DNA from: a virus
Lineage: Duplodnaviria; Caudoviricetes
IMG/VR virus record: IMGVR_UViG_2510065010_000001
Location: 64,001 to 128,000 of that record
Direction: 5' to 3' (one strand)
Length of the DNA: 64,000 bases
Shown here: positions 1 to 64,000 of the stretch, in pieces
Numbering within the stretch: position 1 is the first letter of the stretch
How the letters are laid out: every line of letters starts with the position of its first letter
Program-made: the position numbers and the translations under genes
The notes under the pieces: model-generated
Told to the model about the DNA's origin: nothing
The model's database searches: none
Seen by the model: only the letters and a program-made list of their open reading frames with translations

Positions 1-56
1 AGGTTTTAGGGTCGCATAACGCTCTCAAGCTCAATAAAGTCGTTGATTTATAAGAA

Positions 57-86
57 AAGGGCGCAAAAATCGATTTTTGCGCCCTT
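57..86. terminator. 30-bp perfect palindrome, probable terminator of the minus-strand gene 129..776
   Basis: AAGGGCGCAAAAATCGATTTTTGCGCCCTT; followed by a T-run on the minus strand. Confidence 0.6.
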
Positions 87-128
87 CTACTGTCTTGGAG
101 GACATGCTTTGAAATTTCACGTCGAGCG

Positions 129-776
129 TTATTTCTTCACGCTACGCCGACGAGGAGACTTTGAAGTTTGTTCAACGCCAGGTGCATCGCTACCTGAGAT
201 ACTGCTGAAATCGTTTTCTACTGGACTTTTCAGTGAATCCGTATTATTAATTTCACCTGACTCTGTAGCGCTATCAGGTTGTTCAGTAGTCTCTGAGCTT
301 GCTTGATCTTCAGTTAATAAAACGGTTTCCAGATCAGCAGCAATGCTGTTATTAGTAGTAGTGCTACTAAAATCATCTGAAGTTAATAACTCAGTGTTTG
401 CTTGAGCTTGTGTATCTTCAGTCACATCACTTTCTGCTGCTTCAGTGCTTGAGTTGGTGATAACTAAGTTATTAACTGTCTCAATGTCCGATTCTTCCGT
501 GAAGTTATTAAACTCCTCGTTTTTGGCATGTGCTCGATTACTCAAGTACGCCTGTATTTTAATAACCTGTTGAAGACCAAGTGCAGAGACAGCGCTCAAA
601 CTTTTAATAAAGATGAGGCTGATAATAAACAACACCTTACTCAGAAGATTGAAGGTAGCGATCAGCTCTTGCTTGGTTTGTTCAGTTAATAAGTTTTCTT
701 TGACTTGAGTGTGCAGACGAACTGATGCATCAGATTGGAGCGCATCAAGTTGCGCGATCGTATTTTGTACGTTCAT
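129..776 (-). CDS. hypothetical protein (hydrophobic segment, Ser/Thr/acidic low-complexity C-terminal half)
   Basis: 215-aa ORF with AGGA upstream; no recognised motif. Confidence 0.6.
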   Translation of the reverse strand: MNVQNTIAQLDALQSDASVRLHTQVKENLLTEQTKQELIATFNLLSKVLFIISLIFIKSLSAVSALGLQQVIKIQAYLSNRAHAKNEEFNNFTEESDIETVNNLVITNSSTEAAESDVTEDTQAQANTELLTSDDFSSTTTNNSIAADLETVLLTEDQASSETTEQPDSATESGEINNTDSLKSPVENDFSSISGSDAPGVEQTSKSPRRRSVKK

Positions 777-1226
777 GGTTTTGATTTCCTAATTTTGTGA
801 TTGAAAGGGCATTGAAGGGTAGCCCTAGACTCCGCCAGGTATCGATACCTGGTAAAACCGCCGCTGGTCGGAGTAGTTAGTTAATTACTTTCTGTGAGCC
901 TATAATTCAAGTCTTGTTGTACAAGCGCACGTATCTAGCTGGAGCGCTGTTCTTTAGATATAAGTTGCTTAAACCGTTCAATAAAGCTTTCAGAGGCAGA
1001 AAAACTTAAAATTGTGCTGGTCTTCCTCCTTTTGGGTTTTCCCGAAGGAACGGGAAAACCTCATAGTCTTTACCTTTCACCCGATGACTTTATTTTTTCT
1101 TTTCTCCCAAGGATTTTTTCAGTGAACTTATCTGCTCCAACATTAAACCACCCGTACTGCACAAGTGTGTGCAGGAGTGCAGGAGTGCAGCAAGGACATA
1201 TAAGTGGTTCGAGGTTAGGGAGCATT

Positions 1227-1400
1227 TTATTAACTCAGAAGACTTTGTGAACTACCTACACCGCACTTCGTGTCGGTGTAGGCTTCTGGCACATTTTTAA
1301 TGTTTCCAGAACTTCCTTCGAGGTACTATTAGTGGTAGATTCAGTTACCACCAGATTCCCTCTACGGCGTTTTATCGTGGGGAACAGTCCCAGCCCCACA
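1227..1400 (-). ncRNA. predicted TnpB omega/reRNA; scaffold overlaps the tnpB 3' end, guide = flank AAAGTCTTCTGAGTTAATAA
   Basis: Established TnpB biology applied to the mapped right end; the 5' boundary is approximate. Confidence 0.55.
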
Positions 1401-2650
1401 CGCTTTAGGTTGATTCCGGCGTTAATATCCCGGTCAACCCACAGCATTTCAGATTCATCCCAGTACCCTCGAATACTGCAATCCGTGAACACAAATTCAT
1501 CACGATACGCCAGTAATTGAGATGTATATGCAGGTTTTACTGCCATTGTCCTAGCTCCAGCTTTTCCAGCTATGTATTCTAGGACTTTGAAAAAGTTACC
1601 AAATGCAGCATCATTCCAAGATTTGTTCAATCCTGATTTGGCTGATTGCCCATTAGGGAGATAATTACCATCTTGGTCTTGTTTTGCTTTATTCCTTTTT
1701 GATAAAGCTTTTAGATTTAAGTCTTCGTGGACAAAAACTTTTTTACCAGTTCTGACAAGTCTATGAGCAGTTTTAAAAGCGTGGTCTTTCCTTGCTCTGG
1801 CTATGCGCTGATGTTCTCTTGCTTCTCGTTTTGCTAGTTTGCGTCTTGCTCTACTACCTTTCTTTTTAGTAGACTTGCGATGCGACACTTTGGCTAGACG
1901 TTGTTCCGACTTTCTGAATGATTTCAGTGCAGGGAGTTTGGTATTTTCGCTAGTAGCTAGATAATCATCTTCATGGAGTACCGCATCAATCCCAATCGTG
2001 TTTTCCCATGTTGGTACTATTTCGTCATGGGTGAACTCCGGTACGCTTGGATCTTCTAGACAGATAGTTAAATACCACCCATCAGCTTTTAAGGTAAGCA
2101 GTGCATTTTTGAGCGTAAACCCTTCAGGTAATGGTCGGTGCAGTCTTACCTTTACCCAACCTTTGAGTTTAGAAAAAGATAAAAATAACCAGTCTTTCTC
2201 TACACGCTCTATCGTTATAGCTTGCCCTTCTATCTTCATAGTGCGGTAACGAGCAGCATTCTTAAATCGTGGTTTACCACTACGATTGCCGTTACCATCA
2301 CCCTTAATAAAACGCCCAAAAGCCAAGTCAACCCGTTTGCAAACATCTTGTAATGTTTGGGAGGGTACGCGAGAAAAATCTAGTAACTCGCCAGAATGAG
2401 CGACTTTTATCAAATCTTCTTTGATAATTGGTAACTGTTTTTTCTGGGAGTAAAAATCAGGATTGTCTCGCAGTTGAGGTAATGAGCAGATTAACGGGCA
2501 AGCGTTAATACTATTGCGGTTATTTTCCCACCAATCAAATCTATCTCCTAGTTGCTTGTTGTACCAGTATCGACAGACTCGCAACCAATAATTGAGTTCT
2601 AGTTTTTGATTGGTATTTGGATAAGTTCGATACTGATAATTAAGCAACAT
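1256..2650 (-). CDS. tnpB: TnpB RNA-guided endonuclease (IS200/IS605 family)
   Basis: N-terminal YQYRTYP helix-turn-helix region; RuvC motifs IGIDA, VHEDL and DRDINAGINL; the stop codon overlaps the right-end hairpin. Confidence 0.93.
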   Translation of the reverse strand: MLLNYQYRTYPNTNQKLELNYWLRVCRYWYNKQLGDRFDWWENNRNSINACPLICSLPQLRDNPDFYSQKKQLPIIKEDLIKVAHSGELLDFSRVPSQTLQDVCKRVDLAFGRFIKGDGNGNRSGKPRFKNAARYRTMKIEGQAITIERVEKDWLFLSFSKLKGWVKVRLHRPLPEGFTLKNALLTLKADGWYLTICLEDPSVPEFTHDEIVPTWENTIGIDAVLHEDDYLATSENTKLPALKSFRKSEQRLAKVSHRKSTKKKGSRARRKLAKREAREHQRIARARKDHAFKTAHRLVRTGKKVFVHEDLNLKALSKRNKAKQDQDGNYLPNGQSAKSGLNKSWNDAAFGNFFKVLEYIAGKAGARTMAVKPAYTSQLLAYRDEFVFTDCSIRGYWDESEMLWVDRDINAGINLKRVGLGLFPTIKRRRGNLVVTESTTNSTSKEVLETLKMCQKPTPTRSAV

Positions 2651-2652
2651 AA

Positions 2653-2997
2653 TTAAGCTACAACCACCTTCATAAAACGAGTGGGACGGTTAAGCTTGTA
2701 GTCTACTGTGCGCTCATCAATATATTCACGATGATTTACATATCCTTTAACGTAGTCACCAACACGGGCATCAAACTCTACAGTGTCTCCAGGTTTTAAG
2801 TCTAGGGATTGAATTGTTTTTCCAACGGTGAACCAGATGTGGTCTGTAACTTGCTTACCTGTATCCACAAGGCACACATCTTTAAACAATATTGTCGGTT
2901 CTGGGTATCCGTGATAGTTGGTCTTTTTGCCGAACCGTTCAACGGTAGCTCTGAACCTCATTCTTTTCTCATTAAGGGTTTTAAGCTCTTTACGCAT
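2653..2997 (-). CDS. cargo hypothetical protein inside the IS (beta-rich, possibly OB-fold)
   Basis: 114-aa ORF ending 2 bp before the tnpB start; motif DHIWF..L.PGD.VEFDARV..Y.KGY. Confidence 0.75.
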   Translation of the reverse strand: MRKELKTLNEKRMRFRATVERFGKKTNYHGYPEPTILFKDVCLVDTGKQVTDHIWFTVGKTIQSLDLKPGDTVEFDARVGDYVKGYVNHREYIDERTVDYKLNRPTRFMKVVVA

Positions 2998-3062
2998 CTT
3001 ATTAGCTGGGCAACGCTATTATTTTAATATACACTGAATATGACGCAATCAATATAAAGTTT

Positions 3063-3518
3063 GTGAAAAATGATTTTGTCTCAAAGGGAAGGTCTATCAG
3101 TGACCTTAAAGCTCATCTCGTCCTGACAACAAAATATCGTCGCAAAGCCATCACAAGCGAGATGCTACAGCGATTGCATATTATCCTTGAAGATTTGCTG
3201 ATTAGATGGGAATGTAAGCTTGTAGAGTTTAGTGGTGAATCAGACCACGTACATCTGCTGTTTCAATACCACCCCGACTTACAATTAAGTACGTTGGTGG
3301 GCAACATTAAATCCACAACTTCCCGCAGACTCAGGCAAGAGTTTTCAGATCATTTAAGTCGCTTCTACACCAAAGATGTTTTTTGGAATGGTTCATATTT
3401 TATTGCTAGTTGCGGAGGAGTGACCATCTCAACTTTGAAACAGTACATTCAAGCGCAAGAAAAACCTGAAATTGGCGATTCCTCATCGACTCCCTGCCCT
3501 ATCAATCCTGCGGATTGA
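3063..3518 (+). CDS. tnpA: IS200/IS605 Y1 (HUH) transposase TnpA
   Basis: HLVLTTKYRR, HUH motif DHVHLL, FWNGSYF and catalytic YIQAQ. Confidence 0.95.
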   Translation: MKNDFVSKGRSISDLKAHLVLTTKYRRKAITSEMLQRLHIILEDLLIRWECKLVEFSGESDHVHLLFQYHPDLQLSTLVGNIKSTTSRRLRQEFSDHLSRFYTKDVFWNGSYFIASCGGVTISTLKQYIQAQEKPEIGDSSSTPCPINPAD

Positions 3519-3600
3519 ATTGGTTGTGAGTCAATTCGTCATCGCCCAAAAATTCATCTCATCACTCCTGCTTCGCAGTGAGTGAGAGGCTTCTTTTTGT

Positions 3601-3912
3601 TTAAGCTAAAACTTCATCGAACACTTCTTCAGGTACTACTTCTAGAAACTTAATTTGTCTGGCTTTCCAATCTAAACTTCTTACTTGGTCAGTTAGAATT
3701 ACGCCTTGAGTTTTACACACGTCTGGTAGTCTTACTTCGAATGGATAGCCTTTTTCTTTGCTAGTGATTGGCACGGCTATCATCAGTAAACTTTTTTGGT
3801 TATAGGTTTTTTTACTTATTACAAGGGCTGGTCGTTTGCCTTTCTGCTCTCTACCCATCGTAGGGTCTAAACTTAACAGTATTATCTCTCCTTGTTCAGG
3901 ACAATAAAACAC
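3601..3912 (-). CDS. mazF: MazF/PemK endoribonuclease toxin; C-terminus altered by the IS insertion
   Basis: GREQKGKRPALVIS, VPITS, ILTDQVRSLDWKAR. Confidence 0.92.
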   Translation of the reverse strand: MFYCPEQGEIILLSLDPTMGREQKGKRPALVISKKTYNQKSLLMIAVPITSKEKGYPFEVRLPDVCKTQGVILTDQVRSLDWKARQIKFLEVVPEEVFDEVLA

Positions 3913-4154
3913 CAGACCTCCTTGCCAGCTTGGTCACCGAAATCTACAGCTTCGTGTCTGTTTTCATCCGTGATTTTATTAACAAGGTCTTCCAGTACGT
4001 AGGTCCTTCTTTTTTTAATCGGTTTGACCACTAGCTCATTACCTCTAAGCTCAATATTTACTGTTGCGCCTTCTGTTAAATTTAATTCTTGTGCGAATTG
4101 ATTCGGTATTCTAATAGCCAAGCTATTTCCCCACTTTGAGACGACGTGTTTCAT
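3882..4154 (-). CDS. mazE: MazE/AbrB-family antitoxin; likely start MKHVVSKWGNSLAIRIP at 4154
   Basis: KWGNSLAIRIP AbrB motif, GKEVW near the C-terminus, overlaps mazF. Confidence 0.9.
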   Translation of the reverse strand: MKHVVSKWGNSLAIRIPNQFAQELNLTEGATVNIELRGNELVVKPIKKRRTYVLEDLVNKITDENRHEAVDFGDQAGKEVWCFIVLNKER

Positions 4155-4168
4155 AATCAACACAATTT

Positions 4169-4189
4169 TGGATATACAAAGTATATCCA
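4169..4189. promoter_or_regulatory. palindromic operator upstream of mazE (TA autoregulation)
   Basis: TGGATATAC-AAA-GTATATCCA, about 15 bp upstream of the mazE ATG. Confidence 0.6.
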
Positions 4190-4597
4190 CTACGTGTTAT
4201 TTTACAAAAAAGTTTGGGCAGACTTCTGCTCAAACTTAATAAACCTATCTATTCTGTTTTAATTAATGCCAGCTAACCTTTCACCGATAAACTGTGCAGC
4301 TTTACCCACTAATGTCAGAAAGAATCCTACGATTGCACCACCTAACGGTAATGCAGGTTCAAGAAGGAAACTTTCTAACCAGCTAGGGTCTGCTTCAGCA
4401 AGGTTATTAAAGTAACCTTGTTTTTCACCAAACCACACTAGCCCATTTTTATCAAAGTACAGAGAAGGGGGGTTGTTGACGCATTACCTCGAACTGTTTA
4501 CTTTACGTTCTCTCCAGGGCAGACCTATGCGCACCCATTCGTTGTTAATAAACTTTTCGCGTTGACATAGAACATACCGTCGAGTTTATCTGGTGAA

Positions 4598-4670
4598 CCC
4601 AGAGTGCAGGATTCGAACCTGCGTGGGGCATCTTAGAAGGATGCTGCTTAATCCGCTCAGCCAACTCTGG
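4598..4670 (-). tRNA. tRNA-Arg (anticodon UCU)
   Basis: Acceptor stem CCAGAGT/ACTCTGG, D arm, anticodon arm GCATC-CTTCTAA-GATGC, T arm GCAGG-TTCGAAT-CCTGC; CCA not encoded directly after the discriminator. Confidence 0.93.
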
Positions 4671-4845
4671 TTAATAGGAGGGAGCGACCCTTCTATAGAG
4701 ACTTCACGTATCTCATTTGAATGCACTACGTCCTGTAGGTCCCGGAGCAGTGGCAGTACGAGGAAACTCCACTGTCGTTGGTTAATAACAAACCCCGTCG
4801 AGTTGGTTTTAACCAATACTTAACTTTTCTTAGTACATTGCAAGG

Positions 4846-5409
4846 TTACATTCCTAAACTTGAATTTACCTGCTTTGTGTTTAATCCGTATTTTCTTGCC
4901 CATTTACGTGCAGCATTGTCGCTTACTCCATATTTTAATCCTATTGCAACCCAGGACATCTCTGATATATCTTTTTCAAGCTCTTCTTTAGAAGGTCTGT
5001 TAACTTTTCTCTTTGCTATTGCGCTGCATTCATTTGAGCAATATTTTTCATTTAAGGTTGATTGAATTATCTCATTGCAGGTCATACAAAATCTGGCACC
5101 GTCTACCGCTTTTCTTTCTTGGCTGCTAATTTTGAAGTTTCCTTCGTATGGTGCTCCAATACTAATCCAATAATGCAGTTTTGTATGTTGACTATTTTCT
5201 ATAACAATTAGGTTTACGCTTCGGTTGTCATCTCTTATGCCATTAAGGTGATGAACTACCTCGTTTTCTCTGATTTTTCTGTTAATACTGTTTTCTGCCA
5301 CTAAAATGTGCTCGTACACATATCCTAACCAGTTTTCACTTTTCATAGCTCTTGCGTGTTCTGGCTTATATATCACTCTATAACCGTTCAATATTCTTAC
5401 TGATTTCAT
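4846..5409 (-). CDS. HNH homing endonuclease with C-terminal zinc-binding and HTH segment
   Basis: YVYEHILVAE..VVHHLNGIRDDNRSVNL, CxxC..CSxxC, YGVSDNAARKW. Confidence 0.85.
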   Translation of the reverse strand: MKSVRILNGYRVIYKPEHARAMKSENWLGYVYEHILVAENSINRKIRENEVVHHLNGIRDDNRSVNLIVIENSQHTKLHYWISIGAPYEGNFKISSQERKAVDGARFCMTCNEIIQSTLNEKYCSNECSAIAKRKVNRPSKEELEKDISEMSWVAIGLKYGVSDNAARKWARKYGLNTKQVNSSLGM

Positions 5410-5468
5410 CTTTTTACCTATAGGTGTTATCTGTAGTGGGAAACTTGATTTGACTTTAATATTTCAAT

Positions 5469-5492
5469 AAAAAAGGACGACTTGCGCCGTCC
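5469..5492 (-). terminator. intrinsic terminator
   Basis: GGACGGC-GCAA-GTCGTCC followed by T6 on the minus strand. Confidence 0.75.
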
Positions 5493-5517
5493 CAGAGTAC
5501 TAATTCCTGTTTCTAAC

Positions 5518-5703
5518 TTACCACTGCTCGAAGGTGTAAGCAGGAATTAAAACAACATCACCTTCAACATCCACCCCTAACGATGAGCTAAGGATGACGC
5601 ATTCAATAGCATCGCCAAGGTTGGCAAGTACTTCGAGAACGCTGTCGTTGATGAAAAGCATCAGACCAGGAACGAACGTTTCTTGGAACTTATTAATAGA
5701 CAT
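5518..5703 (-). CDS. small hypothetical protein (probable start MSINKF)
   Basis: GGAG SD upstream of the ATG at 5703; the longer ORF start runs through a hairpin. Confidence 0.55.
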   Translation of the reverse strand: MSINKFQETFVPGLMLFINDSVLEVLANLGDAIECVILSSSLGVDVEGDVVLIPAYTFEQW

Positions 5704-5730
5704 TGGTTTTTCTCCCATTTGGTTTAAGCA

Positions 5731-5776
5731 AACAAAAGTGGGGGCGATCAGATTACTGATCGCCCCCACTTTTGTT
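5731..5776. repeat. 21-bp perfect inverted repeat with 4-nt loop
   Basis: AACAAAAGTGGGGGCGATCAG-ATTA-CTGATCGCCCCCACTTTTGTT. Confidence 0.85.
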
Positions 5777-5996
5777 AACTCAAGATTTTTAGTCAACGTT
5801 TTCTGATTCCCACAGTCCTAATGGAATCACTTCTCCTGTTCTTTAATAATATTCATGGTGGAAGAACTTTAGAGGTTTATTAAACCTAACGGATTTTTAC
5901 TTTTGTCTTTTTACTTTGATGTTAAAGCACAATGGTATTAGCACAATAGGCTTCTGTTTAATTATTAAAGTTTTTTAATTTACCCATCGGTCTGTT

Positions 5997-6659
5997 ATGC
6001 CAACTGAAGAACTGCAGGAAATTCAAGAGATTATCGAGGCTTACAACAAACTAGGGCAGCTCTTGCAAAATTATCTAGGCAATGCCCCTTCTGTCCAGAA
6101 TAGTAACGGAAGCGTTGATATTAAGGGCAGCAAAAAGGGTAGCAAGAAAGGTGACACTGGAAAATCTAACCATTTACTCACTTACCCATCTATATATATA
6201 GATGGTGCTTGCCAATCAACCGAGGGTGGTTGGGGAGTAGTCGTTTATTTGGATGAAGGCGTTACTTTGGAGCGGGGCGGTTACGTTGCAGATACAACTT
6301 GCAATCGCATGGAATTGCAGGCAGCTATTGAAGCTGTCCGGTTGTTACAGCAACTTAACTTAGAGCTTGATTATAAAGTTCCTGTTTACACTGACAGCCA
6401 ATACGTCCAGAAAGGTATCACAATCTGGATTAATAACTGGAAGCGCAATGGTTGGCAGGGTTCATCAGGTGAGGTGAAGAATGTTAGTTTATGGGTTGAA
6501 CTGGACACACTTAATAAAGAAGTGTTAGTCGATTGGAGATGGGTGAAGGGGCACATTGGTGTGCAGGGAAATGAACGTGCAGACTTCATTGCAACAGCGT
6601 TTGCTGCTCAAAAGCAGATAACTTTACACAACAGTTTTGATTTGTCTGCTTTTGAGTGA
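5997..6659 (+). CDS. rnhA: ribonuclease HI with N-terminal extension
   Basis: IYIDGAC, TTCNRMELQAAI, YTDSQYV, WKRNGW, VKN..LW, WVKGH.G..GNERAD. Confidence 0.93.
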   Translation: MPTEELQEIQEIIEAYNKLGQLLQNYLGNAPSVQNSNGSVDIKGSKKGSKKGDTGKSNHLLTYPSIYIDGACQSTEGGWGVVVYLDEGVTLERGGYVADTTCNRMELQAAIEAVRLLQQLNLELDYKVPVYTDSQYVQKGITIWINNWKRNGWQGSSGEVKNVSLWVELDTLNKEVLVDWRWVKGHIGVQGNERADFIATAFAAQKQITLHNSFDLSAFE

Positions 6660-6669
6660 AATGCGATTC

Positions 6670-7545
6670 TTACAATTTTCCTTCGTATTCTTCTATTGTT
6701 ACACTGTTCAGGTATTTTATTTCTTTTTTTAGTTCTTTTACACGTTCATAATTTGGATTTATTTTTGATTCTAGTTTTGTTAGTTCTTCGTTGAGCTTGT
6801 TTAATTTACTTTCACGAAGTTCTTTTGTCGTAAGGGGTTTTATAACTGCACTACCTTCGTTTCGCTTGTATAACGTTCTAGTAGGCTTAAACGTCCTCGG
6901 CACTTCTTTTATGTAGTTATAAATGGATATTGACCTCCAGCCTTGGTTTTCTGTTTCTATTTGTATGTGTGGAGTTGTTTTATTTTCTCCTGTTCCAACT
7001 AAGATTCTGGCGTTTGTTATAACACCTCCAAATTTTTTGTTAGACCAAGAAGCTGCGTTTACTAACATACAAGTTAAAACTTTGTCTTTTTCTTCTAGTC
7101 TTATTTTACTACCTGGTTTTTTACCAACACACTTACTAAATATCCATCTGTAATGCGTTTTTATTTCTTCCATACTTCTAAAATCGTAGCCATTAATTTC
7201 ATACACATAAAATTCTTTGTCTATTTCTGGTTCATAAGTTACAACAATGTCTAATTTACTGCATTCTGGCTTTATCACGTCTTCTACTAAATTATTTCTG
7301 CCATATTCTGGCACAATTAAATGGATTCTTTTCTCTTTTTTTGGAAAGCATACTCCATATAGGAGTACTTGTCCTATTGCTTCTTTCCAGCCTTTTAAGA
7401 ATTTAACTTCAATTACTTGCGTTGCTGTTAGGATGTCTATCCTTCCAAACTTAGTTTGTACCTCTTTTTCAGCACCCATTATTGATTCAACCAACTTGTC
7501 TCTGTAGAAGCACTCTAACGCTTTGTTGTTTGTTATTTTTGTCAT
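6670..7545 (-). CDS. PD-(D/E)xK nuclease-domain protein
   Basis: GRIDILT..VIEVK..WKEAIGQVLLYG; AT-rich, Lys-rich C-terminus. Confidence 0.65.
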   Translation of the reverse strand: MTKITNNKALECFYRDKLVESIMGAEKEVQTKFGRIDILTATQVIEVKFLKGWKEAIGQVLLYGVCFPKKEKRIHLIVPEYGRNNLVEDVIKPECSKLDIVVTYEPEIDKEFYVYEINGYDFRSMEEIKTHYRWIFSKCVGKKPGSKIRLEEKDKVLTCMLVNAASWSNKKFGGVITNARILVGTGENKTTPHIQIETENQGWRSISIYNYIKEVPRTFKPTRTLYKRNEGSAVIKPLTTKELRESKLNKLNEELTKLESKINPNYERVKELKKEIKYLNSVTIEEYEGKL

Positions 7546-7686
7546 CTTATTTCTACGCCTTTTTTTAATTTTTTTGTTTTTACCGTTTTAATCTCTAAAT
7601 TTTAACTAACTAGAATAACAAGGTTTACAAGCATCATTAATGTTGTTTGAAGTTTAGCCTGCTTGCGTTTGAGAGTCTCAAGAACT

Positions 7687-8508
7687 TTAAGAATTGAATC
7701 CAGTTCTACTGATCATTTTCTGAACCTGTTCCCCGACGTTAATGGTTTTAATAACAACATCAGGATTCTTCACACGATATACCCTGAAGATTTCATCAGC
7801 AAATGAATGTCCGATAGAATCTACTGCGTGGAAATCTAGAACAATCTCTTTGAATGCTGACAACCTGTTTAATAATCTTTTTGCTTGAGAGCGACTCACT
7901 AGGTTCTCGTCGCTGCCATATCGAACCAGGTATACAGGAATTAACGTTCGATCGAAATAATACTCAATGTCAAGTGTGTAGCAGTCAAACACTTCATGCG
8001 TCCGTCGCGTCGTGTTGTCTGAAAGTTTCATAACAACACACGTGCCTTCAGTGAGTTCTTGTTCTTCCACAACCCAATCGTTTGGTTGGTCAAACCTGTG
8101 AGAGAACAACAAGTTCCCAGATCTAATTGTGAACTCGTCGAACATTCGTGAAGTGAAGAATATCCCTTGACCAGTATGCTCTTCCGGGCTGGTTGTAAAC
8201 TTTCCTTTTACTAGCTCAAGTACAGCTAGCATTTCATTCCATAGCCCCGCCGCTTCTTGAACTTTCTTGAAAATCCCTACACCATCATCTTTAATCTCTA
8301 TCTCTGTCACTCCGGCATCTCTGGAAAGACTGATTGTTAAAACACGCCCCTCTGAATGGTCAATGCAGTTATTAACCATCTCTGCAAACCCGTAGCTCCA
8401 GAACTCTAAGACCGTTCTTGCCAGGTCTTGGAATAAAGGTTGGAAGTCGCGGCTCCACACTTCTTCTTCTGAGATGTCTGATAGGTTATACGTTTTGGTT
8501 AACTTCAT
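7687..8508 (-). CDS. HATPase (GHKL) plus STAS-like/DUF4325 domain protein
   Basis: EMVNNCIDHS, IKDDGVGI, HTGQGIFFTS; C-terminal LVSRSQAK..LDF..V.SIG.SFADEIF. Confidence 0.8.
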   Translation of the reverse strand: MKLTKTYNLSDISEEEVWSRDFQPLFQDLARTVLEFWSYGFAEMVNNCIDHSEGRVLTISLSRDAGVTEIEIKDDGVGIFKKVQEAAGLWNEMLAVLELVKGKFTTSPEEHTGQGIFFTSRMFDEFTIRSGNLLFSHRFDQPNDWVVEEQELTEGTCVVMKLSDNTTRRTHEVFDCYTLDIEYYFDRTLIPVYLVRYGSDENLVSRSQAKRLLNRLSAFKEIVLDFHAVDSIGHSFADEIFRVYRVKNPDVVIKTINVGEQVQKMISRTGFNS

Positions 8509-8656
8509 TCTTTAATCACTACTTTTGCTAGAACCGCCTGCGTTGCATCTTTTCGATCAGTTTACTAATAACATTACTCAGTTTAACGTAATCGCTGTAG
8601 GACACATGCGGTTTTACTAAGGACAACGCTGCATCAGTGTTTACCGCTAATTAAAA

Positions 8657-9511
8657 CCTGATGAAATCTGTAATTTCTACAGAAATCTAGGCTTTCGCAA
8701 TCGTAGCGGTACGATTACTGCACCGTGGGTTCGCACCACGCTTAGAAGTGCTTTTACGCTTGCTCTGCACTCTGCCAGAAGGTTCGGCACAAAGCATGGC
8801 CTCTAATTGGCTGTTAGCCAGTGTAAAATACTGATGCCGTCTGATAGGCTTCAGCTTGTTATGTAGCGTGTACCATGCTGACCATACGTGCTTTGCCGAC
8901 TTCACATCAGCATAGGCGTTGCGGTTAGGTACACGCTCTGACAATCTCATGGCTCTACGCGCTAGAACCATTGCAGCAGCGGTATCCAAAGATAGGCCGT
9001 ACTGTCTCATAAATTTCACTAATCCAATCGTTGAACTATAGGCAGGATTGACTTTAATCAATTCAATTCCTGCCAGTTCACATTTCTGCTCCAGCAACGT
9101 GGTGAACTTGCCATAAATAAAACCTGAGAGCATCCTCGCATACCGCCTACCTTGCTCTCTCATCTGTGACTTCTTACTCTGGAAGTCCAGATTTTCAATC
9201 ACAATTGGGCACCGAAAGGTTTGAGCCAGTGTTACCAGTTGCTTCGTCACATCATGCAACGTGGCGGCAATCTGACCAGATCGACGGCTATGCAAGTTGA
9301 TTTTGAACTGGCCGTGATGCTTCAGGTTGCCGTCTCGATCCACGTATGTCCAACCGATGACACCTGGGTTAATATCCACTCCCAAGCAACCATACTGTTT
9401 TGGCAAGCTCTTACGGTCTGGAACTAATTCCCCGGTCTGCTCCCACTTGCGGAGAGTCTCTATTGAAACCCCTAGCAAGTCTGCTGCTACCCCTATCTTG
9501 ATAAATCTGCT
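8657..9511 (-). pseudogene. internally deleted IS607-type element: MerR-like HTH of the serine transposase fused in frame to the RuvC half of TnpB
   Basis: SRFIKIGVAADLLGVSIETLRKWE (IS607 TnpA HTH) joins at about 9410 to GCLGVDINP..IVIENLDF..VNPAYSS..DTAAAMVLARR; IS607-like end with AGATTT repeats and GG near 8657. Confidence 0.75.
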
Positions 9512-9648
9512 TTTAGGAGAATGCACCGCTAACTTGTACTTTAGACTGCATGTAATGTTCAAGCATCTCAATCCTACGGATATTGATCGCAGCATACCTA
9601 CGTTGGAAACTGCTGAGGCGTTTATTAATGCTGAAGAGGAAGAGAGTA

Positions 9649-9732
9649 GGGAAGAGTGCACGGCGTAGGTAAGAGTGGGAAGAGTGGGAAGAGCGGGAAG
9701 AGCAGATTGGATTGGGAAGAGTGCACGGCGTA
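9649..9732. repeat. purine-rich repeats: GGGAAGAG units plus a 19-bp direct repeat
   Basis: GGGAAGAGTGCACGGCGTA at 9649-9667 and 9714-9732, flanking tandem GGGAAGAG(T/C) units. Confidence 0.85.
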
Positions 9733-10055
9733 AACACCCTTGAAATGAAGCGTGGGAAGGGTTAAGTTTACATTCTGATGAGAGGATTAAATAGACGGCT
9801 ATTACAGGGTTAAAAGTGAGCACATAATCAACGTAGAATGTGCTAGTAAAAAAATTGCCGATCGCACTCTTCCCATATAGCGCGCCCACCCCCAAACTCT
9901 TTACAATACTCACTCCCGAATTTTCACACCCCCTCTAAAATGCAAACCTCAGCCATTCTCCATCGGATGAGGTTTGCATATGAACCTGCCAAATGCTTTC
10001 CCGGCTGTAGGCAGGTTCTACTTTTTGGGTATAAAACTAATATGCTTGTATTACC

Positions 10056-10152
10056 CAACGAGTTTATTGGGTTTCAGCCGCCTATTCCTTAAAAGTTGTA
10101 TTGGGATTGTACAGGTGTTCTATTAAGTCAACGAGTTTATTGGGTTTCAGCC
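10056..10152. repeat. 24-bp direct repeat, two copies 73 bp apart
   Basis: CAACGAGTTTATTGGGTTTCAGCC at 10056-10079 and 10129-10152. Confidence 0.85.
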
Positions 10153-10155
10153 TTT

Positions 10156-10293
10156 CTAGTGCATCCTTCCCTTCCTGTTTCCTAGTCTAAACTCTTCGCA
10201 TTCTGCACACATACCAACAATAAACTCGTTATCTTTTAGAGGACAGCCGCATATGCGACATACCGATTTGGATGGGTTTATTAGTCTTCTCAT
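10156..10293 (-). CDS. 45-aa zinc-finger-like microprotein (not in ORF track)
   Basis: MRRLINPSKSVCRICGCPLKDNEFIVGMCAECEEFRLGNRKGRMH, with CxxC..CxxC. Confidence 0.55.
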   Translation of the reverse strand: MRRLINPSKSVCRICGCPLKDNEFIVGMCAECEEFRLGNRKGRMH

Positions 10294-10419
10294 TTAGTTT
10301 TTATAAAAATTTAAAAAACACACGTACAAGCAGTGCGTGTGTTTCCAAAATGGATATTGCGTTTGTGTTTTAAAGAAGCTTTCTATAAAGCATCACCTGT
10401 ACTTAGGCGCGATCGCCAC

Positions 10420-10629
10420 TCAATTCAACTCTGCCGCGTGTACCTGTTTAGCTTCTGCAGCTACGGACTGTACCTTTTTCAGAGTATTAATGCATTGTTC
10501 CAACTCTGCGTAGGTTAACCCATGTAGCAGGATGTGTTCTTCATCCACAGTTACCCGCAGACCCATCACACAGTCTACAGCTTCATCGCAAAGGTTAATA
10601 ATTTCTTGAAATCCACTTACAGCATCCAT
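10420..10629 (-). CDS. hypothetical protein
   Basis: 69-aa ORF in a run of minus-strand small genes. Confidence 0.5.
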   Translation of the reverse strand: MDAVSGFQEIINLCDEAVDCVMGLRVTVDEEHILLHGLTYAELEQCINTLKKVQSVAAEAKQVHAAELN

Positions 10630-10786
10630 ACACCAAATTTTTAATAAACAACAGTAAAGTAGCCACGGGTTAAATGAAAATATGTACCCGTGGCTTTATT
10701 CTCGTCAACTGCGTCCTCACCAGTGTCAGCCTCGCTCCAGATCTGCGCCAAATAGTTTACAGATAAGGAGGGCTGGGGAACCGGAT

Positions 10787-10821
10787 AAAGCCCACTGGCT
10801 TCAGCCGTGGGAGTGGATCAA
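10787..10821 (+). mobile_element. solo IS200/IS605-type end hairpin remnant
   Basis: AAAG-CCCACTGGCT-TC-AGCCGTGGG-AGTGGATCAA resembles an IS605 subterminal hairpin. Confidence 0.45.
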
Positions 10822-10856
10822 TGGTATAACCTCTTGGGGTTTTGACGTATGTCAAA

Positions 10857-11006
10857 TTAGCTTTCCTCCAACCAAATTACTCCAATATCCAACCATTCGT
10901 TGTCCAGTAATATTTGCCGTTGGCAGACCAGCTTTCCAGTTGGTTCTCCATCACACATTTCTGGTTCTCGAATGATTCGAGTTCTGTATCGTTCTAACAC
11001 GGTCAT
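10857..11006 (-). CDS. 49-aa hypothetical protein (not in ORF track)
   Basis: AGGAG SD; MTVLERYRTRIIREPEMCDGEPTGKLVCQRQILLDNEWLDIGVIWLEES. Confidence 0.6.
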   Translation of the reverse strand: MTVLERYRTRIIREPEMCDGEPTGKLVCQRQILLDNEWLDIGVIWLEES

Positions 11007-11095
11007 GGGTTAAACTCCTACAGTTTGACTGTATTGCTTTAACAAACCTTGCACCCGTTGCACTTTCTTGAACAACTCTGCCCGGTAGTTTCGAC

Positions 11096-11425
11096 TTAGT
11101 GTATCGGCTTCCAAACATCTGGAGTACCTAGAATTTCACTTTTGTTACTGTACCACTCACCTTTTATGAAGTAGCCATATTCGGTCCGGTCTTCCAGCAG
11201 CCAATGCATGTGAATTCCAACAAACTCAACCGGGTTAATCCCACTGATCCAGGCGTTCTCATACTTTGCGATCGCTATGATTGCATAAATAAGAGAAGTC
11301 TTGTTAAGACCACTTGGTAAGTTAATAACTACACTACGGTCTTCTTTCTTCTCGGCTTCTGGTCTTTCTAGCACTAGAACTGTGTCGCCGCCGTAGATGT
11401 TTCTGTTGACTTTAATTCTGTTCAT
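11096..11425 (-). CDS. hypothetical protein
   Basis: 109-aa ORF. Confidence 0.6.
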   Translation of the reverse strand: MNRIKVNRNIYGGDTVLVLERPEAEKKEDRSVVINLPSGLNKTSLIYAIIAIAKYENAWISGINPVEFVGIHMHWLLEDRTEYGYFIKGEWYSNKSEILGTPDVWKPIH

Positions 11426-11595
11426 TGCTTTCCAAAATTAAACTATACTGTCACAGCTTTAATAAATATTTTTCTCTCGACTGTCAGACCAAATTAAATA
11501 TAGCTGTAAACCATAAGAAAACAAGCGGTGCAATCTCCTAAAGGAAACTACACCGCTGCTGCACTTATCACAAGGAACCCAAACTTAACTTTTCA

Positions 11596-11679
11596 AGCCT
11601 GTCTCATTCAGTTTGCGTAGGCTAACCCGCAAAGACTACCTGGCTAAGTTAATAAATTAATTAACCAGGTAGTTTCGAC
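11596..11679 (-). ncRNA. type II hammerhead ribozyme with CUGAAUGA core variant
   Basis: GTC-GAAA-[stem III CTACCTGGTTAA/TTAGCCAGGTAG]-TC|[stem I TTTGCG/CGCAAA]-CTGAATGA-GAC-AGGCT; loop I AGCCT can pair with the 3' AGGCT (pseudoknot). Confidence 0.8.
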
Positions 11680-11716
11680 TAATCAACTAGGAAACACACG
11701 ACCGACCACCTACAGC

Positions 11717-11974
11717 TTACTTCCTGCGACCAGGAGTATAAATAGGTTCGCCATGAGAATTTTCACTAGAATCTAGAGTTTCGACAGCTTTTGCCAAACA
11801 GCGCCTTTGGCCAGCACCCGTGGACGCGGAACCCAAGCAAGATAATTGACCGTTCGCTTCAGCAGGAGTAATAAACCCTACTAAACCAACAACAAAAGAA
11901 ATGCTCAGCGCAGCTAAAATATTCCAAACAGCAAACTTTAACACGTAACCATCAACAGTGTGATTCTGACGCAT
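11717..11974 (-). CDS. small membrane/secreted hypothetical protein
   Basis: Hydrophobic N-terminal segment followed by AEA; GGAG SD. Confidence 0.55.
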   Translation of the reverse strand: MRQNHTVDGYVLKFAVWNILAALSISFVVGLVGFITPAEANGQLSCLGSASTGAGQRRCLAKAVETLDSSENSHGEPIYTPGRRK

Positions 11975-12079
11975 AACCTAATCCTCCAAGTCGTTTAGAT
12001 AAACAAAAAACCCTCCAATTAACCCGAAAGTTAATAAGAAGGTTTGTTGTGCATCTAAACTAAAATGCGCCGGAACTAC

Positions 12080-12111
12080 ATCTATATATATATATATATA
12101 TATATATAGAT
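12080..12111. repeat. (TA)13 run forming a perfect palindrome
   Basis: ATC(TA)13GAT. Confidence 0.9.
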
Positions 12112-12137
12112 ATAAATGAGTCCGACGCACTATTAGC

Positions 12138-12812
12138 TTACTTACGACCACCCAAAGAAGCAGGGATTGCAACCGGGCGGCGAGTCACAGGAGCAGAAGC
12201 AACAGCTTGAACTTCAGTACTTCCAGAGAAAGGTGTCTCGCGACGGGTAACATTACCCTTCTTGAGTTCACCAACTGGAGCAACAAAGCTAGCACCGTTA
12301 CCCATCCAGAAGTTGTCGATTGCATAGCTCTCCCAAAGAGAACCATTAATCTCAACATCTTCTTCCTGCATCAGGTCAAACACGATGAACGAGTCAGCTT
12401 GAGGCAGCGCAGGAGACAAGAAGTATGCACCAGAACCAGTGGTTAGTACAACTTCCCCGCTTTTGAACTCTTGACCAATCATGCGGGTAGCATAGTTAGA
12501 CAAAGACTTCCAAATGCCAGCTTCAAAATCAGACTCGCGGATATTGATTGCAGCTTTAGCATGTTTGTGATTGCCGTTCTCATACGCCATACCAAGAGCA
12601 TGGAATAAGTCGATACGAACAGACACTTGGATACTGCCATCATCTTGATGAACAGCACCACGAACAGCCAAAGCACAACGCTCCCGAACAACTCCATCCT
12701 TACCAGTCTCTTTATACATCAAAGACTGCAAAGAAATAGGCGTAATACCATCCTTAAAGGAAGGAGCAGCATTCAGTTCAGCGTTGTAAATAGCAATAGT
12801 CGTCATGGTCAA
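12138..12812 (-). CDS. hypothetical early protein
   Basis: 224 aa, strong AGGAGA SD, biased codon use typical of a highly expressed gene. Confidence 0.75.
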   Translation of the reverse strand: MTMTTIAIYNAELNAAPSFKDGITPISLQSLMYKETGKDGVVRERCALAVRGAVHQDDGSIQVSVRIDLFHALGMAYENGNHKHAKAAINIRESDFEAGIWKSLSNYATRMIGQEFKSGEVVLTTGSGAYFLSPALPQADSFIVFDLMQEEDVEINGSLWESYAIDNFWMGNGASFVAPVGELKKGNVTRRETPFSGSTEVQAVASAPVTRRPVAIPASLGGRK

Positions 12813-12847
12813 TTTCTCCTAAAAGTTTAATATGGTGGCTTCATACC

Positions 12848-12950
12848 GCGAAGCGCTCCACCCCCGGTTAATACCCGCATTCCATGTATTCAGGTATTCC
12901 AAGAGATTCACGCACACAGGCGAAGCCTCCACCCCCGGCTTATACCGGGG
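12848..12950. promoter_or_regulatory. two ~28-bp direct repeats, each with a GAA-triloop mini-hairpin; candidate phage RNAP promoters
   Basis: GCGAAGCGCTCCACCCCCGGTTAATACC (12848) and GCGAAGCCTCCACCCCCGGCTTATACC (12920). Confidence 0.5.
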
Positions 12951-12993
12951 TAGAGTATGGGACTGAGAATAAGAATTTTAATAACTGTCAGAA

Positions 12994-14871
12994 CTACGCG
13001 GCAACTTTTAAGTCATCTGGTGTAAACCAAACAAACTGAACGTTGTCTTTGATCCAAGTGAAGGCTTCATCATCGTTGAGTAGTAACTCACCCATTGCAG
13101 CCCTGTCCTTTACACACATCCCAATGATGTTATCCATCTGATAGATAACACACGTTTCGGATTCAGATAAAACGCTGGCTTTAGGATTCGCTACGTATTC
13201 AACTTCCATAAGTAAATGGTCACGCACCCAAACTTTGCTGTCGCCAGCGTCAGACCAAACGGCTGGGTAAACCTTTTGCCCCAAGGCTCTAAACATCCCT
13301 ATTTCAGCTTTGGTAATAAATTGCTTCACTCGATGTTCGCAATGCACCACTTTATTAAGGATGTTTGGTTTGTTGCACAGGATATGCAAATATTCCGGGT
13401 TTGTCACCCGACTGCACACAACATACAACAACCCGTGAGTTTTTCTCCCACTATTCAGGTGATACACCAGCGGTTCGTTGATTGTTAACCCTTGGCACTT
13501 CCAAGGAGTCATTGAATGACACAGTACGCCGGGTAAAGCCCTGAATTTACCAATGGGTTTACCCTTTTTCCCAACAGGAAGAGGAACATCAACAGGGCTA
13601 ATCCAGTGAAGTTCACCATCTGGTAACTCAATCTGAATACGTGTCGGTTCAAGCTTCTTGATTATTCCAACTGTTCCGTTAACCAGCTTCTCGCTGATGT
13701 TCACTCGAACCATGAACTTTAACCCAGTTGCCAGAGTCATCTCTTCACTTAAAGGAGCCACTTCTTTGAGAATTCGTGCTCTCAAAGATTTAAGAGACTC
13801 ATTATCTGAAGTCGCCATCCCCATATCAGCAGTGTAAGTTCTGATCGTCTCACCCCGCTGCTTCGCAGCTTGAAGAACAACTTTGTTGTGGTCTGCTACT
13901 TCTTTATTAGTATTGAACAAGTGGATCGCATCATCTAATGATGCCAAGTCCAAACGTTCGTTACTTCTAAAGTTAATAAAGTCGTCACCTCTTTGGGTCC
14001 AGACTCGACTTAGTAACCGAGATACTTTTGGGTGATTAAAGTTGTTACCGTCACCCATCTCGTTTAGAGCTTCCACAAACCAACCATCACTACTTTTCTG
14101 ACGATGATTAGTAACGAGCGAAATTGCAGTTGCTCTCCAAGGTTGCTCATACTTTCTACGCTCTAATTCAAATGGTCCTTCACCGTCTACTAGCATAGAG
14201 CCGTATAGTCGAACATCATCTTTGTGAGAGCCAGCTTGGTGAAACTTAGCCTGCTCAAATGCCAAACTGTTAAAAACCTGCCAGGGAAGATTTTCTTGTT
14301 TGTCAATGATTAACAACTGACGGAAGTCACCAGTCAGGACAAATCGAACCCGACGGTTTGGACAGCATCGTTTAATAACTTGGTAAGTAAGTACCAAGTC
14401 CTCAGATGAAACCATTGACATTTCATCAATGAACACAACTAAGTCGCATTTCTCACGAGGATCAAAGTTAGCTGCAACATCTTCGGCTCTAGCGATCGTG
14501 CTGACACGAATCCAATGGTCACTGCAGAAATCGCGCATTCCAGCAGGAAGTGTAGACCCACCTGCACGTAATCCTGCAAACTTATTAAGTGTGCCTTCAC
14601 CTTGAGCGTTTCTGGCAGCAACACCTGTGGATGCACACACACGTACTTCATGTCCCTGCATTTTGAGCAAAGTTCTAGCTGCATTAATGATGAAAGTCTT
14701 TCCACTTCCACCTCTTCCTAACAACGCAATGCAATCATATACACCTGACCCAATTGTTGACATAGCTACTAATTGGTCGTCACTCATCGTTTCCCAGTAA
14801 GGCAAATCTTGAATTGCCTCGTTTTGATTAGATAACCAGGCTTTTGCAGCTAGCAAATCCATCTCTTTCAT
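12994..14871 (-). CDS. Pif1/RecD-like SF1B DNA helicase
   Basis: GRGGSGKT, ASTGVAA, IDEMSMV, GDFRQL, NHRQ, NGTVG, T.WKCQGLT, YVVCSRV. Confidence 0.92.
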   Translation of the reverse strand: MKEMDLLAAKAWLSNQNEAIQDLPYWETMSDDQLVAMSTIGSGVYDCIALLGRGGSGKTFIINAARTLLKMQGHEVRVCASTGVAARNAQGEGTLNKFAGLRAGGSTLPAGMRDFCSDHWIRVSTIARAEDVAANFDPREKCDLVVFIDEMSMVSSEDLVLTYQVIKRCCPNRRVRFVLTGDFRQLLIIDKQENLPWQVFNSLAFEQAKFHQAGSHKDDVRLYGSMLVDGEGPFELERRKYEQPWRATAISLVTNHRQKSSDGWFVEALNEMGDGNNFNHPKVSRLLSRVWTQRGDDFINFRSNERLDLASLDDAIHLFNTNKEVADHNKVVLQAAKQRGETIRTYTADMGMATSDNESLKSLRARILKEVAPLSEEMTLATGLKFMVRVNISEKLVNGTVGIIKKLEPTRIQIELPDGELHWISPVDVPLPVGKKGKPIGKFRALPGVLCHSMTPWKCQGLTINEPLVYHLNSGRKTHGLLYVVCSRVTNPEYLHILCNKPNILNKVVHCEHRVKQFITKAEIGMFRALGQKVYPAVWSDAGDSKVWVRDHLLMEVEYVANPKASVLSESETCVIYQMDNIIGMCVKDRAAMGELLLNDDEAFTWIKDNVQFVWFTPDDLKVAA

Positions 14872-14912
14872 ATGTCCCCCTTAAGACTTGAATCGTTCAA
14901 AAGTAAACAAAC

Positions 14913-14934
14913 AGGGGAGGAGTTACCCTCCCCT
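14913..14934 (-). terminator. hairpin/terminator between the RNAP gene and the helicase
   Basis: AGGGGAGG/CCTCCCCT stem followed by GTTTGTTTACTTTT on the minus strand. Confidence 0.5.
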
Positions 14935-14940
14935 ACCGAG

Positions 14941-16041
14941 CTAAAACAAATCAAGGTCAATCTCTACAACCTCTCCTTGTATCGCTACTGCAATCGTTTT
15001 GCAGAACTCCCAGCATTGAGCAACTGTGATTGATTTCTCAACCAAGCTCAAAGATGGGTTTATGGTTGTTAGCCAACTTACGAAGTTGTCAACCATCGAC
15101 TTGTGTGTGTCTTCTCCAGCAACATCAAACTGCCCTTTGGATATTAGTGCTGCCATCTCTGCAGTCAACTTAATAAAATCTTCCGGGCTTTCATAGAAGT
15201 CAGTCACTTCTCCAGACTTTGAGATGTTCCTACAGGCTGCAACTTCCTTAGCTGCTGAATAAATATCCAGTGCACAAGCACCGTTCATATCAGCAGCGTT
15301 CAGTTCTTTCTCAAACTTTGCTATCACTTCTGGGTTCGTTGTACCCAGATCCATACCCTGGATTACTGGAATCAACGTACCAAAAATGACATCGTATGCT
15401 TCCCAGCTTAGACCTCCTAGAGGTACTTCGTAAATCTCAGCAAGGATCAGGACTAAAGATTTGTTCTTTGTGAACTCTGGAGGAGTCCAATCTGGGAACA
15501 GTTTCTTTAGGTCGTCTTGCAAAGACCAGACAAGGCTCAAGTACAGATCAGCTGTTAAGAACAATCTATGCACCCAACCAACAGCCTCTTGAAACATCAA
15601 GGTGCTTCCTTCCAGCATCCCAGGCAAGCTCTTTCGAGTTTGCTTGTCTCGTAAATCAGTCGAGCATAAGTCAATGCTGAGATTCTTTGCACCCAAACCA
15701 CGTTTCTTGGCTACTGCCTTTTCAGAAGGTACGTTGTAGTGGTCACCCCAATAGGCACCACCTGGTACTAGTTGATCTGAACCTGTCCTTTTAACTACGT
15801 TACTAACAACATCATCAAATGTCGTTAACTCTAAGTTGGAGTCTCCTGCATCGCAGAATACTCTGTTATCACCATCACAGTCACCCGCATCACGTACATT
15901 ACCGATCGGGCTAATGTACGCAGTATCTTCTTCAAACCAATCTGCAAGAGGATGATCATCGTAAATGACACGAACCTTCATAATAGAAGGTGTTGTCATG
16001 GGAGCACGACTCATCATTACTTTCTTTCCGTCTAAACTCAT
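14941..16041 (-). CDS. putative phage RNA polymerase catalytic subunit (C-terminal half of the beta'-like barrel)
   Basis: GGAGGA SD before MSLDGKK; SRAP followed about 40 aa later by AGDCDGD (15868-15882), matching the R-x-P..DxDGD signature of two-barrel polymerases. Confidence 0.72.
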   Translation of the reverse strand: MSLDGKKVMMSRAPMTTPSIMKVRVIYDDHPLADWFEEDTAYISPIGNVRDAGDCDGDNRVFCDAGDSNLELTTFDDVVSNVVKRTGSDQLVPGGAYWGDHYNVPSEKAVAKKRGLGAKNLSIDLCSTDLRDKQTRKSLPGMLEGSTLMFQEAVGWVHRLFLTADLYLSLVWSLQDDLKKLFPDWTPPEFTKNKSLVLILAEIYEVPLGGLSWEAYDVIFGTLIPVIQGMDLGTTNPEVIAKFEKELNAADMNGACALDIYSAAKEVAACRNISKSGEVTDFYESPEDFIKLTAEMAALISKGQFDVAGEDTHKSMVDNFVSWLTTINPSLSLVEKSITVAQCWEFCKTIAVAIQGEVVEIDLDLF

Positions 16042-16122
16042 ATGTCCTCCAAGAAAATGAGTAAGCGGAGCCAAACTGACTCCGCTCGGTGTACGACGTG
16101 ATATTGGTCATTGAACTGTTAC

Positions 16123-19100
16123 TTAACTGAAAACTCGTTCCATCAAAGAATGAACCGAGTTCTTACGAGCAGAATCCCGCACCCACACTTCATTTACAGG
16201 GATACCTGGTAACGCCATCGTCTTTGCCTGCATGGACATGCGGCAGAACGCAGCAGATTTTACCAAAGCACCACTCTCAGTCAACTTCGTAAGAGCACCC
16301 TTTGCGCGACCCGCAAGCTGTAGATATTCAGGACTATTCGTTGCAGCACCGTTGATGTATTGAACAACCAGTTGAGTGATCAGGTCACTCATTCCATCTA
16401 CACTTGCAAAATCTGTATTTGCATCCTGTGCTGCCACAGCGGGTAGGTACACACTGAAGTGCCCCTTAATGCCACAGCAAACACTGAATACACAATTTCT
16501 AAACATTGGAGCCAGAAGTTTCAACAGGTTACCTGCATTAACCGGGTTATTAACCAGGTCACGAAGCTCCTCGGTTTGCAGCAGACTAGCTGCATTTGAG
16601 TCGCCTAGCATATACATTGGTAAATCGTTTCCACCTTTGGCTTTGATGGTTTGATTCTTTGCCATCGCAAAGAATACAGCAGATTTGTGGACCTGCTTGA
16701 ACCCATCCTTTACTAGTCGTTGCGCAAACGCAGGATCTTCTGTCTCAACAGCACGGGCTACTCCAGCCATCAAAGGTGTTTGTCCTACACTTGCACGAAC
16801 ACTTGACAACTCAGCTTTCACTGGTTGCCACACTGCACCCGTCTTATTTGTCCCTGCATAAGACCAAGCACGTTGTACAAAATACTCCACACCTTCAACA
16901 GTGTAAAACACAAGTACGTTGGTCTTATGGTTTTCAATGCACCCGTCAGCATAAACTTCAATGCTTTCTGCATTACTTGGGATGGCATACCCTACAGAAG
17001 TAGGTTCAACCGTTTCCCAACCTTTTGCACCCTTGTACATTTTCTTCAGCACAGTAGTCCACTCTGCAGAAGCGTCTGCATGTCTGAACCAAATTGCGCG
17101 TCCGAACTTGGCTTCAAACCAGTTGATTAGCTGCTGGTATTTACCCATTACAGCCAGAACTGGTGACCACTCCAGATAATTCGCACCCTCAACCCCGACT
17201 AAAGAGTTACACTCTTCAATCAGTTTCAAACCTTCTGCATCGGCATTATTAATTGCAGTGCATACTGCAACATCTGCGATAGATTGCACCAGGTCTAGCC
17301 ACTTATTTGTGTCTGCAAAGAATACAGACCGTGCATTCAACTCTGCGTTGAGGTTGTTGTGAACAACGTCAGGTGTGTAGCGGGAAAGCATACACTTGAT
17401 ATTGTTCCGACCTTTGATTTGATGTTCTCTAGTTTGTGTCACTAACACAACTTGCAGAGTGGTGCGGTTCCCTGCAACTTTAGCCAACCGCCAGCGGATC
17501 TCTAGCAAGTAAGCATCAGGAGTGTTATTTGTGATGGTGTGTCTAAAACAACCCTCTTCTGTAATGTAAGGTACATCACAGATAGGTTCCTTATCAGCAA
17601 TCCGCAATGGTTGTTCCATGCGAATCACTTGCCAGCCTCTACGTTCAAATTGCTGACCACCAACCAATGACACTACAGCACCCGCTAATTCCTCCTCCTT
17701 AATTACTCCTGGTACATTAGGTTGTACCGTTTGCGTATGTTTGACTAACAGTGTTGGTCCTTCACCCCAGTAAACTGCCATACCAGCAGGAAAAGTGGCA
17801 TGAGGTGAAACTACTGCTTCCACAACCCAGTTATTACTTGATTCAACAGATTGACCAAAGCGTTTCAAGCCTCTGGTACTTCCTCCTTCCAGCAAACCAA
17901 CACAAGCTGCGTCCATTGCTGTACGCTTAATCAGCTTGGCTAATTTAGAAGACAACCCGATAATTAGATGCTGAGAAGCAGTCTTAATAACCTCCTCGTC
18001 AGAACCACTCAAACCAAACTGTTGACGGGCATATTCTGCAATTGCAGCTTCAGTGTTGTCAGTTAGCTGACTTAGCACTTCCCGCACAAACTGCTCACGC
18101 AGCTCGCTTGGTACGTGCTTTGCTTGGATGCAACTGCGACGACCATCGATAAACTGACCCCGTGGCATACGAACTAAGTTGAACCCTAACAAAGCACTAC
18201 GGTCCACAACATGCTTTGCAGGTAACTTTGCACCCTTTATTTGGACACCGTTCTTCTCTACATCACCAAGACTGGTTACTCCAATCTCACGGTTGTAAAT
18301 AACTTTGGTGTTCCATTCACCGTCTACTTGATACCGAGCAAACCCAAAGGGCATATCGGTTGCAGATAATCTGGTGACCGTAACATAACGGTCGTAGTAA
18401 GTGCGATCGCCATCATAGGCTTGCGCTTCATCATCTGACTGCACTGGCAGCTCAACGAACATTTTCTTAGATACCAACTGACCCAATTCAGGAACAGGAG
18501 CAGTTAGATATTTTGCACCCAACATGACCAATCCGTACAGGAATGTGCCATAGCTATTAACTAAGGACATGTCTTCTGCAGGAATGCGTACTCCACGACC
18601 ACGACCAGTCAGGCTGCTAACCAACAGCATGTTATTAAACCGTAGGTTACGGCTAACTTCAAACACGCCATCCTTAGCAGTGACTCGGAATTCGTACTCG
18701 TCGATCCACACGCTGAAACCATCTTCTCCGGTGGCAGACACTTGAATAGGTGAGACACCACCTTTACAGAGTGCTCCTGCTAACCAATCAATTACAACTG
18801 CAACGTCAGCTTGTGTTGCATTGAAATCAAAACAACGGGTCCAGTTGTGATCGACGTATACGATGCGGTCTTGCACCCCAAACACTTGCTCAATCACTGG
18901 ACGAGCAAGTGCATAAGTTAATAACTTGAACTCTACTCCTAAGTTGGCGTAAACACCTGTCAAGAGAGCTTGACGTACACACCATTCTTCTAGCGCGTGT
19001 GTGTGAGCTAACCTCTTAACAATTTCACCGTCCTTAATCAAAGAACGGTATTGAGACATTGCAGTACCCAATACAGAGGGTTGTTGTACAAACCGACCGT

Positions 19101-19452
19101 ATTGTTTCAGCACGTCAAGTCCTGCAATGTGCAGACTGTTGTTACGGGTGTGATCTGCAAAGTAGAACACTTCATCCAGCTCAATAGGAAAAGTAAGTTG
19201 AGCTGTTTGTCTTAAACGCAAATAACACCATGCAGCAAACAAAGAAGCTTGCACAGAGCTTACAGCGTTAATAACGTTGTTGCTCAGAATACGACCAGCA
19301 AGCTTCTCACCCATAACAGCGGTAATAGCTTCACCAGGTGTGAGCTTACTTACAGCTGCGATATTGAATTGTGTGCGACCTTTCATAGCGTAGAAAGGAT
19401 CAGCAAGTACGTTCCAGTTGTTGTTCAATTGTAAATCCATGATGTCCTCCAA
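16123..19452 (-). CDS. putative phage RNA polymerase large subunit (beta-like barrel plus start of the beta'-like barrel)
   Basis: 1109 aa; QIKGRNNIKCML resembles the beta K..R..K motif; C-terminal CRMSMQAKTMALPGIPVNEVWV resembles the first strands of the beta' barrel; directly upstream of the DCDGD gene. Confidence 0.6.
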   Translation of the reverse strand: MEDIMDLQLNNNWNVLADPFYAMKGRTQFNIAAVSKLTPGEAITAVMGEKLAGRILSNNVINAVSSVQASLFAAWCYLRLRQTAQLTFPIELDEVFYFADHTRNNSLHIAGLDVLKQYGRFVQQPSVLGTAMSQYRSLIKDGEIVKRLAHTHALEEWCVRQALLTGVYANLGVEFKLLTYALARPVIEQVFGVQDRIVYVDHNWTRCFDFNATQADVAVVIDWLAGALCKGGVSPIQVSATGEDGFSVWIDEYEFRVTAKDGVFEVSRNLRFNNMLLVSSLTGRGRGVRIPAEDMSLVNSYGTFLYGLVMLGAKYLTAPVPELGQLVSKKMFVELPVQSDDEAQAYDGDRTYYDRYVTVTRLSATDMPFGFARYQVDGEWNTKVIYNREIGVTSLGDVEKNGVQIKGAKLPAKHVVDRSALLGFNLVRMPRGQFIDGRRSCIQAKHVPSELREQFVREVLSQLTDNTEAAIAEYARQQFGLSGSDEEVIKTASQHLIIGLSSKLAKLIKRTAMDAACVGLLEGGSTRGLKRFGQSVESSNNWVVEAVVSPHATFPAGMAVYWGEGPTLLVKHTQTVQPNVPGVIKEEELAGAVVSLVGGQQFERRGWQVIRMEQPLRIADKEPICDVPYITEEGCFRHTITNNTPDAYLLEIRWRLAKVAGNRTTLQVVLVTQTREHQIKGRNNIKCMLSRYTPDVVHNNLNAELNARSVFFADTNKWLDLVQSIADVAVCTAINNADAEGLKLIEECNSLVGVEGANYLEWSPVLAVMGKYQQLINWFEAKFGRAIWFRHADASAEWTTVLKKMYKGAKGWETVEPTSVGYAIPSNAESIEVYADGCIENHKTNVLVFYTVEGVEYFVQRAWSYAGTNKTGAVWQPVKAELSSVRASVGQTPLMAGVARAVETEDPAFAQRLVKDGFKQVHKSAVFFAMAKNQTIKAKGGNDLPMYMLGDSNAASLLQTEELRDLVNNPVNAGNLLKLLAPMFRNCVFSVCCGIKGHFSVYLPAVAAQDANTDFASVDGMSDLITQLVVQYINGAATNSPEYLQLAGRAKGALTKLTESGALVKSAAFCRMSMQAKTMALPGIPVNEVWVRDSARKNSVHSLMERVFS

Positions 19453-19476
19453 GAAGTAAAATGTGAGTGAAAGAAA

Positions 19477-20661
19477 CTAAGCAAACGGATTTGGTCTTTT
19501 AGAGATGTTGCCGATGGGCATACTTTCGATAGGTTCTTCAACATCTTCTTCAGACTCTTCGCAGTAGTCATCATCTGCTACACCAGAACTAGCTGTCTCT
19601 ATGTCCATAAGTTGAAATTCATCGTCTTCTTCAACGGAAAGGTGCTGAAGCTTTTCGAGAATTGCAGCAGAGGTCATTTGAGTAGCAGTAGGCTGGGTAA
19701 CAGGAGTTTGAGTGTTAGCAGTTACTTCAACTTTGCTCTTTTGAGGAAGAGGAGTTTCAGCAACTTTGGTTGCAACAGTTGGCATTCTGCGTTCTACTTT
19801 TGGAGTAGGAATACCAACTTCACGACGGGACCGTGCTTGCATCACCTCTTCAGCAAGCTTTTCTTTTAGGCTCTTACCACCAACCATCAAGTCTGCTCTA
19901 ACACGGAGTTTGTTCAACCCAGTAGCTAGAGCGGTAGAGCTACCAACTTTCCGACCACCAACTAGGTAAGCTCCGTTAAATGCAGCACCCCAGAACGGTT
20001 GACCGTCAACACCATCAAAGGATTTTGTGTACTGAGGAAATCCAACCATGCAAACTAGAAACTGCTCTCCAGCAGCAACACCTAATTCGTCTGCCAGGTC
20101 GTTCATTAACTCCGTAAACTGCTGACGGGCAGCATCGTGATAGTCAGACCAGTTATCAACTGTTCTATTTGCAGTAGATAACTGCATAGAAACTGCTGGA
20201 CGGTCTTCCCCCTTGCGATTAAAGGGTTCTCGATACATTACAGGTACAGGCACAACTAAGTCGTCATCACCATAAAACTCTGCTTCTACAAACAGGTCTG
20301 GTTTGACAACCGCGTTCTTACCCCATTCACCACAGGGTAGATACTTAGACTCTTTAGCAAAAGCAGCATTACGAATGCTTGGTGATGCGTAGGTCAAGTT
20401 ACCGTCTTTATCTAGACGAACTGCAAAGACACCTACACATACACTTTTCGCTCTAAACTGCTTTGCAGGTGCAACGGCAAGGTCAGAGCGGAATACAAAC
20501 AACTCCCGTAGGCGGGAGGGAACCATGTTGAGGTCAACATCTTCGATGTCAACACCAACCGGACGTAATCCTAAGTCTTCTCCGATAGAAGGGCTACCAG
20601 CTCCGCTATCTCCTAGACCCTGTTCAATTAACTCAACAATTGTCTCGCTTAAAACAGTCAT
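19477..20661 (-). CDS. hypothetical early protein with acidic C-terminal tail (SSB or RNAP cofactor-like)
   Basis: 394 aa; acidic disordered tail ending NPFA; in operon with the RNAP genes. Confidence 0.7.
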   Translation of the reverse strand: MTVLSETIVELIEQGLGDSGAGSPSIGEDLGLRPVGVDIEDVDLNMVPSRLRELFVFRSDLAVAPAKQFRAKSVCVGVFAVRLDKDGNLTYASPSIRNAAFAKESKYLPCGEWGKNAVVKPDLFVEAEFYGDDDLVVPVPVMYREPFNRKGEDRPAVSMQLSTANRTVDNWSDYHDAARQQFTELMNDLADELGVAAGEQFLVCMVGFPQYTKSFDGVDGQPFWGAAFNGAYLVGGRKVGSSTALATGLNKLRVRADLMVGGKSLKEKLAEEVMQARSRREVGIPTPKVERRMPTVATKVAETPLPQKSKVEVTANTQTPVTQPTATQMTSAAILEKLQHLSVEEDDEFQLMDIETASSGVADDDYCEESEEDVEEPIESMPIGNISKRPNPFA

Positions 20662-20843
20662 CGTTTTACTCTCCGTGTTTGAGTTAGAAATCTTTTCGTC
20701 AGCAGCAATTGCTTCGTCTTCTTCAAAACGCCAGAAGGCTTATGAATAGAAGACTAGCTGTGTTTTCTTCGCAAGAGCGATCATTTCGTGATTGATGTTC
20801 AACATTGGATTTCTCCTTAAAACAAGATTTACGGCTGTAAAAA

Positions 20844-20956
20844 CAGCCACCCATAAGTTGAACTTCTTGAACGGTTCAACTTATGGGTGGCTGGGCGAGA
20901 GTTGCCCCTCGCCAGAATCTTATATATAGGGGGCTGTATATACAGCCTCCTATATA
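20844..20956. promoter_or_regulatory. cluster of long inverted repeats upstream of the RNAP operon
   Basis: 20-bp stem CAGCCACCCATAAGTTGAAC/GTTCAACTTATGGGTGGCTG (20844-20893) and a 34-bp near-perfect palindrome centred on CTGTATATACAG (20923-20956). Confidence 0.7.
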
Positions 20957-20962
20957 CGTACC

Positions 20963-21646
20963 TTACTTAGTAGGTGGGTTACCAAACACAAACGTATCCT
21001 TCTTCTCTACCGCTAGTCCCAGTAGTAGTAGCATACGCATACCTTCTACCCCGAACGTAGTAGTAGCTACCTTGGTAGGTAGGTTCCACACACCACGTTC
21101 TACTAGACTACGGCGTGTCTGCCACACTGCTAGTACACTAGGCTTCCACCGGATGTACTTCATCATGTAGGCTTCTACATCCTTAACAAAGGACAGTCTA
21201 TGCTTACGCTCTGTGATGTCCAACCACATTACAGGTACGTCTGTGTCCTTCTGTAGGTGCATGTGTGCACCATTGAGACTAGACTTCACTTGGTACCCAA
21301 ACAGATGACCACCATCAGTCTCTACCACTAGGTCGATCTTCAGGTCATCATCTGCCTTGCTACCAGTAGGTGCAAGGTACACATCCTTGACACCATCAAA
21401 GCATCCTAGTAGTAGGTCACGTACCAGTTGCTCTGTTGCTCTACCCTTGTTGTACTCAGGGGTGTTGTATCTGTTACTCATCTTCATACGCTTACGCCAG
21501 TTACCTGACGCACTGTTGTTGTACATCACGTCTAAGAACAGCTCTTCTGTTAGGCTGTACTCTCTACCGATGATATGCATGTTGTCTCTCCAAAAGCAGT
21601 GAAGAAACAAGATGATTGGCAATGGCTTAATCGCCCTGCTGTTCAC
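20963..21646 (-). CDS. PD-(D/E)xK endonuclease-like protein (true start probably further downstream)
   Basis: GRATEQLV..KIDLVVE..GYQVKSS. Confidence 0.65.
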   Translation of the reverse strand: MNSRAIKPLPIILFLHCFWRDNMHIIGREYSLTEELFLDVMYNNSASGNWRKRMKMSNRYNTPEYNKGRATEQLVRDLLLGCFDGVKDVYLAPTGSKADDDLKIDLVVETDGGHLFGYQVKSSLNGAHMHLQKDTDVPVMWLDITERKHRLSFVKDVEAYMMKYIRWKPSVLAVWQTRRSLVERGVWNLPTKVATTTFGVEGMRMLLLLGLAVEKKDTFVFGNPPTK

Positions 21647-21987
21647 CTCGTCTCACCGAAGAGAGAATTAATCTGAAAACTAAAAGACCCCCTATCCCCT
21701 ATCCGTATAAATTACCCAATTTTTTAGCGCCCCAATTTTCTACACGGAAATTTCCTCCGTCCAGAAAATTATACTCAACCCACTATTTCTCTAACCACCC
21801 TCACATTCACAGGAAACTTACTTCATTCCTTAGAGCACTCAAACAAAGAATCCAGCTTATTAAGCTGAATCTTTCTACTCACTGTCTATGTGCTACACCA
21901 TTAATAGAGCAATCTTTAACATCTATAAAAGCTCAACGCTAACTCTTCTGCTAAATTATCGTTTGTTCCAGTTTTTACTATTAGAAC

Positions 21988-22654
21988 CTAGCAGTGATAA
22001 AGGTAGCCAAACCAAGTTTGGAGTAGTTCGTCTAAACTTGCAGTAACCATTTTGTGTACTGATTTCACGTCTGCATCTGCATTAATTCGGATGATTGCCC
22101 TGGGATACTGTTCGTGCAACTGCTTATAGACAGCTCGAACTTTTTCGTGAAAGAGTAATGATTCTTCGTCGAAATGATTGTTTTGGACTCTGACTTTAAG
22201 ACGCTCTAGCGCTATTTGTGGAGACACGTCTAACCATATAGTAGTACTCGGTAATACTCCTTGCACACTAAAGTTGTTTAACCAATTCAAAATACCCATA
22301 TTAAACCCACGACCGCCCCCCCTGATATGCAAGAGTGGAGTCGATAAACCGATCGCACAGTACCAGATTTCCCTTTATTAGTTCAGGTTTAATAACTCTT
22401 GAAACATGCTCAGCACGGTCAGCTTGGTAAAGCAACAACTCTGCGTGGGTGGATAGCTTATTGTTCAGTAGTAGTGAATGCAACTCTTTACCTAACTCAG
22501 TACCACCTGGCTCTCTTGTTACGATAATCTTCTTCAAACCCTTTTCTATTTTCTCTTTCCAACCACTGGTTTCTAACCACTGCACTAGCATGATAAGTTG
22601 TGTGGTTTTTCCAGAACCATCTATTCCTTCAAAGGTTACTAACTTTCCGTTCAT
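21988..22654 (-). pseudogene. tmk: thymidylate kinase split by a one-base frameshift in a G7 tract
   Basis: N-half [32 protein letters not shown]; C-half GRG..WLDVSPQIALER; C7 run at 22316-22322. Confidence 0.88.
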
Positions 22655-22661
22655 AAAATTC

Positions 22662-22964
22662 CTAATCAATACTAATTCCACGGCAGCGCGTGGGGATTCC
22701 GTAACTAAATGTTGGTCTTGCTAAAATGAATGCATCAAGCACCAGTACTTTACAATCCCACGGCAAAATAACGGATCGACCGTGACTTACAGTACTAAAC
22801 CGACACGTTTGAGTTTCTTGATCAAGCTTAATAAAGGGTATCTCTACCCAAATTTCTTTCTCTTCAAATGCCTGCTCCATCCATTGAGAAGGTACCTTAG
22901 CTTTTATAGGAGTTTGCATACTCGCATGTAACTCCAAATCACGTAAAGTTATTGGTTGTGTCAT
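22662..22964 (-). CDS. hypothetical protein
   Basis: 100-aa ORF coupled to its neighbours. Confidence 0.6.
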
Positions 22965-23188
22965 AGTACTTCTTTCACACTAATAGACTGGGTACCAGGA
23001 ATGTATACATACGTGGGGCTTTCAGTATCATTACGACAAAACTCTAAGACAATCATCCCAGTATGAATCTGCGTCTTGCGATACTCTCCAGTAAAGCAAT
23101 GCTTACCGTCATGAACTTTGTAAGTTTTATTATTTTGTAGAGTTATTAATTCAGACAACTTGAACCGTTCAAGTTTTTGTGACATCAC
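22961..23188 (-). CDS. hypothetical protein
   Basis: 75-aa ORF, GGAG SD, ATGA overlap with the next gene. Confidence 0.6.
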   Translation of the reverse strand: MMSQKLERFKLSELITLQNNKTYKVHDGKHCFTGEYRKTQIHTGMIVLEFCRNDTESPTYVYIPGTQSISVKEVL

Positions 23189-23423
23189 TGTTCTCCATAT
23201 TAATTTTATTAAGTTCGATGGAGAGTTTTTTCCATCCGTTTTGTTCTAGGTAACCACTTGCAACTGTCAGGTCAGTAACATTGTTTGAGCCGTTCACAGC
23301 ACAGATAACCATGACTACTGCAAGTTTTATGGCAACGTATTTATCGAGGGTTATTAGCCTAAATGCATATAACCACTATGAGCGTTTTTGCACTCTGTAA
23401 ATCTTTTTAGGAATTTCTTTAGG

Positions 23424-23654
23424 TTATCTTTGCTTTGCATTTGCAATCTCATTCCTTTTCTTCTGTGCCTTAGTCATCCAATCTGCTGGAACATGCTTTC
23501 GAAACCAGTAGTAAACAGTGTTTTCACTAACACCAGCTTGTTTAGCAATTTCTTTCACTGAGACTCCCTTCTCGTAACAGGTAAATGCTGCGAGGTACTT
23601 TTTATCTCCACTCTGCATTTGGGTTGAATACTCCTTGTTCTTGATTATAGTCAT
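23424..23654 (-). CDS. small helix-turn-helix DNA-binding protein
   Basis: GVSVKEIAKQAGVSENTVYYWFRK. Confidence 0.8.
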   Translation of the reverse strand: MTIIKNKEYSTQMQSGDKKYLAAFTCYEKGVSVKEIAKQAGVSENTVYYWFRKHVPADWMTKAQKKRNEIANAKQR

Positions 23655-24624
23655 CCGACAAATAACTTTTTCCTGGTGGCTTTAGTCGTGTGTTGTAACT
23701 TGTATTGGGTGGGTGAACCAACCAGCCTTGGTCAAAAGCATTAATAAACCCGAATTCTTGAATCCAGTATTCGCCATACAGGAATAGATGAACTTCTTCT
23801 ACGACTCTGATAACCGGAACAAGTTCAGGTAGCATGGTTATTTCATTAATAACTTCTTCTTCTAAGTAAGGACGAGTAATACTTGGAGCAACTACTCGGA
23901 TAATTGGATGCGTCAAAGCGTAAGGAGCTGACCCTGAAACTTCGGTAGTAGAAGGAGCTGTAGGATTTCCTAAAACTGCACCTGCTTCCGATGGTGACTG
24001 TCGAGCACAATCGTCAGTTCTCTCGTGGGTAGCTTGAATTGAACCACCCGACGAACGTATTTCAAAATTGAATCCACTGACAGAAGAAGTAGCACGAAGT
24101 CCCCACAATCTTCCGGCGTTTACGTCTAAACTTATTAACTCACCCAAAGTTTGCTGACTAGTGATTACCCCTTCGGAGTTAAAGAGGTAAACACGATCGC
24201 TGGCTGTACCTTCAGAAGTTGGTTTTGACATTAATTGCCAAACAACACGAGTTACTAGTGTGTCTGTCCACAACTCAGTTCTGTGGTTAATATTGGCTGT
24301 ATATTCCCAACCATAGAAGTCATTAAACTCTGCAAGCTCTCCTGCATCTGCTCGAAGTTTTTGAGCACTATAGACTTTCTCAATAAATTCTCTCTTTAGA
24401 GCGTAATGATGTGAAAACGTATCTGGGTGCCCGGTCGGTGCTCCTGGCATCACTTGTAATTCCAAGTCAGTACCATGCTCTAGTTCTGAAAATTCTCTCT
24501 GTAATATCTCATCTTGATAATTAATCCACTCTTGGGCAACAACCCAGTCCATTTGTAGAGTTGGGTCATAGATTACTCGCTCTCTAATTCTTAGGTCGAG
24601 TAAAGGTTCACTTCTATCAACCAT
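23602..24624 (-). CDS. hypothetical protein (possibly virion/baseplate-associated)
   Basis: 340-aa ORF directly downstream of the PAAR gene. Confidence 0.65.
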   Translation of the reverse strand: MVDRSEPLLDLRIRERVIYDPTLQMDWVVAQEWINYQDEILQREFSELEHGTDLELQVMPGAPTGHPDTFSHHYALKREFIEKVYSAQKLRADAGELAEFNDFYGWEYTANINHRTELWTDTLVTRVVWQLMSKPTSEGTASDRVYLFNSEGVITSQQTLGELISLDVNAGRLWGLRATSSVSGFNFEIRSSGGSIQATHERTDDCARQSPSEAGAVLGNPTAPSTTEVSGSAPYALTHPIIRVVAPSITRPYLEEEVINEITMLPELVPVIRVVEEVHLFLYGEYWIQEFGFINAFDQGWLVHPPNTSYNTRLKPPGKSYLSDDYNQEQGVFNPNAEWR

Positions 24625-24635
24625 GTTTAATAAGA

Positions 24636-24935
24636 CTAACCAATAAATGTATCTTTAGAACCCACACGGGTAATACCACAACGAACTGGGTCACCCACAC
24701 GAGCCATCTGACGCCCTTCGATAAACACTTTAGAAGACCCTCTCAAAATCCGATTCGGGCAAGGGCAGCAACTACCACAACAATTAGTGCAAACACCTCC
24801 ATTGAGAGTAGCTTGCCGCCCATTAACAAATACACTACGTGCTCCAGTTATTACCTGCCCATTAGGGCATCGTTTTTTCTTGCAGTTACAAATACAAATA
24901 ACTGGATCTCCTACACGTAGCGCATTAATACCCAT
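24636..24935 (-). CDS. PAAR-family spike tip protein, Cys-rich
   Basis: ALRVGDP..G..SVFVNGR..GSSKVFIEGRQMARVGDP.RCG....GS...FIG. Confidence 0.9.
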   Translation of the reverse strand: MGINALRVGDPVICICNCKKKRCPNGQVITGARSVFVNGRQATLNGGVCTNCCGSCCPCPNRILRGSSKVFIEGRQMARVGDPVRCGITRVGSKDTFIG

Positions 24936-24937
24936 TA

Positions 24938-25606
24938 TTAACTCTCTAAAACTGCTGTAATTGCTTCAGTTACTTCTGGGTCATCAGACTCCAACTCAAT
25001 TGTATCTTTTTCATCTTCAGATAGAACCTGAACAGGTTTATCAACTTTCTCAACTTTGGTTACCTGAATTCCAGGAATCTTGTGCAGGTATTCCGTTAGA
25101 ATTTCTTCGGACGTAGACCCAACAAATGCTCGAATGTTGTGTCTAAAGTGAATCAGGTTGGATGCAATTTGATTAAGCTTTCCTTCAATATAGGTATTCT
25201 CATCTTCCCTTAGCTGAGAAGTCCGGTCTAACGTCTGATGTAACAGTGCGACTTCGAGTCTAAGCTTACGCAATTTTTCTTCTGTCACTGACTTTATTTG
25301 AGGATCGATGATAGTCAGCACTCTTTGTTCGGCTTCTGCCAGTAAGTTGAGAACGGTTTGAAATGCGTTGAAGCGATTAAAAACGTCAGGACCCATAGCG
25401 TAGTATTTGATTGCGCTACTCTCAAAATCTCTAGGGGAGTTAACCAAAACTAGGTCACTGTGTTGAAGCCAGTGTCTCCCAGCCATGATTTCAATATCTC
25501 CGGTTTTTTTAAAAGTAACGCTGCTTTCATTCAGCTTTAACGTAGGCTCTACGGCTACTAAAAACTGCCAAGCCATCTTGAGACGGCTAAATAAACGGTT
25601 ACACAT
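24938..25606 (-). CDS. hypothetical protein
   Basis: 222-aa ORF with a coiled-coil-like middle part. Confidence 0.65.
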   Translation of the reverse strand: MCNRLFSRLKMAWQFLVAVEPTLKLNESSVTFKKTGDIEIMAGRHWLQHSDLVLVNSPRDFESSAIKYYAMGPDVFNRFNAFQTVLNLLAEAEQRVLTIIDPQIKSVTEEKLRKLRLEVALLHQTLDRTSQLREDENTYIEGKLNQIASNLIHFRHNIRAFVGSTSEEILTEYLHKIPGIQVTKVEKVDKPVQVLSEDEKDTIELESDDPEVTEAITAVLES

Positions 25607-25675
25607 GAGCGGTAGTTGTTTAGGACAATTTCAGTATCACTCACATTGCTCACTTCGTACTACCGTAACTATTAA

Positions 25676-25912
25676 ATGTCTTCTTTAGTAAAGTCTAATC
25701 GGAAACGTTTAGCTGAAATACGTCAGCAAACGAACATGACTGCCGCCGAAATCACAGCCAGGTTATTAGATTGCTATGAGCTTGAAGACCTCTCGTTTTT
25801 AGTGAGCAGGATACGGCATGTTCGAAACGATGGGTTTTTCACACCTAAGCAGATCACTCAGTTAAGTGTGCTTGCTACACAGGTGTCCACTATTCTTAAG
25901 CAACTTCACTAA
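25676..25912 (+). CDS. small hypothetical protein upstream of the giant gene
   Basis: 78-aa ORF ending 9 bp before 25922. Confidence 0.55.
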   Translation: MSSLVKSNRKRLAEIRQQTNMTAAEITARLLDCYELEDLSFLVSRIRHVRNDGFFTPKQITQLSVLATQVSTILKQLH

Positions 25913-25921
25913 CAAAGTCGT

Positions 25922-28900
25922 ATGAACGAAGATTTAGATATTGAACTAGAGAAGGAGGAGGAAAGTTCTGTACGACCGACAGATGAAAGTGCTATTGAAA
26001 CGGAATCGCCTGCCAGTCGTTTTGTAAATGACTTTGAGGATACTCTTAAAACCGGAGATCCCTTTAGACTTGTTCAACGTGTAGCTCGGACAAGCACAGA
26101 AGTTTTAGCAGATGCTAAACCAGACTCGCGCTCTGGGTTGTTCCCCCTTTCTCAGTCTGCTAACCAAGCAATGCAGTCGATGGGAGAGCGTGTTGTTCAA
26201 TCTGCTCTTTCCACAGAGCAACCATCAAGACTTCGGATTTCAGGTACACAAACTTCTCGTCTGCAAGGTTTTACATCTAGAGCACTTGCATCTGATTACC
26301 AATCTTTATTGGAACGTCCAGGTGAGTTTAAGGCTACTTTTTTCCAGTTTCAACAAGAGTCCGTTGTTAGCTCATTATTAAAAAGAACAGACCCAACAAC
26401 TTTAATAACACAGAGAGCAGCCTTTACCAGTCCTCGCGCAGATCAAACTACTGCTGAAATTTTACTCGGCAACGAACTCACCTATGCTGCTGGGGCTGCA
26501 TTAAGATTGCCTACGCACAACGTGTTAGGTGTTCAATCTTATGCATCTTTTCACCCTAAAGTAGGCTATGTCGGGGACTCCCAAAAAGGATTCACTGCAT
26601 TCCTGGGAACTCAAAATATTACTCCGGCGTTACAGGGTAACAACTCTCTTGAAACGTTGATGACTTTCACGACACCAGGAACCAGAGCAGTTACTACTAG
26701 CCCTACATCTTTTGTAGAACAGAGTATTGCTCAAGAAATTTATCAGCTGACAAACTCAATCTCCGACTTGGCTAACCAGGAAGGAGTTTACCGTCCAGGA
26801 CAACTTAGACGTTATCTCACACAAAACCAAGTGCAAAGAAATTTTTTGTATGTGGAGCAAGAGATTCATCAACGTATTACCCAAGCTCTGACTGCTGCTG
26901 CATTTAACGCTGCTTCGAAAAAAGACAAAGTTGTAATCAGCATGGGTGAGATTTCACTCTTATTAAAACAGTCTAAAAACTCCACGTCTCTGCTTCAGGC
27001 GATCGCTCAACTCGCTAGAGAGAACAGGCTAAACATTATTACGGACAGTAAACGGGTTAATAACTTCTTCGATGAGTTACGGTCAAACCCGGTACTATCA
27101 CATAACCGTGCTCTAGTAGACTTGTTGCTTCAGACAGGTTCACTTAAAGTTGCAACTACTGGTTACCAGCATGACAAAACTGTTGCCATTTTTGGAGAGA
27201 GTAATCAGCTTCGCTTCTTTAACGTTGGTTCTGCAAACTTTTCTGCCGATTCTATGACGGCAGTTAAAGACCTTGGAGCCAATCGCGAATACTTTGATAG
27301 TGCTCTGGCTATTCTCAAACAGCAACCGAATTCATTTGACAACAACGCTCCACTAAACCTAGATGTAAACTTAATGCTAGGTAGTGGACCGTATGCAGAC
27401 AATCTCAGAGCAGCCCCGGCTGCTGAAGCATATCTTAAGCATTTAGCTCCACAACTGTATAACCATTACTCAAACTTGTCTGCAGGTTGGTTGCAATCTA
27501 GAACTATTTATCACACAGGTTATTTAGCTGAACGGCGTGCTGATCCAACTAAAGTAGAACAACTTAGGCAAGGTCTTGAAGTACTGTCTCAAGAATTAGG
27601 TGGGTTACTAGAAGTAACTGGACGTTACTCGACTGACCAGGGTAAAGCTACCCAAGTCGGGTTAACAGTTAGAGTTAAAGCACTTGGCTCTTCTTCTGTA
27701 CAAACAACCCTTAAATTAAGCGTTGACAGGTATGGCAACGTTATTTTACCTGAGACAAATAAAGTTATTCCTGGGTCTGTATTTGTCAACAAAACTTCAC
27801 AAGTAAGACGAGTAGTCGGAAGAGATGTAGCACCTGGCGCGTCTGCTCAATTAACGGGGGTAGAAACTGCTGTTGGTCTGATCGGTACTATCAGTCGAGA
27901 ACTGAGTTATCAGGCAAAGTTTGGAATTGTGGACACTCTTTTTGAGAGGATGGGAACGACTCAGTTCCAAACGCTTAAATCTGCGAGTCGAACACTTCTG
28001 GCAAAAAGTATTCAGGCATCAAATGAGGTTTTCAAAGGAAACCCACAACTTAATTTAGTGAGTCTCCTTTCTGCCTTAAATACTGATGAACTTGATGCTC
28101 AATTTGGACCTACATTATTAAATGCTCAACAGTTTTTAGCTACAGGTGACTCATCTTTACAGCTAACTGACAAGGAAAAACAGCAACGTTTTAAGGCGCT
28201 TCAATCTGTATTCTCAGAGTTTTCAGAACCTAGTAACTGGTACTCAGATAACGTAGATGATGTAGCTGCAAGACGCTTACTCCAAACACTATCAACAGAC
28301 ACTAAAGGTTTATTAACAGACCTTAAACTAGCTTTGGTTCTTTCTACTGAAGAGGGTAGAAGACAGTATCAAGCTATTCAGAATACGCAAGCACGTCGTT
28401 TAGTCCAGGATCTTACTGCTCCATTTCTAGCAGCGCATGAGTTAGGTTACTCAGCTATGCAAGGGCAAGCACGTTTGCCTATTTATGCTGAATCTGAGAT
28501 TTATGACACAAGTACTGCTTACGGAAAGGTATTAAACTCAGGGTTTCTAAACCCAGCTTTAGTAAAACCAGGTACTAAAGTTGGACAACCTGGACAGTAC
28601 TTTCGTCCAGTTGGTGCAACTTCCCATGCTAAAAAGTTGTCACTACCTGGATTTGGTAATATCCGCCAACTTAATATTATCGACGCTGATATATCCACGG
28701 GTGCGGCAGTTACCTATGACATTAAGAGACTTTTCTCATCAACGTCTGGTTTAGCCAGGATAGAAAAAGAGCAATACATTCAGCAAATGCACCAGGTGTT
28801 TAATAACCTGGGAATTGAAGCTCCAGTCATAGAAACAGATGAAGTACAATATCTGTTGCCTTTCACAAAAGCTGAACAGATACCTCAACGTTTGAAAAAT

Positions 28901-31900
28901 GTTGTTGGCTCACGCCCTGCTTTAGATGTAAACCCAGAGTTAGTGCGAAAGTTAAGGTCTCTTCAACAAGTTAAGCTTGGTGCTTCTTCTCTGTTAGCAG
29001 GTAGGTTGCGTGAGGTATTGCCGCAAACCCAATTTGAGGAGTTAGCAGCTAAAGCAACGCAGGACTTCGCTTCTGTTCAAGAATATTTTCGCTCGTCGGA
29101 GTTAGACCCACTTAACACACAACGTGGGTTTATCGGACCACGTTCGATGAAACGTGTGGCGATCGTGGGTGGTGTGTCTTTAATTGGGGATTCATCTTAT
29201 TTGAACTCTGGGTATGAACTGTACGCTGGTGATATGCAGCGCATGACTGTAAAAGTTTCTAGTCGCCAGGTCACAAACCAACTTCAGACTCAAGCATTAC
29301 TTTCCAAGTACCTTGCGCCCGGAACCACTATATTCAGTGCTCCTGTTACTCTTGCTGATAATGAGTCGTCTAGTTTACTAGCCGCATTACAACAATCTCT
29401 CGAAAGTACTGGGCAGGCAGTCACGGTTACCACGCTACAACGAGCTTTAGAAACTTATGAAAACGGTAAGTTCAAAAACGTTCTTGTCAAAAGGGATGGT
29501 TCCAGGTATCGACTTTACTATCAAGAAGGTCTTTACTCCCCAACAAAAGATGGGTACGAACGGATAGGGTCATTTGACAAAGATGGATTAATAACAGTTA
29601 GAGGCGTTGGTACGCAACAAGATACTTTGTGGGGTAGTCGTCACCAACCTATAACCTTAAAGTTTCAGGCGTTTAATAAACGGCACCAAGCTGGTATATC
29701 CGTTATCACTAGTGCCCCATCCATTCAAGTCTCGGATTCGGGCACAATGATTGTTTCAACAGATGTTTTAACAGTATGGGAACCTGGAACAGGGTCCAGA
29801 CCAACCGGAGCTGGTTTGGTAAAAGGACCATTCTCAGTTATTAAACCAGAGATCTTCAAAGATATTGATAAACTGGTTTCTCAGAGAACGTCCTTAAAAC
29901 CTCAAGCACTTGCCAATGAAAGTTTATATGGGTTATTTGGACACGGACATTTCAAAGGGTTTAACTACGAGACTGGATTATATTTACTTTCTCAGCAAGA
30001 TACTCGCGAAGCCGTTGCTCAGTTAAGCGGTCAACAAGTAGCCCAAAGTTTGTCTCTGCTATTTTTAGGTGACGAACAGATTAGGGCAGCGCTTCAAACT
30101 CAACTTAAATCGTCAGGGCTTGACCTAGCCGCTGACGCAATAAGTCACGTAAAAGCGACAGATTTTGCACAACTAAAAAACGGTAAACCTTCTACTGCAT
30201 TAGGTAGAGTTGCATTAGGTCTAACTTCTCTCTCAGATTTACCAACGGCTGCACAAGATGCATCAATAGGAAGTCTAGCCTCGGTCAAACAAACGGTACT
30301 TCGGGCATTACAGAACGATTCCCAAGCTATTCAAGTCTTAGAAACTCAGACTAGAAAATTAATCAATACCGTTATTAATTCCCCTGAGTCTGCAATTCAG
30401 TTCTCTTCAGGAGAAGTAGTTCTAAACGAAAGTAATTTGGTTGCTAGAGGCGCTGGATTACTCGCCCACTTGTCTTTCGTAGGACAGCAGTTATTTAATC
30501 CAGCTATTACGCCTGGTCGCTCAGTTAATAAACTTTACGAGCGAGATTTATCAGATGCTCAAAAGTATATTACAGATGTTGCCTACCGAAATGTAGTAGA
30601 TACGGTAGCTGCGACTGCGGGGATGAGTTTACCTGCTCCCTCTCCTAAAAATAGACAAGACATCCAGAGAAAGCTATCGCTTTTACAAGCAATGATTCAG
30701 AATGATGTCGTGATCGAAGACATCAAAGATATTACTGTTAGCCGATCGCTTGTGCCAACAGGCATGAAAGACGAAGCGGCTATGGAGTATCAATACCTTT
30801 TAGGTATGAGCAGTTCATATCTAAAAGCATTTACAAAAGTAGGAGGTGGATCTCAGGCAAGTCAAGAATTGCAATCTGCATTTGCGCGATTGTTAGGTTC
30901 ATTCAGAGTTGATTTGCCCTCTGCTAACGCACAGTTAGGCTATCGATTAGCCTTACCGGGAGAAGATAGCCAAGCATTTTTCTCAACACTTGCTCAAGAC
31001 ACACAATCGTTACTACTTTCTTACACAGAGTTAGGAGAGAAGTTAAATCTGGTTCAGTCTTCTATTGAGGAGGTTACGACAGCTAAAGGCAGTACAGCCT
31101 TGCGCCGTTTGCAACGCTTTCAGCGACTTGCAACAGGTATGACCGCTGACGGAACTTCTCAATTGGAAGCAAGAGCTATAGCTGCTAATAAACTTTTCAA
31201 CTTATCTTACTTTTCAGATCAAAAACCGGAAGACTCGAAAGCGGCAAAGCTGCAAGTCTCCCATTTAAGAAAGACCCTAAGTATCCAAAATACCTTTGCG
31301 CCTGGTGAATCTGCACTATCAATTACAACCCAGGTTGTTAGAAGAGCGTACCAGTCTTATCAAGAAGACCGATTCTTCCGTAAACAGAATGGTCAAATAC
31401 AAACAAGCTTCCAAAGCTTTGTATCTGAAGGTTCAGGTGGACGAGTTGCTCAGGCATTGGAAGAAAAATACGGTTTAATAACGGAACTAGCACAGGATTC
31501 ATTTCGTATCCCTGGTGTTCCGCTCACGGATGATACTGCAATTCTTGACACTAGGATTGCACAACGAATCCAACGAATTAATGAACGGTCATTAAATTCG
31601 ATTCAGAACGCTTACGACACATCTATATATAAGGAATTTGTTCAAGGTGCTCTCAATCTTGAAAGTAAACTTCAAGTTCAAGCAGCAAACGATCGCTCAA
31701 ATCAAGTAAGTCGTGTTCTTCAAGAAATACAAAACACTAAGCAGGTTATCTTACCTCAATTTACGGCTGAAGCAATAACCGAAGGGGAAAATGTAGGACG
31801 CTACCGACTTAAGATGCTTGACCCTGGTGAATACGATCCAACGGTAGGAGTCATGATGGGTACTGACATCCTTCGTCGTGCTCCTCTTTTATTCCCACAA

Positions 31901-34900
31901 TATACAGATGAGGCGTTGCGTTATCAGGTTGAGCTTCGACAAAAACTGCTTGAAACCAGTAAAGTCCGAGAGCAGTTGTTGAACCCAGGAGCTACTGTTT
32001 CTGAAAAGCAACTCCGGCAACTGCAAGATTTACAAGAGACTTTAGAAGGGAGTAGAGCTTCAACTTTACGTTTGCTAGACACAGACTTCACCCGCAAAGC
32101 GTTGGGCGATCGCCAGCAATTTGAAGGGACAGTAGGTATCGCAATAGGTTCTTTTGCACTTGATGCGACAGAAGCGGTATTGGGACAAAGGTACAACGCA
32201 TTAGGTTCAACCCGAAATACTTTAGCTGTCGTTGAAAACCAATTTCGTTTAGTAGAGATGGCACTTAACAGGTCTTCTAAAACAAGTGCAGTTCCAGCTG
32301 AACTACAGCAAACGTTAACTAACACCTATGAGTTGACTCGTGCATTAGGTTATAGAACAAATGAAGATCAGGTAAACCAGCAATTCCAGACAGCTCTTGA
32401 AGCTGCAGAGCGTAAAACATTAACTCGTCAACAACTTGCAGATCTGAGGGTCCAAACGTTAAGTGCTTTAGCAAACATTCCGGCTGAAAGAGTACAGCAA
32501 ACATCTCCAAATGACCTCGACAAGTTATTAAACTTGTCGTCCGGGTCTATCCGTCGAGGTGGTGCCCCCGCTGGCTCTGCCGCTTTAACTGCAGATTCTA
32601 ACTTTTATGATGTACTTGATGTTCAGTCACTACAAGCGAGACTCACTAATGAAGGCAGTGGTTTAATACCTGAGTCTGAACGTTTCAAGACAGGAATGCA
32701 GGTACCAGCAGTTGGTAGGTTGCTAGCCATGTTAGGTGACTTTGATGGAGATGCTTATCAGTTTTTATTAACTGGAGTAGGTGACCATGCATCTCAACTT
32801 TCTCATTTACAGAGAGCAACTCTGCAATTAGGTCAAAAGTTGGGATTTCTCGATAGACAAATTAATCAGACCAATACTCAAGAGTTGCAGCAAGAGCGTC
32901 AAGCGGTTCAACAGCAGTTTAACGAAGTTAGTCAACAACTTTCTGAACAAGTACAGAAGGTATCTCAGTTTTCTAGCAATATAGACCGCACTCAAAACAG
33001 AGCGTTAAAAGATGTCCGTAAATGGGTTGGATCTTATCTAGCTTTACCTGACTTTATCACTGATGAACAGAGTTCTCTCTCAACTGGAACTCTGATGAGC
33101 ATGGTTCAGCAAATGAGTGGAACTATGCCACAAATTGAAGATGCTGCACATCATATTAAATATGCGGAAGAACATCTCAGTTTATTAACTAGTGCTTTTG
33201 GTTCGTCAGACTCTCTTACGTCTGACCAGTCGGACCCGTCTAATCCTCAAACTCGAAGTAAAATAAACCAACTTCTCCAACAGAATAACTCTCTTTCAGC
33301 ATCAATGGTCGAGGGAGTTCTTCGTTACGCTAACCAACAAGAGTCTTTCACTTCAGAAGCATTTGAGTCATCAGCTCGTACTTATCTTGCTCTCCAATCA
33401 AATTTGTCTATGACTTTTGAGCAAGTTAATAAATCGATGAAGAAAGCTTCTGGTCTTATTCTCAACCCATTCGATTTTGAAGGATTGCAAGGTGTTATAG
33501 GTCAGGCGGGGACTGAACTAATCGGAAAGACGTACAACGTTTTAGTTCCGTTGCTTGACCAAACAATGTTGGACCAGGCGCTTGTAACTAGTTTGCAAAC
33601 TACAGGACAGTCTTCGTTTAGGTCTGTTATTGACCAAAACTTACAGGCGATGGCTCAAGAATCAACAATTGAAGAAGCAACAGAAATCAATAAACTACGA
33701 CGCAAGCTACTGACAGAAGACCATCAAGGTTTGCAGCAGCAACTTTCAGCTAGATTTAGTGCCGTAACAGGTACTCTTGCTTCTCTCCAACAAATAATTC
33801 GAGATGCTCTGAAAGAAAAATCAGATAAAGGAATTATTAATGTTTTGCGAGAGGCATCCTACGAGGGTAAACCTCTAGCAGAAGCATTAGAAACTGTTGA
33901 AGCTGACTCCCCATTAGAGGCGGATAAAAGAAGAAGTCAGATTCTTAAACAGGCAGTAATGACTCGTATTGGTCCAAACTTGGGAATTGGTTCTGATTCT
34001 CAGGACTATGGTATTACTGGATTTGGAGCTTTATTAAAGCTTTCTGAATTTGCTATGACAGATTCAGATGAGCAGCTGTATGAAAAATTTGTAACAGAAC
34101 CCGGTCTTGAAGATACATATCGTCAGCAAATTAAAGAAGGCAAAGTAAGTAGCGTTAGTGAATTTGCTGCCTCCCAAGTTTTATCTTTAGTAGAAAGAGC
34201 ACAGGCTTCGTTTATTTCAGGGACCTTTTCTTCGTCTACACAAGAGACATTAATAAATCAATTTAGACAGTTTCATAACGATGCTGACCAGTCAAAACTT
34301 TCTCCGGTGAACCATCAGATTTATCAAGTAATCGATGAGTACGAGCAGCAACGACAACAGCTTAGTGACAATTCTGAACTCACTAGACTTAATAACCGTC
34401 TATTGCAAGATACAACCCTAATTCAAATCCAACATCGTAATAAAGAGCAGCAAGTACTTTCTACGAATCAGTTACAGAACCTCCGAGAATTTTATCTAGA
34501 GTCTCAGAAAGTCAGATTTGATGACGGAGACGTTTACTCTAGAATGCTTGGTGCAAACGTTGATACCTACAATTCCTTTTTGAGAATGCTTCAAAGAGGA
34601 CAACAACCTACTGCTCAAGATGCCCTTTATCTTGCAGAGTATAAAATTAATGCTTTGTCAAACATCTATGATGACGAAGCTAATTTAGCGCCTGCTGATC
34701 AGATGAGAGTGGCAAGGTTGATGGGGCTTCGGGCTGGCAGCGGGTTTATATCAGACAGAGAGCAAGCATATCTCGCACAAGCTCTTACCAGAACTTCAAA
34801 AGGTGGAGTGAGTGGCTTACAGTCGCTCCAGTCTAGTACAGCTGCAATGACCCAAGGAGTTTTTCCATTAATTGATGAGTTAGAAAAAGAATTCGAATCA

Positions 34901-35857
34901 CCTACACAAGACCGAGCTGATGTTTTACGACAGCAACTAGCCGGACTTTATGAGTATGGAGTTAATGTTGACAAGTTACAAGAAGTTGGGGTTATTAAAA
35001 CTCCCCACTCTGTAGAACAGACACAAAGACTAGCTCAATCTGCTAGTGAACAACTTAATAAACTAATCTCTCCAGTCGAGGAGCTGGGAGAACGTCCCAT
35101 AGCTCATTCAATCTTGCAACCGGACTCAAGGTTAGAAGCATTAGGGTTATTTGTCGCTCCAGCTTTATTAGCCTTAGCAGGTTCCGATGTCAAATTAGAT
35201 GATCGGGTTGGAATGTTCACCCTAGACGTTTTGCAAGCAACAGCAACTCTAACTAGTAGGTCTGATACTTTAACAGCACAGTTAGCAGGTGGTTCTGCAT
35301 CGTCAAAGGCTGCATTTAATTTTTCTGCAGGACGAGTTCGACAATCTTTAGAGACTGAAGGGTTAGCCGTAGGTGCTGTGCAAGGGCTAATACAAGAGGG
35401 TGTTTTTCAAGGTATTAGTCGAGCTGCCTATTCAACAATTGACCATTTTGCAAACAAATTACCTGGGGGTAAAACAAAAGCAGGTAATGCTATAGCGACT
35501 GTAGCGGCTGAAGCTTTGTCAACAGTTTTATCTTTAGGAATCTCTCGCGCCGTAACAAAACAGCAAACTCGTGGAGAAGAATTTGTCCCAGATCGTATTG
35601 GAGATATTCTGAAAAATGTTACGGAGCAGATCTGGCAAATGGTAGAACAGGCACAGTTAGCAATGTCAGATCCAAATTATGAAGTGTTAGATACTACAGA
35701 AAACCAAAGTATGAACTTTGAAGTTAGTGCTGTTCCTTCCCAGTTTGAACAAGACATTCAATCCGGTTTAATTGTTTTAGATGAAGAAGGTAACCAAATT
35801 GCTACTGAGTTTGAGTCTAGCTCTTCTGAACAAGTTCAACTAGCTGGAAGTTTCTAA
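25922..35857 (+). CDS. giant protein: tandem PLD (HxK) domain plus single-chain two-barrel RNA polymerase; putative virion RNAP
   Basis: HPK..GTQN (~aa 211) and HDK..GSANFS (~aa 417); IGDSSY (~aa 1090) and GSRPTGAGLVKG (~aa 1291) beta-like motifs; RRGGAP (~aa 2211) and MLGDFDGD (~aa 2273, nt 32738-32752). Confidence 0.78.
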   Translation: MNEDLDIELEKEEESSVRPTDESAIETESPASRFVNDFEDTLKTGDPFRLVQRVARTSTEVLADAKPDSRSGLFPLSQSANQAMQSMGERVVQSALSTEQPSRLRISGTQTSRLQGFTSRALASDYQSLLERPGEFKATFFQFQQESVVSSLLKRTDPTTLITQRAAFTSPRADQTTAEILLGNELTYAAGAALRLPTHNVLGVQSYASFHPKVGYVGDSQKGFTAFLGTQNITPALQGNNSLETLMTFTTPGTRAVTTSPTSFVEQSIAQEIYQLTNSISDLANQEGVYRPGQLRRYLTQNQVQRNFLYVEQEIHQRITQALTAAAFNAASKKDKVVISMGEISLLLKQSKNSTSLLQAIAQLARENRLNIITDSKRVNNFFDELRSNPVLSHNRALVDLLLQTGSLKVATTGYQHDKTVAIFGESNQLRFFNVGSANFSADSMTAVKDLGANREYFDSALAILKQQPNSFDNNAPLNLDVNLMLGSGPYADNLRAAPAAEAYLKHLAPQLYNHYSNLSAGWLQSRTIYHTGYLAERRADPTKVEQLRQGLEVLSQELGGLLEVTGRYSTDQGKATQVGLTVRVKALGSSSVQTTLKLSVDRYGNVILPETNKVIPGSVFVNKTSQVRRVVGRDVAPGASAQLTGVETAVGLIGTISRELSYQAKFGIVDTLFERMGTTQFQTLKSASRTLLAKSIQASNEVFKGNPQLNLVSLLSALNTDELDAQFGPTLLNAQQFLATGDSSLQLTDKEKQQRFKALQSVFSEFSEPSNWYSDNVDDVAARRLLQTLSTDTKGLLTDLKLALVLSTEEGRRQYQAIQNTQARRLVQDLTAPFLAAHELGYSAMQGQARLPIYAESEIYDTSTAYGKVLNSGFLNPALVKPGTKVGQPGQYFRPVGATSHAKKLSLPGFGNIRQLNIIDADISTGAAVTYDIKRLFSSTSGLARIEKEQYIQQMHQVFNNLGIEAPVIETDEVQYLLPFTKAEQIPQRLKNVVGSRPALDVNPELVRKLRSLQQVKLGASSLLAGRLREVLPQTQFEELAAKATQDFASVQEYFRSSELDPLNTQRGFIGPRSMKRVAIVGGVSLIGDSSYLNSGYELYAGDMQRMTVKVSSRQVTNQLQTQALLSKYLAPGTTIFSAPVTLADNESSSLLAALQQSLESTGQAVTVTTLQRALETYENGKFKNVLVKRDGSRYRLYYQEGLYSPTKDGYERIGSFDKDGLITVRGVGTQQDTLWGSRHQPITLKFQAFNKRHQAGISVITSAPSIQVSDSGTMIVSTDVLTVWEPGTGSRPTGAGLVKGPFSVIKPEIFKDIDKLVSQRTSLKPQALANESLYGLFGHGHFKGFNYETGLYLLSQQDTREAVAQLSGQQVAQSLSLLFLGDEQIRAALQTQLKSSGLDLAADAISHVKATDFAQLKNGKPSTALGRVALGLTSLSDLPTAAQDASIGSLASVKQTVLRALQNDSQAIQVLETQTRKLINTVINSPESAIQFSSGEVVLNESNLVARGAGLLAHLSFVGQQLFNPAITPGRSVNKLYERDLSDAQKYITDVAYRNVVDTVAATAGMSLPAPSPKNRQDIQRKLSLLQAMIQNDVVIEDIKDITVSRSLVPTGMKDEAAMEYQYLLGMSSSYLKAFTKVGGGSQASQELQSAFARLLGSFRVDLPSANAQLGYRLALPGEDSQAFFSTLAQDTQSLLLSYTELGEKLNLVQSSIEEVTTAKGSTALRRLQRFQRLATGMTADGTSQLEARAIAANKLFNLSYFSDQKPEDSKAAKLQVSHLRKTLSIQNTFAPGESALSITTQVVRRAYQSYQEDRFFRKQNGQIQTSFQSFVSEGSGGRVAQALEEKYGLITELAQDSFRIPGVPLTDDTAILDTRIAQRIQRINERSLNSIQNAYDTSIYKEFVQGALNLESKLQVQAANDRSNQVSRVLQEIQNTKQVILPQFTAEAITEGENVGRYRLKMLDPGEYDPTVGVMMGTDILRRAPLLFPQYTDEALRYQVELRQKLLETSKVREQLLNPGATVSEKQLRQLQDLQETLEGSRASTLRLLDTDFTRKALGDRQQFEGTVGIAIGSFALDATEAVLGQRYNALGSTRNTLAVVENQFRLVEMALNRSSKTSAVPAELQQTLTNTYELTRALGYRTNEDQVNQQFQTALEAAERKTLTRQQLADLRVQTLSALANIPAERVQQTSPNDLDKLLNLSSGSIRRGGAPAGSAALTADSNFYDVLDVQSLQARLTNEGSGLIPESERFKTGMQVPAVGRLLAMLGDFDGDAYQFLLTGVGDHASQLSHLQRATLQLGQKLGFLDRQINQTNTQELQQERQAVQQQFNEVSQQLSEQVQKVSQFSSNIDRTQNRALKDVRKWVGSYLALPDFITDEQSSLSTGTLMSMVQQMSGTMPQIEDAAHHIKYAEEHLSLLTSAFGSSDSLTSDQSDPSNPQTRSKINQLLQQNNSLSASMVEGVLRYANQQESFTSEAFESSARTYLALQSNLSMTFEQVNKSMKKASGLILNPFDFEGLQGVIGQAGTELIGKTYNVLVPLLDQTMLDQALVTSLQTTGQSSFRSVIDQNLQAMAQESTIEEATEINKLRRKLLTEDHQGLQQQLSARFSAVTGTLASLQQIIRDALKEKSDKGIINVLREASYEGKPLAEALETVEADSPLEADKRRSQILKQAVMTRIGPNLGIGSDSQDYGITGFGALLKLSEFAMTDSDEQLYEKFVTEPGLEDTYRQQIKEGKVSSVSEFAASQVLSLVERAQASFISGTFSSSTQETLINQFRQFHNDADQSKLSPVNHQIYQVIDEYEQQRQQLSDNSELTRLNNRLLQDTTLIQIQHRNKEQQVLSTNQLQNLREFYLESQKVRFDDGDVYSRMLGANVDTYNSFLRMLQRGQQPTAQDALYLAEYKINALSNIYDDEANLAPADQMRVARLMGLRAGSGFISDREQAYLAQALTRTSKGGVSGLQSLQSSTAAMTQGVFPLIDELEKEFESPTQDRADVLRQQLAGLYEYGVNVDKLQEVGVIKTPHSVEQTQRLAQSASEQLNKLISPVEELGERPIAHSILQPDSRLEALGLFVAPALLALAGSDVKLDDRVGMFTLDVLQATATLTSRSDTLTAQLAGGSASSKAAFNFSAGRVRQSLETEGLAVGAVQGLIQEGVFQGISRAAYSTIDHFANKLPGGKTKAGNAIATVAAEALSTVLSLGISRAVTKQQTRGEEFVPDRIGDILKNVTEQIWQMVEQAQLAMSDPNYEVLDTTENQSMNFEVSAVPSQFEQDIQSGLIVLDEEGNQIATEFESSSSEQVQLAGSF

Positions 35858-35932
35858 GGTTTTCTTATTAATAGTTGGACACCGTAATGCTCTAGTTTTC
35901 AGTAAGTATGTTAGTAGATTTTAGCTTCACAT

Positions 35933-36481
35933 ATGTCGAAATCTTCTACTGACAAATTATATCCAAAAGTTTTGCTGCACCACTTATGTGCAATTTCACC
36001 GTATGGTGATCCTTTCGATTTAGAGCGATTTTTGCCCCATCTTAATGAGGCTATGAACGAGTTTGGTATTAACACGCGGTTAAGACAATCTCACTTTTTG
36101 GCACAGATAGCTTACGAAAGTGAAGACTTTGCAAAAACCGAAGGGGGTGATTTTTACTCAGAAGAAGATCTAGGTAATGTTTACCCAGGAGATGAAGAAA
36201 TATTTGCTCCAAGGGGTTTAATAAAATTTTCTGGACGCACCGCCTATGAAGAATTATCTGAAGTTCTGGATGAAAATTTATTAGTTCACCCGCAACGGTT
36301 AGCTGATGAAGATGTTGCTTCTAGAAGTGCCGGGTGGTTTTGGCAAAGAGAAGAGCTAAATTATTCAGCTGATTCCAATGACTTTGACGGTATTGTAAAA
36401 ACCCTTAATCACTTAGATGGGGGTTATGGAGAAAGACGGAAAAAGTTAAACGAAGCAAAGAAAGTTTTTAACATTCAGTGA
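35933..36481 (+). CDS. glycoside hydrolase family 19-like endolysin (divergent)
   Basis: FGINTRLRQSHFLAQIAYES, LGN..PGD, RGLI..SGR.AY, SAGWFW. Confidence 0.8.
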   Translation: MSKSSTDKLYPKVLLHHLCAISPYGDPFDLERFLPHLNEAMNEFGINTRLRQSHFLAQIAYESEDFAKTEGGDFYSEEDLGNVYPGDEEIFAPRGLIKFSGRTAYEELSEVLDENLLVHPQRLADEDVASRSAGWFWQREELNYSADSNDFDGIVKTLNHLDGGYGERRKKLNEAKKVFNIQ

Positions 36482-36505
36482 ACTTAAGCTATAACCCGGT
36501 TTAAG

Positions 36506-36517
36506 TTGAGCACTCAA
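36506..36517 (+). promoter_or_regulatory. copy of recurrent TTGARCA motif (candidate late promoter)
   Basis: TTGAGCACTCAA about 60 bp before the ATG; similar copies at 37048, 40449, 49291 and 35875. Confidence 0.45.
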
Positions 36518-36564
36518 TCAGCTACTTCTACCTATAACTTGGCTATGTAGCGCTACTTAGTTTA

Positions 36565-36960
36565 ATGAGTATTCCAGAGAAATTATTTGTTGGTTCGATT
36601 GTAGTGGGTTGGGCAGCAGAGCTTGTTAACCTGTCTTTATCTCACTTTAAGTACAAAAAATTCTTGCCTTACCTGCACAAAATTTTTGTACTAATTGATC
36701 CGATTATCAAATCGAATCTTCCTCATATGTCTTCTAATGACGTGTACAGTTTAGTAGAAAAGGCTGCGATTGCAGTTGCAGACGAAACTTTGTCTCCCAA
36801 AGAAATCTCAGAGTTGGTTTCTACCGTTCTAAAAACTTTCAAGGTTGACTTAGCTGCTAACTCTAACGTTGTAACTCAGACAGACAAACCAATCTCAACA
36901 CAAATTGATGAAGCAATAGACAGATATAAGAACTCTGCAAAAGAGTTATTTAGCTCTTAA
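36565..36960 (+). CDS. membrane-anchored protein, possible holin
   Basis: N-terminal hydrophobic segment; follows the lysin. Confidence 0.5.
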   Translation: MSIPEKLFVGSIVVGWAAELVNLSLSHFKYKKFLPYLHKIFVLIDPIIKSNLPHMSSNDVYSLVEKAAIAVADETLSPKEISELVSTVLKTFKVDLAANSNVVTQTDKPISTQIDEAIDRYKNSAKELFSS

Positions 36961-37002
36961 AAAAGTCAAGTTGAACTCTACACATAGCAAAGGTTGAATT
37001 AG

Positions 37003-37027
37003 AACCGGGGTCTGTTCCCCGGTTTTT
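37003..37027 (+). terminator. intrinsic terminator
   Basis: AACCGGGG-TCTGTT-CCCCGGTTTTT. Confidence 0.75.
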
Positions 37028-37113
37028 CCGTAAATGCCCAGTTATATGTGAGCACTCAACAGCACTGCATTTGTGGAAGAGTAAAGACGTGAAATTTATG
37101 TCACTTTGTCCTA

Positions 37114-37890
37114 ATGAATACGTTTACACTGCCAGCCGATCGGCTACCATCAAAAGCCTTTTCGTTGAGTTTTAAGGAGCCAACGTTTAGAGATAGAAGA
37201 GAAGTCAGCGCTGCATATCCTACTAAAGAAACACGACCTGGTTATTCTTTAGATGAGTTGTTGTTTGCTACGTCCATTACTGCTGTAAATGGTATAGAAC
37301 TTACTCAGTCTGCACCTCGTGATCCTATCGAGCTGTTGAAAGAAATGCCACAAGCCGATGAACAGTATGCGCTTATGGTCTTTTTATCAATGTTCACTTT
37401 AGATGAAGAGTTGGAAAAAAGCTCTCGTCAACTAGGAACTGCATTTAAGACCTTATTAGACGTGCAGCATACGATCAAAAAGGATCAGATGCCTCGTCAA
37501 AAGTTCAGTGTTACTTTTCGCAAACTAGTTTCTGGACAACGGATGGCACTGGAGCGGCATTATCCTGGACTTGACTCAAACTGTGGTTACTCGTTCGATG
37601 AGATGTTGTTAGCAGCATCAATAACTCATGTAGACGGACATCCGGTTGAACCTGTTAGCAATGCTCGTGACATTATTGGTCGTCTTGATGGCTGGAGTCA
37701 TCTTGACGCACAGTTTGTGTCAAATGTATTTTTGAATGCTGTAACTATTGATAAGCAAGAAGCTCAAGATGCTAAAGACTTGGGAAAGTTACTACTTCAG
37801 GGTACCCAAGAGGAGCTTATTGCCGTTGGTGCTCAAACCTCTGGCAAGCGCGGCAAAGCGTCCTCTCAAGAGTCTGTAACAGCGACTTAA
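37114..37890 (+). CDS. tail assembly chaperone-like protein (gpG analogue) with internal duplication
   Basis: Two similar halves (GYSLDELLFATSITAVNG / GYSFDEMLLAASITHVDG); G-GGA-AAG slippery site at 37782-37788. Confidence 0.6.
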   Translation: MNTFTLPADRLPSKAFSLSFKEPTFRDRREVSAAYPTKETRPGYSLDELLFATSITAVNGIELTQSAPRDPIELLKEMPQADEQYALMVFLSMFTLDEELEKSSRQLGTAFKTLLDVQHTIKKDQMPRQKFSVTFRKLVSGQRMALERHYPGLDSNCGYSFDEMLLAASITHVDGHPVEPVSNARDIIGRLDGWSHLDAQFVSNVFLNAVTIDKQEAQDAKDLGKLLLQGTQEELIAVGAQTSGKRGKASSQESVTAT

Positions 37891-38279
37891 TACCATTAAC
37901 GTACTTTTTGACGCAACAGCTTGAGAAACACTCAATCTGGGAAAAATCCAGTTCCTATCTTGACAATGTTTTAACAGACCAAGATATTGCAAATCTTGTT
38001 TGGCAAAGGGATGATGCCGCCAAAAAACTTTCTCAAAAATTGGGTATAGACGTTTGGGTTTCTGTTAACCAATACGTGACGATCTCATGGGAAACCTGGC
38101 ATGACCTGGACGATTTAACAAAACGTGCAATCGGTCTTGAAATTGAAGCATTAGCACAGGACAAACAGAAAGCTGTGCGAGAGCAAGAAAGCAAATTGGA
38201 AAACTTAATAACTAAAGATTCTTTAGCACTTAAGTTTCCAAATCAAACCAACAGCTCTATCGGTAGGTTCATGAGTTAA
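37782..38279 (+). CDS. -1 frameshift extension (gpGT analogue); includes ORF 37908..38279
   Basis: The -1 frame opens just after TAA at 37773 and runs without a stop from the slippery site into ORF 37908..38279. Confidence 0.6.
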   Translation, partial: GKVTTSGYPRGAYCRWCSNLWQARQSVLSRVCNSDLIPLTYFLTQQLEKHSIWEKSSSYLDNVLTDQDIANLVWQRDDAAKKLSQKLGIDVWVSVNQYVTISWETWHDLDDLTKRAIGLEIEALAQDKQKAVREQESKLENLITKDSLALKFPNQTNSSIGRFMS

Positions 38280-38281
38280 TA

Positions 38282-39799
38282 ATGTATCAAGGTCAGAGTA
38301 AAGTTCTGGAACTTGTTGATGTTCCATTTAATCCTAATAGTCGCCCCCGCAACAAGTTAAAACAGCTAGGCGACTACAAGTCCATTGCTGGACACTACAG
38401 ACGACCGATGGCTCAACGTCTGTTGGAATTTGAGCAAATTGCTCTGTTTGACACAACAGTTTCGTATGTTCTCTTTATCCTGATTGACACGTTAATTTCT
38501 CTACTGGGTCCAATTGAGCATCCTGATAAAGAAATTAGGGATTTCCTTAGAGAAAATATTGATGTGCTAGGTGGATTGCCTGGTGCAAAAAATGAAGATG
38601 AGGAAAAGTCTAACAGCGATTTTAAGTCGAGTCAGATTTATCAAGCGCTTTACCGAGCAATACACTGTTCATTGTGGGCTGGGTTTTCAACCTCAGAAGT
38701 TCTTTACACAGTTAATAAAGGGCGACTTTTTATTGAAGATTTTCTAACCTACCACCCGGCAACAATCATAGTGAGACCGAATAAAAAAGGTAGGTTAACA
38801 GAGGGAGAACCTACTCATGAACACCGTCCGTCTGGAATATACCAGCAGACTGGACTGTTAAATTACGCTTCCCCCGGTGAGACGCAGTTACCGTTATGGA
38901 AAACTGTTCATCTTCCCAGACTTTCTTTTTATGGAAACTACTACGGCACTTCCGCAATTGAACCTATTTATAAGTGGCATCTATTAAAAGAAGCTTTCAT
39001 AGACATGCAAGCGATCGCATTAGATCGTAGCGGAACTCCAATTGTTGCCATAACGATTCCAGTGTACAACACCAATCAGACAGAAGTTGACCCAGTTACA
39101 GGAGAAGAACGTCAACTTACAACTCAAGAGATTTTAGAGCGGCAGACTCAAACTCAAAACTTCGGTGGAGGTGGAAACCTATTACTTTTGCCTCAGTTTG
39201 ATGAAAAGTTACCTCCTAAAGCCCAAGTACTAACATCAGGCTCAAACGTCGGTGAATCTTTCGAAATTGGGATTGATCGATGTGACAGAGAACTTGCAAA
39301 AGGATTGTGGGTACCTTTTGTGTTATTTCCCTTTGGCAATAGGGTTGAAGGAATGTCTGATACTTATCGGGCAATGGAACTCTTTAACCGCATAATAGTT
39401 AATCTTCACAGGCAGTTTATCCACCCATTAGTCTCACAAAGTTTTCATCAATGTGTAAAGCAGAATTTTAGTAGAGAATCCGCAAACATTGCCCCTTGGT
39501 TTCCAATACGGCAAACCACCCGACCAGAAGACCGTGTGGCATTGATGCAAATGATTTCAGGTTTAACTGACCGTGGTTACTTTAATCCTCTTAACGACCA
39601 AGATTGGCTAATGGTGCGTGAGATGGTAGATGCAATATCTCGTGCGCCAAATGATGTTGACCGCAAATTTATTAATGACATGATTATTGTGCCTAAGCAA
39701 CCTGCACCGGGCGGTTCCTCTAAAGGTTCAGTTAGAGGTAAAGGTGTAGGAGCCGGAAGACCAACGGGAACTTCAGCTCCTAAATCCAATAAGAGTTAA
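38282..39799 (+). CDS. portal protein (DUF935/Mu gp29-like)
   Basis: LWAGFSTSEVLY, NYYGTSAIEPIYKW..K..LDRSGTP, IDRCDRELAKGL; lies before protease and capsid genes. Confidence 0.85.
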   Translation: MYQGQSKVLELVDVPFNPNSRPRNKLKQLGDYKSIAGHYRRPMAQRLLEFEQIALFDTTVSYVLFILIDTLISLLGPIEHPDKEIRDFLRENIDVLGGLPGAKNEDEEKSNSDFKSSQIYQALYRAIHCSLWAGFSTSEVLYTVNKGRLFIEDFLTYHPATIIVRPNKKGRLTEGEPTHEHRPSGIYQQTGLLNYASPGETQLPLWKTVHLPRLSFYGNYYGTSAIEPIYKWHLLKEAFIDMQAIALDRSGTPIVAITIPVYNTNQTEVDPVTGEERQLTTQEILERQTQTQNFGGGGNLLLLPQFDEKLPPKAQVLTSGSNVGESFEIGIDRCDRELAKGLWVPFVLFPFGNRVEGMSDTYRAMELFNRIIVNLHRQFIHPLVSQSFHQCVKQNFSRESANIAPWFPIRQTTRPEDRVALMQMISGLTDRGYFNPLNDQDWLMVREMVDAISRAPNDVDRKFINDMIIVPKQPAPGGSSKGSVRGKGVGAGRPTGTSAPKSNKS

Positions 39800-40407
39800 A
39801 CCATCTTTGCAGTATCTTGGAAGGCAAGCCGATCACTTAAATAGTAGTCCACTATTTTTAAGTGTATGCACTTAAACCCTGGAACATACTTCCCTACTTC
39901 AATAAATTGCTGACAATCACAATGATTTGGAGTACATCGTCTTCGTGCCCCAGACGGAGTGTTAATTATGATATGCGACCCAATTAATTCCGTTATAGTG
40001 TAGCCTTCATAAACTGCTCGTGCTACTAAAAGTAAATCGTAGTGCTCTTGAACATTTGCAATCGCCCTTAATTTTTTCTGCTTCTTTTTACCTCTAAACC
40101 AGTAGAGGAGTAACCAATCATCCCCAGTTTCAATTAAAGATGCTGACTCCATAGCGGTTAAGAAGCTTTCCGCTAAAACAAGTCTTACAAAGCATTCTTC
40201 AAAATCTTCTAAGCTCTTTCCTTTTAAAGACGCAGATATTTGATAGCGTCTTGCATATTCTTTCCAATTGTCTGGTAGTGGCAAGCTTAGTTTTTTACCG
40301 TCTTGCAAGATCACTTGCATCGTGTCTTGTGTTACTTCGGTTTTTGTAATGGATAAAGAATCCTGTAAATGTTCTAAGACTAAAAGGGTAGCTAACGAGT
40401 AATCCAC
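39796..40407 (-). CDS. SWIM-type zinc-finger protein
   Basis: CDC..F..CIH near the C-terminus. Confidence 0.65.
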   Translation of the reverse strand: MDYSLATLLVLEHLQDSLSITKTEVTQDTMQVILQDGKKLSLPLPDNWKEYARRYQISASLKGKSLEDFEECFVRLVLAESFLTAMESASLIETGDDWLLLYWFRGKKKQKKLRAIANVQEHYDLLLVARAVYEGYTITELIGSHIIINTPSGARRRCTPNHCDCQQFIEVGKYVPGFKCIHLKIVDYYLSDRLAFQDTAKMV

Positions 40408-40510
40408 GTAACCTTTAACTCCGAAGTATTGCTATAACGCCATTAAAATTGAGCAGCCTTGCGCTCTTGATTTCCCTAAAGTGTTAGAGAGAAATAAATC
40501 TCCCTAACTT

Positions 40511-42289
40511 ATGATTTCTGACAGCCAGCTGATTGCTGACTTGGTGATGAATAGTGTTAATGTCAAGCCTGACCTTATGGAAATACAGGCTGGACAACCT
40601 GTAAACCAAGTTGTTAATCAAACACCACAACCACAATCTTTGTCTCTGCCGGATGAAGTACTTACTGTAGCATCTACAGATAAGCTAAATAGTACTATAA
40701 ATGTTGACGCTCAAACACATCTAAGTCACGAATCTGATTCGGAAAAATTATCTATTTCGATTGGTGGTCATTGGTCGGATAGTAACAGCCAGTTAGCAGG
40801 CAACTTTCCGTTTTCTAAAATGTGGAGAGCTGCAAGATTTATCTCATGTGTCTTGTCAGAAGCGTCTGATTCTAAGTACCACCGTCTTTCTCTTGCTCTA
40901 AATTCCAGCGATGATAGTTCAGACTCAGACTGGGTTGTAACAGCTAATTTCAAGTATGAGTCGGAAGTTTCAGATACAGAGCTTTTGTTAGCTCACTATG
41001 CTAGCTATATTCATTTAAGAATCGGAGCTTTGCCTAGTTACTACGACGAGTACTACGCAAATCCTACTTCTCAGAATCAAGATGAACTTAATAAGTTAGC
41101 TGAATCTCTTCGATCCGATGCTATTAAACTGACTCAAAAAACTGAAGATGAGAGTTTCACCTGGGTTCAGAAATTAGCCGGACAACCTTTGGGCGTAGAC
41201 TCTTCCAAACGACTTATTAAGGTTCCATTCTGTGTTCTCGGCTCTTGGAGCCATCCGGTTTATGAAACGGTTAGTTTCACACAGAATGACTTTGACAACA
41301 TGAAGCAAAACTTTGCCAATGGTGAAGTTGGGTTTGAACCCCCCTTATTTCTAGGTCATCCGATTGATACGGATACTATGGAGGGTCATGCTGCAGAAGC
41401 CTTCTTACAAGAAATTGTTCAGGAAGGGAACGTACTTAGCGGCATCTTCGAGACGGTTTCTGACGAAACATATGCAGCGGTAGCGTTAGGGCGCTACCGC
41501 TATAGCAGTGGTGAGTTCATAAGAAATTGGCAGTCAAAGAGTAACGGTAAATCTGTTGGTACTGTGCTGATTGGAGTAGCACTAACAAATAGACCATTCT
41601 TGCCAAATTTGCCTCGCGTGAGTGCCCTGTCTGCTCCTTTGGAGTCTAGGGTGTCTCTAACTTTTCAACTTACAAACCCAGATTTAGTCCAACATATGAC
41701 TACCCAAACTTCTCCTGAAAAGCAACAGGAGCAGACATCTGTTGCTGCTTCACAACCCGTTCAATCGCCTTCACCAACACAAACACAGGACTTGTCAATG
41801 ACAACAGAACTTGAACAGTTCAAGAACTTAGTAAACCAACAGTTTACAGATCTTAAACAGTCTTACACACAACAGTTTGAAGCTCAAAAGCAGGAATTGG
41901 CGGCAGCTATTGCTCGTCTTACAACTGCAGAAGCCGAAAAGCAAGATTTAGCTACACGTCTTGCTGCAGCTGAAGAAAAGTTAAAAGCAACAGAAGTAAA
42001 CGCCAAACTTGCTGAGCTTGAAGCTTTGACCTTACCTGTTGAAGTGAAAGAGAAGTATAGCGAACTCATCAAGAACGGAACCCTTGGTGAGCAAGAGTCT
42101 GTTGTGATGGAAACGCTCAAACAGATGAGCCTTACTCGTGTGCAAGAAGCGACTACTCAACACGGGACTGTCACTGCAACACAAGCACTCAATGATCCAA
42201 ACGTTCAAGACCCTTATGCCTCAGTAATTGAGCGTAACCAACAGCTTGCAAAAGCCAAAGAAAAAGCGTTGATGTCTTTGCTTAGCTAA
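40511..42289 (+). CDS. prohead protease/scaffold (Mu I-like)
   Basis: PPLFLGHP, YRYSSGEF, LIGVALTNRPFLPNL, then a coiled-coil scaffold-like C-terminus. Confidence 0.85.
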   Translation: MISDSQLIADLVMNSVNVKPDLMEIQAGQPVNQVVNQTPQPQSLSLPDEVLTVASTDKLNSTINVDAQTHLSHESDSEKLSISIGGHWSDSNSQLAGNFPFSKMWRAARFISCVLSEASDSKYHRLSLALNSSDDSSDSDWVVTANFKYESEVSDTELLLAHYASYIHLRIGALPSYYDEYYANPTSQNQDELNKLAESLRSDAIKLTQKTEDESFTWVQKLAGQPLGVDSSKRLIKVPFCVLGSWSHPVYETVSFTQNDFDNMKQNFANGEVGFEPPLFLGHPIDTDTMEGHAAEAFLQEIVQEGNVLSGIFETVSDETYAAVALGRYRYSSGEFIRNWQSKSNGKSVGTVLIGVALTNRPFLPNLPRVSALSAPLESRVSLTFQLTNPDLVQHMTTQTSPEKQQEQTSVAASQPVQSPSPTQTQDLSMTTELEQFKNLVNQQFTDLKQSYTQQFEAQKQELAAAIARLTTAEAEKQDLATRLAAAEEKLKATEVNAKLAELEALTLPVEVKEKYSELIKNGTLGEQESVVMETLKQMSLTRVQEATTQHGTVTATQALNDPNVQDPYASVIERNQQLAKAKEKALMSLLS

Positions 42290-42341
42290 TTTTTTTAATT
42301 CCGTAACCGTTCCCAGCGTACTAATTCCTGACTGATAAATT

Positions 42342-43652
42342 ATGGTAACAACTATTCAGCCGACGACAACTCCCTATGAATATGTGGGTGATGTGCCTGC
42401 ACTAGGGTCTTTGCAGCTAACTCGTTTAGCTAAATCATTTGAAGAAATAGACTCCCAAGGATTAGAAGATCTTTTTCCAACCGTTCAGTCTGAAGAGCGT
42501 ACTGTCGTTATTGAGACGATGCGTGAAGGTTTAGGAATTATGCCTATCGTTCAGATGGGTGTTCCTGCCGGAAACTTCCTAGAACCTGAGCGTGTAGAAA
42601 GACGTTACGTTCAACCCGTATTTTTGCGGGAAGACGATTTCGTTGACCAGGCGTTGATTAACCAACTTCGTAAGGTTGGAACTCTCAATGAAAAAGATCC
42701 TCCTTTACAGATTATTCAGCGTCGTGTTCAGCGACTAGTTAATCGCCACAACCGGACTCGAAATTTGCTGCAAGCAATGTGCTTACAGGGAGGTATTAAC
42801 TACACGGACCCTCGCACAAAAGCCACAATTAACGTTAGTACTCAAATTCCCACGCACAACTACTTCCGATACGACGGGTGGGATGCAACTCTAGCTTCTG
42901 GTGCTGCGATTGGCACTACTGGCTACGTTGCAGCTAAAAACTTGACGAACAACAAAGGACGTAAGGAAGCATTACTGTTTACAGATAAATCTGGTCGGGC
43001 GGGTGTTCCCTGGTCCCACCCACAAGCAGATCTAGTCCGGTGCTTACGTTTTCTACGACAGTATTGCTACAACAGCAACAAAGTGTTGCTCACGGACATG
43101 GTTATGTCCCGTGATTTGTACACTGTCATTCAAGAGAACGAAATCATTCAAGCTCAGATGGGTAGCGTCGGAGTCATAACGGTTCCAGGTGGAACAAACG
43201 GGGCAGTTAATGAAATTGCAGCAGCTTCGTCTCGTGTAACACCTCCAAGTATCCGCTTTGACAGTGCTGGAGATGTTCAGTCGATTGCAGGGTTGAACAT
43301 TCGTCTGATCGACTCAATGTATCGAGATCCTGTCGATAATGTCATTAAAAAGATGTGGCCATCTAACTTGGTGGCTGTGATTGCTAGATCACATCATCAA
43401 GACCGTAGTGCATCTCTTGGTCAGACAATGGAACCAGTTGGAGAATCTCCAGATGGAACTGCAGGTCTGTGGATGCGTACTGGTCCTGACCAAATGCCAC
43501 CTGCTGTACCTGGTAGAGCAATGCAGCTTGGCAACTGCTTCCTCCCATACGTAACTTATCCTCAGTGGATTATGTTACTGACCGTTGCCGATACCGGAAT
43601 GATCGATGAAACTCTCATCTTGCGTTCTGACCTTGAATACGGCACGTTCTAG
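42342..43652 (+). CDS. major capsid protein (HK97 fold, gpE-like)
   Basis: Position after the protease; LEDLFP..GIMPIVQMG, RTRNLLQAMCLQGG, C-terminal FLPYVTYP. Confidence 0.85.
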   Translation: MVTTIQPTTTPYEYVGDVPALGSLQLTRLAKSFEEIDSQGLEDLFPTVQSEERTVVIETMREGLGIMPIVQMGVPAGNFLEPERVERRYVQPVFLREDDFVDQALINQLRKVGTLNEKDPPLQIIQRRVQRLVNRHNRTRNLLQAMCLQGGINYTDPRTKATINVSTQIPTHNYFRYDGWDATLASGAAIGTTGYVAAKNLTNNKGRKEALLFTDKSGRAGVPWSHPQADLVRCLRFLRQYCYNSNKVLLTDMVMSRDLYTVIQENEIIQAQMGSVGVITVPGGTNGAVNEIAAASSRVTPPSIRFDSAGDVQSIAGLNIRLIDSMYRDPVDNVIKKMWPSNLVAVIARSHHQDRSASLGQTMEPVGESPDGTAGLWMRTGPDQMPPAVPGRAMQLGNCFLPYVTYPQWIMLLTVADTGMIDETLILRSDLEYGTF

Positions 43653-43687
43653 TTTTAATAAGCATTTGGAAATTTAGGAGATTATTA

Positions 43688-44389
43688 ATGAGTGCCACAT
43701 CAGGACAACGGTTTGATTATCAGGCATACACTGAGGGTCAGCGTGGTGGTCTGAGTCTTTATCCGTACTGCGGAATTATTAACGGTTTACAAGTCAGTAC
43801 CGTTGCTATCGCAGGTACAGGCAACGTGAACTTGACAATGAACGTGTCAGCGGGTGCTGCAAGACTTGATGGACAATACTGTTCACTAGCTGCTGGAATT
43901 ACGACTTTGGTTCTTCCAGTAGGATTAGACTTAAACGTAGGCGACTACACATTTAATGTTTGGCTGAACGCAAGACGCCTGGTTCCTGCACAAGCTTCTG
44001 CGCCAGGTGCGCCTGCTACAAATGATAAATACATCAAGGTAGTAGATAAAGGGTCATATCTAGAGGTAGATGATATTCTCTACTACACTGGAAGTGTGTG
44101 GGCTAAATATAACGCTATATCAGGACCCCCTGCATTGCAAGGACATAACAACCTTCCTCTTAACGAGGTCAATGCGACCATCCACAACGCAACATCCAGT
44201 AACCAATCTTTTGCACTCACAGCAGAAAAGCCTGTTTACCACAAGACAAATTATCCTGTGGGTTTATCATCACCTGGAGCCGCTTACTTAAGACAGCCAG
44301 CAGCCATAAAAATTGCGACAATTAATATCGCTAACGGCGGTACTATCACGTCTACCATTTATGGTGATGAAGTTCGCATTCCAATTTAG
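43688..44389 (+). CDS. virion structural protein (head decoration-like)
   Basis: AGGAG SD; GIINGLQV..VSAGAARLDG beta-rich; follows the capsid gene. Confidence 0.55.
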   Translation: MSATSGQRFDYQAYTEGQRGGLSLYPYCGIINGLQVSTVAIAGTGNVNLTMNVSAGAARLDGQYCSLAAGITTLVLPVGLDLNVGDYTFNVWLNARRLVPAQASAPGAPATNDKYIKVVDKGSYLEVDDILYYTGSVWAKYNAISGPPALQGHNNLPLNEVNATIHNATSSNQSFALTAEKPVYHKTNYPVGLSSPGAAYLRQPAAIKIATINIANGGTITSTIYGDEVRIPI

Positions 44390-44409
44390 TAAGTTAATAA
44401 GTAACCACT

Positions 44410-44910
44410 ATGACCACATATAGATTTTTAGTTAAAACACAAACGTCTGTTATTGTAAACGGTCAGCGTCGAACGTTTAACTCAGTCGGAGAAGTTGCAG
44501 AGTTTCCTGAAGACATTGGGCGTTTAATTCAACAACGACAAGTCTCTGGTAGTGAACACCTTGATTTTATTGGGTTTCACCCACCAGATGATTCAGTTAT
44601 TCCTCTATCGGCTCCAACTACTCCTACTACTGATGAATTAAATGTCAACGAGGAAGAGGAGGAAGAGAAAAACATTGAAGAAGAGGAGCAAAGTCTAGAT
44701 GCTGACGAAGATAAATCATCTGGATCAGATGATCAGACTATCATAATTCCTTTAGATGCCAATGCTCATTGGAGTACTGTTCGTTCCTTCGTTTTAGACA
44801 TGGAACAAGAGGAACAGTATGAGATGATTGCAGCAGTTAAAGCCGCATATGACTATCCAAAGGTTAAAGAAGAGTGCGATCGTATCTTGAAGAAAGCTGG
44901 TCGTATTTAA
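44410..44910 (+). CDS. hypothetical protein with acidic linker
   Basis: 166-aa ORF in the head operon. Confidence 0.65.
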   Translation: MTTYRFLVKTQTSVIVNGQRRTFNSVGEVAEFPEDIGRLIQQRQVSGSEHLDFIGFHPPDDSVIPLSAPTTPTTDELNVNEEEEEEKNIEEEEQSLDADEDKSSGSDDQTIIIPLDANAHWSTVRSFVLDMEQEEQYEMIAAVKAAYDYPKVKEECDRILKKAGRI

Positions 44911-44928
44911 CATACTCGTACTTCAGCG

Positions 44929-44959
44929 ACCGACTAAGCTTAAATTTGGTCGGTTTTTT
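44929..44959 (+). terminator. intrinsic terminator after the head genes
   Basis: ACCGACTAA..TTGGTCGGT followed by a T-run. Confidence 0.7.
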
Positions 44960-44961
44960 AA

Positions 44962-46575
44962 ATGGATTTTACTGACAGATTTATTATTGCAACACCTGCT
45001 CTTTCTGGCGTGGACTTAGAAACACTAACAGATGAACAGCTGGAAACACTTTCTCCGCCTGTCAAAGATTTTTCTAGGATGGTGCGGGAGTACTCTGCAC
45101 TGCTTTCTAGAAAAGGTTCTAAAAGTATCTATTTAATATGCACAGAGCAGGTAGACCCACGAATTGCTCTGGTTTTAGCTGGTGCAAGAGATAAAGTAGG
45201 TGTCAGATTGTTTCCAGACTTAAACTCTGTTAAACAAGTAATGTTTGGGAAAACGGACCCTTCTGAATCGGCATTTGTCAATGCTGAACGTAACATGTTT
45301 ACACAAGGGGTTCGGCGTATTGCGGCTGCTCTAACGGCTGCTTTATTAATTGGACAACTTGCTCAAATCGAAGAGCAAGCAAAACATTCTGAGTTTTTAG
45401 AAAAATCAGCCTTAGCTGACCTTCAACGACTTCTAGAAGTCCCGGACATTGCTGTTGCTACAGCACAAAAACTAGAAGGTGAAGGAGAAGTCAAGTCTTT
45501 TTTCTTTCAGCCATTTTCTTTGGAGTTAGGTTCTAGAATTCTTCGAGCAGAATTCTTCATGCCATCGACAACTACATCGACTTGGCAGATAGTTAACAAC
45601 TATACGGGTAAATTTACTACTGCAAGAATCGTTGCAGATCTAGCTGATGCGATTAACTCTTACACTCTCACCCAACAAACGAGCAATATCATCGCAGCTC
45701 CTATCCTTGGTGACGAAAGTACACTCTACAAAATTGAATTTAAGGCGAGACACCGAGATGCCTCTATCGCCTGTGAAGTCATTACGGCAAGGTTTACATT
45801 TACCGACAATCCCAATGAACCTCTCCCATTCAAATGGGGAGTTAGTCCAGCCGGATTAAACGACCAGTTTATCAACTCGTTACTTTTAGCTGTTCAACAA
45901 GGAAAAGCATCGGTTGTTGGTGTCACTGCAGCAGATAGAGAGCGTGGCGAACCAACTGTTTTGTACTTCAAACGAGCACCTAAAAACTCTAACGGAGATA
46001 TTCTGGACTATGAAGGGGACGTAATTTCTTCCTCTATTTGGGGTGCTCAAGGTAATCTTACATTCCGAGTCTCACCCATGATGGATGAGAATGTAACTCT
46101 GCCTGTGCCTTACCTGACAAATGTTGATGCTATTCAACAAACAAAGTTAGATGCTATGCGTCCAAATCAGGTGGCAGAGCTGTTATTAAATCAGTTATTT
46201 CAGATTAAAGGGGACACGTTGGCGTTAGGGGCGTTGATAAGAAATGACTATCCAGACAATATCAACGCGCTAGTTGCCTTAGAATTAATACCTTTCTCAG
46301 TGACCAATCCAGAAGCCTGGTTAATTTTAGATTTAATTGATATTCCACAGGATATTTTGGTTGCTGTAGGAAATCTACAAGCACCGTTAACACCCTTTAG
46401 TTCTAAACCTCGTTCTGTTCGCGTGGAGTCCAAATTTTACGCTGCGCTTGCTCAAAATATTCGGACTACGAATCAACAAGTAACTGCAGTTCCTAAAGTG
46501 GTTAAGTCTCCTATTTCTGACAGGTTGCAAGCAGTTAGAGATGACTCCACTTATAGAGTCTTACGCAGACTATGA
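44962..46575 (+). CDS. virion protein, probable neck/head-tail connector
   Basis: 537-aa ORF; called from position only. Confidence 0.5.
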   Translation: MDFTDRFIIATPALSGVDLETLTDEQLETLSPPVKDFSRMVREYSALLSRKGSKSIYLICTEQVDPRIALVLAGARDKVGVRLFPDLNSVKQVMFGKTDPSESAFVNAERNMFTQGVRRIAAALTAALLIGQLAQIEEQAKHSEFLEKSALADLQRLLEVPDIAVATAQKLEGEGEVKSFFFQPFSLELGSRILRAEFFMPSTTTSTWQIVNNYTGKFTTARIVADLADAINSYTLTQQTSNIIAAPILGDESTLYKIEFKARHRDASIACEVITARFTFTDNPNEPLPFKWGVSPAGLNDQFINSLLLAVQQGKASVVGVTAADRERGEPTVLYFKRAPKNSNGDILDYEGDVISSSIWGAQGNLTFRVSPMMDENVTLPVPYLTNVDAIQQTKLDAMRPNQVAELLLNQLFQIKGDTLALGALIRNDYPDNINALVALELIPFSVTNPEAWLILDLIDIPQDILVAVGNLQAPLTPFSSKPRSVRVESKFYAALAQNIRTTNQQVTAVPKVVKSPISDRLQAVRDDSTYRVLRRL

Positions 46576-47447
46576 CACGTATTTTTCCCACGCCACGACA
46601 ACTTGTTTTGGGCACGATCGTTGCCCTAGCAAGTCACCCACGAATACAAAATCCGGGTATATATTACATTGGTAGCAACACGGAAGAAAAGATAGTTTCG
46701 TGGAGGTCTTATGGTGGCTACGAACTAGAGGAAGAAGGGCTGGTTTGTTCAGTTTATCCAGCATACTCATCGAGAACGACGGCTGGTTCTGCACCCCCAT
46801 TAGGAAAACAAAAATCTATCCAAATAGAACCATACAATTTAGGTTCTAGAATGGATGCTTCTTCGCTAGAACAAGGCACTTACAACTTAATTGTGGAGCT
46901 TTCATACCGAGATGCTAACTTAGGAGAAATCGTTAAATTAGGCTACGATTTTATTCAATCTACGGATGGAATTCCTCCACTAAATACACCTCACGGCACT
47001 AATGTGATGCCGCACGAAGGAACTTCACTTAATTTAGCTTCAGAAGATTTAACTGCTTTTCAAGCAGAACCGCAAGGGTTGCAACGTCAGTTTCAAACTG
47101 TAGAAATTAAAGTCAGTCCGGCAGAAGAGTTGCTAAGAGAGTACACAGAATTATTACGTTTGGTGTTAAACGATATACCACATATTCGCCCTTACACAAT
47201 TCGCTCTTCGAGAGTCGTAACTATTGATTTTCCTACATCTGCTTGGACAAGAGAATCTGAAGATCTTTTGTTCCACACAGCGTATATTCATTGGGAACTA
47301 ACTTTGTATCCTCCCGGAAGCTGGAAGGATGTTTACTTTATGCCTGTGACTTCGATTTCTGCAACAGCTCAATCGGAGCAGCAGCAAATATTATCTCCTT
47401 ACTATTACGTTCAATTAGGGGATGGGACTAATCTAAGAATTCTTTGA
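46572..47447 (+). CDS. probable tail completion/terminator protein
   Basis: 291 aa, before the sheath gene; called from position and a beta-rich pattern. Confidence 0.45.
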   Translation: MTRIFPTPRQLVLGTIVALASHPRIQNPGIYYIGSNTEEKIVSWRSYGGYELEEEGLVCSVYPAYSSRTTAGSAPPLGKQKSIQIEPYNLGSRMDASSLEQGTYNLIVELSYRDANLGEIVKLGYDFIQSTDGIPPLNTPHGTNVMPHEGTSLNLASEDLTAFQAEPQGLQRQFQTVEIKVSPAEELLREYTELLRLVLNDIPHIRPYTIRSSRVVTIDFPTSAWTRESEDLLFHTAYIHWELTLYPPGSWKDVYFMPVTSISATAQSEQQQILSPYYYVQLGDGTNLRIL

Positions 47448-49276
47448 GGTCTAAAATGAGTTCATTCCGGTCTATCGGAGATATTGAATTAATAGGTTCA
47501 GAGTCAATCGACCTAGACTATGACAGGTTGATACTTTGGGATGCATCTGCGTCTGTTAATAAAACTAAAGCAATTGTTCCCAGGTCTTTAGTAAACATAC
47601 TTAACAACAGTGGAGTTACTTCAGTTAATAACTTAAGTGGCACAGTAGTTTTGACTCCGAATATTATTGGTGCCGCAAACTTAGTCCACACTCATACTGC
47701 CAGTCAACTACCACAACTTGTCGGGGCAACCTCTACGGTAGCAGGTTCATCTGGATTAGTACCTCCACCAGCAATTGGAGATAATTCTAAGTTTCTATCA
47801 GGTGATGGTACTTGGAAAAGTATCTCAACTGGTTATACGAACCAAGATGCAATTGCAGCAGTTGGCTCAGCTTGGCAGGATACTTCCAGCATTGACTTCA
47901 CTTACAACTCAGGTTTAGGACAACTCAGTGTTGCAGTTGTATTTGGTAATCAAGCTGGTCAAGTTTGTCAAGGTAATGACTCTCGATTGTCTGATAATAG
48001 AACACCTATTGACGGTTCTATTACTAACGTTAAAGTTGCAACAAACGCTGCTATTTCTTGGACTAAATTAGACAAAACAGGTAGTGCTATTTCTGATATT
48101 AATGGTTTGCAGAATGCACTTGACCTTAAGATTTCTACGGTAGAGAAAGGAGCTGTTAATGGAGTTGCATCCTTAGATAGCAATGCTAAATTGCCCACTG
48201 AGCAATTACCTGAATCCGTCATCGGTTCCGTTAGTTATAAAGGAGTTTGGGATAGTAGTACAAACACACCTGCTATTCCATCAGCTACTACAACACAAAA
48301 GGGTTGGTACTATGTCGTTTCTAATAACGTAGCTAGTAATCACGGGTACCCTAATGTTCCTACAATCAGTTTTGCTGCAGGCGACTGGATTATTTGTAAC
48401 GGGTCTACTTGGGATAAGCTAGACGCTACTGACCAAGTATTTACCGTCCACGGTAGAACAGGCAATATTATTGCTCAAACAGGAGATTATACAACTGACC
48501 AGGTAACAGAAGGAACTAATAAATACTTTTCCAACACTCTCGCAAGAACAGCCCTGTCGGGCGGAACCGCAATTAGTTATAACTCTTCCACAGGTGTCAT
48601 TGCTGTTAATCCAGATAATTTGATCGTTATTAGCTATGATCAATCTTCAAAGCCTTCTAGCCCAACAGTCGGACAGTATTGGCTAGAACGGACAAGTTTT
48701 GGATTACCTGTCACTCTTTGGCGCTATGTTTTGTTACACGGTACAACTCATGCTTGGGTTACTGAACAAACATATCAAGTTAGTCAGAGAACAAGTCAGA
48801 CTTCAGTTAATGCAAGTGTCGGGACTACTTGGACAAATTTTAGTGGTGTAGACCAAGCGCCATCTACTTATGCGGTGCCTTTAATTTCACAGATTGGCGA
48901 TGGAATAGTGTGTTTAAAAGCTTTCTGGAACTTAAATTTATCCAGAACGTATGCGTCTAACGCCTCTTATTTTCCTATTTTTGGATTAACTTTTACAACG
49001 ATAGGAACGATTAATGATGCTGCAATGGTTACTTTACTAAATTTACAAGGAAACCCAACAAGTGGTTCTTTAATAGATAAAATTTACGAAGTCGATTTAG
49101 ACCCAACAAATACGACATACTCGTGGACTTATTTTAGTAGTGTTAGTAACTATACTATTCCTTCAATACTAAGACCTTACTATAAGTTTAATGCTGGTGG
49201 TGGCTCGGCTGGAGACAACCTTACTGTGTACAAACCATTTATGGGTGTTTTGTATAAAGGTTATAAATCCCCTTAA
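47444..49276 (+). CDS. tail/neck fiber-like protein
   Basis: GVTSVNN, GLVPPP..KFLSGDGTW, GNDSRLSD.RTP, NGVASLD, YKGVWD..N.P and VHGRTG fiber motifs. Confidence 0.8.
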   Translation: MRSKMSSFRSIGDIELIGSESIDLDYDRLILWDASASVNKTKAIVPRSLVNILNNSGVTSVNNLSGTVVLTPNIIGAANLVHTHTASQLPQLVGATSTVAGSSGLVPPPAIGDNSKFLSGDGTWKSISTGYTNQDAIAAVGSAWQDTSSIDFTYNSGLGQLSVAVVFGNQAGQVCQGNDSRLSDNRTPIDGSITNVKVATNAAISWTKLDKTGSAISDINGLQNALDLKISTVEKGAVNGVASLDSNAKLPTEQLPESVIGSVSYKGVWDSSTNTPAIPSATTTQKGWYYVVSNNVASNHGYPNVPTISFAAGDWIICNGSTWDKLDATDQVFTVHGRTGNIIAQTGDYTTDQVTEGTNKYFSNTLARTALSGGTAISYNSSTGVIAVNPDNLIVISYDQSSKPSSPTVGQYWLERTSFGLPVTLWRYVLLHGTTHAWVTEQTYQVSQRTSQTSVNASVGTTWTNFSGVDQAPSTYAVPLISQIGDGIVCLKAFWNLNLSRTYASNASYFPIFGLTFTTIGTINDAAMVTLLNLQGNPTSGSLIDKIYEVDLDPTNTTYSWTYFSSVSNYTIPSILRPYYKFNAGGGSAGDNLTVYKPFMGVLYKGYKSP

Positions 49277-49370
49277 AAGTTAATCCCAGATTGAACACCC
49301 TTGCGTTCAAACCTACAGTTACAGTGCTGATTAAAGTGCTCTAAGAATCCCCGCACTATTATTTGGCACT

Positions 49371-52190
49371 ATGACACAAGGTATTAGTATTCCCAGGAAC
49401 GAGTATGCGTTCCCCAATGTAAGTTTTACAGAATCAATTGTTGGTCCAATTCCCTTTGACGCTCAGTGGAGAAACACCATTGGAGTTGCGGGTGTATTCT
49501 CAAGAGGACCGATAGGACCATCTCGGATAACGGGACGAAGCGAATTTGCCTACAACTTTGGTGAAGATGACTCAGCCGGGTCGCTTTTTATCCGACAGGC
49601 AATGTTGCAAGGTGCAACAAACTTCGTTGTTAGTCGAGTGATGCCAAACCCTGCACGGTCTGCCGGGTCTATTCACCTTCAATCTGGTACTAACCCAACT
49701 ACTTCTGAAGCATTTGTTGCTACAGGTAACGCCCGTACCGTTGGGATGAAATTTGAAGCATCTTACGTAGGTAGCCCCCTTATTCGTCCTGGGGTTTACG
49801 TAGGTGCTGCTGTTCGAGTCGATGCTGCACAACCCCTGTTAATTCCAACTTATCAGGGCATTGGCTACTTTGATTTTCGAGTGATTGAAAAAGTGACAAA
49901 CGATGTCACTCCTTCTCCTACAGTTACCGTAAATATTTCAAATGCTGCAACGACATCAACTTTACAGGTTGTAAGTGCTTCTAGTACGGCTGGTACAGCC
50001 ATCTTAAATAATGCCAAACCCGGTAGAGTTCTTAGGGTTGGTACAGGTGGAACAGGAATTACGTTCAGCTCTGGTGCTGGTCAAGCATACTTACAAGTTG
50101 TAAGTTATCCCTTTCAAATTTCTGCTGGCACCTACGGTGTTTTAGTAAAAGGACAAGTCACAGGCATCGCTAATGATGAAGGTCCTATTACGATCGAAGC
50201 GAGTTCTGTCTCAGACCCAACTTATTTTACTGTTGCCTATTCTTATCGCTCAGGAGATGGCAGTGCTCTTCTGTCAAACTTAGCATCTGCAAGAACCTAT
50301 GAAGGCAACGTTGGTACAGCTGACGGATTTCTAAAAGTTTCAGTCAACAATAAAAACTATCAAAATTTGATAGTTTACACAGATACGTCTGGGACATTTG
50401 CGGAAGTAGACACTGGTATTGATATAGCCATCGGAAATCCTGGAGATTCCGGGGCAACAGAACTTGTACCAACCAGCTCGTTCTCTATTCCATTTATGAG
50501 AGGTGTCGCTAGTGTTGGTGAGAATAACACAGCGGCATCTGGATTCCCAAATACTGCATCAGCATTTGCAAGTGGGTTAGCAGCTGTTGAAGTTCTAAAA
50601 CTGTTACAAAGAGCGATCGCAACTAACACCATTTTGGTTTCGATGCTTGATGACATCAGCGTAAACGACTTCAACTTGCCTTACTCCCTCACGTTTACTT
50701 CAAACTTTTTAGGAGAAGAAGCTAATCGAGTCTCCTACAAGCTGACTCGAACTGTCGGATCTGGCACACCAACAGATTTACAGTTTCAAGATACTGGGGA
50801 TAAATACAACACTAGTATTGCGATGACAGGTGGGCGTAATGCGATGACAAACGCTCAACTGTTCCTGTATGACGTTAATGGTAACGCCTTAGTTCGAATT
50901 GACGCTATCTCACCAGGTAAAACTGGAAATAGCATTCGAGTTACAGTTCGACCGATTCCAGCAGGACAGTTTCGAGTAGAGATTGTAGATGAAACTGGGA
51001 TTAACTACAGTGTCCCAATTAATCCTGAATCTTTCCTTCTCAACAATTACTCTGTTGATCCTCAGACAGGTTTATACCCAGAAACGCTTGATTCTAAACT
51101 GATTCGAGCGTATTTCTTACCTGTTGTCAACTCAAATGGCCAAGCTATCAACAGCTCTATCTATGCGTTAACTCCACAAAGACTTGCACCCCCTGTTCAA
51201 TCATTAGCAAATACGTCTGCCACAACTAATCCCTTACATCCTTCTCACAAAGGTGTTGCATACCTGTCTAATATTTACTTAAAGGGTGGCACCGAACCTG
51301 TTGATTATCAAATAAACGACCCTGGCGAAAAAGATTACGTTGACGCTGTTCGTCGGTTAGAGGACGCGGATTGTGCAATTGTTGCTTTAGCTGGTGTATC
51401 TGCGTCAGACGCTCGATATGAGCTAGCAGTAACCGAACTCACAGCTCAAGCTGAAAGGTCTACAACACTTAACGGATTACGAATTGCTGTGATTTCTGCA
51501 CCTGCTCGTGTCTCAGAAGCAAGAGCATCCAGTGTCGCTTCTGGACTTTCGTCAGATCGCGTAGTAATTGTGTCTGGTTACTCGACCTTGGTTGGTGCCA
51601 GATACTTGGGGGTTAATAGCATCCCGCCTATTGGTATTTACACTGGGTTACTCGCAAACATTCCCCCTCATGTTTCACCAGCTTCAATTAGTAACGGTCA
51701 AGCTGCTGCGGGAGTGCTCTCAGTTGATTCTAAAAGTACTCCAGAATTTCTAGATGCTCTGACACGAGCACGGTTAGAAGTGTTGCATTATGACTCTGGG
51801 TTACGCCTATACAAATTCCTCAATGGGATAACCACAAGTAATGACCCACAGCGCAAGTATGTGTCCGTCAGACGTATGACTGACCAAATTATTATGGACA
51901 TGTATCGTAATCTGCAGTGGGTAAGAAGCGCTCCTAATAACCGGAGTTTACGTGCCAGAGTTGCTTCAGCTTGTGATGCTTATCTCCGTTCACTTCAGCG
52001 AGAAGAAAAGATCTACGCTTGGTCACCCACCATTTGCGATGAGTCAAATAACCCGATTCAAGACATTAGTAATGGTCGATTAAATATTCGACTCACGTTT
52101 ACACCTATCTACCCGGCAGATTTTATCCGGGTGAACGTTGTTCGTGATCTTACTACGGAATTCAGCATCAATACTTCTGCTGGCGCTTAA
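49371..52190 (+). CDS. contractile tail sheath protein
   Basis: N-terminal FPNVSFTE..GVFSRGPIG; C-terminal YVSVRR..ICDESNN..GRLNIRL..P.YPADFI. Confidence 0.92.
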   Translation: MTQGISIPRNEYAFPNVSFTESIVGPIPFDAQWRNTIGVAGVFSRGPIGPSRITGRSEFAYNFGEDDSAGSLFIRQAMLQGATNFVVSRVMPNPARSAGSIHLQSGTNPTTSEAFVATGNARTVGMKFEASYVGSPLIRPGVYVGAAVRVDAAQPLLIPTYQGIGYFDFRVIEKVTNDVTPSPTVTVNISNAATTSTLQVVSASSTAGTAILNNAKPGRVLRVGTGGTGITFSSGAGQAYLQVVSYPFQISAGTYGVLVKGQVTGIANDEGPITIEASSVSDPTYFTVAYSYRSGDGSALLSNLASARTYEGNVGTADGFLKVSVNNKNYQNLIVYTDTSGTFAEVDTGIDIAIGNPGDSGATELVPTSSFSIPFMRGVASVGENNTAASGFPNTASAFASGLAAVEVLKLLQRAIATNTILVSMLDDISVNDFNLPYSLTFTSNFLGEEANRVSYKLTRTVGSGTPTDLQFQDTGDKYNTSIAMTGGRNAMTNAQLFLYDVNGNALVRIDAISPGKTGNSIRVTVRPIPAGQFRVEIVDETGINYSVPINPESFLLNNYSVDPQTGLYPETLDSKLIRAYFLPVVNSNGQAINSSIYALTPQRLAPPVQSLANTSATTNPLHPSHKGVAYLSNIYLKGGTEPVDYQINDPGEKDYVDAVRRLEDADCAIVALAGVSASDARYELAVTELTAQAERSTTLNGLRIAVISAPARVSEARASSVASGLSSDRVVIVSGYSTLVGARYLGVNSIPPIGIYTGLLANIPPHVSPASISNGQAAAGVLSVDSKSTPEFLDALTRARLEVLHYDSGLRLYKFLNGITTSNDPQRKYVSVRRMTDQIIMDMYRNLQWVRSAPNNRSLRARVASACDAYLRSLQREEKIYAWSPTICDESNNPIQDISNGRLNIRLTFTPIYPADFIRVNVVRDLTTEFSINTSAGA

Positions 52191-52216
52191 TAAGCCGTTA
52201 ATTTAAGGACTTATCA

Positions 52217-52996
52217 ATGACTTTTAATAATGTAAGAACAGTCACTAGCTCGACTGGAAATCCAGTAAACGCTGTCTACGGTGCAGCAGTCAATAACGCC
52301 ATTCTGGACCCCCTTCAGGGGTATGATGCAGATGTTTGGGTGCTTGACCAAGCCACGGGGCGTTATCTGTTAGTTGGTCGGTTTACCAGTATTCAAATTA
52401 CTGTTCGGAACGCAACAGAACCGTATATGGAATTTAACCAACGGGTGCCTCGGTATCTGGATGGTGAAATTCAAATTGGTTGGGTACTAGAACGAGGAAT
52501 GCTCGACACCAGAATTTTGCAACAGACTTTCGGTATTAGTGCTCTTACTCGTGAGCTTAGACTAAACCGTATGGCGCGATTTCAGATCACGTTTGAGTTA
52601 AACGCTGAAGAGCTTCATAATGTGAACCAATCAACGGATGGCAACCGCAACAGCTTGCCACCAGATTATAATGAGTCGGCTGGGATTATCGGGAACGGAG
52701 AGCTGTTTATTAACAGAGGTCCGAGTGAATGGAACCCCAGACGAAGTGCAAAGGGGCAGCTAATGTTGACCTACTGTAAAGTGGATAGCTTTACACTAGG
52801 AGCAATGGCGGGGAGGTCAGTTATTGCAAATAGGTGGGAAGGCTTAGCGGAAGGAATAGAAGAAGTAAATCGTACTTCTATCTGGGCTGGTATCGCGCTT
52901 AACGCATCTTCTGCAGCTAACAACTTACCTGTTGCCAACAATGCCAACCCAGCAGACGGAGTAAACTTAGGCAGACCATCTGGGGTAATACTCTAG
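52217..52996 (+). CDS. tail tube protein
   Basis: Immediately after the sheath; LDPLQG..VGRFTSI..LERGM. Confidence 0.75.
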   Translation: MTFNNVRTVTSSTGNPVNAVYGAAVNNAILDPLQGYDADVWVLDQATGRYLLVGRFTSIQITVRNATEPYMEFNQRVPRYLDGEIQIGWVLERGMLDTRILQQTFGISALTRELRLNRMARFQITFELNAEELHNVNQSTDGNRNSLPPDYNESAGIIGNGELFINRGPSEWNPRRSAKGQLMLTYCKVDSFTLGAMAGRSVIANRWEGLAEGIEEVNRTSIWAGIALNASSAANNLPVANNANPADGVNLGRPSGVIL

Positions 52997-53002
52997 GTAT
53001 AC

Positions 53003-53035
53003 TCTCTACTTTCCAAACTGTTCGGAAAGTAGAGA
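53003..53035. terminator. hairpin between convergent genes
   Basis: TCTCTACTTTCC/GGAAAGTAGAGA stem. Confidence 0.65.
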
Positions 53036-53044
53036 ATATCTTAG

Positions 53045-53698
53045 TTATGATTCTTTTGTTGTTGGAGACTTTCTAGCTGGTTGTGTAAACGCACGTTCAA
53101 TGTCCCATTTATGCTTGTTGATACGTGTGTTTAGAGTTTGGTATGTCATACCTAATGTTTCAGCCCACTCAGCTAAGCATTTTGTCTCACCTTTATAGGT
53201 GATCAATCTGTTTCTGCTGGTATTACGAGCTTGTTCAGTATAAGTTGCCCACTTACAGTTACCGGGTTCGTAGTCTTTGTTAAAGTCAATTCGTTCAATG
53301 GTTAAATTATCTGGCATTTCTCCCATGTCTTCTTTGAAATTTTCAAAGCTGTTTAACCATCGTTCACAAACTTTTATCCCTCTTCCACCGTAATCTTTAT
53401 AAAACTTGTTGTTTGGATTTGTGCACCTAGCTTTCATGTCTAACCAACATTTATACATTCGACTCTTCTTTCCTCTTGTCTGACCGTGACTAATATTGTG
53501 AGTAGCTAAGATTTCAGCTCTATAACACCCACAACTTTTGGTCTTTCCGTTCTTTAACTCTTTTGCGGCAGTCAGTTTCTCATTACCACAATCACAGATA
53601 CATCTCCACAACGGACGACCGCTTTTGTTTGTACCTTCTCGACTAACAGCTACTAACCTTCCGAACCGTTGACCACTTAAGTTATCTAGTTTTGGCAT
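53045..53698 (-). CDS. HNH-type homing endonuclease inserted in the tail operon
   Basis: GQRFGRL, WRCICDCG, KSCGC, YGGRGIKVCERW, TIERID..YEPGNCKWAT..QARN. Confidence 0.85.
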   Translation of the reverse strand: MPKLDNLSGQRFGRLVAVSREGTNKSGRPLWRCICDCGNEKLTAAKELKNGKTKSCGCYRAEILATHNISHGQTRGKKSRMYKCWLDMKARCTNPNNKFYKDYGGRGIKVCERWLNSFENFKEDMGEMPDNLTIERIDFNKDYEPGNCKWATYTEQARNTSRNRLITYKGETKCLAEWAETLGMTYQTLNTRINKHKWDIERAFTQPARKSPTTKES

Positions 53699-53819
53699 TT
53701 CTCAACACTAATAAAAAAAAACAAAGTATTTAATAAAGGCTTTAGAAATTTCCATTATTGATCGTCTTACACTACCCTCATCCCCTTAAAATAAAATTGT
53801 CCCAACACTGGTTACTCAC

Positions 53820-54326
53820 ATGAATTCCAACTCTCTCGAAATGCTGAAATTTGTCGCTAATCTTGTTGCCTCCGCACTCGCCCTTAACGCTCAACTTCGA
53901 TCTGAAGTTTCGAAGTTGTCAAAGGAATTAGCAGATGCACTGACACGAGTACCAAATGCTGAACAAGAAGTTGAAGCTGCAAAAGTAGCCCAAGCTGAAG
54001 CTGAAGCTAAACAAAAGTTAGCCGAAGAAGCTAAAATATTAGCAGAAGAACGTGCAGCTGCATTTGAACTACAGCTCAAACAATTTGTTGAGGAAGAGCT
54101 TGCAGAAGACGAGGCTCAAGCTGCGACAGAAAGCGCTTTATATAGTGGTCTTTCTTCTCTAGCAACATCGCTAACGCAAGCACTAAATCCCCCTGTAGTA
54201 GAAGAACTTCCTGTAGAGGAACCCGCTGTAGAAACTCCGATTGAAGAACCTGTAGCAGAACTTCCGGTAGAAGAATCTCCTGGTTTGGAAGAAACAGCAG
54301 CAGAAGGCACTACTGTTGTAGAATAG
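53820..54326 (+). CDS. coiled-coil protein with acidic (E/P/V) repeats
   Basis: Ala/Glu-rich helix; ELPVEEP-type repeats. Confidence 0.7.
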   Translation: MNSNSLEMLKFVANLVASALALNAQLRSEVSKLSKELADALTRVPNAEQEVEAAKVAQAEAEAKQKLAEEAKILAEERAAAFELQLKQFVEEELAEDEAQAATESALYSGLSSLATSLTQALNPPVVEELPVEEPAVETPIEEPVAELPVEESPGLEETAAEGTTVVE

Positions 54327-54353
54327 TTTAATCAACATTGGAAAGTCGATAAC

Positions 54354-54383
54354 AAGCCGGGGTTTTAACCCCGGTTTCTTTTT
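54354..54383. terminator. intrinsic terminator
   Basis: GCCGGGGTT-TT-AACCCCGGT followed by a T-rich run. Confidence 0.75.
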
Positions 54384-54645
54384 ATTTAATTTGGTACCAC
54401 CAATTCAAGCCACTCTCTAAGGTTCCGCCAGGAATTTTTTTCATATCTCTAACTCCTTGAATTGCAAACATAAACTGTTTTACGTCTGGAACTTCCTTAC
54501 CAATCTCGTGAAGTTTCTTACATATCTGGTCGTACAGTGTGCTTTCTTCTTTGGTTAAAACTCTGGTAGTACCCGCAACAATTGCGCCGTATTTTCTTTG
54601 ATTACTCATATTGTTCTCCCATGTTTGAAATAATTTCGGGCACAT
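54382..54645 (-). CDS. hypothetical protein (probable start MSNQRK)
   Basis: GGAG SD before the internal ATG. Confidence 0.55.
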   Translation of the reverse strand: MCPKLFQTWENNMSNQRKYGAIVAGTTRVLTKEESTLYDQICKKLHEIGKEVPDVKQFMFAIQGVRDMKKIPGGTLESGLNWWYQIK

Positions 54646-54675
54646 GAACAGTTATTAAAACGTTAACCTACAAGT

Positions 54676-56400
54676 ATGCGACCTGACCTCGGTGACCTTT
54701 GCCACTTTCGTTCCACGTATGTTCCTGTTGCGGCGATTACTGACCTTAACGGGAATATTATTTTTAGCAATGAACAAAAAGACTTAAACGGTAACGCTAA
54801 ATGGTCCGTGTCAGGCATACGAATAATGACCACCCGATTTTGGAGTGCTGCATCTGCGTATGCAATTCTCACTACGGAAGCTTTAAGTCAAGGATTACCA
54901 GAGTACCCGACGAATGCTGCTGGGATTGAACGAGAACTTTGTTTATGGCAAGGATACCTACCAGCTCTCCGCCCAATAGTTCCCCAAGATTTAGGGTCTA
55001 GATTAATAAGACGGTTTGTAGGAGTTGTTGATGTTGTTAAAGCCGTTGGCTCGGCAACAGGCGGTTACACGATTAACATTCAAATGCGCGATCGCATGAA
55101 GTGGTTAATGGATACAGTAGTCACCTATAACCCAACAACTGACAAAGGCGTTGGTTCCAACCCGTTACGTTCCAATATCATTTTGGAAGTAGCTCAGCGT
55201 GGAATTGGGCAGGTTGAAGGAGAGCAGCAAGGTTCTGGATGTGCCGTCTGTGGTAAAAAGATTCTTTGGGACCAAAACTATCTCTACGATTTAGGTGATA
55301 AAGGAAAAGGTAGCTCTCCAAACATATCTTCAGTCCCACCTGCTAACTTGTGGTATCAACCAGGAGGTCCACTTGCTGCTTCTACTCGAACTCAATCTCT
55401 AAAAGTTAATAAAAACCCTTATTTCCGTATTTACACAACTCGCGCCCCTATTAATTTACAACAAGGGACTAACTTTCTTATCTCTCAACAGATTCCGGTT
55501 GACATTCTAAAATTTCTGGCAATGCAAGAAGTTTACCCTACGGAGGTTTTCCAGGATAGTCGAGATGGGAACTTGTATTATGCGCCAAGAGCAAACGACA
55601 CGAGTGGGTTGAAAGACCCCAAGAGGTTTTACAGAACGTACTACTTTAGAGATTACCCACAAACCTACGATATTGGCGGTGGGAATGCAGCACCACCTGA
55701 CCCAAATCAACTACTTATTGCATTTAGCGAAGAGCAATCTTCACTGGGGTTAAAGACAAATTTTTGGGTTCATAAAAATGCACCTACTGCCCAAGGTGCA
55801 TCTGGTGATGAGTGGAGCATTCATCTTAGAGTAAAACCTAAAATTCTTGAAGGGGTGGACTATGCCTGTAAGTTTACTCGTATTTTTGACGATACAATAA
55901 CCACTGCTGAAGAAGCAGCTGTGGTTGCTCTTAACGCAGCTCGGATTATGGGTAAAGAAGTAAGAGCAGCAACAGCAGTGATGCTTGGTGACCCATCTAT
56001 TACACCAGGTGAAGTTATCCAAATCTTAGGATCTCCAATTCAGCCAGGTCGTGGGTTTACAAATGCACTGCAAGACCGACAACAATTTGAGCAGTTTGAT
56101 AAAGCCTATAACGATAACTTGAAAGTTTATGCAGAGCAAGCGATCAAAAATGCTGGCGCAAGTGCTCCTGCTATTCAAGGAGCAGAAGTTACTTTACCTA
56201 TCCACGATGGGTCTAGCGCAAGAATTAAAATCGATGGAAAATCACAGGAAAATCAAGATAGATTAATTTGTGAAGCATCAAGTCAGACAAACGCTGCTTC
56301 AGAGCCTCCTACGATGTGGAGGGTAGAAGCGGTAATTGAAAAATTCAATATATCTGGCAAAGGCTGGACAACTGAAGTAGCTTTAGTTTCACCTTTTTAA
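54676..56400 (+). CDS. baseplate hub protein (gp27/gpD-like)
   Basis: RRFVGVVD..IQMRDRMKWL, DGNLYY, MLGDPSITPGEVIQI, WRVEAVIEKF..GWTTEV. Confidence 0.7.
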   Translation: MRPDLGDLCHFRSTYVPVAAITDLNGNIIFSNEQKDLNGNAKWSVSGIRIMTTRFWSAASAYAILTTEALSQGLPEYPTNAAGIERELCLWQGYLPALRPIVPQDLGSRLIRRFVGVVDVVKAVGSATGGYTINIQMRDRMKWLMDTVVTYNPTTDKGVGSNPLRSNIILEVAQRGIGQVEGEQQGSGCAVCGKKILWDQNYLYDLGDKGKGSSPNISSVPPANLWYQPGGPLAASTRTQSLKVNKNPYFRIYTTRAPINLQQGTNFLISQQIPVDILKFLAMQEVYPTEVFQDSRDGNLYYAPRANDTSGLKDPKRFYRTYYFRDYPQTYDIGGGNAAPPDPNQLLIAFSEEQSSLGLKTNFWVHKNAPTAQGASGDEWSIHLRVKPKILEGVDYACKFTRIFDDTITTAEEAAVVALNAARIMGKEVRAATAVMLGDPSITPGEVIQILGSPIQPGRGFTNALQDRQQFEQFDKAYNDNLKVYAEQAIKNAGASAPAIQGAEVTLPIHDGSSARIKIDGKSQENQDRLICEASSQTNAASEPPTMWRVEAVIEKFNISGKGWTTEVALVSPF

Positions 56401-56403
56401 TAT

Positions 56404-58440
56404 ATGTCTTTTGAAGTAGATAAGTTATTTGAGGAGTATCAACGGAATAAGTTTCGGCAGTTTGACCAGTACAACAGCCGAGCACAGTCTCCTGTGTTTA
56501 ATTCCATTGTGGGATACGTCGCAGACGTAGATGATATGTCCCGTTTGAGAAACACGTACAACATTATCGTGCCTTCTCTTAATAACATCATGCTTCGCCA
56601 GGTGCCTCGTAAAATTCCAGATGGATTTATTAATGCCAATGGCGTTGGACACTTACCAGCTCCCTTACGTCCAGGTCAGCCAGTTCTTATTAGTTTCACA
56701 AATAACAGTACATCCTTACCTTATATTGACGGTTCGTTTATGATGAACGGTCAGTTGGAGTTGTGGGAAGGAGATAAAATTCCACAGCTGGATACGAAAG
56801 ATACTACTAACCTTGCGTTATTTCCAACTCCACTTCCACCAGAAGCTCTCGCTATTAAAGGAGATGCAGAAGTTAAAGTTCACCCGCTAGTTCTTAGACT
56901 TTCTTCTCCTACTCAACCACAAAATTCTGCCACCGCCTTAGAAGTTCCTGGTACGACTTACATTACTGACGCCTATGGTAATGTTTTTACCTACTTCGCA
57001 GGCGAACGTATAGTCGTCGGTAAAAACGAGCAGAAAGCGCAGGCTGGTGCTCGACAATCTATGGCAGACATGCCGAAGCAGGAATCGCTCAAAAAAGCAA
57101 TTCGTCTTCAAGCACAGATGCTTGAGTCAATGGCACATTGGCGCGTAGCTCTAGCTGGTGAATTTACAATTCAAACTCCACACCCAGAAGCTAAGAGAAA
57201 AAGAAACTTTAATAACGATACATCTGGTAGTCTATCTATTTCTTCTTCTGGGATCTCCGGTCAATTCCAAACCCAAATTGGAGGCACTGAATTTCTCAAA
57301 GATGCTTTCAATAAAATGGACCAAATTAGTAGCTTACTTGATTTAGCTATTCAATCTGGTAATAAGCAGCTAAATTTTTTACAAAAAGTGTTGTTACCTC
57401 TTATTCGAAAGCTTAAAACTCTCTGGGGTAGTGCCAGTGGATTTGGATTGCAACAACTCAGTTTTTCTGTTGATTTACCTTTTAATTTGAAGCTTTCAGT
57501 GTCTATTAGATTCGATGTCAAGACCGGAAAGCTATCAATAAAGGCATCAATAGGTTTTGGCAGTGGTACACCTATTGTAGGTTCACAACCGTTACCCCTT
57601 CGAAGTGAAGGTACTATTATTGCTGGGGGTTACCAACGTCAAGAGAATCCTCAAATTGTTGTAAGGACAACTGTTTCAGAGTACGTTACCTCAACTATTT
57701 ACCAAGATTTTCCTGAACTAGAAGGGTATACTCCTCAAAACCTAAACCACAATCATGTTCCGTATGAGTATGTCAGTAGAGATTTTAATAACCTAAACTT
57801 CGGAACAAACCAAGAGGACGCTTTAACTAGTTTATTAACCCAGTATGGAGTCAGAGATTCGTATCTGATAATTCGTTATCTTGTGCCCTTGGTGAAGTAC
57901 GGGTCTGCCTTTGACTTTCTCAAAATTGCAGCAGTGTTGGCTGACCCACTTCTAACGATAATCATCACAGTGGGTCTTGCTGGTAATGATGCCTTCTCTA
58001 CGACTACACCCTCAACCACAAATGCAGATACGTTGACTCAACTTAATCCAGAGTTAGAAGAAGTAGTGAGCACAATTATTAAACCAGGTATTGTACAGTG
58101 CCCTACTTTACCCGATGAAGCCTATCGTATTCTTTTCTTAGCTCAAAGAGGAGATGTGCAAGGCGCAAAAGAGTTTACTCAGGAGTATTTTAATGTTTTG
58201 ACTCCAGACTATATTTCTTGGGTGGAAGACCTTGAAAACTTTATGGACTGGGCTAATGCAAACCAGCATCCGTTTTATCCTGCGTTATATCAGCTACACG
58301 ATGGTAACTTATTAAACTTTTTTGTCTTGCTTCTGTACCTAAAAACTGGAATAGATGTCAGAGCTTTCCCAAGAGCATATGATGAGCTACGTGCTTATAG
58401 CTTGTTGGCGTTTCCTCAACCAAGGTTGGGAGCAGAGTGA
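56404..58440 (+). CDS. baseplate spike-related protein (gp5/VgrG N-terminal OB-fold-like)
   Basis: IVGYVADV..G.GHLPAPLRPGQPVLISF..PYIDG. Confidence 0.6.
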   Translation: MSFEVDKLFEEYQRNKFRQFDQYNSRAQSPVFNSIVGYVADVDDMSRLRNTYNIIVPSLNNIMLRQVPRKIPDGFINANGVGHLPAPLRPGQPVLISFTNNSTSLPYIDGSFMMNGQLELWEGDKIPQLDTKDTTNLALFPTPLPPEALAIKGDAEVKVHPLVLRLSSPTQPQNSATALEVPGTTYITDAYGNVFTYFAGERIVVGKNEQKAQAGARQSMADMPKQESLKKAIRLQAQMLESMAHWRVALAGEFTIQTPHPEAKRKRNFNNDTSGSLSISSSGISGQFQTQIGGTEFLKDAFNKMDQISSLLDLAIQSGNKQLNFLQKVLLPLIRKLKTLWGSASGFGLQQLSFSVDLPFNLKLSVSIRFDVKTGKLSIKASIGFGSGTPIVGSQPLPLRSEGTIIAGGYQRQENPQIVVRTTVSEYVTSTIYQDFPELEGYTPQNLNHNHVPYEYVSRDFNNLNFGTNQEDALTSLLTQYGVRDSYLIIRYLVPLVKYGSAFDFLKIAAVLADPLLTIIITVGLAGNDAFSTTTPSTTNADTLTQLNPELEEVVSTIIKPGIVQCPTLPDEAYRILFLAQRGDVQGAKEFTQEYFNVLTPDYISWVEDLENFMDWANANQHPFYPALYQLHDGNLLNFFVLLLYLKTGIDVRAFPRAYDELRAYSLLAFPQPRLGAE

Positions 58441-59624
58441 TGGTTAAAACTTATAAATCAGTTGGACTAAGCTATAACCCTAACGATCTCAAGTTTGGGC
58501 ATGTTAATAACCTAGAGTATTTTTTTGAACGCCGCCGCAATCAAGTAATCTTGCAAGGAGCTTTGAGACTTTATCAACTACAAGCTGCTTATGCCAGGTC
58601 ACTTGTGGAAACACCTTCATACACAGTACTTGCCTTTCGGGATAGTCTACTCTCTATTGCATTAAGTCTTTCTCTCCGGTGTGCTCAAACTAAAGATGTT
58701 TTGTACATGGAGATGACAAACCATGCTTCTACATATTGGGCAAAATACGGCAACACATTTTGGGTTGAGATTCCAGACTACTCTTCCGATCCTGAGTACG
58801 TACCGGATACTGCATTTTGTGGAGTAGCAGGTAGCTTAGCTTTTTTACTTCACCAAAATCAAGATACGGGTGCTGGGTTGTATCCGCATCAGTTATTGCA
58901 GAAAATGTTGGACTATCTCTGGGAAGAACTTGACATTTTGAGTTCGTTAAATCCATCTGAAAAAGTCAACACATTTCTTGAAAAAATTGGGGCTGACCAC
59001 ATTCCATTTGACAAATATGAGTCTGCTTTAACATCCATCGCATCTTCAAACTTAAACGGACTAAGCTCTGAACTACAAACATTTGTAGTTCAAAATATTC
59101 GCCGTAAATTATTAACGCCAAATGACTGGAGCCGTTTGAAACTGCGCTGGTTACTAAAAGAAGTCACCCCTGAAGTTGTTTCCGCAATTATTGCCTTACA
59201 ACTTATAGCTAACCAAGAAGAACAGGTTAGACAACGATTCGGATTACCCATCTCTTCCTTAAATTTAGAAGAGTTTGATGACACCTTGTTATCGTTACTT
59301 CCTCCTGCTGGCACCGTTTTAATGTTTGTAGGGTTTGCAGTTGAAGGATTGTTAAAAGCTATTGTTTCAATAACGGAGACAGACGAGCTTCACTCCATTG
59401 CATATCAAGATTTTTTAGGACGTTCTGATTACGCTGAATTTCGTAGGTCGGTAGCAATGAACCTTTCAACTACTTACGATGCTTTAGGTGCTTTAGGGGT
59501 GTTTAACACTTTGTACGAAGCGAGAGGACTAGCATACAGGATGTACCTAACAGCATTGCAATTAATAGCTGGTCAAACGCCAATATCTAAAACAGAGTTT
59601 ACTCGTCTAAATGGGTTCCTATGA
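58437..59624 (+). CDS. hypothetical baseplate-region protein
   Basis: 395-aa ORF coupled to its neighbours. Confidence 0.6.
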   Translation: MMVKTYKSVGLSYNPNDLKFGHVNNLEYFFERRRNQVILQGALRLYQLQAAYARSLVETPSYTVLAFRDSLLSIALSLSLRCAQTKDVLYMEMTNHASTYWAKYGNTFWVEIPDYSSDPEYVPDTAFCGVAGSLAFLLHQNQDTGAGLYPHQLLQKMLDYLWEELDILSSLNPSEKVNTFLEKIGADHIPFDKYESALTSIASSNLNGLSSELQTFVVQNIRRKLLTPNDWSRLKLRWLLKEVTPEVVSAIIALQLIANQEEQVRQRFGLPISSLNLEEFDDTLLSLLPPAGTVLMFVGFAVEGLLKAIVSITETDELHSIAYQDFLGRSDYAEFRRSVAMNLSTTYDALGALGVFNTLYEARGLAYRMYLTALQLIAGQTPISKTEFTRLNGFL

Positions 59625-61492
59625 CTTTTTTACCACTAGGATTTACGGAAATCTCCGATGAATATATAGCGCTCAATCCTCCACCTCCAATTACTGGATT
59701 GTCAGAGGACACAAACTTAACTAGTTTGCTGAGCCAAACTTACGTAGAGCTGCAAGAGGTTATACCAATTTCTTCAACTCCAGACAATTTGGCAGTTATT
59801 AACATTCAACCAGATACAAATTATCCGAAAGTAAACTCTACGGTCAGCGTTAAAGCTAGAGTTAGCGGAACAACATCTGGTTTGTTAGCCTTACGGATTC
59901 TTTCTCCAGCACCAGCTGTTTATGAAAACAGTTCGGCACCTGTTGTGCAGTGGCAAAATAATGTTTTAAGTAGTTTCCAATTTGTGGTCAAAGATACTGG
60001 ACTTATTCAATTAGTAGCCCACCCGGTTGAATCAAATGTAAATCTTCCGTTAGTAATTGCGTCCTCTGACTATCAAAGCCTTAGAAACAGAAGCAATCTG
60101 GTTACTCTTTTTGTTCAGCCAGCTTCCGACGACGCACAGCAAATTGTTGTTGCAGCCGAAGTTATTAACTCAAATCCTCTATATGATTTAGTTCCACAGT
60201 TGAGTGAGAACATCTTAAGAACGATTATCGTAGACCAAACTCTAGATTTAGCTCCAACAAATCCTCAACCTCATGGCTCACATGGAGTTGGTATCTACAA
60301 AGACGTTGGTATTCCGTCACCTCTAAGTGCCAACATGCACAAGAAAGTGCCGTCTGATAATCTACAAAAAATATTAGGTATGGCACTAGATCAACTTAAA
60401 CGGCTGGAAGGGTGGGCAAGAAAAGTACTTCACCATGTTCACTCAGATAAGAGCATTCTGCCTAACTCAGAACTAAATCTTTTATTAAATCTGTTGCCTG
60501 ATGAGCTTAAGTCTTCTATTGAGCGGTATGCAGAATTTGTTGAAGAGGCAGGCAAGTTAGCCAGTAGTGTTGCTCAAACTTACACACCTGATTATGCACA
60601 AGGCAACTCAATTTCGAAGACTAACGCGGTTGAACAACATAATGCAGGGCAGTTTAGAGTTCAAACTTCGAGTTTGTTTGACATTAACTCGCCTTCCTTC
60701 AATCTTGCTTCGCAGCAGGCAGTATTTCAAAACAGATTTGAGCATCATGTTGGTGATATTTATCAGGGAAGTCATATTCACGTCTTTGTTCGTGCAGAAG
60801 ATCAGCTTACTCAGATGAGTGCGAACGCCGTTCAATATACATCAGGAGACTTTGCACAGTACAGTTCCAACTCCCAACAAGTTGCAGGCTCCAGTGTTAA
60901 ATATCAGGACTCAGAATGGAGTCAAGTTGGTCAAACTTCTCAAACTCCTATTCACCCTCAGAATGCTGATCCGACTAAAGCAAACCAATATGGTAGTTCC
61001 ACTAAGTTAGTCAACAAGGACTACAAAGTAGCAACATCAACTGGTGAGATAGTTTTCAACAGCGGTACTCATACTCATATCCATGCAAAGCAGGGTTCTC
61101 TTAAACTTTCTTCTGCTACAGCTGATGTTCGTATTGATGCAGCAACTTCTATTACTCAAAAGGCTACTCAAAATATTCAGCTAAGTAGTACACAGAAAAC
61201 CTTAATAGGGGGTGGTGCTGTGCTTGTAACTGCCAGTAAAAACGTTATGGTTAGAGGCAAGTTGGTTTTAATCAACTCTGGTGGTAGTCTGAGTATTCCA
61301 GCACAATCACAACCCAAATTAATAACTGATCAACCAAAAGTGTTTTTGCCGATGACCGATCCAGCACCTTATAGTAAGGAAACTCCAGTCTCTCCTGGAC
61401 CGCTTGGACAAAACACTCCGAACACCCCAGAACCAAATAGCACTCCAGCCGGACCCGCTGATCTTGGTAAATATTTAACCAACTCCGATTAG
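59621..61492 (+). CDS. spike-like protein with C-terminal beta-helix
   Basis: Repeating short beta strands ending VMVRGKLVLINSG, as in gp5/VgrG C-termini. Confidence 0.55.
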   Translation: MTFLPLGFTEISDEYIALNPPPPITGLSEDTNLTSLLSQTYVELQEVIPISSTPDNLAVINIQPDTNYPKVNSTVSVKARVSGTTSGLLALRILSPAPAVYENSSAPVVQWQNNVLSSFQFVVKDTGLIQLVAHPVESNVNLPLVIASSDYQSLRNRSNLVTLFVQPASDDAQQIVVAAEVINSNPLYDLVPQLSENILRTIIVDQTLDLAPTNPQPHGSHGVGIYKDVGIPSPLSANMHKKVPSDNLQKILGMALDQLKRLEGWARKVLHHVHSDKSILPNSELNLLLNLLPDELKSSIERYAEFVEEAGKLASSVAQTYTPDYAQGNSISKTNAVEQHNAGQFRVQTSSLFDINSPSFNLASQQAVFQNRFEHHVGDIYQGSHIHVFVRAEDQLTQMSANAVQYTSGDFAQYSSNSQQVAGSSVKYQDSEWSQVGQTSQTPIHPQNADPTKANQYGSSTKLVNKDYKVATSTGEIVFNSGTHTHIHAKQGSLKLSSATADVRIDAATSITQKATQNIQLSSTQKTLIGGGAVLVTASKNVMVRGKLVLINSGGSLSIPAQSQPKLITDQPKVFLPMTDPAPYSKETPVSPGPLGQNTPNTPEPNSTPAGPADLGKYLTNSD

Positions 61493-61535
61493 CTGCTGAC
61501 TTTTTCTCCAATGTATATTACTGACAACTAGCATA

Positions 61536-62201
61536 ATGAGTTTTTTACCAGCGTATATTATTAACAACCCTTCATCGCAACGTTATCTCGTGAATAGTAT
61601 TGAAGGTTATGTTGTTTCTTTTATTTATGGGCAGGATGAAGTTCGTCCAGGTGTTCAAGTTCGATTTTTGAATGCAGCTCTAGAGTTGATTTCAACAGGA
61701 TTTGTTTATAAAGCTCAGAATAACGTAGCGTTCTCAGAAGCCTTCGAAGAACTTTCTCAATCTGCGTTAACAAGCATCAAATTTTGTGAGCTGGCGCGTG
61801 TCTGGAATGTTGCTATTCCCCAACCAACTCAACTTATAGACGATAATCAGCTGTTTGTAGCAACAACTGGACAAACTGCATTACTGAGATGTCGCTGCTT
61901 AACACCACCAGACCATACAGGTGGTCAGATTAGTTGGTCGCTATTTCGTGCTCCACTTGATGCTTCTACAGAGTATGTAGAAGCAATAAAGAGTCATGAT
62001 TATTTTTCTGTCAATTACGTCAGATTTCAAAAGCAGAATTATCTTTGGAAAGCTGGTGTTTATACAGTAATTGCACAGCGATATTCCAACAGAGGAAATA
62101 TATTGTCAGAAGATAGCAAGACTTGGACACTTAAACAGCCAACTAATCGTATATCGTGCGGAGAGTACGACGATCCACTATCTTCTATTAACCTTCTGTG
62201 A
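61536..62201 (+). CDS. hypothetical baseplate-region protein
   Basis: 221-aa ORF. Confidence 0.6.
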   Translation: MSFLPAYIINNPSSQRYLVNSIEGYVVSFIYGQDEVRPGVQVRFLNAALELISTGFVYKAQNNVAFSEAFEELSQSALTSIKFCELARVWNVAIPQPTQLIDDNQLFVATTGQTALLRCRCLTPPDHTGGQISWSLFRAPLDASTEYVEAIKSHDYFSVNYVRFQKQNYLWKAGVYTVIAQRYSNRGNILSEDSKTWTLKQPTNRISCGEYDDPLSSINLL

Positions 62202-62659
62202 ACGACTTAATTTACCGTCGCCACCCGAATTTTGAACGTTCTGTGGAGTTAACAGGTACAGACTTAGCTATTAAGGCTAAGGAAGACCTTGTTACTCAAC
62301 AAGGTGATGCTGCGACAATCTCAGGGGTAGACCTAATTGTTGAGTCTCTACTTCGGCGGTTAAATACACCAACAAATGGTTACAGACGATGGGTTCGCAC
62401 ACCAGATGGAATGGAGGTAGTTGACAGCTCTTATGGTAATAGAGCTTTTGACTATCTTTCTTCTCCTACTACACCTGCAACGATTGCAGAGATAGAACGC
62501 GCTTTTAAGGAAACAGTAGAAGCAGAACCTCAAGTTGAGCTGGTGAGCATAAAAGTCAAACAAGCTGCTAATTTCACAGATATTGATGTAGTTATTAATT
62601 ACCGTATTTTATCTGAGCAAGAACTCAGAGCTTTATCTATTACGTTAAATCCCGCTTAG
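62198..62659 (+). CDS. baseplate wedge protein (gp25/gpW-like)
   Basis: GD..TISG.D....L.RRL.TP..YG..EPQVELVSI. Confidence 0.8.
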   Translation: MNDLIYRRHPNFERSVELTGTDLAIKAKEDLVTQQGDAATISGVDLIVESLLRRLNTPTNGYRRWVRTPDGMEVVDSSYGNRAFDYLSSPTTPATIAEIERAFKETVEAEPQVELVSIKVKQAANFTDIDVVINYRILSEQELRALSITLNPA

Positions 62660-62660
62660 T

Positions 62661-63746
62661 ATGGTTCAACCCAGAACACTAACTGAAATCCAGCAAGAAT
62701 TTTTTCAGGCTTTGTTGTCTCAAAGCACTGCACTCAATGATGTGCGTCAAGGTTCTATACTTTTTAGTTTGAGTAGAGCGCTTTCAGCTATTCAGGTGCA
62801 GTCAGACCTACAACTATCTGAGCTGGCAAACGACTACTTTCTAAACACGGCAAGAGGTTCTACTTTAGATCTTAGAGCTTCTGACTTTGGCATCACTAGA
62901 AAATCAGGTGTTGCAGCGACAGGGTTTGTCTTAGTTATTAGTAGAACTGAAGGTTTTACCTTACAACCAAACACAATCCTGACTGATCCAATTACCAGCT
63001 TACAATTTGAAGTAACTGCTGCTACAGCTATTCCAGTTAGTGCTTTTACCGAAGTTAAAGTACCCATAAAGGCAACACTTGCGGGAGTTTCTGGAAACGT
63101 AGAGGCAGGTACAAGACTAATTTCACCTGTGTACCCGCAAGGACTATTTACGATCGGGTCGCACAGAACAAGTGCTGGCTCTCCTTGTGGCGACTTACAA
63201 AATGGTACAAATGAGGAAACTGATGAAGAACTTCGTCGTCGTGTTCAAGTAAATCTTTTACATTCTCGTTCTACGACGGAACAGGCAATTCGCAATGCTC
63301 TTTTAGCTGAAATAACTGTCCCTTGGGTTTCATTGCGTTATCCAAAACCAGGCATTATTCAAATTTGGGTTGATAATCCATCTTCCTTACCTGCTTCTGA
63401 GTTGGAACGTTTAAGACAGATAGTATTGCCATTACGTCCTGCAGGAATCCCAGTTGTAACCGCTCATCAGGCAACTAGATTACTAACAGATATAAGTATT
63501 CAGGTTTACCCAGAAAAGACTACAAATTTACAGGAATTGACTGGAAAACTTCAAGGGATAGTTAGTAATTATTTGTTAAAGCTATCACTTGGGCAGACCT
63601 TTAGAAAACAGGTTTTATTAGATGAATTAACTAGAACACTAGGGATTCTTAGTCTTGTGCTAACAAAACCGACGTTTGACGTAGTACCGCAAGCATTAGA
63701 AGTTGTAAGAGCTTCCAAAATTTTGGTGACTTATGAAACGCAATAA
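62661..63746 (+). CDS. baseplate J-like protein
   Basis: FLNTARGSTLD..FGITRK, G.SGNV.AG, GTNEETDEELRRR, RPAGI. Confidence 0.9.
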   Translation: MVQPRTLTEIQQEFFQALLSQSTALNDVRQGSILFSLSRALSAIQVQSDLQLSELANDYFLNTARGSTLDLRASDFGITRKSGVAATGFVLVISRTEGFTLQPNTILTDPITSLQFEVTAATAIPVSAFTEVKVPIKATLAGVSGNVEAGTRLISPVYPQGLFTIGSHRTSAGSPCGDLQNGTNEETDEELRRRVQVNLLHSRSTTEQAIRNALLAEITVPWVSLRYPKPGIIQIWVDNPSSLPASELERLRQIVLPLRPAGIPVVTAHQATRLLTDISIQVYPEKTTNLQELTGKLQGIVSNYLLKLSLGQTFRKQVLLDELTRTLGILSLVLTKPTFDVVPQALEVVRASKILVTYETQ

Positions 63747-63751
63747 ATAAA

Positions 63752-64000
63752 ATGGTCGAGTCCTTTTACCCATTCTTCTTTACGCATCTAACGCAGTTTG
63801 TTAATTATCAACAAGGTGTGCAGACTTGGATCGACCCAATGCGTCCAGTCAGTTTTTTTCGCCCTGAGTCAGCTGAACAGAATAACGTATACTTCCTAAT
63901 TTCTGGGTTTCAACCTCAAGGTACGATCGCCATAGAGGTTGATAATGGGCAGTACCTTTTAGATACATCCTCAAGTCTTACAATTGACACAGCTTTAACA
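63752..64000 (+). CDS. partial ORF at the window edge (baseplate region)
   Basis: ATG at 63752, frame open to the end of the window. Confidence 0.55.
   Translation, partial: MVESFYPFFFTHLTQFVNYQQGVQTWIDPMRPVSFFRPESAEQNNVYFLISGFQPQGTIAIEVDNGQYLLDTSSSLTIDTALT

Follow-up and report, generated by a model that had tools for sequence, protein, structure and literature searches.

Does this phage-like locus encode two non-canonical RNA polymerases, one of them destined for the virion, and does it carry promoter classes of its own? The window, i.e. the whole 64,000-nucleotide stretch of DNA analysed, is a portion of a low-GC, phage-like island of about 210 kb in a cyanobacterial chromosome of 5.5 Mb. 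This island represents a myovirus that has Microcystis phage Ma-LMM01 as a distant relative; the myovirus context proposed in the preliminary description is borne out by PHROG matches for endolysin, portal, major head protein and tail sheath (Table 1). The related phage group is described in papers as having no polymerase of its own, and the published account of the Ma-LMM01 transcriptome (PMC5780444) ascribes each of the three gene classes to promoters of sigma-70-like type. The two DxDGD genes announced for this locus are indeed present, with GDFDGD in the plus-strand ORF 25922-35857 and GDCDGD in the minus-strand ORF 14941-16074. Among host-genome ORFs longer than 300 aa, D[FYCNW]DGD gives eight matches in seven ORFs: four unrelated ORFs (with two matches in one FG-GAP protein), host RpoC1 and both phage genes. 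Taken by itself, the motif is weak evidence, as unrelated ORFs carry it too.

Table 1. Features of the locus, in window positions
Feature	Position	Strand	Basis or remark
Two tandem repeats, CGCGAAGCG / AGGCGAAGCCT, each followed by CTCCACCCCCGG	12846..12950	+	between helicase gene and ORF 12138-12812
o625, SF1B (Dda/Pif1/RecD-like) helicase, next gene after polymerase	12994..14871	-	Pfam, PHROG
o377, predicted C-terminal polymerase piece, 366 aa from ATG 16041	14941..16041	-	
GDCDGD catalytic triad motif of o377	15868..15885	-	aa 64-69 of ORF 14941-16074
Spacer between polymerase pieces, 81 nt	16042..16122	-	read from sequence
o1109, predicted N-terminal polymerase piece, 1109 aa; beta-like barrel (DPBB-A) and first catalytic-barrel strands	16123..19452	-	
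K680-x-R682-x3-K686, basic motif of beta-like barrel, o1109	17395..17415	-	
o394, conserved gene heading the polymerase operon	19477..20661	-	34% identical to 388-aa ORF of viral record G001, same position
Giant protein, 3311 aa, heading the virion gene block; candidate virion RNAP and PLD domain	25922..35857	+	
PLD-superfamily domain	26519..27271	+	H211xK213...Q231N232 and H417xK419...G436S437xN439
Candidate catalytic barrel of giant, aa 2058-2290	32093..32791	+	14-giant alignment
Virion and lysis block after giant gene	35933..52190	+	PHROG matches
Endolysin	35933-36481	+	PHROG 8.3e-34
TTGAGCA, intergenic	36506..36512	+	59 nt ahead of ORF 36565
Portal	38282-39799	+	PHROG 1.6e-13
TTGAGCA, intergenic, within ATTGAGCAGCCTTGCG	40449..40455	+	62 nt ahead of ORF 40511
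Major head protein	42342-43652	+	PHROG 5.7e-48
TTGAACA, intergenic, within ATTGAACACCCTTGCG	49291..49297	+	80 nt ahead of sheath gene 49371
Tail sheath	49371-52190	+	PHROG 6.1e-57

On the predicted fold described below, o1109 and o377 together make up a two-barrel RNA polymerase of the single-chain type, each gene encoding one half. The split proposed earlier holds: together the two pieces align end to end with the relatives found in an exhaustive profile search (63 representatives after clustering at 50%), which are mainly single chains of 1390-1800 aa. Viral record G001 encodes an unsplit protein of 1442 aa, in which o1109 corresponds to residues 1-1091 (41.5% identity, 1127 columns) and o377 to residues 1095-1433 (46% identity). 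The second piece contains SRAP...SP...GDCDGD, completes the catalytic barrel and ends in a helical domain; eight stand-alone relatives of it (357-373 aa, 57-69% identity) share the same start methionine. The end of o1109 corresponds to model residue 849, within the barrel that VIA aligns at 813-928. In the spacer, the TAA stop of o1109 is followed by a hairpin of 7-11 bp (16087-16063) and a GGAGG ribosome-binding site, 4 nt ahead of the o377 ATG, and the two ORFs occupy different frames. The gene cut falls inside the catalytic barrel, and a separate ribosome-binding site serves the second half.

Pfam, PHROG and PDB sequence searches with o1109 were without match, and no family match was obtained for o394. 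The split-enzyme family, which has no Pfam or PHROG name, is previously unnamed. GDxDGD occurs in 53 of 61 family representatives, the remaining eight being fragments of 118-490 aa, and across 28 full-length members K-x-R-x3-K, R-x-P and GDxDGD are invariant. Within the first of these motifs, K680, R682 and K686 of o1109 correspond to K676, R678 and K682 of P0019; the motif resembles the R-x3-K-G of the host RpoB stretch GDKMAGRHGNKG.

The structural assignment derives from an AlphaFold model of the unsplit G001 homolog (pLDDT 88.4, pTM 0.88), about 41-46% identical to o1109/o377. Foldseek returned 60 PDB matches at E <= 1e-3, which are RNAP beta' or Rpb2-type chains throughout, among the matches listed. 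In VIA comparisons the model aligned with RDR2 (Z 11.7, 461 aligned residues, rmsd 5.0), QDE-1 (Z 11.4, 379 aligned, rmsd 4.3), gp96 of Thermus phage P23-45 (Z 10.2, 320 aligned, rmsd 5.6), P74 gp62, a homolog of P23-45 gp64 (Z 8.7), the non-virion enzymes of phiKZ (Z 8.2) and AR9 (Z 8.0), and gp66 of phi14:2, a crAss-like phage (Z 6.6, 548 aligned). Its BFVD matches include crAss-like giants, P23-45 and nucleocytoviral RNAPs. Because the best structural matches are RNA-dependent enzymes, the template type of the split enzyme is not fixed by its fold. Furthermore, an SF1B helicase, o625 (Pfam AAA_30 2e-13, PIF1 5.7e-8; PHROG Dda-like helicase 8.6e-36), is coupled to the enzyme; it is encoded by the next gene here and fused to the polymerase elsewhere. 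Of the 53 representatives that bear the motif, 18 show such a fusion, as do P0018 and the large ORFs of records G004 and G005; in G001 the helicase is adjacent to the polymerase gene.

The second candidate is the 3311-aa giant, whose gene directly precedes the endolysin, portal and head genes, a position that suggests packaging of the protein in the virion. It belongs to PHROG 31006 (function unknown), and homologs of it, 3211-5177 aa long, occur in 13 other sequences, Ma-LMM01 gp080 among them. The PLD domain noted earlier is recovered as two HxK...N motifs, both nearly invariant among the 14 giants, with a Pfam PLDc_2 match (E 5.1e-6, 26.8 bits against a cut-off of 27); the UniProt name of the Ma-LMM01 homolog, as given in BFVD, also refers to PLD. 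GDFDGD (aa 2272-2277) is kept in all 14 giants. In the candidate barrel, RKALGDRQQFEGTVGIAIGSFAL, a helical insert, RRGGAP, VPAVG and LGDFDGD follow one another in the order found in beta', host RpoC1 having GKRVDYSGRSVI, NRAPTLH, HPL and NADFDGD in the matching order; in place of the R-x-P of canonical enzymes, the giant shows R-x-G-A-P. These motifs are collinear in the 14 giants, whose identities are 19-67%. By hhalign, the giants align with the catalytic barrel of the split family over 90 columns (probability 76%, E 2.3e-5), and in BFVD the split-enzyme model matches segment 2 of gp080 (E 4.5e-5, probability 0.92), slightly better than the crAss-like virion polymerase segments (from 1.5e-4). 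Both genes occur in all four related viral records of at least 101 kb (G001, G004, G005 and G006), in Ma-LMM01 (gp064 and gp080) and in MaMV-DC (ORF65L and ORF82L); the pairing is a real, conserved feature of the related phage genomes. The giant probably carries a second RNA polymerase. Of the two proteins taken for polymerases in the preliminary description, the split enzyme is clear by fold, whereas the giant is supported only at the motif level, with indirect structural evidence.

The best reading, in which moderate confidence is placed, combines a split non-virion RNAP and its helicase with an injected giant as a second two-barrel RNAP. Once reassembled, the two halves would act as a phage RNA polymerase of the non-virion kind that is sigma-independent, and the 5'-to-3' helicase, travelling the same way along the non-template strand, would open the DNA for it. 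The giant would be packaged and then injected, its N-terminal PLD domain serving as a phosphodiesterase and its central part as a second, very divergent two-barrel polymerase. By analogy with P23-45, the injected enzyme would start transcription at infection before handing over to the split enzyme. The more specific scheme suggested earlier, in which the injected enzyme would read the minus-strand block and the split enzyme the late genes without host RNAP, draws solely on the same analogy, as that system is described in PMC10770324. On induction of the integrated element, another factor must start transcription, because no injected enzyme is present then.

A less probable explanation, to which some weight must still be given, is that the split enzyme is the sole polymerase, with the giant being a PLD-bearing ejection or internal virion protein whose GDFDGD is a metal-binding site with no part in RNA synthesis; a single non-virion polymerase would then be left to the phage, like SPbeta with its YonO. 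The AlphaFold model of the giant (aa 1900-2900; pLDDT 63, below 50 in the motif region) is nearly all helical and has no barrel; it gave no Foldseek match in the PDB at E <= 1e-3, and further comparison gave coiled coils only. However, just 13 rows made up the alignment from which this failed fold was computed. Outside the motif, profile comparisons are weak: whole profiles of the giant and split families aligned over only 14 columns (hhalign, 3% probability), and host RpoC1 against the giants likewise gave 3%. A beta-like barrel was not located in the giant; in one of these comparisons the positive control, which set host RpoB against the family of the split enzyme, failed as well, so that this comparison says nothing for or against. 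DFDGD is also found in calcium-binding FG-GAP repeats of the same genome. Against these points stand the collinearity of several beta'-type motifs beyond the triad, the hhalign and gp080 matches, and the strict pairing of the giant with the other polymerase in related genomes. Because the fold failed, what speaks for the giant as a polymerase is its motifs, a single profile alignment and a single, indirect Foldseek match.

The preferred reading further assumes that the split enzyme serves gene expression. A role of the polymerase-helicase module in DNA metabolism instead, supplying primers or R-loops at an origin or acting in recombination-dependent replication, the helicase being a primosome-like partner, is considered improbable. 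The fused or adjacent SF1B helicase is of the Dda/Pif1/RecD type, that of replication and recombination helicases, and the best fold matches, QDE-1 and RDR2, use single-stranded templates and act together with helicases or other polymerases. However, the island encodes a DnaG-type primase and a family A DNA polymerase (PolA) of its own, which lie with a clamp loader, RecA and SF2 helicases in a separate module at window +100 to +125 kb, approximately 85-110 kb from the split polymerase-helicase genes. Since primase, PolA, clamp loader and RecA are encoded elsewhere in the island, the split polymerase is not needed for replication. The phage relatives by fold (P23-45 gp64 and gp96; crAss gp66), moreover, are described as transcription enzymes (PMC10770324).

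It is highly improbable that the element is a decaying prophage with no functional programme left and the o1109/o377 split a pseudogene break: the island contains no tyrosine or serine recombinase (the five tyrosine-integrase matches and one resolvase match of the genome all lie outside), at least four IS605/TnpB-type ORFs lie inside or beside it, and the gene is carried by one of 90 genomes of the host's order, but the split and its start are kept in the eight stand-alone relatives, the second half retains its GGAGG site, both pieces match the intact G001 protein over their whole length, and the giant and other large ORFs are intact. The IS605/TnpB genes are insertions into the island and, with no integrase found, the element may have ceased to be an active phage.

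The regulatory elements proposed along with the two polymerases were not confirmed in the form suggested. CTCCACCCCCGG has just two copies in the 5.5 Mb genome, at 12856 and 12927, so the supposed class of GAA hairpins amounts to one site; the repeat region folds no better than shuffles (z -0.36). TTGARCA, put forward as a late promoter, is weakly enriched in the window (54 observed vs 31.5 expected), has only three copies in the plus-strand intergenic DNA of the virion block (1530 bp) and none in the intergenic DNA examined from three relatives. The reported ribozyme was found neither at Rfam gathering scores nor at E <= 1. Collectively, the earlier observation is partly confirmed and its interpretation partly supported.

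Among known systems, the virion RNAP of coliphage N4 is a giant injected polymerase, T7-like rather than two-barrel, which uses hairpin promoters. The candidate giant would share its size and injection, and the GAA hairpins had been likened to N4 promoters; unlike these, the motif here is confined to two copies at one site without a folding signal. Phage phi14:2, which is crAss-like, is a podovirus of Bacteroidota, and we know of no PLD domain reported for its gp66. Like the candidate giant, this virion RNAP (PDB 6VR4) is a giant multi-domain protein in which little but the DxDGD motif gives away the central two-barrel polymerase; the alignment with gp66 concerns the split-enzyme model, the giant itself having been left unfolded by AlphaFold. 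The jumbo myoviruses phiKZ and AR9 (PDB 7OGP, 7S00) also pair virion and non-virion two-barrel enzymes with split genes, but theirs comprise four or five beta/beta'-derived subunits, in contrast to a single chain cut once, and match the model more weakly. With the eukaryotic RNA-dependent RNA polymerases QDE-1 (PDB 7Y7P) and RDR2 (PDB 7W84), cellular RNA-silencing enzymes, the likeness is in fold only (10-11% identity).

The SPbeta prophage of Bacillus subtilis encodes YonO, a temperate-phage RNAP with two barrels in a single chain (PMC5467207), and the 2010 paper that defines eight invariant residues of the superfamily describes YonO-like genes scattered in cyanobacterial genomes (PMC2919709). 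YonO differs in being about 100 kDa, unsplit, and without helicase or virion partner; no sequence match between YonO and the proteins here was obtained. Thermus phage P23-45 is described as having gp96, a virion RNAP fused to the tape measure protein, and gp64, a non-virion RNAP (PMC10770324; PDB 8H2N, 8F5M). Its polymerases show no detectable sequence similarity to those proposed here, where the giant is not a tape measure protein, bears a PLD domain and is encoded ahead of the head genes, the free enzyme comes from two genes and has a helicase as its coupled partner, and the putative enzymes are known from sequence and model in an integrated element of a cyanobacterial host. The likeness lies in the fold matches of the split-enzyme model to gp96 and the gp64 homolog, and in the predicted arrangement of two very divergent single-chain two-barrel polymerases per phage, one within a giant virion protein and one free.

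The enzyme encoded by o1109 and o377, two minus-strand genes lying between o394, the gene heading the operon, and the helicase gene o625, becomes recognizable from the fold of an unsplit relative. Residues 243-1442 of the 1442-aa protein of G001, a related viral record, were folded as a stand-in for the two chains of the window; in the 37-row alignment A5 this protein shares 44% identity with o1109 and 46% with o377. A Foldseek search of the PDB with the AlphaFold model (pLDDT 88.4, pTM 0.88) returned 60 matches at E <= 1e-3, and those listed are all Thermus RNAP beta' or the Rpb2-type second-largest subunit. In the VIA structural comparison, which covered 48,161 chains, the model aligns with ZmRDR2 (Z 11.7, 461 aligned, rmsd 5.0), QDE-1 (Z 11.4, 379 aligned, rmsd 4.3), the largest subunit of Pol I (Z 10.9), P23-45 gp96 (Z 10.2, 320 aligned, rmsd 5.6), P74 gp62 (Z 8.7), the phiKZ and AR9 non-virion enzymes (Z 8.2 and 8.0) and crAss phi14:2 gp66 (Z 6.6, 548 aligned), while isolated double-psi barrels align to model residues 813-928. 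By the predicted fold of its homolog, the split enzyme is a two-barrel RNA polymerase. The preliminary description had proposed a split polymerase, and the split is borne out, both pieces being collinear with unsplit relatives.

On the model, o1109 ends at residue 849 and the initial methionine of o377 falls at residue 851; since this junction lies within the stretch matched by the isolated barrels, the gene is cut inside the catalytic barrel. In the 81-nt spacer between the two genes, the TAA stop is followed by a hairpin and then by GGAGG, which sits 4 nt ahead of the ATG, and the N-terminus of o377 (SRAP...ISP...AGDCDGD) is kept in eight stand-alone relatives of 357-373 aa. The spacer with its GGAGG and the conserved stand-alone relatives argue for a stable split and against a broken gene.

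An exhaustive profile search from o377 and its relatives collects 63 family proteins at E <= 1e-3, 43 of them at E <= 1e-10. Most members are single chains of 1390-1800 aa with the o377 part at the C-terminus. Among 61 new representatives, 47 are single chains of at least 1280 aa, the window enzyme being cut once, and 53 carry GDxDGD, the remaining eight being fragments of 118-490 aa. In A3, the alignment of the 28 full-length members, K-x-R-x3-K, R-x-P and GDxDGD are invariant throughout, and these residues correspond to seven of the eight listed in PMC2919709 as common to all two-barrel polymerases. The three-aspartate triad is present in o377 as GDCDGD. The R-x-P element, for which PMC2919709 gives Rpb1 R446 and P448 as counterpart, appears as SRAP in o377, is invariant in A3 (R1112/P1114 of the member P0019) and lines up with NRAP in host RpoC1. 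Regarding the beta-like barrel lysines (Rpb2 K979 and K987), K676, R678 and K682 of P0019 are invariant and have K680, R682 and K686 as equivalents in o1109, with a lysine spacing of 6 in the family versus 8 in Rpb2. As for the counterpart of Rpb2 D837, none of the Asp residues upstream of these lysines is invariant in A3, and D710 is invariant downstream; the alignment of this region is weak.

Sequence searches attach no name to these proteins. No Pfam family is found in any of the 28 A3 members, the family profile has no match among PDB sequences, and searches of Pfam, PHROGs and the PDB (the last with phmmer and with profiles) return nothing named for the pieces. Comparison of o377, o1109 and o394 with 50,697 phage records (tblastn, E <= 1) gives no match, the ESM Atlas gives no usable match for o377, and a scan of genome contigs with A1 recovers no relative. 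The ten family clusters checked are all unnamed or 'hypothetical protein'. The split enzyme and its relatives are a further family without a name in Pfam or PHROGs.

Coordinates of the polymerase operon, of candidate regulatory elements and of features of the island and related phages (L-numbers denote loci)
Feature	Position	Strand	Remarks
o394	19477-20661	-	first in operon; no Pfam/PHROG family
o1109	16123-19452	-	after o394; no Pfam/PHROG family
o377	14941-16074 as ORF; real start ATG 16041	-	no Pfam/PHROG family
o625, SF1B helicase	12994-14871	-	AAA_30 2e-13; PIF1 5.7e-8; PHROG Dda-like 8.6e-36
Strong hairpins between polymerase-operon genes	14910-14937; 16063-16087	-	
Shared 16-nt TTGARCA form	40443-40464		ATTGAGCAGCCTTGCG; before ORF 40511
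Shared 16-nt TTGARCA form	49285-49306		ATTGAACACCCTTGCG; before sheath gene
IS605/TnpB-type ORFs (four)	window 1259-2650, 8690-9913; L018:4342-5727, L018:11298-12677	-	OrfB_IS605, Cas12f1-like TNB; in or beside island
tRNA-Arg, anticodon TCT	window 4598-4670	-	ARAGORN; Rfam 53.8 bits; inside low-GC island
Very large polymerase-helicase fusion	L010:5070-17798	-	4243 aa
Very large polymerase-helicase fusion	L011:3622-13977	+	3452 aa
gp064	L013 (Ma-LMM01 43811-48832)		candidate non-virion polymerase
ORF65L	L027 (MaMV-DC 49224-54257)		candidate non-virion polymerase

The association of the polymerase with a helicase recurs in related phages. The operon of G001 has the order seen in the window, namely a 388-aa gene, the polymerase and a 713-aa helicase, with identities of 34%, 41.5% and 46% (for the two polymerase pieces) and 42%, respectively. 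G006 joins polymerase and helicase in a single chain of 2319 aa that is collinear with o1109, o377 and o625. In G004 and G005 the ORFs that hold polymerase-family and helicase domains measure 4243 and 3452 aa, the 4243-aa fusion having Walker A motifs at both aa 681 and aa 3796. Across the family, a downstream Walker A, marking a helicase fusion, is found in 18 of the 53 motif-bearing representatives. The split enzyme may act as a sigma-independent transcription enzyme whose DNA opening would be aided by the helicase. SF1B helicases move 5' to 3', and on the non-template strand this is therefore the direction of the polymerase; the helicase would travel on that strand alongside the enzyme. At +100 to +125 kb the island carries a DnaG-type primase, PolA with exonuclease, a clamp loader, SF2 helicases and RecA of its own, which makes a role in replication less likely. 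A PolD-like DNA polymerase was set aside, because of the island's PolA and primase and because no PolD chain occurs among the matches listed.

The second candidate is the giant, a 3311-aa ORF at 25922-35857 (+) with GDFDGD at aa 2272-2277, whose only family match in the Pfam and PHROG scan is PHROG 31006, of unknown function. Its homologs include Ma-LMM01 gp080 (3562 aa, 'hypothetical'), seven proteins of the large collection, five IMG/VR loci and one sequence found by pattern; the set compared holds 14 sequences of 3211-5177 aa. Nearly invariant among the 14 are two HKD-like motifs (H211/K213 and H417/K419...S437/N439), a basic block at K983-R998, the pair R1293/K1301 and the series R2058..G2069, R2212..P2216 and L2271-D2277, and the LGD[FY]DGD triad is found in all 14. 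In the R-x-P region, R2212 and P2216 are nearly invariant, but the element reads R-x-G-A-P, exceeding the canonical form by two residues, and the Ma-LMM01 homolog has R-S-P-P-P at this position. Along aa 2058-2290 the giant presents RKALGDRQQFEGTVGIAIGSFAL, a helical insert, RRGGAP, VPAVG and LGDFDGD, the same motif order as in the host RpoC1 (GKRVDYSGRSVI, NRAPTLH, HPL, NADFDGD). With respect to the PLD domain, two HKD-type motifs lie in one chain, their residues H211, K213, Q231, N232 and H417, K419, G436, S437, N439 being nearly invariant across the 14 giants, with the canonical HKD Asp not at the usual distance. Pfam PLDc_2 scores 26.8 bits against a cut-off of 27 at aa 335-449 (E 5.1e-6), and gives no match when the whole 3311-aa chain is scanned.

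A local hhalign comparison aligns 90 columns of the giant's motif region to the split-enzyme family's catalytic barrel (probability 76%, E 2.3e-5); whole-profile comparison of the two families yields 14 columns at 3%, and the host RpoC1 sequence compared with the giants likewise 3%. The best hhalign candidate for a beta-like barrel, aa 1262-1353, has a probability of 0.08% in a comparison whose positive control (host RpoB versus the split-enzyme family) failed too. An AlphaFold model of aa 1900-2900 built from 13 rows is poor (pLDDT 63, motif region below 50); with it, Foldseek finds no PDB match at E <= 1e-3, and VIA returns coiled-coil matches only, to a helical hairpin at model residues 385-475, results that carry no information on the fold. 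A search of the ESM Atlas with aa 830-2750 gives no usable match. From the other side, the split-enzyme homolog model matches in BFVD segment 2 of a Ma-LMM01 'PLD phosphodiesterase domain-containing protein' (E 4.5e-5, probability 0.92), which ranks among matches to crAss-like giant proteins (1.5e-4 to 2.4e-3). Overall, the giant is probably a polymerase, the odds being roughly two to one in favor. In the PLD-fused DxDGD polymerase proposed in the preliminary description, the PLD motifs and the invariant triad hold, the R-x-P counterpart has the longer R-x-G-A-P form, and the fold was too poorly predicted to weigh either way. Of the two proteins taken there as polymerases, the split enzyme is one by the fold of its homolog, and the giant is a likely but unproven second. 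The giant gene sits before the endolysin, portal and head genes, a position that makes its product a candidate for a protein carried in the virion and injected.

The GDxDGD pattern occurs 11 times in the DNA of five related viral records, versus once for the reversed control. By ORF inspection, a giant and a split-enzyme-family gene are both present in G001 (195 kb), G004 (216 kb), G005 (101 kb) and G006 (190 kb), so that the two genes co-occur in four of four related records of at least 101 kb; the 44 kb fragment G002 has a giant only, and the 32 kb fragment G003 was left out of the count. The giant of G006 was found by its DNA pattern after sequence comparison with part of the giant had given no match. 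Contigs of 137,349, 220,425 and 581,901 bp, equal in both protein tables, suggest three more co-occurrences. Both genes are also found in Ma-LMM01 and MaMV-DC, and the pair therefore looks characteristic of the phage group.

For Ma-LMM01 and MaMV-DC, the link to the split-enzyme family is suggested by a motif and a predicted structure. Ma-LMM01 gp064 (1673 aa) carries QRTP...NP...EGDADGD at aa 1348, and the A3 profile gives no match to it. In BFVD the polymerase model finds its best match in a segment of a MaMV-DC protein (E 5.7e-18, TM 0.43/0.59), and from the segment length (2 x 839 versus 1677 aa) we infer that this entry is ORF65L, the homolog of gp064. With this reservation, gp064 and ORF65L appear to be the group's non-virion polymerase. 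In the genome of Ma-LMM01, gp064 lies directly upstream of gp054-gp063, which PMC5780444 describes as early genes, with a 42-bp repeat array between. The same paper holds sigma-70-like promoters responsible for every gene class of Ma-LMM01, and MaMV-DH01 has no RNA polymerase according to PMC9927357. In the literature outside subscription journals, no earlier description of an RNA polymerase in Ma-LMM01-type phages was found.

The window corresponds to G000:C1:682804-746803 of the host genome, a single 5.53 Mb contig, and lies in a region with a GC content of about 0.41 from about -80 kb to +130 kb, versus 0.46-0.50 outside, with tRNA-Tyr and tRNA-Thr genes at its left edge. From 35.9 kb on, the plus strand encodes an endolysin, portal, major head protein, tail sheath, minor tail proteins and a baseplate wedge. 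Its head protein shares 30-32% identity with the head proteins of Ma-LMM01-group Microcystis phages and of a single Microcoleus phage, and these 10 records are the only matches to it in the collection. The host RpoC1 is a 631-aa ORF with NADFDGD, which fits the gamma/beta' split given for cyanobacteria in PMC2919709. The earlier assignment to a cyanobacterial myophage therefore holds, on the virion genes, the head protein and the split-type RpoC1. That the phage is temperate finds its sole basis in the integration; neither a tyrosine nor a serine recombinase is present within the island, and a limited search found no exact repeat of at least 18 bp linking the tRNA-Thr side with the right end. 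Among 90 genomes of the host's order, the o377 gene occurs in one, G000 itself. A search of sequencing runs listed none of RNA, and one DNA run contains a small share (0.08) of the words.

The island also contains several mobile or unusual genes. IS605/TnpB-type genes are inserted in it, and the ORF at 8690-9913 (-) additionally has a MerR HTH domain. Inteins are present in its class II ribonucleotide reductase gene (L021:8813-13381 (-), about +92.8 kb), where the intein carries a LAGLIDADG homing endonuclease, and in its RecA gene (L025:1695-3764 (-), about +122.7 kb). Downstream of the baseplate genes lies another giant ORF, 5284 aa long (G000:C1:755464-771315 (+), +72.7 kb), which has no DxDGD motif in a genome-wide scan. 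Large FG-GAP/PPC-domain proteins lie left of the window but inside the low-GC region (L016:14112-18854 and L017:3149-5629 (-), -52 to -40 kb), and the left part of the island may be non-phage.

The regulatory elements proposed in the preliminary description fare less well. The GAA hairpins, read as a candidate promoter class, amount to two copies genome-wide, both at 12846-12950, and show no sign of folding (z -0.36; in 70 of 200 cases a shuffle does as well), and no ribozyme was found in the window. The TTGARCA late motif is enriched over the window as a whole, with 54 copies versus 31.5 +/- 6.2 expected; they lie mostly inside genes, and in three relatives the examined intergenic stretches downstream of the giant hold no copy. 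Three copies fall in 1530 bp of plus-strand intergenic DNA, 59-80 nt before the ORFs at 36565, 40511 and 49371, which is no more than suggestive. A weak consensus scan counts 16 sigma-70-like sites at 12700-26100, where shuffles give 21.1 +/- 5.1, and the polymerase operon has none at its head, while terminator-like hairpins are enriched at 12.7-26.1 kb (22 versus 10.6 +/- 3.7 in shuffles). A long hairpin at 12056-12140 resembles microRNA-precursor models on both strands (36.8 versus a gathering threshold of 84 bits) and is probably a plain inverted repeat of the intergenic region 11426-12137.

The transcription programme of the two enzymes is accordingly hypothetical. Induction of an integrated element starts without an injected enzyme, and a hand-over from the injected polymerase to the split one would therefore need host RNAP or newly made polymerase. 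It is conceivable, if rather doubtful at present, that the freshwater jumbo cyanophage clade including Ma-LMM01 and MaMV-DC is self-sufficient in transcription, with an injected PLD-fused polymerase and a helicase-driven, sigma-free two-barrel polymerase. If true, this would contradict the published statements on Ma-LMM01-type phages, namely the lack of an RNAP and the use of host sigma-70; helicase-polymerase coupling would be a new way to open DNA for transcription, with the system here residing in an integrated element. The family is unusual in its natural cut through the catalytic barrel and in its recurrent fusion to a 5'-3' helicase, and a confident model of an unsplit homolog exists. 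The question bears on bloom-forming Microcystis, where the probable ORF65L of MaMV-DC is the best BFVD match while papers deny an RNAP; cultured Microcystis phage-host pairs exist, so that the polymerase question is directly testable there.

Single-chain two-barrel polymerases are minimal relatives of cellular RNA polymerase, and to our knowledge few have been studied (YonO, crAss gp66, P23-45 gp64 and gp96, QDE-1). In the paired system of P23-45, one phage genome encodes both enzymes, the virion enzyme reads the non-virion enzyme's gene and a temporal hand-over follows. Both genes occur together here and in G001, G004, G005, G006, Ma-LMM01 and MaMV-DC, and the pair would be of the P23-45 kind if the giant is a polymerase. 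Whereas phiKZ and AR9 have four or five separate beta-/beta'-derived subunits, the split-enzyme family is a single chain, here cut once. The N4 and T7 enzymes have a right-hand, Pol A-like fold, whereas the split-enzyme model matches only two-barrel enzymes among the matches listed. On the theme set by P23-45, crAss and YonO, the new variations are the conserved pairing, the cut in the catalytic barrel and the coupling to a helicase.

What the first reader, a model, noticed from the sequence alone, without database searches (positions are those of the whole stretch)
14941..19452. Non-virion RNA polymerase apparently split inside its catalytic barrel, with a DCDGD active site
The 1109-aa gene ends with a segment like the first half of the beta' double-psi barrel. 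The next gene starts immediately with the second half (SRAP..GDCDGD). The two are in the same frame but separated by two stops, a hairpin (16064-16086) and a GGAGGA SD, which argues for a genuine two-subunit enzyme. Cys replaces the usual Phe of DFDGD. Minimal phage two-barrel RNAPs such as SPbeta YonO are single chains, and phiKZ-type enzymes have more subunits. It is co-operonic with a Pif1-like helicase and two unknown proteins that may be specificity or SSB factors.
Basis: partly seen in the sequence, partly recalled or inferred. Interest (0 to 1): 0.85.

Follow-up and report, generated by a model that had tools for sequence, protein, structure and literature searches.

The report
Split two-barrel phage RNA polymerase
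A prophage in a bacterial chromosome encodes a very diverged relative of the cellular RNA polymerase core whose catalytic barrel is divided between two separately translated proteins, next to a DNA helicase that is fused to the same enzyme in related phages.

Summary
On the minus strand, a 1105/1109-aa gene (16123-19440/19452) and a 366-aa gene (14941-16041) are separated by 81 nt. That gap holds two stops, a hairpin and a GGAGGA ribosome site.

They belong to a rare family: 62 representatives among 1.84 billion proteins. Its members are mostly single chains of 1300-2700 aa. An AlphaFold model of a fused relative (53-56% identical; pLDDT 92) matches two-barrel polymerases, with QDE-1 best at Z 11.6, then RDR2, Pol I, beta/beta' and phage P23-45 gp96.

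The break falls inside the catalytic barrel. Strands 1-2 and a helix sit on the large protein. Strands 3-6, the DCDGD motif and a 43-residue helix where two-barrel RNAPs have the bridge helix sit on the small one.

The split is real. Seven full-length small-subunit homologues and three large-subunit homologues show it. A metagenome relative has the two genes in different frames. The split forms are not one clade (AU p 0.0013).

The Cys in DCDGD is not special, because that position varies across the family.

The neighbouring Pif1/Dda-like helicase is fused to the polymerase in 17 of the 62 representatives. Whether the enzyme transcribes or primes is unresolved.

This scan had already noted the single-chain, helicase-coupled form on other DNA (e1-5807143, e1-5807153). 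The split is what is new here.

The parts
19477..20661 (-). Upstream gene, 394 aa, no known family. Globular N-terminal part of about 275 aa, then a Pro/Thr-rich linker, an acidic stretch and an invariant C-terminal tip RxNPFA. Candidate single-strand-binding or accessory factor.
   Evidence: No Pfam or PHROG hit. 42% identical to the gene at the same position in L003. 5 proteins at E<=0.001, including the window's own. Alignment A3 shows the invariant tip. AF2 model pLDDT 57. Best VIA Z only 3.2, with about 19 of the 50 listed rows being OB-fold ssDNA binders; this is a hint only.
16123..19452 (-). Large subunit (1109 aa from TTG 19452; probably 1105 aa from ATG 19440). It carries the beta-like barrel (invariant K680, R682, K686), the connector region, and the first two strands plus the helix of the catalytic barrel (about residues 1069-1108).
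   Evidence: Homologues. Invariant columns. Secondary-structure mapping from the model of fused P0015. Fold matches.
16042..16122 (-). 81-nt spacer that splits the gene. It follows stop TAA (16123-16125) and holds an in-frame TGA (16108-16110), a hairpin (16063-16087) followed by a T-rich tail, and the ribosome site GGAGGA (16045-16050).
   Evidence: L003 has an analogous hairpin, T-run and GGAGGA, with unrelated sequence and a different relative frame.
14941..16041 (-). Small subunit, 366 aa. It carries strands 3-6 of the catalytic barrel, the invariant R12-x-P14 and G53-D54-x-D56-G57-D58 (DCDGD at nt 15868-15882), a long helix (about residues 140-182) at the position where two-barrel RNAPs have the bridge helix, and a C-terminal helical domain.
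14910..14937 (-). Terminator-like hairpin (12 pairs) between the small-subunit gene and the helicase gene.
12994..14871 (-). Pif1/Dda/RecD-like SF1B helicase, 625 aa. Walker A GRGGSGKT at residue 52, Walker B VVFIDE at residue 145. Its start ATG follows GGGGGACAT.
   Evidence: Pfam AAA_30 51 bits (cut-off 27) and PIF1 33.1 bits (cut-off 25.9). PHROG 325 Dda-like helicase, E 8.6e-36. Motifs. Fused to the polymerase in 17 of 62 representatives and in the L002 ORF.
12138..12812 (-). Downstream gene, 224 aa, no known family, conserved in position.
   Evidence: No Pfam hit. 28% identical, E 3e-17, to the gene at the same position in L003.

Best explanation
The two genes encode the two parts of one nucleotide polymerase of the two-barrel (double-psi beta-barrel) superfamily. 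It belongs to the branch that holds QDE-1/RDR and the single-chain phage enzymes.

Shown:
- The ancestral form is a single chain of about 1450 aa.
- In this lineage the gene was cut cleanly, with no net loss of residues, in the variable loop between the first helix and the third strand of the catalytic barrel.
- The small gene has its own ribosome site and start codon.

Inferred:
- The two proteins assemble by completing the barrel. The large one gives the beta-like barrel with its Lys/Arg residues and two strands of the catalytic barrel. The small one gives the other four strands, the three Mg-binding Asp and the probable bridge-helix region.
- The enzyme makes RNA on phage DNA together with the neighbouring 5'-3' SF1B helicase, which would supply unwound template. 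The 394-aa acidic-tailed protein may help as a single-strand binder. This would parallel QDE-1 with the QDE-3 helicase and RPA.
- Most likely role: the prophage's second, non-virion RNA polymerase, made from the non-structural operon, beside the giant PLD-linked polymerase encoded at the head of the virion genes.
For: Family:
- 62 representatives at E<=0.001. 46 are 1287-4116 aa, one is 1177 aa and 15 are under 600 aa.
- The fused relatives P0015, P0019 and P0020 align to the small subunit from its residue 3 onward.
- Invariant columns: R12, P14, G53, D54, D56, G57 and D58 in 47 of 47 rows; K680, R682 and K686 in 44 of 44 rows.

Fold:
- AF2 model of P0015 residues 397-1471: pLDDT 92.2, pTM 0.90.
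- Foldseek against PDB gave 56 hits at E<=0.001. Those listed are RNAP beta', beta, Rpb2, QDE-1 and RDR2 chains, apart from two aminopeptidase N rows.
- VIA-align: QDE-1 7y7p_A Z 11.6, 401 aligned, rmsd 5.1; ZmRDR2 Z 10.2, 443 aligned; Pol I 7aoc_A Z 10.2; P23-45 gp96 Z 9.2; AR9 7s00_d Z 8.1; phiKZ 7ogp_A Z 7.4.
- The designed barrel 7dww_A aligns to model 666-769 (Z 9.2, rmsd 1.9). The break at model 703/704 lies inside that range.

Split is genuine:
- 7 full-length small-subunit homologues (57-68% identical by BLASTP) all start at the same point.
- Large-type homologues P0012, P0014 and P0017 end at the same point.
- L003 has the same five-gene order, with its own hairpin and GGAGGA.
- The connector is 21 residues here against a median of 25 (range 19-67) in 40 fused rows.

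Helicase coupling: fused in 17 of 62 representatives and in the viral contig L002.

Analogy: QDE-1 needs RPA and the helicase QDE-3 on ssDNA (passage read in 10.1101/2020.03.07.982082). Phages with a virion and a non-virion two-barrel RNAP are documented (PMC10770324).
Against: - No activity data exist for any member of the family.
- No sequence-level match to any named RNAP family: Pfam, PHROGs and PDB sequence searches were all empty.
- The fourth catalytic acid of the beta-like barrel could not be located with certainty. D436 is Asp in only 22 of 32 rows, and the invariant D714 lies after the Lys/Arg motif rather than before it.
- Fusion of a polymerase to a 5'-3' helicase is the usual logic of primase-helicases, not of transcription enzymes.
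- The prophage has a family-A DNA polymerase but no recognisable primase or DnaB-type helicase.
- The Ma-LMM01 transcriptome paper reports sigma-70-like promoters for all gene classes (PMC5780444, passages). That group carries a distant single-chain homologue.
- Other genes of this prophage are fragmented: thymidylate kinase and the family-A polymerase. Some decay therefore cannot be excluded.
Confidence: 0.6

Rival explanations
1. Same enzyme, different job. The polymerase, the SF1B helicase and the acidic-tailed protein form a replicative helicase-primase. The helicase moves 5'-3' on the lagging-strand template, and the two-barrel enzyme lays down RNA primers for the prophage's family-A DNA polymerase.
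For: - The helicase is fused to the polymerase in 17 of 62 representatives and in L002.
- The cassette sits with nucleotide-metabolism genes (thymidylate kinase).
- The prophage has a family-A DNA polymerase, RecA, ribonucleotide reductase and nucleases.
- Searches of the whole genome with PF13155, PF01807, PF09250, PF01896 and PF03796 found only host loci elsewhere, or nothing.
- Recalled, from no call: the herpesvirus UL5 helicase of the UL5/UL52 helicase-primase is an SF1-type helicase. A weak Herpes_Helicase Pfam hit was seen here (E 0.094).
Against: - No two-barrel enzyme is known to serve as a replicative primase. None was found in the literature searches.
- At about 1475 aa, with a long helix at the bridge-helix position and a region that aligns with Rpb1/beta' well beyond the barrel (model 655-1054), it looks like a processive RNA polymerase.
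- Failure to detect a primase by five Pfam models does not show that one is absent. Many phages use the host primase or recombination-dependent replication, and a RecA gene is present.
- MaMV-DC gp065, a distant homologue, has no helicase among the five neighbouring genes scanned: gp063, gp064, gp066, gp067 and gp068.
Confidence: 0.2
2. The enzyme makes RNA for a purpose other than gene expression or priming. Like its closest structural matches QDE-1 and RDR2, it might copy RNA or ssDNA into RNA as part of a conflict or regulatory system of the phage.
For: - The best structural matches are the RNA-silencing polymerases QDE-1 (Z 11.6) and RDR2 (Z 10.2).
- Ruprich-Robert and Thuriaux raised this possibility for YonO-like proteins (PMC2919709, section 8 read).
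- One family member is fused to an AlkB-like 2OG-Fe(II) oxygenase (P0071).
Against: - Phage members of this clade that have been studied are DNA-dependent transcription enzymes: YonO (abstract start only, search listing) and P23-45 gp64/gp96 (passages and section 12 read). For crAss-like phi14:2 gp66 I saw only the preprint's title and abstract start in the listing and the passages; its role in transcription is recalled.
- A shared fold does not show a shared template preference.
Confidence: 0.1
3. The split is damage. A decaying prophage carries a polymerase gene broken by a small insertion, and the two ORFs are not a working enzyme.
For: - Thymidylate kinase lies in two overlapping ORFs.
- The family-A polymerase is in at least three pieces, one with a stop.
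- Transposase genes lie in the window.
- In a 99%-identical relative the large ORF is cut at 741 aa and ends in an unrelated tail (P0013).
Against: - The same cut, with its own start codon and ribosome site, is kept in homologues only 57-68% identical and in L003.
- All family-invariant residues are intact on both parts.
- The connector length is unchanged.
- The translation start region of the small gene matches that of the large gene almost letter for letter.
Confidence: 0.04

Closest known systems
QDE-1 (Neurospora) and RDR2 (plants), single-chain two-barrel RNA polymerases of RNA silencing
   Same: - Best structural matches: 7y7p_A Z 11.6, 401 residues aligned; 7w84_A Z 10.2, 443 aligned.
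- Same barrel order, beta-like first and catalytic second.
- G-D-x-D-G-D motif preceded by R-x-P.
- QDE-1 works with a helicase (QDE-3) and an SSB (RPA).
   Different: - 8-13% sequence identity, with no sequence-level match.
- Those enzymes are eukaryotic and single-chain.
- The partner helicase there is separately encoded (recalled, from no call: it is a RecQ-type helicase). Here it is a Pif1/Dda-type helicase that is adjacent or fused.
- Here the catalytic barrel is divided between two proteins.
Single-chain phage two-barrel RNAPs: SPbeta YonO, crAss-like phi14:2 gp66, Thermus phage P23-45 gp64/gp96 and P74-26 gp62
   Same: - Same superfamily, and the same idea of a minimal phage RNAP without alpha or omega subunits.
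- P23-45 gp96 Z 9.2 (314 aligned) and P74 gp62 Z 8.4 (364 aligned).
- Phages with one virion and one non-virion enzyme are documented (PMC10770324).
   Different: - No detectable sequence similarity: no PHROG hit at E<=0.01.
- Those enzymes are single chains.
- No helicase is mentioned in the main text of PMC10770324 (0 occurrences).
- No solved YonO chain was among the rows listed.
Multisubunit non-virion RNAPs of jumbo phages (phiKZ, AR9) and the cyanobacterial gamma/beta' split
   Same: - Phage-encoded two-barrel RNAP made of several polypeptides.
- Weak structural matches: 7s00_d Z 8.1, 7ogp_A Z 7.4.
   Different: - Their beta' split lies after the intact catalytic barrel (PMC7598289, passages read). 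Here the cut is inside the barrel.
- They have four or five subunits derived from bacterial beta and beta'. This enzyme derives from a single-chain QDE-1/YonO-type protein.
MaMV-DC gp065 (ORF65L, NC_029002.1 49224-54257, 1677 aa, 'hypothetical protein')
   Same: - Best hit in the viral structure library: A0A075BUT7_2, E 1.2e-18, TM 0.46/0.57, 909 columns.
- Profile-profile probability 93.5%, E 2.2e-7, over the catalytic barrel.
- GDADGD at about residue 1350.
- Same phage type by tail sheath similarity.
   Different: - Single chain, about 13% identity.
- Not found by tblastn or by the profile search.
- No helicase among the five neighbouring genes scanned.
Single-chain, helicase-coupled relatives noted earlier by this scan (e1-5807143, e1-5807153; 1442 aa, 195-kb cyanophage contig)
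   Same: Same family. P0019 (1442 aa, contig of 195,211 bases) is 42% identical to the large subunit and 46% identical to the small one. The earlier notes and this report reach the same helicase linkage.
   Different: Those are unsplit. The present locus is the two-gene form.

Membership tests
Two-barrel (double-psi beta-barrel) nucleotide polymerases | Two double-psi beta-barrel domains forming one catalytic core | tested here: met
   Model of the fused homologue, pLDDT 92.2. Full-length matches to QDE-1, RDR2, Rpb1/Rpb2, beta/beta' and phage RNAPs. Isolated barrel domains align to model 664-782. Tested on homologue P0015 (53-56% identical to the window's proteins), not on the window's own chains.
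Two-barrel (double-psi beta-barrel) nucleotide polymerases | Three Mg-binding Asp (DxDxD; Rpb1 D479/D481/D483) in the catalytic barrel | tested here: met
   D54, D56 and D58 of the small subunit are invariant in 47 of 47 rows. A DxDGD motif is present at the module position in all 46 family members of 1287 aa or longer.
Two-barrel (double-psi beta-barrel) nucleotide polymerases | Invariant Arg-x-Pro before the Asp triad (Rpb1 R446/P448; QDE-1 R962/P964), as listed in PMC2919709 | tested here: met
   R12 and P14 (SRAP) are invariant in 47 of 47 rows. The feature list was read in section 8 of the paper.
Two-barrel (double-psi beta-barrel) nucleotide polymerases | Two invariant basic residues in the beta-like barrel (Rpb2 K979/K987; QDE-1 R738/K743) | tested here: met
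   K680, R682 and K686 of the large subunit are invariant in 44 of 44 rows and 32 of 32 rows. They lie on strands of the region that aligns with Rpb2 and beta. The residue-to-residue equivalence is inferred.
Two-barrel (double-psi beta-barrel) nucleotide polymerases | Invariant acidic residue of the beta-like barrel (Rpb2 D837; QDE-1 D709) | tested here: inconclusive
   Two candidates: D436 (Asp in 22 of 32 rows, Asn in 4) and the invariant D714.
Two-barrel (double-psi beta-barrel) nucleotide polymerases | Template-dependent nucleotide polymerisation | not testable with these tools
   No activity data exist for any member of the family.
Single-chain QDE-1/RDR/YonO-type clade | Both barrels on one polypeptide, beta-like barrel first | tested here: not met
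   Relatives meet it: 46 of 62 representatives are single chains of 1287 aa or more. In the window the protein is two polypeptides cut inside the second barrel. It descends from this kind but is not itself single-chain.
Single-chain QDE-1/RDR/YonO-type clade | Detectable sequence relation to YonO or other named phage members | tested here: inconclusive
   No PHROG or Pfam family at the thresholds used. The relation rests on fold only. No direct profile comparison with YonO was made.
Jumbo-phage multisubunit RNAP (phiKZ/AR9 type) | beta' split after an intact catalytic barrel; beta and beta' each in N- and C-terminal pieces | tested here: not met
   The cut lies inside the barrel and there are only two pieces. 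The definition comes from passages of PMC7598289.
Pif1/Dda/RecD-like SF1B helicase (neighbouring gene 12994-14871) | P-loop helicase core matching the Pfam and PHROG models above cut-off, with Walker A and B motifs | tested here: met
   AAA_30 51 bits (cut-off 27), AAA_19 37.8 bits (25.1), PIF1 33.1 bits (25.9). PHROG 325, E 8.6e-36. GRGGSGKT and VVFIDE motifs. Translocation polarity is inferred from family membership.
Single-strand DNA-binding protein (upstream gene 19477-20661) | OB-fold core, disordered linker and conserved acidic C-terminal tip | tested here: inconclusive
   The linker, acidic stretch and invariant RxNPFA tip are present. The core model has pLDDT 57, and the best structural Z is 3.2, with OB-fold proteins among many weak rows.

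The most novel reading that the evidence does not exclude
The polymerase, the fused-or-adjacent 5'-3' SF1B helicase and the acidic-tailed 394-aa protein are a replication machine: the first helicase-primase built on a two-barrel (RNA-polymerase-type) catalytic core. It would serve large cyanophages that carry a family-A DNA polymerase but no recognisable primase. The repeated cutting of the gene inside its catalytic barrel would show that this barrel can assemble from two separate polypeptides.
Probability: 0.2. Interest if true: 0.9.

Novelty: new variant of a known kind. Interest (0 to 1): 0.62.

Why it matters
- The double-psi barrel that holds the catalytic Asp triad is the most conserved element of cellular-type RNA polymerases. 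The natural splits I could check in print lie after the intact catalytic barrel: the cyanobacterial gamma/beta' split and the beta' split of jumbo phages (PMC7598289). From recall, the archaeal A'/A'' split is also outside the barrel.
- Here the barrel must be completed by two proteins, and the tree suggests this happened more than once at the same loop. That gives a natural test case for how such barrels fold and assemble, and a possible template for engineered split polymerases.
- The tight coupling to an SF1B helicase (adjacent or fused in one family) points to a way of making RNA on unwound DNA that has not been studied in phages. It leaves open whether the product is mRNA or primers.
- A distant single-chain homologue sits unannotated in the Ma-LMM01/MaMV group of Microcystis phages. 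Their transcription has been ascribed wholly to the host polymerase (PMC5780444, passages).

Tried and rejected
- Sequence searches for a named family found nothing useful for either subunit or for six fused relatives: Pfam, PHROGs and PDB sequences.
- tblastn of the small and large subunits against 50,697 phage records gave no match. Megablast of the locus gave none.
- Pattern-based locus scans found 1 viral contig (L002), 0 in genome contigs and 1 metagenome contig (L003).
- A profile of the small subunit found no match in 400 other genomes sampled from the same phylum. This means 'not found in those searched', not 'absent'.
- Paralogy with the window's 3311-aa giant protein: hhalign of the small-subunit profile against it gave probability 0.13%. 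No relation is detectable at sequence level.
- Protein atlas look-up of the 394-aa protein gave no usable hit.
- Fold of the 394-aa protein: pLDDT 57 and best Z 3.2. This is too weak to name a fold, so the SSB idea rests on architecture only.
- The neighbours of the fused gene in L002 gave no Pfam hits (8 proteins). Five neighbours of MaMV-DC gp065 gave only an FGE-sulfatase domain.
- A profile search of the MaMV-DC record with A4 found nothing. The homologue was then located with a back-translated GDxDGD pattern and confirmed by hhalign.
- Sequencing runs: no RNA holder listed.
- Stop-codon readthrough as a way to make a fused protein is rejected. There are two stops in the window, and in L003 the two genes are in different frames.
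- The sigma-70-like site inside the large gene (16284-16257, 10 of 12) is not counted as evidence. The region has fewer such sites (16) than its shuffles (mean 22.6).
- Short representatives P0044 and P0070 begin about 20-25 residues before their R-x-P motif and might be further independent splits. Without their contigs this could not be checked.
- Supplements are closed. Supplementary Data 3-4 of PMC10770324 (23 RNAP families; viral genomes with two RNAPs) and Data S2 of PMC2919709 (cyanobacterial YonO-like proteins) may already list this family. I could not see them.
- Literature searches for a helicase-fused or barrel-split two-barrel polymerase listed no paper that describes one.

Full report
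WHAT IS THERE. The window is G000:C1:682804-746803 of a complete 5.53-Mb single-contig bacterial chromosome. The right half of the window encodes a myovirus-type virion module: portal, major head protein, tail sheath and baseplate wedge. The sheath's only phage relatives belong to the Ma-LMM01/MaMV group of Microcystis phages and a Microcoleus phage, at 32-33% identity.

The finding lies in a minus-strand operon that diverges from the virion genes. In transcription order it holds:
- a 394-aa gene (19477-20661);
- the large gene (16123-19452 from TTG; more likely ATG 19440, which follows CTTGGAGGACATC and is where the near-identical P0013 starts);
- an 81-nt spacer;
- the small gene (ATG 16041 to 14941, 366 aa);
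- a hairpin (14910-14937);
- a 625-aa helicase gene (12994-14871);
- a 224-aa gene (12138-12812).

The spacer has the stop TAA (16123-16125), an in-frame TGA (16108-16110), an 11-pair hairpin (16063-16087) and GGAGGA seven bases before the ATG.

NO NAMED FAMILY BY SEQUENCE. Neither protein hits Pfam, PHROGs or PDB sequences at meaningful thresholds.

A RARE FAMILY THAT IS NORMALLY ONE CHAIN.
- The small protein has nine relatives in 5.8 billion clusters. One is its own cluster. Seven are full length (357-373 aa, 57-68% identical by BLASTP) and begin at the same residue. One is a fragment.
- The large protein has relatives of 1108-1125 aa (P0012, P0014, P0017). It also has relatives of 1442-1473 aa (P0015, P0016, P0018, P0019) and one of 1722 aa (P0020).
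- In the longer ones the small subunit aligns from its residue 3 directly after the end of the large one.
- In P0015 the join has one residue more than the window's two ends put together.
- An exhaustive profile search of 1.84 billion representatives gave 62 hits at E<=0.001. 46 are 1287-4116 aa, one is 1177 aa and 15 are under 600 aa.
- Every row covering the motif has G-D-x-D-G-D and R-x-P (47 of 47).
- The large part has invariant K680, R682 and K686 (K-x-R-x3-K), and also K503, K506, R510, D714, K717 and E881.

FOLD. I modelled residues 397-1471 of the fused relative P0015 with an alignment of 51 family members. The model is confident: pLDDT 92.2, pTM 0.90.
- Foldseek against the PDB gave 56 hits at E<=0.001. 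The listed ones are RNAP beta', beta, Rpb2, QDE-1 and RDR2 chains, apart from two aminopeptidase N rows.
- VIA-align against 48,161 chains ranked QDE-1 first (7y7p_A, Z 11.6, rmsd 5.1, 401 aligned, spanning model 29-1064).
- Next came maize RDR2 (Z 10.2, 443 aligned), Pol I A190 (Z 10.2), Pol IV, P23-45 gp96 (Z 9.2), P74 gp62 (Z 8.4), AR9 and phiKZ non-virion RNAP subunits (Z 8.1, 7.4) and PolD (Z 6.0).
- These Z values are moderate for a 1075-residue model. What carries weight is the consistency of the list, the long aligned ranges and the match of the invariant motifs.
- Free-standing double-psi barrels (designed 7dww_A, Z 9.2, rmsd 1.9; Cdc48/VAT N-domains) align to model 664-782.
- The eight residues that Ruprich-Robert and Thuriaux list as invariant in all two-barrel RNAPs (PMC2919709, section 8 read) can be checked. 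Seven have clear counterparts. The beta-like acidic residue is uncertain: D436 is Asp in 22 of 32 rows, and D714 is invariant.

WHERE THE CUT IS. The window's break corresponds to P0015 residues 1099/1100, which is model 703/704.
- The model's secondary structure around it is strand 663-674, strand 682-686, helix 694-702, then the break, then strands 711-715, 723-730, 744-747 and 763-768. The Asp triad is at 758-762.
- The large subunit therefore ends with two strands and the helix of the catalytic barrel (about window residues 1069-1108).
- The small subunit supplies the other four strands, the catalytic loop, a 43-residue helix (model 844-886) at the place where two-barrel RNAPs have the bridge helix, and the C-terminal helical domain. 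That domain aligns with Rpb1/beta' out to model 1050.
- By contrast, the beta' splits of jumbo phages and cyanobacteria lie after the intact barrel (PMC7598289, passages).
- The connector between the helix and strand 3 is a variable loop. It has 19-67 residues (median 25) in 40 fused rows, against 21 residues in the window's two ends combined.

IS THE SPLIT REAL?
- The metagenome relative L003 (59% identical in the small subunit) has the same five genes in the same order. At the same point it has a stop, a GC hairpin with a T-run, GGAGGA and an ATG. The spacer sequence is unrelated, and the small gene is in a different frame.
- This excludes conserved readthrough and an assembly error.
- The translation start region of the small gene is nearly identical to that of the large gene.
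- On quick maximum-likelihood trees of the large-subunit region, the window, P0012 and P0014 form a clade (SH-aLRT 100) beside the fused P0015 and P0016. The split P0017 groups with the fused P0018 and P0019 (SH-aLRT 87-92).
- An AU test rejects a single clade of the four split forms (delta lnL 33.8, p 0.0013). The group was named after the tree had been seen, and only quick searches finished.
- At least two fission events, or a fission followed by re-fusion, at one loop is the simplest reading.
- Against this stand signs of decay in the prophage: thymidylate kinase in two overlapping ORFs, a fragmented family-A polymerase, and a truncated large subunit in a 99%-identical relative (P0013).

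THE HELICASE AND THE OTHER NEIGHBOURS.
- The downstream gene is a Pif1/Dda/RecD-type SF1B helicase with intact Walker motifs.
- In 17 of the 62 representatives the same helicase is fused to the C-terminus of the polymerase (phmmer; Pfam and PHROG for P0031 and P0066).
- The 189-kb viral contig L002 encodes one 2319-aa ORF with DCDGD at 1352 and a Walker A at 1891. The polymerase and helicase therefore work together.
- This scan had reached the same conclusion on a single-chain 1442-aa relative in other DNA (e1-5807143, e1-5807153). I found the fusions independently before reading those notes.
- The 394-aa upstream protein has a globular N-terminal part, a Pro/Thr-rich linker, an acidic stretch and an invariant RxNPFA tip. 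This is the layout of many SSBs, but its model is weak (pLDDT 57, best Z 3.2).

WHAT IT DOES. That it is a two-barrel nucleotide polymerase is well supported. What it makes and why is inference.

For transcription:
- The window also encodes a giant PLD-linked protein with a DFDGD motif at the head of the virion genes (earlier notes). The PLD-domain protein of Microcystis phage LMM01 is a weak BFVD hit of the polymerase model (rank 9).
- Phages with a virion and a non-virion two-barrel RNAP are documented (PMC10770324).
- The enzyme appears to have the full apparatus of a processive RNAP.
- A 5'-3' helicase on the non-template strand would travel with the polymerase.
- QDE-1 needs a helicase and RPA to use ssDNA.

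For priming:
- Polymerase-helicase fusion is the hallmark of primase-helicases.
- The prophage has a family-A DNA polymerase, RecA, ribonucleotide reductase and nucleases. Searches with PF13155, PF01807, PF09250, PF01896 and PF03796 found nothing in it.

I put transcription at about 0.6 and priming at about 0.2.

A DISTANT HOMOLOGUE IN ISOLATED PHAGES.
- The best match in the viral structure library is an uncharacterised MaMV-DC protein (E 1.2e-18, TM 0.46/0.57).
- I located it as gp065 (1677 aa, GDADGD). Profile-profile comparison supports the relation (probability 93.5%, E 2.2e-7).
- The Ma-LMM01 transcriptome paper ascribes all gene classes to host sigma-70 promoters (passages). In the passages I read it does not mention a phage polymerase.

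NOVELTY.
- Cyanobacterial 'YonO-like' proteins were mentioned in 2010 (PMC2919709, section 8). 23 two-barrel families are catalogued in supplements I could not open. The family itself may therefore be listed.
- My searches found no description of a cut inside the catalytic barrel or of the helicase fusion.
- I class the finding as a new variant of a known kind.

Noticed in passing
window 21988-22681, minus strand: Thymidylate kinase lies in two overlapping ORFs. 22301-22681 matches Pfam profile positions 1-100 and 21988-22332 matches positions 111-185. This suggests a frameshift, either real or a sequencing error.
   Followed up: no
G000:C1:802321-805142 (about 56 kb right of the window; locus L005): The prophage's family-A DNA polymerase is fragmented. 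A 481-aa ORF holds the 3'-5' exonuclease and the start of the polymerase domain. Two further pieces follow, one with a TAA inside. Nearby, the ribonucleotide reductase (with a LAGLIDADG endonuclease) and RecA both carry inteins.
   Followed up: partly
L009 9225-14258 (MaMV-DC NC_029002.1 49224-54257, gp065): A 1677-aa 'hypothetical protein' of the isolated Microcystis phage MaMV-DC is a distant single-chain homologue of this polymerase. A second GDFDGD site in the same record lies in the 3560-aa gp082. This phage group would thus have two unannotated two-barrel polymerases.
   Followed up: partly
protein P0071 (3900 aa; family member): One giant relative combines the polymerase module and the helicase with an AlkB-like 2OG-Fe(II) oxygenase domain (residues 835-990) and a DUF4326 domain.
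   Followed up: no
window 16257-16284, minus strand: A sigma-70-like site (TTGACT, 16 nt, TAAAAT with an upstream TG; 10 of 12) lies inside the 3' end of the large gene, about 215 nt before the small gene's start. Such sites are not enriched in the region.
   Followed up: no
window 1256-2650 and 8687-9913, minus strand: Two transposase-like genes (PHROG 506). The second also has a MerR-type HTH and a Cas12f1-like TNB domain. A tRNA-Arg lies at 4598-4670 between them. This may mark the left border of the prophage.
   Followed up: no
window 7687-8508, minus strand: A 273-aa protein with a histidine-kinase-like ATPase domain and a STAS-like DUF4325 domain.
   Followed up: no
protein P0013 (741 aa, 99% identical to the large subunit): In a near-identical relative the large-subunit ORF stops at 741 aa and ends in an unrelated basic tail. 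The gene appears to be disrupted there.
   Followed up: no

What the first reader, a model, noticed from the sequence alone, without database searches (positions are those of the whole stretch)
25922..35857. 3311-aa protein fusing a tandem PLD (HxK..GxxN) domain to a two-barrel RNA polymerase
Two HxK motifs with downstream GTQN and GSAN (aa ~211 and ~417) form the paired active site typical of PLD-superfamily nucleases and phospholipases. Further on come beta-like motifs and a canonical LGDFDGD, then about 1000 aa of helical, Gln-rich sequence with hydrophobic segments near the end. Size and position fit a virion-packaged RNAP like crAss-like phi14:2 gp66 or P23-45 gp96. A PLD fusion is, to my knowledge, not part of those enzymes. 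It might breach membranes during injection, nick or process DNA, or process RNA ends.
Basis: partly seen in the sequence, partly recalled or inferred. Interest (0 to 1): 0.9.

Follow-up and report, generated by a model that had tools for sequence, protein, structure and literature searches.

The report
Giant cyanophage PLD–RNA polymerase fusion protein
A 3,311-residue, cysteine-free gene beside the head genes of a roughly 200-kb prophage in a cyanobacterial chromosome joins a phospholipase-D-type enzyme to what is probably a cell-type RNA polymerase that the phage carries into its host, in a phage group published as having no polymerase of its own.

Summary
ORF 25922..35857 (+) encodes 3311 aa with HxK...GxxN at aa 211-232 and 417-439 and LGDFDGD at aa 2271-2277.

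The protein belongs to a family of 50 cluster representatives, 44 of them over 3000 aa. The family includes the unannotated gp080 of Microcystis phage Ma-LMM01.

The catalytic motifs are conserved across the family:
- HKD1 keeps H, K and N in 44 of 44 members.
- HKD2 keeps H and K in 41 of 41.
- GDxDGD is present in 50 of 50.
- Three basic residues upstream (R1293, K1301, K1345) are kept in 49-50 of 50.

All 47 full-length members have no cysteine.

PLD membership is supported by Pfam PLDc_2, just over its cut-off, and by profile comparisons. Its fold was not tested.

The RNA polymerase reading is only moderately supported. A pLDDT-74 model puts DFDGD between strands, and 43 of 48 Foldseek rows are RNA polymerase entries. 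None is significant (best E 0.19). The beta-like barrel did not fold.

Virion packaging is inferred, not shown.

This scan has already found the family on other DNA. I found no paper describing it.

The parts
25922..35857 (+). Whole gene: 3311 aa, no cysteine. Member of the Ma-LMM01 gp080 / PHROG 31006 family.
26369..26821 (+). First PLD (HKD) lobe, aa 150-300. Active-site motif H211-x-K213 ... G229-T-Q-N232 lies at nt 26552-26617.
   Evidence: Invariant in 9 of 9 homologues. H, K and N kept in 44 of 44 members. hhalign of the family profile lands on the HxK motif of 3 of 3 host PLD proteins, E 3.6e-4, 0.033 and 0.058, against 0.09-0.35 for the reversed sequences. Sub-threshold PF09565 (NgoFVII PLD domain) on this lobe in the L004 homologue, E 0.023.
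26912..27361 (+). Second PLD (HKD) lobe, aa 331-480. Active-site motif H417-x-K419 ... G436-S-A-N439 lies at nt 27170-27238.
   Evidence: Pfam PF13091 PLDc_2, E 2.1e-6 to 3.3e-6, 27.4-28.0 bits against a cut-off of 27. H and K kept in 41 of 41 members, N in 39 of 41. hhalign against the PLD domain of the 5284-aa neighbour gives E 4e-5.
28379..29251 (+). Conserved block N2, aa 820-1110. Contains the motifs EQIPQRLKNVVGSRPALD and GGVSLIGDSSYLN. [quoted passage not shown]
   Evidence: Found in 49 family members. Shared with Ma-LMM01 gp080 (BLASTP E 7e-7).
29489..30121 (+). Candidate beta-like barrel region B1, aa 1190-1400, with R1293, K1301 (KGP) and K1345 (FKGF).
   Evidence: R kept in 49 of 50 members, K in 50 of 50, K in 49 of 50. 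Motif-level likeness to the host beta motifs RHGNKGIISRILP and GGQRFGEME (my reading). The fold was not obtained: model 1 has pLDDT below 50 here.
32534..32776 (+). Candidate beta-prime-like catalytic barrel half, aa 2205-2285: IRRGGAPAG ... FYDVL ... GMQVP ... LGDFDGD ... AYQFLL. The DFDGD loop lies at nt 32738-32752.
   Evidence: GDxDGD in 50 of 50 members. R2212, G2214, P2216, P2262 and R2266 are invariant in 9 of 9. Model 2 places strands at aa 2207-2212, 2228-2232, 2258-2262 and 2279-2283 around the loop. Foldseek: 43 of 48 rows shown are RNA polymerase entries, best E 0.19.
32768..32995 (+). Long helical hairpin directly after the DFDGD strand, aa 2283-2358.
   Evidence: Model 2, helices 413-436 and 440-478. 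It dominates the VIA-align lists.
33389..33871 (+). Conserved helical block C1, aa 2490-2650, with the motifs GQAGTELIGKTYN and QQIIRDALKEK. Possibly bridge-helix or trigger-loop-like; untested.
   Evidence: Highest conservation in the protein. Nearly invariant G, Y, N, Q, Q, R, D and K columns in 40-49 sequences. Aligned with gp080. Lies inside the PHROG 31006 match.
35039..35857 (+). C-terminal block, aa 3040-3311: two moderately hydrophobic helices (aa 3074-3092 and 3190-3208) and an acidic, Ser/Glu-rich tail. Presumed packaging or ejection module.
   Evidence: The function is inferred only.
14941..19452 (-). Context: two adjacent genes (1109 aa and 377 aa) that look like a split non-virion two-barrel RNAP. 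The 377-aa protein carries SRAPMTTPS ... AGDCDGD.
   Evidence: Motif level only: there are no PDB or Pfam hits.
38282..52190 (+). Context: structural module downstream. Portal 38282-39799, major head protein 42342-43652, tail sheath 49371-52190.
   Evidence: PHROGs E 1.6e-13, 5.7e-48 and 6.1e-57. The same gene order follows the homologue in a 195-kb IMG/VR contig.

Best explanation
The gene encodes a multi-domain protein of a Ma-LMM01-like (Fukuivirus-related) contractile-tailed cyanophage. Here the phage is integrated as a ~205-kb low-GC island in a cyanobacterial chromosome. I read the protein as a virion-carried, ejected enzyme with four parts.

1. An N-terminal bilobed PLD/HKD phosphodiesterase (aa ~150-480) with both catalytic His/Lys pairs intact.
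2. A very diverged single-chain two-barrel RNA polymerase. Its beta-like half supplies the invariant R1293, K1301 and K1345. Its beta-prime-like half supplies the RxGxPAG ... GDFDGD metal-binding loop (aa ~2205-2285).
3. Conserved helices (aa ~2490-2650) that may act as bridge helix and trigger loop.
4. A C-terminal ~600 aa with amphipathic or hydrophobic helices and an acidic tail, for packaging and ejection.

Proposed mechanism (inferred): the protein is made late, together with the head genes, and packaged. It is threaded unfolded through the tail on infection, and the complete lack of cysteine fits that. It then transcribes the first phage genes independently of the host polymerase. A second, non-virion two-barrel RNAP (the split genes at 14941-19452) takes over afterwards, as in Thermus phage P23-45.

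The PLD module most likely cuts or holds a nucleic-acid phosphodiester. Candidates are host DNA or RNA, or the leading end of the phage genome. I think this more likely than lipid hydrolysis because the same module also heads the 5284-aa tape-measure-like protein of this phage. That position is the one P23-45 gp96 uses for its DNA-facing RNAP.

What is shown: the motifs, their conservation, family membership, gene context and a PLD profile match. What is inferred: the barrel folds, polymerase activity, packaging and the PLD substrate.
For: Family and conservation:
- 50 representatives at E <= 1e-3, 44 of them over 3000 aa.
- The blocks HKD1-HKD2-N2-B1-M1-DPBB-C1-Cterm are collinear in nearly all members.
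- GDxDGD in 50 of 50; R1293 in 49 of 50, K1301 in 50 of 50, K1345 in 49 of 50.
- HKD1 keeps H, K and N in 44 of 44. HKD2 keeps H and K in 41 of 41 and N in 39 of 41.

PLD domain:
- PF13091 at 27.4-28.0 bits against a cut-off of 27.
- In the ESM-Atlas feature search, the PLDc_2 set accounts for 18 of 30 hits, scores 0.89-0.92.
- hhalign to host PLD proteins and to the PLDc_2 domain of the neighbouring giant protein gives E 3.6e-4, 4e-5 and 1.2e-4, against 0.14-0.75 for reversed controls.
- BFVD names the Ma-LMM01 homologue a 'PLD phosphodiesterase domain-containing protein'.

RNA polymerase:
- Model 2 (pLDDT 74.2) puts DFDGD in a loop between strands.
- Order and spacing match the host beta-prime stretch [45 protein letters not shown].
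- 43 of 48 Foldseek PDB rows are RNAP entries: QDE-1 at rank 1, plus the AR9 and PhiKZ non-virion RNAPs, Pol I and bacterial beta-prime.

Virion or ejected protein:
- The gene lies 2.4 kb upstream of the portal gene, on the same strand. The order giant-portal-major head protein is kept in a 195-kb viral contig.
- There is no Cys in any of the 47 full-length members.
- Precedents are gp96 of P23-45, with an identical DFDGD (PMC10770324, sections 6, 11 and 12 read), and the crAss-like vRNAP (preprint 10.1101/2020.03.07.982082; abstract in the search listing and one find call, which returned only a methods passage).

A second RNAP-like gene pair lies in the same element.
Against: - No significant match to any RNAP by sequence or fold. 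Pfam gives nothing on the whole protein or on the barrel segments. PDB sequence searches give nothing.
- hhalign against the host beta-prime aligns only the five DFDGD columns, E 0.015 (reversed control 0.095). The B1 block against host beta gives E 0.14, which is no better than its reversed controls.
- hhalign against the phage's own 377-aa RNAP-like protein gives E 0.3.
- Foldseek's best E is 0.19, with TM-scores of 0.1-0.2 and rmsd above 12 A.
None of its 49 Foldseek rows is an RNAP.
- About 900 aa separate the candidate barrels, far more than in gp96 as described in PMC10770324.
- The PLD fold was not modelled. A PDB profile search with the PLD alignment found no PLD. HKD1 against HKD2 gives only E 0.085.
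- 5 of 47 full-length members lack the PLD module, so it is dispensable for the core function.
- There are no proteomic, expression or biochemical data.
Confidence: 0.6

Rival explanations
1. It is an ejected or internal virion protein with a working PLD enzyme but no polymerase. GDxDGD would then be a conserved divalent-metal loop serving another function, such as structural Ca/Mg binding or a different nucleotidyl or phosphoryl transfer. The rest would be a helical scaffold for genome delivery, like the giant ejection and inner-body proteins of other large phages.
For: No RNAP profile or fold match reaches significance. Most of the protein is helical, and its weak structural neighbours include tape measure and minor tail proteins. 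The beta-like barrel was not recovered.
Against: The sequence around the loop matches the beta-prime order element by element: R-x-x-P, strand, x-Q-x-P, helix, GDFDGD, strand. 43 of 48 Foldseek rows are RNAP entries. Three upstream basic residues are invariant. The identical motif marks a proven virion RNAP in gp96 (PMC10770324).
Confidence: 0.2
2. It is a two-barrel polymerase that is not packaged. It would act inside the cell, for instance as a middle or late transcriptase, or as a PolD-like or primase-like nucleic-acid polymerase. The PLD would then process nucleic acids during replication.
For: Packaging is untested. The two-barrel superfamily also contains the archaeal DNA polymerase PolD and RNA-dependent enzymes (PMC10770324 section 11; PMC7824862 passage). 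QDE-1 is the top Foldseek row.
Against: The gene heads the head/portal module in this prophage and in a 195-kb relative. Total absence of Cys in all 47 full-length members and the giant size fit a translocated protein. The element already has a separate RNAP-like gene pair among its replication genes, and an earlier unchecked note of this scan reports a split family A DNA polymerase beyond the window.
Confidence: 0.1
3. This concerns the PLD module only. It would be a phospholipase that remodels or breaches the host membranes during ejection, rather than a nucleic-acid phosphodiesterase.
For: PLDc_2 includes lipid-acting enzymes such as cardiolipin-synthase-like proteins. The module sits on two proteins that must cross the envelope. 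Moderately hydrophobic helices exist in both proteins.
Against: On the tape-measure-like protein the wall-degrading domains are C-terminal and the PLD is at the opposite, N-terminal end. That is where gp96 carries its DNA-facing RNAP (PMC10770324 abstract, Fig. 5 legend). A sub-threshold hit of lobe 1 in a homologue is to a PLD-type restriction endonuclease (PF09565, E 0.023). 5 of 47 members do without the module, which is hard to square with an essential role in penetration.
Confidence: 0.25

Closest known systems
Microcystis phage Ma-LMM01 gp080 (BAF36171.1, 3562 aa, 'hypothetical protein'; PHROG 31006)
   Same: Same family. BLASTP gives 25% identity over aa 2271-2660, E 9e-15, including LGDFDGD and the GQAG..IGKTYN and QQ..RDA.K.K motifs. 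A second segment, aa 941-1011, gives E 7e-7. PHROG 31006 matches at E 1.2e-15. It is the top BFVD structural hit, E 2.8e-4, named 'PLD phosphodiesterase domain-containing protein'. Like this gene it lies beside head and sheath genes.
   Different: Only distantly related: tblastn with two 580-600-aa pieces found nothing in the phage collection. In gp080 the PLD is seen only as a sub-threshold PF00614 hit, E 0.018. Ma-LMM01 is a lytic isolate, whereas this copy sits in a chromosome. The papers I saw do not ascribe any polymerase to this phage group (PMC5780444 passages; PMC9927357 passage).
Thermus phage P23-45 gp96, a virion two-barrel RNAP fused to the tape measure protein, with the non-virion RNAP gp64 (PMC10770324)
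   Same: A giant virion protein with an identical DFDGD motif and otherwise undetectable similarity to known RNAPs. It is paired with a second, non-virion two-barrel RNAP in the same phage. The enzyme domain is placed at the N-terminal, DNA-proximal end of a giant delivered protein.
   Different: In gp96 the RNAP occupies the first ~1100 aa of the tape measure, with DFDGD at 779-783. Here the putative RNAP lies in a separate 3311-aa protein encoded next to the portal gene. It sits behind a PLD domain, and the candidate barrels are ~900 aa apart. The tape-measure-like protein of this phage carries a PLD instead. No sequence similarity to gp96 was tested directly.
crAss-like phage phi14:2 gp66 virion RNAP (PDB 6VR4; preprint 10.1101/2020.03.07.982082)
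   Same: A large, virion-packaged, single-chain protein with a DFDxD catalytic motif, related to QDE-1-type polymerases. QDE-1 is also the top Foldseek row for my model.
   Different: A podovirus of Bacteroidota. The preprint's main text mentions no PLD. No significant structural match to 6VR4 appeared in my lists.
Coliphage N4 virion RNAP (about 3500 aa)
   Same: A giant RNAP that is packaged in the head and ejected. Its polymerase core lies between N- and C-terminal regions whose roles are still being worked out (abstracts in the listings; the N4 roles in ejection and encapsidation are otherwise recalled).
   Different: The N4 enzyme is a T7-like single-subunit (palm-fold) polymerase, not a two-barrel one (PMC7824862 passage).
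Bilobed PLD-superfamily phosphodiesterases (Pfam PLDc_2 PF13091; PLD-type restriction endonucleases PF09565)
   Same: Two HxK...G(S/T)xN motifs in one chain. The Pfam match lies just over the cut-off on lobe 2. The profile aligns onto the HxK motifs of host PLD proteins.
   Different: Very divergent. There is no match to any PLD of known structure, and lobe 1 is below every Pfam threshold. It is fused to a ~2800-aa non-PLD protein. The substrate is unknown.

Membership tests
PLD superfamily (HKD phosphodiesterases; Pfam PLDc_2 PF13091) | Two HxK(x)nG(S/T)xN active-site motifs, here within one chain | tested here: met
   H211/K213...GTQN232 and H417/K419...GSAN439. Invariant in 9 of 9 homologues. 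Across the family, H and K are kept in 44 of 44 (lobe 1) and 41 of 41 (lobe 2).
PLD superfamily (HKD phosphodiesterases; Pfam PLDc_2 PF13091) | Profile match to a curated PLD family at its cut-off | tested here: met
   Lobe 2: PF13091 at 27.4 and 28.0 bits against a cut-off of 27, E 3.3e-6 and 2.1e-6. This is seen only when the N-terminal 400-460 aa are scanned alone. The whole protein gives nothing, and 2 of 4 family segments match at E <= 0.01. Lobe 1 is supported only by hhalign against host PLDs, E 3.6e-4.
PLD superfamily (HKD phosphodiesterases; Pfam PLDc_2 PF13091) | Bilobed alpha/beta PLD fold with the two HKD motifs facing each other | not tested
The ESM Atlas holds no model. The PDB profile search found no PLD.
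Two-barrel (double-psi beta-barrel) RNA polymerases | DxDxD metal-binding loop inside a beta-prime-type double-psi barrel | tested here: inconclusive
Two-barrel (double-psi beta-barrel) RNA polymerases | Second (beta-type) barrel supplying conserved basic residues to the active site | tested here: inconclusive
   R1293, K1301 and K1345 are kept in 49-50 of 50 members and resemble the host beta motifs. However, model 1 is below pLDDT 50 there and none of its 49 Foldseek rows is an RNAP. hhalign of the B1 block against host beta gives E 0.14.
Two-barrel (double-psi beta-barrel) RNA polymerases | Detectable sequence-profile similarity to a known RNAP family | tested here: inconclusive
   There is no Pfam or PDB hit. 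hhalign against host beta-prime aligns five columns only, E 0.015. According to PMC10770324 section 12, such families typically share only the DxDxD region.
Two-barrel (double-psi beta-barrel) RNA polymerases | Template-dependent RNA synthesis | not testable with these tools
   Needs biochemistry.
Virion-packaged phage RNA polymerases (gp96, gp66, N4 vRNAP) | Protein present in the virion and delivered to the host | not testable with these tools
   Context only. The gene lies beside the portal and head genes. There is no Cys in any of the 47 full-length members. I saw no proteomics: PMC9927357 says mass spectrometry is still needed.
Ma-LMM01 gp080 family (PHROG 31006) | Significant sequence match to the family profile and to gp080 | tested here: met
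   PHROG 31006, E 1.2e-15. BLASTP against gp080, E 9e-15. BFVD gp080 fragment, E 2.8e-4.

The most novel reading that the evidence does not exclude
Ma-LMM01-type cyanophages, including temperate ~200-kb relatives integrated in cyanobacterial chromosomes, would run a host-independent transcription cascade. It would start with an injected PLD-RNA polymerase fusion.

The PLD module heads both the polymerase and the tape-measure-like protein. PLD enzymes act through a covalent phosphohistidine intermediate. The module could therefore engage the leading end of the phage genome, holding or nicking it, so that DNA entry and the first transcription are physically coupled.
Probability: 0.12. Interest if true: 0.85.

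Novelty: new variant of a known kind. Interest (0 to 1): 0.72.

Why it matters
Ma-LMM01 and its relatives are the model phages of toxic Microcystis blooms. The papers I saw describe them as depending on the host polymerase. PMC9927357 states that MaMV-DH01 lacks RNA polymerase. PMC5780444 explains all three expression classes by host sigma-70-like promoters.

If the giant protein is an injected polymerase, the early programme of these phages needs re-reading. The set of virion two-barrel RNAPs, so far crAss-like podoviruses and Thermus siphoviruses, would then extend to contractile-tailed cyanophages.

I did not find a PLD enzyme fused to such a polymerase, and repeated on the tape-measure-like protein, described anywhere. 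It points to an unrecognised step of genome delivery or host takeover.

The claim is directly testable with a cultured phage: virion proteomics, rifampicin-resistant early transcription, and assays of recombinant fragments.

Tried and rejected
Searches that found nothing:
- Megablast of the gene, and tblastn of aa 2001-2600 and aa 820-1400, against 50,697 phage records gave no match. Ma-LMM01 is in that collection, so the relation to gp080 lies below tblastn's reach with these pieces.
- phmmer of the protein and hmmsearch of alignments A1 and A6 against PDB sequences gave only chance-level rows, best E 0.12, 0.42 and 0.15.
- Pfam on the whole protein gave two unrelated weak rows. Pfam on three segments (aa 2180-2310, aa 1881-2310 and aa 1190-1400), on the 377-aa RNAP-like protein and on two short family members gave no RNAP family.
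- The ESM Atlas search with aa 2050-2300 gave no usable hit.
- PDB sequence searches with the two RNAP-like neighbours gave nothing.
- Pfam on four PLD-less family members gave no family, so nothing shows what replaces the PLD there.

Comparisons that were not significant:
- hhalign of five family blocks against the host beta and beta-prime was not significant.
- A5 against the 377-aa RNAP-like protein gave E 0.3.
- HKD1 against HKD2 gave E 0.085, although the motifs aligned in register.

Structure searches:
- VIA-align against 48,161 chains returned only matches to the helical hairpin at model residues 403-478.
- Model 1 (aa 1150-2340, 9 sequences) was too poor to use. Its Foldseek list holds no RNAP in 49 rows.

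Other searches:
- The genome search with PF13091 on the window's own genome listed nine places. Neither giant ORF was among them, not even the 5284-aa protein, which scores 52.5 bits when scanned directly. The first-look filter therefore missed them and the result says nothing.
- The search for related loci in one genome per species found a single locus, on a 15.8-kb contig of a MAG labelled Halobacteria archaeon. In IMG/VR it found two loci.
- The look-up of sequencing runs listed no RNA holder. It listed one DNA run with a 0.06 share of the words (hot springs metagenome), which I did not lay on the sequence.

Readings rejected:
- A tape measure reading. The tape-measure-like gene is the 5284-aa ORF further downstream, and this gene lies before the portal gene.

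Literature:
- Five searches and term look-ups in PMC10770324, the crAss vRNAP preprint and PMC7824862 turned up no text that links cyanophages or PLD domains with two-barrel virion RNAPs.
- Supplements are closed. Supplementary Data 3 of PMC10770324 (23 RNAP families) could already contain this family. Table S3 of PMC5780444 could give the expression class of gp080.


Full report
**The observation**

The window holds one uninterrupted ORF, 25922..35857 on the + strand, ATG start, 3311 aa.
- HPK at aa 211-213, followed by GTQN at 229-232.
- HDK at aa 417-419, followed by GSAN at 436-439.
- LGDFDGD at aa 2271-2277, the only DxDxD in the protein.

The last ~1030 aa are Gln-rich and, where modelled, helical. 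The two most hydrophobic 19-aa windows of the protein lie at aa 3074-3092 and 3190-3208. Their Kyte-Doolittle means are about 1.6, which is borderline for a membrane span. The protein has no cysteine.

**Setting**

The window is G000:C1:682804-746803 of a 5.53-Mb single-contig genome. The host's beta-prime is split: a 624-aa product carries NADFDGD. From general knowledge that is the cyanobacterial arrangement.

The gene lies in a low-GC island of 0.40-0.43, against 0.46-0.49 in the flanks. The island runs from about 605 to 812 kb, next to tRNA-Tyr and tRNA-Thr at 601.8 kb. It therefore looks like an integrated element of about 205 kb.

Neighbours by PHROGs:
- A Dda-like helicase at 12994-14871 (-).
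- Portal at 38282-39799.
- Major head protein at 42342-43652.
- Tail sheath at 49371-52190.

The homologue in a 195-kb IMG/VR contig is followed by ORFs of matching sizes and order, which I did not annotate. The giant gene is thus the first gene of the head module of a contractile-tailed phage. It is not its tape measure.

**The family**

A word-based search with aa 1900-2700 found nine other proteins of 3217-4363 aa on contigs of up to 582 kb. An exhaustive phmmer search with aa 1150-2340 found 50 representatives at E <= 1e-3, and 44 of them exceed 3000 aa.

I built HMMs from eight blocks of the nine-sequence alignment. They show the same order, HKD1-HKD2-N2-B1-M1-DPBB-C1-Cterm, in nearly all of the 53 proteins examined. 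Five of the 47 full-length members have no HKD hit, and six rows are fragments.

All 47 full-length members have zero cysteines.

PHROG 31006, a 3562-position profile of unknown function, matches aa 2253-2662 at E 1.2e-15.
- The 3562-aa CDS BAF36171.1 ('hypothetical protein', beside the head and sheath genes) aligns with aa 2271-2660 at 25% identity, E 9e-15.
- It also aligns with aa 941-1011 at E 7e-7.
- Its third BFVD fragment is the best viral structural match of my model, E 2.8e-4.

**The PLD part**

The evidence is as follows:
- Scanned alone, aa 101-560 and aa 130-530 hit Pfam PLDc_2 over aa 335-449 at 27.4 and 28.0 bits, against a cut-off of 27. The whole protein gives no hit.
- Among four family segments, two reach E <= 0.01.
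- At E <= 0.1 the best Pfam rows are PLD families for the L002 segment (PLDc_2, 23 bits), the L004 segment (PF09565, the NgoFVII PLD domain, on lobe 1, E 0.023) and gp080 (PF00614, E 0.018). The exception is L003.
- The lobe-1 family profile aligns onto the HxK motif of three of three host PLD proteins, E 3.6e-4, 0.033 and 0.058. The reversed sequences give 0.09-0.35.
- The lobe-2 profile aligns with the PLDc_2 domain of the neighbouring 5284-aa protein at E 4e-5, and the two-lobe profile at E 1.2e-4. Reversed controls give 0.5-0.75.
- In the ESM-Atlas feature search the PLDc_2 set accounts for 18 of 30 hits.
- The catalytic H and K are kept in 44 of 44 (lobe 1) and 41 of 41 (lobe 2) members. 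The Asn is kept in 44 of 44 and 39 of 41.

That conservation argues for an active enzyme. What is missing is a fold.

**The polymerase part**

GDxDGD is present in 50 of 50 members. It is among the handful of columns that stay invariant in the 49-, 40- and 24-sequence alignments.

The second (aa 1881-2700, 24 sequences) reached pLDDT 74.2 and pTM 0.44. It places strands at aa 2207-2212, 2228-2232, 2258-2262 and 2279-2283, with DFDGD in the loop before the last strand.

Set beside the host's own beta-prime, the elements follow in the same order:
- IRRGGAPAG beside LLNRAPTLH.
- FYDVL beside IQAFEP.
- GMQVP beside AIQLHP.
- AVGRLLAMLGDFDGD beside [13 protein letters not shown].
- AYQFLL beside QMAVHV.

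The phage protein has a ~25-aa insertion within this stretch. This alignment is my reading, not a statistic.

Structure searches gave the following:
- Foldseek against the PDB gave no hit at E <= 1e-3. Even so, 43 of the 48 rows shown belong to RNA polymerase entries. These are QDE-1 (rank 1, E 0.19), Pol I, the AR9 and PhiKZ non-virion RNAPs and bacterial beta-prime, over ~310-350 columns.
- The search independent of Foldseek saw only that hairpin.

Sequence profiles add nothing beyond the motif. That agrees with the statement in PMC10770324 (section 12) that RNAP families often share only the DxDxD region.

For the second barrel I have only conserved residues. R1293, K1301 (KGP) and K1345 (FKGF) are kept in 49, 50 and 49 of 50 members. 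They resemble the host beta motifs RHGNKGIISRILP and GGQRFGEME. The region did not fold, and none of model 1's 49 Foldseek rows is an RNAP. I put the probability of a two-barrel polymerase at about 0.75.

**Delivery**

Nothing here shows packaging. The case rests on four points:
- The gene's place at the head of the structural module, which is conserved.
- The giant size.
- The absence of cysteine across the family, which suits a protein threaded unfolded through a tail and across an envelope. This is my inference.
- Two precedents. One is P23-45 gp96, found by searching virion proteins for DxDxD, and active with DFDGD at 779-783 (PMC10770324, sections 6 and 11). The other is the crAss-like virion RNAP (preprint abstract).

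As in P23-45, the element also has a second RNAP-like enzyme. It is split into 1109-aa and 377-aa genes next to the helicase, and the latter carries SRAPMTTPS...AGDCDGD. That match is at motif level only.

**What the PLD might do**

The same kind of bilobed PLD (PLDc_2, E 5.9e-14) opens the 5284-aa protein 8.7 kb beyond the window. By my reading, that protein continues with hydrophobic and helical sequence, an HExxH region and C-terminal wall-degrading domains. It is, in other words, a tape-measure-like protein.

Its PLD therefore sits at the end opposite the wall-degrading domains. That is the position of the RNAP in gp96, which is proposed to work on the entering DNA (PMC10770324, Fig. 5 legend). 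I therefore favour a nucleic-acid substrate, either host DNA or RNA or the genome end, at about 0.5. A phospholipid substrate I put at about 0.25, and a non-catalytic role takes the rest.

Five of 47 members lack the module, so it is an accessory to the core function.

**Novelty**

This scan has met the family at least eight times on other DNA, twice as a PLD-RNAP fusion. Those notes gave me the gp080 lead, which I verified. Some of them also report failing to confirm the fold.

In print I found nothing:
- Five searches gave no relevant paper.
- Look-ups in PMC10770324, the crAss preprint and PMC7824862 gave no mention of cyanophage, Microcystis or PLD in this context.
- PMC9927357 says MaMV-DH01 lacks RNA polymerase.
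- PMC5780444 attributes all Ma-LMM01 expression classes to sigma-70-like promoters.

Supplements were closed, so the 23 RNAP families of PMC10770324 could include this one.

New in this window are the integrated state of the element and the second PLD on the tape-measure-like protein. I class the finding as a new variant of a known kind.

Noticed in passing
L001:465-16319 (genome 755464-771318, 8.7 kb beyond the window's end): A 5284-aa tape-measure-like protein begins with its own bilobed PLD domain (HAK at aa 93, HTK at aa 270; Pfam PLDc_2 E 5.9e-14). It ends with wall-degrading-looking domains. It has 2 cysteines. The two giant proteins of this element therefore carry the same kind of N-terminal enzyme.
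   Followed up: partly
genome about 605,000-812,000 (the window lies inside it): A low-GC island of about 205 kb (0.40-0.43, against 0.46-0.49 in the flanks) lies next to tRNA-Tyr and tRNA-Thr at 601.8 kb. It looks like an integrated jumbo-sized relative of the lytic phage Ma-LMM01. blastn between the flanks found no direct repeats. A tRNA-Arg lies inside it, at window 4598-4670 (-).
   Followed up: partly
window 14941-16074 (-) and 16123-19452 (-): Two adjacent genes (377 aa and 1109 aa) look like a split non-virion two-barrel RNA polymerase (SRAPMTTPS...AGDCDGD in the shorter one). They have no Pfam or PDB sequence match.
   Followed up: partly
window 25736-25912 (+): A 58-codon ORF ends 9 nt before the start of the giant gene, in the 315-nt gap between the divergent genes. 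I read it by eye from the sequence and did not compare it with relatives.
   Followed up: no
L002 (JBDGRN010000018.1, 15.8-kb contig): The only family member found among one genome per prokaryote species sits on a short contig of a MAG labelled Halobacteria archaeon. It may be a phage contig binned with the wrong organism.
   Followed up: no
family proteins P0034, P0035, P0047, P0053, P0054: Five full-length members (3048-3801 aa) have the polymerase blocks but no PLD module. Four of the five (P0035 was not scanned) were run whole through Pfam and hit no family, so their N-terminal 160-590 aa remain unnamed.
   Followed up: partly
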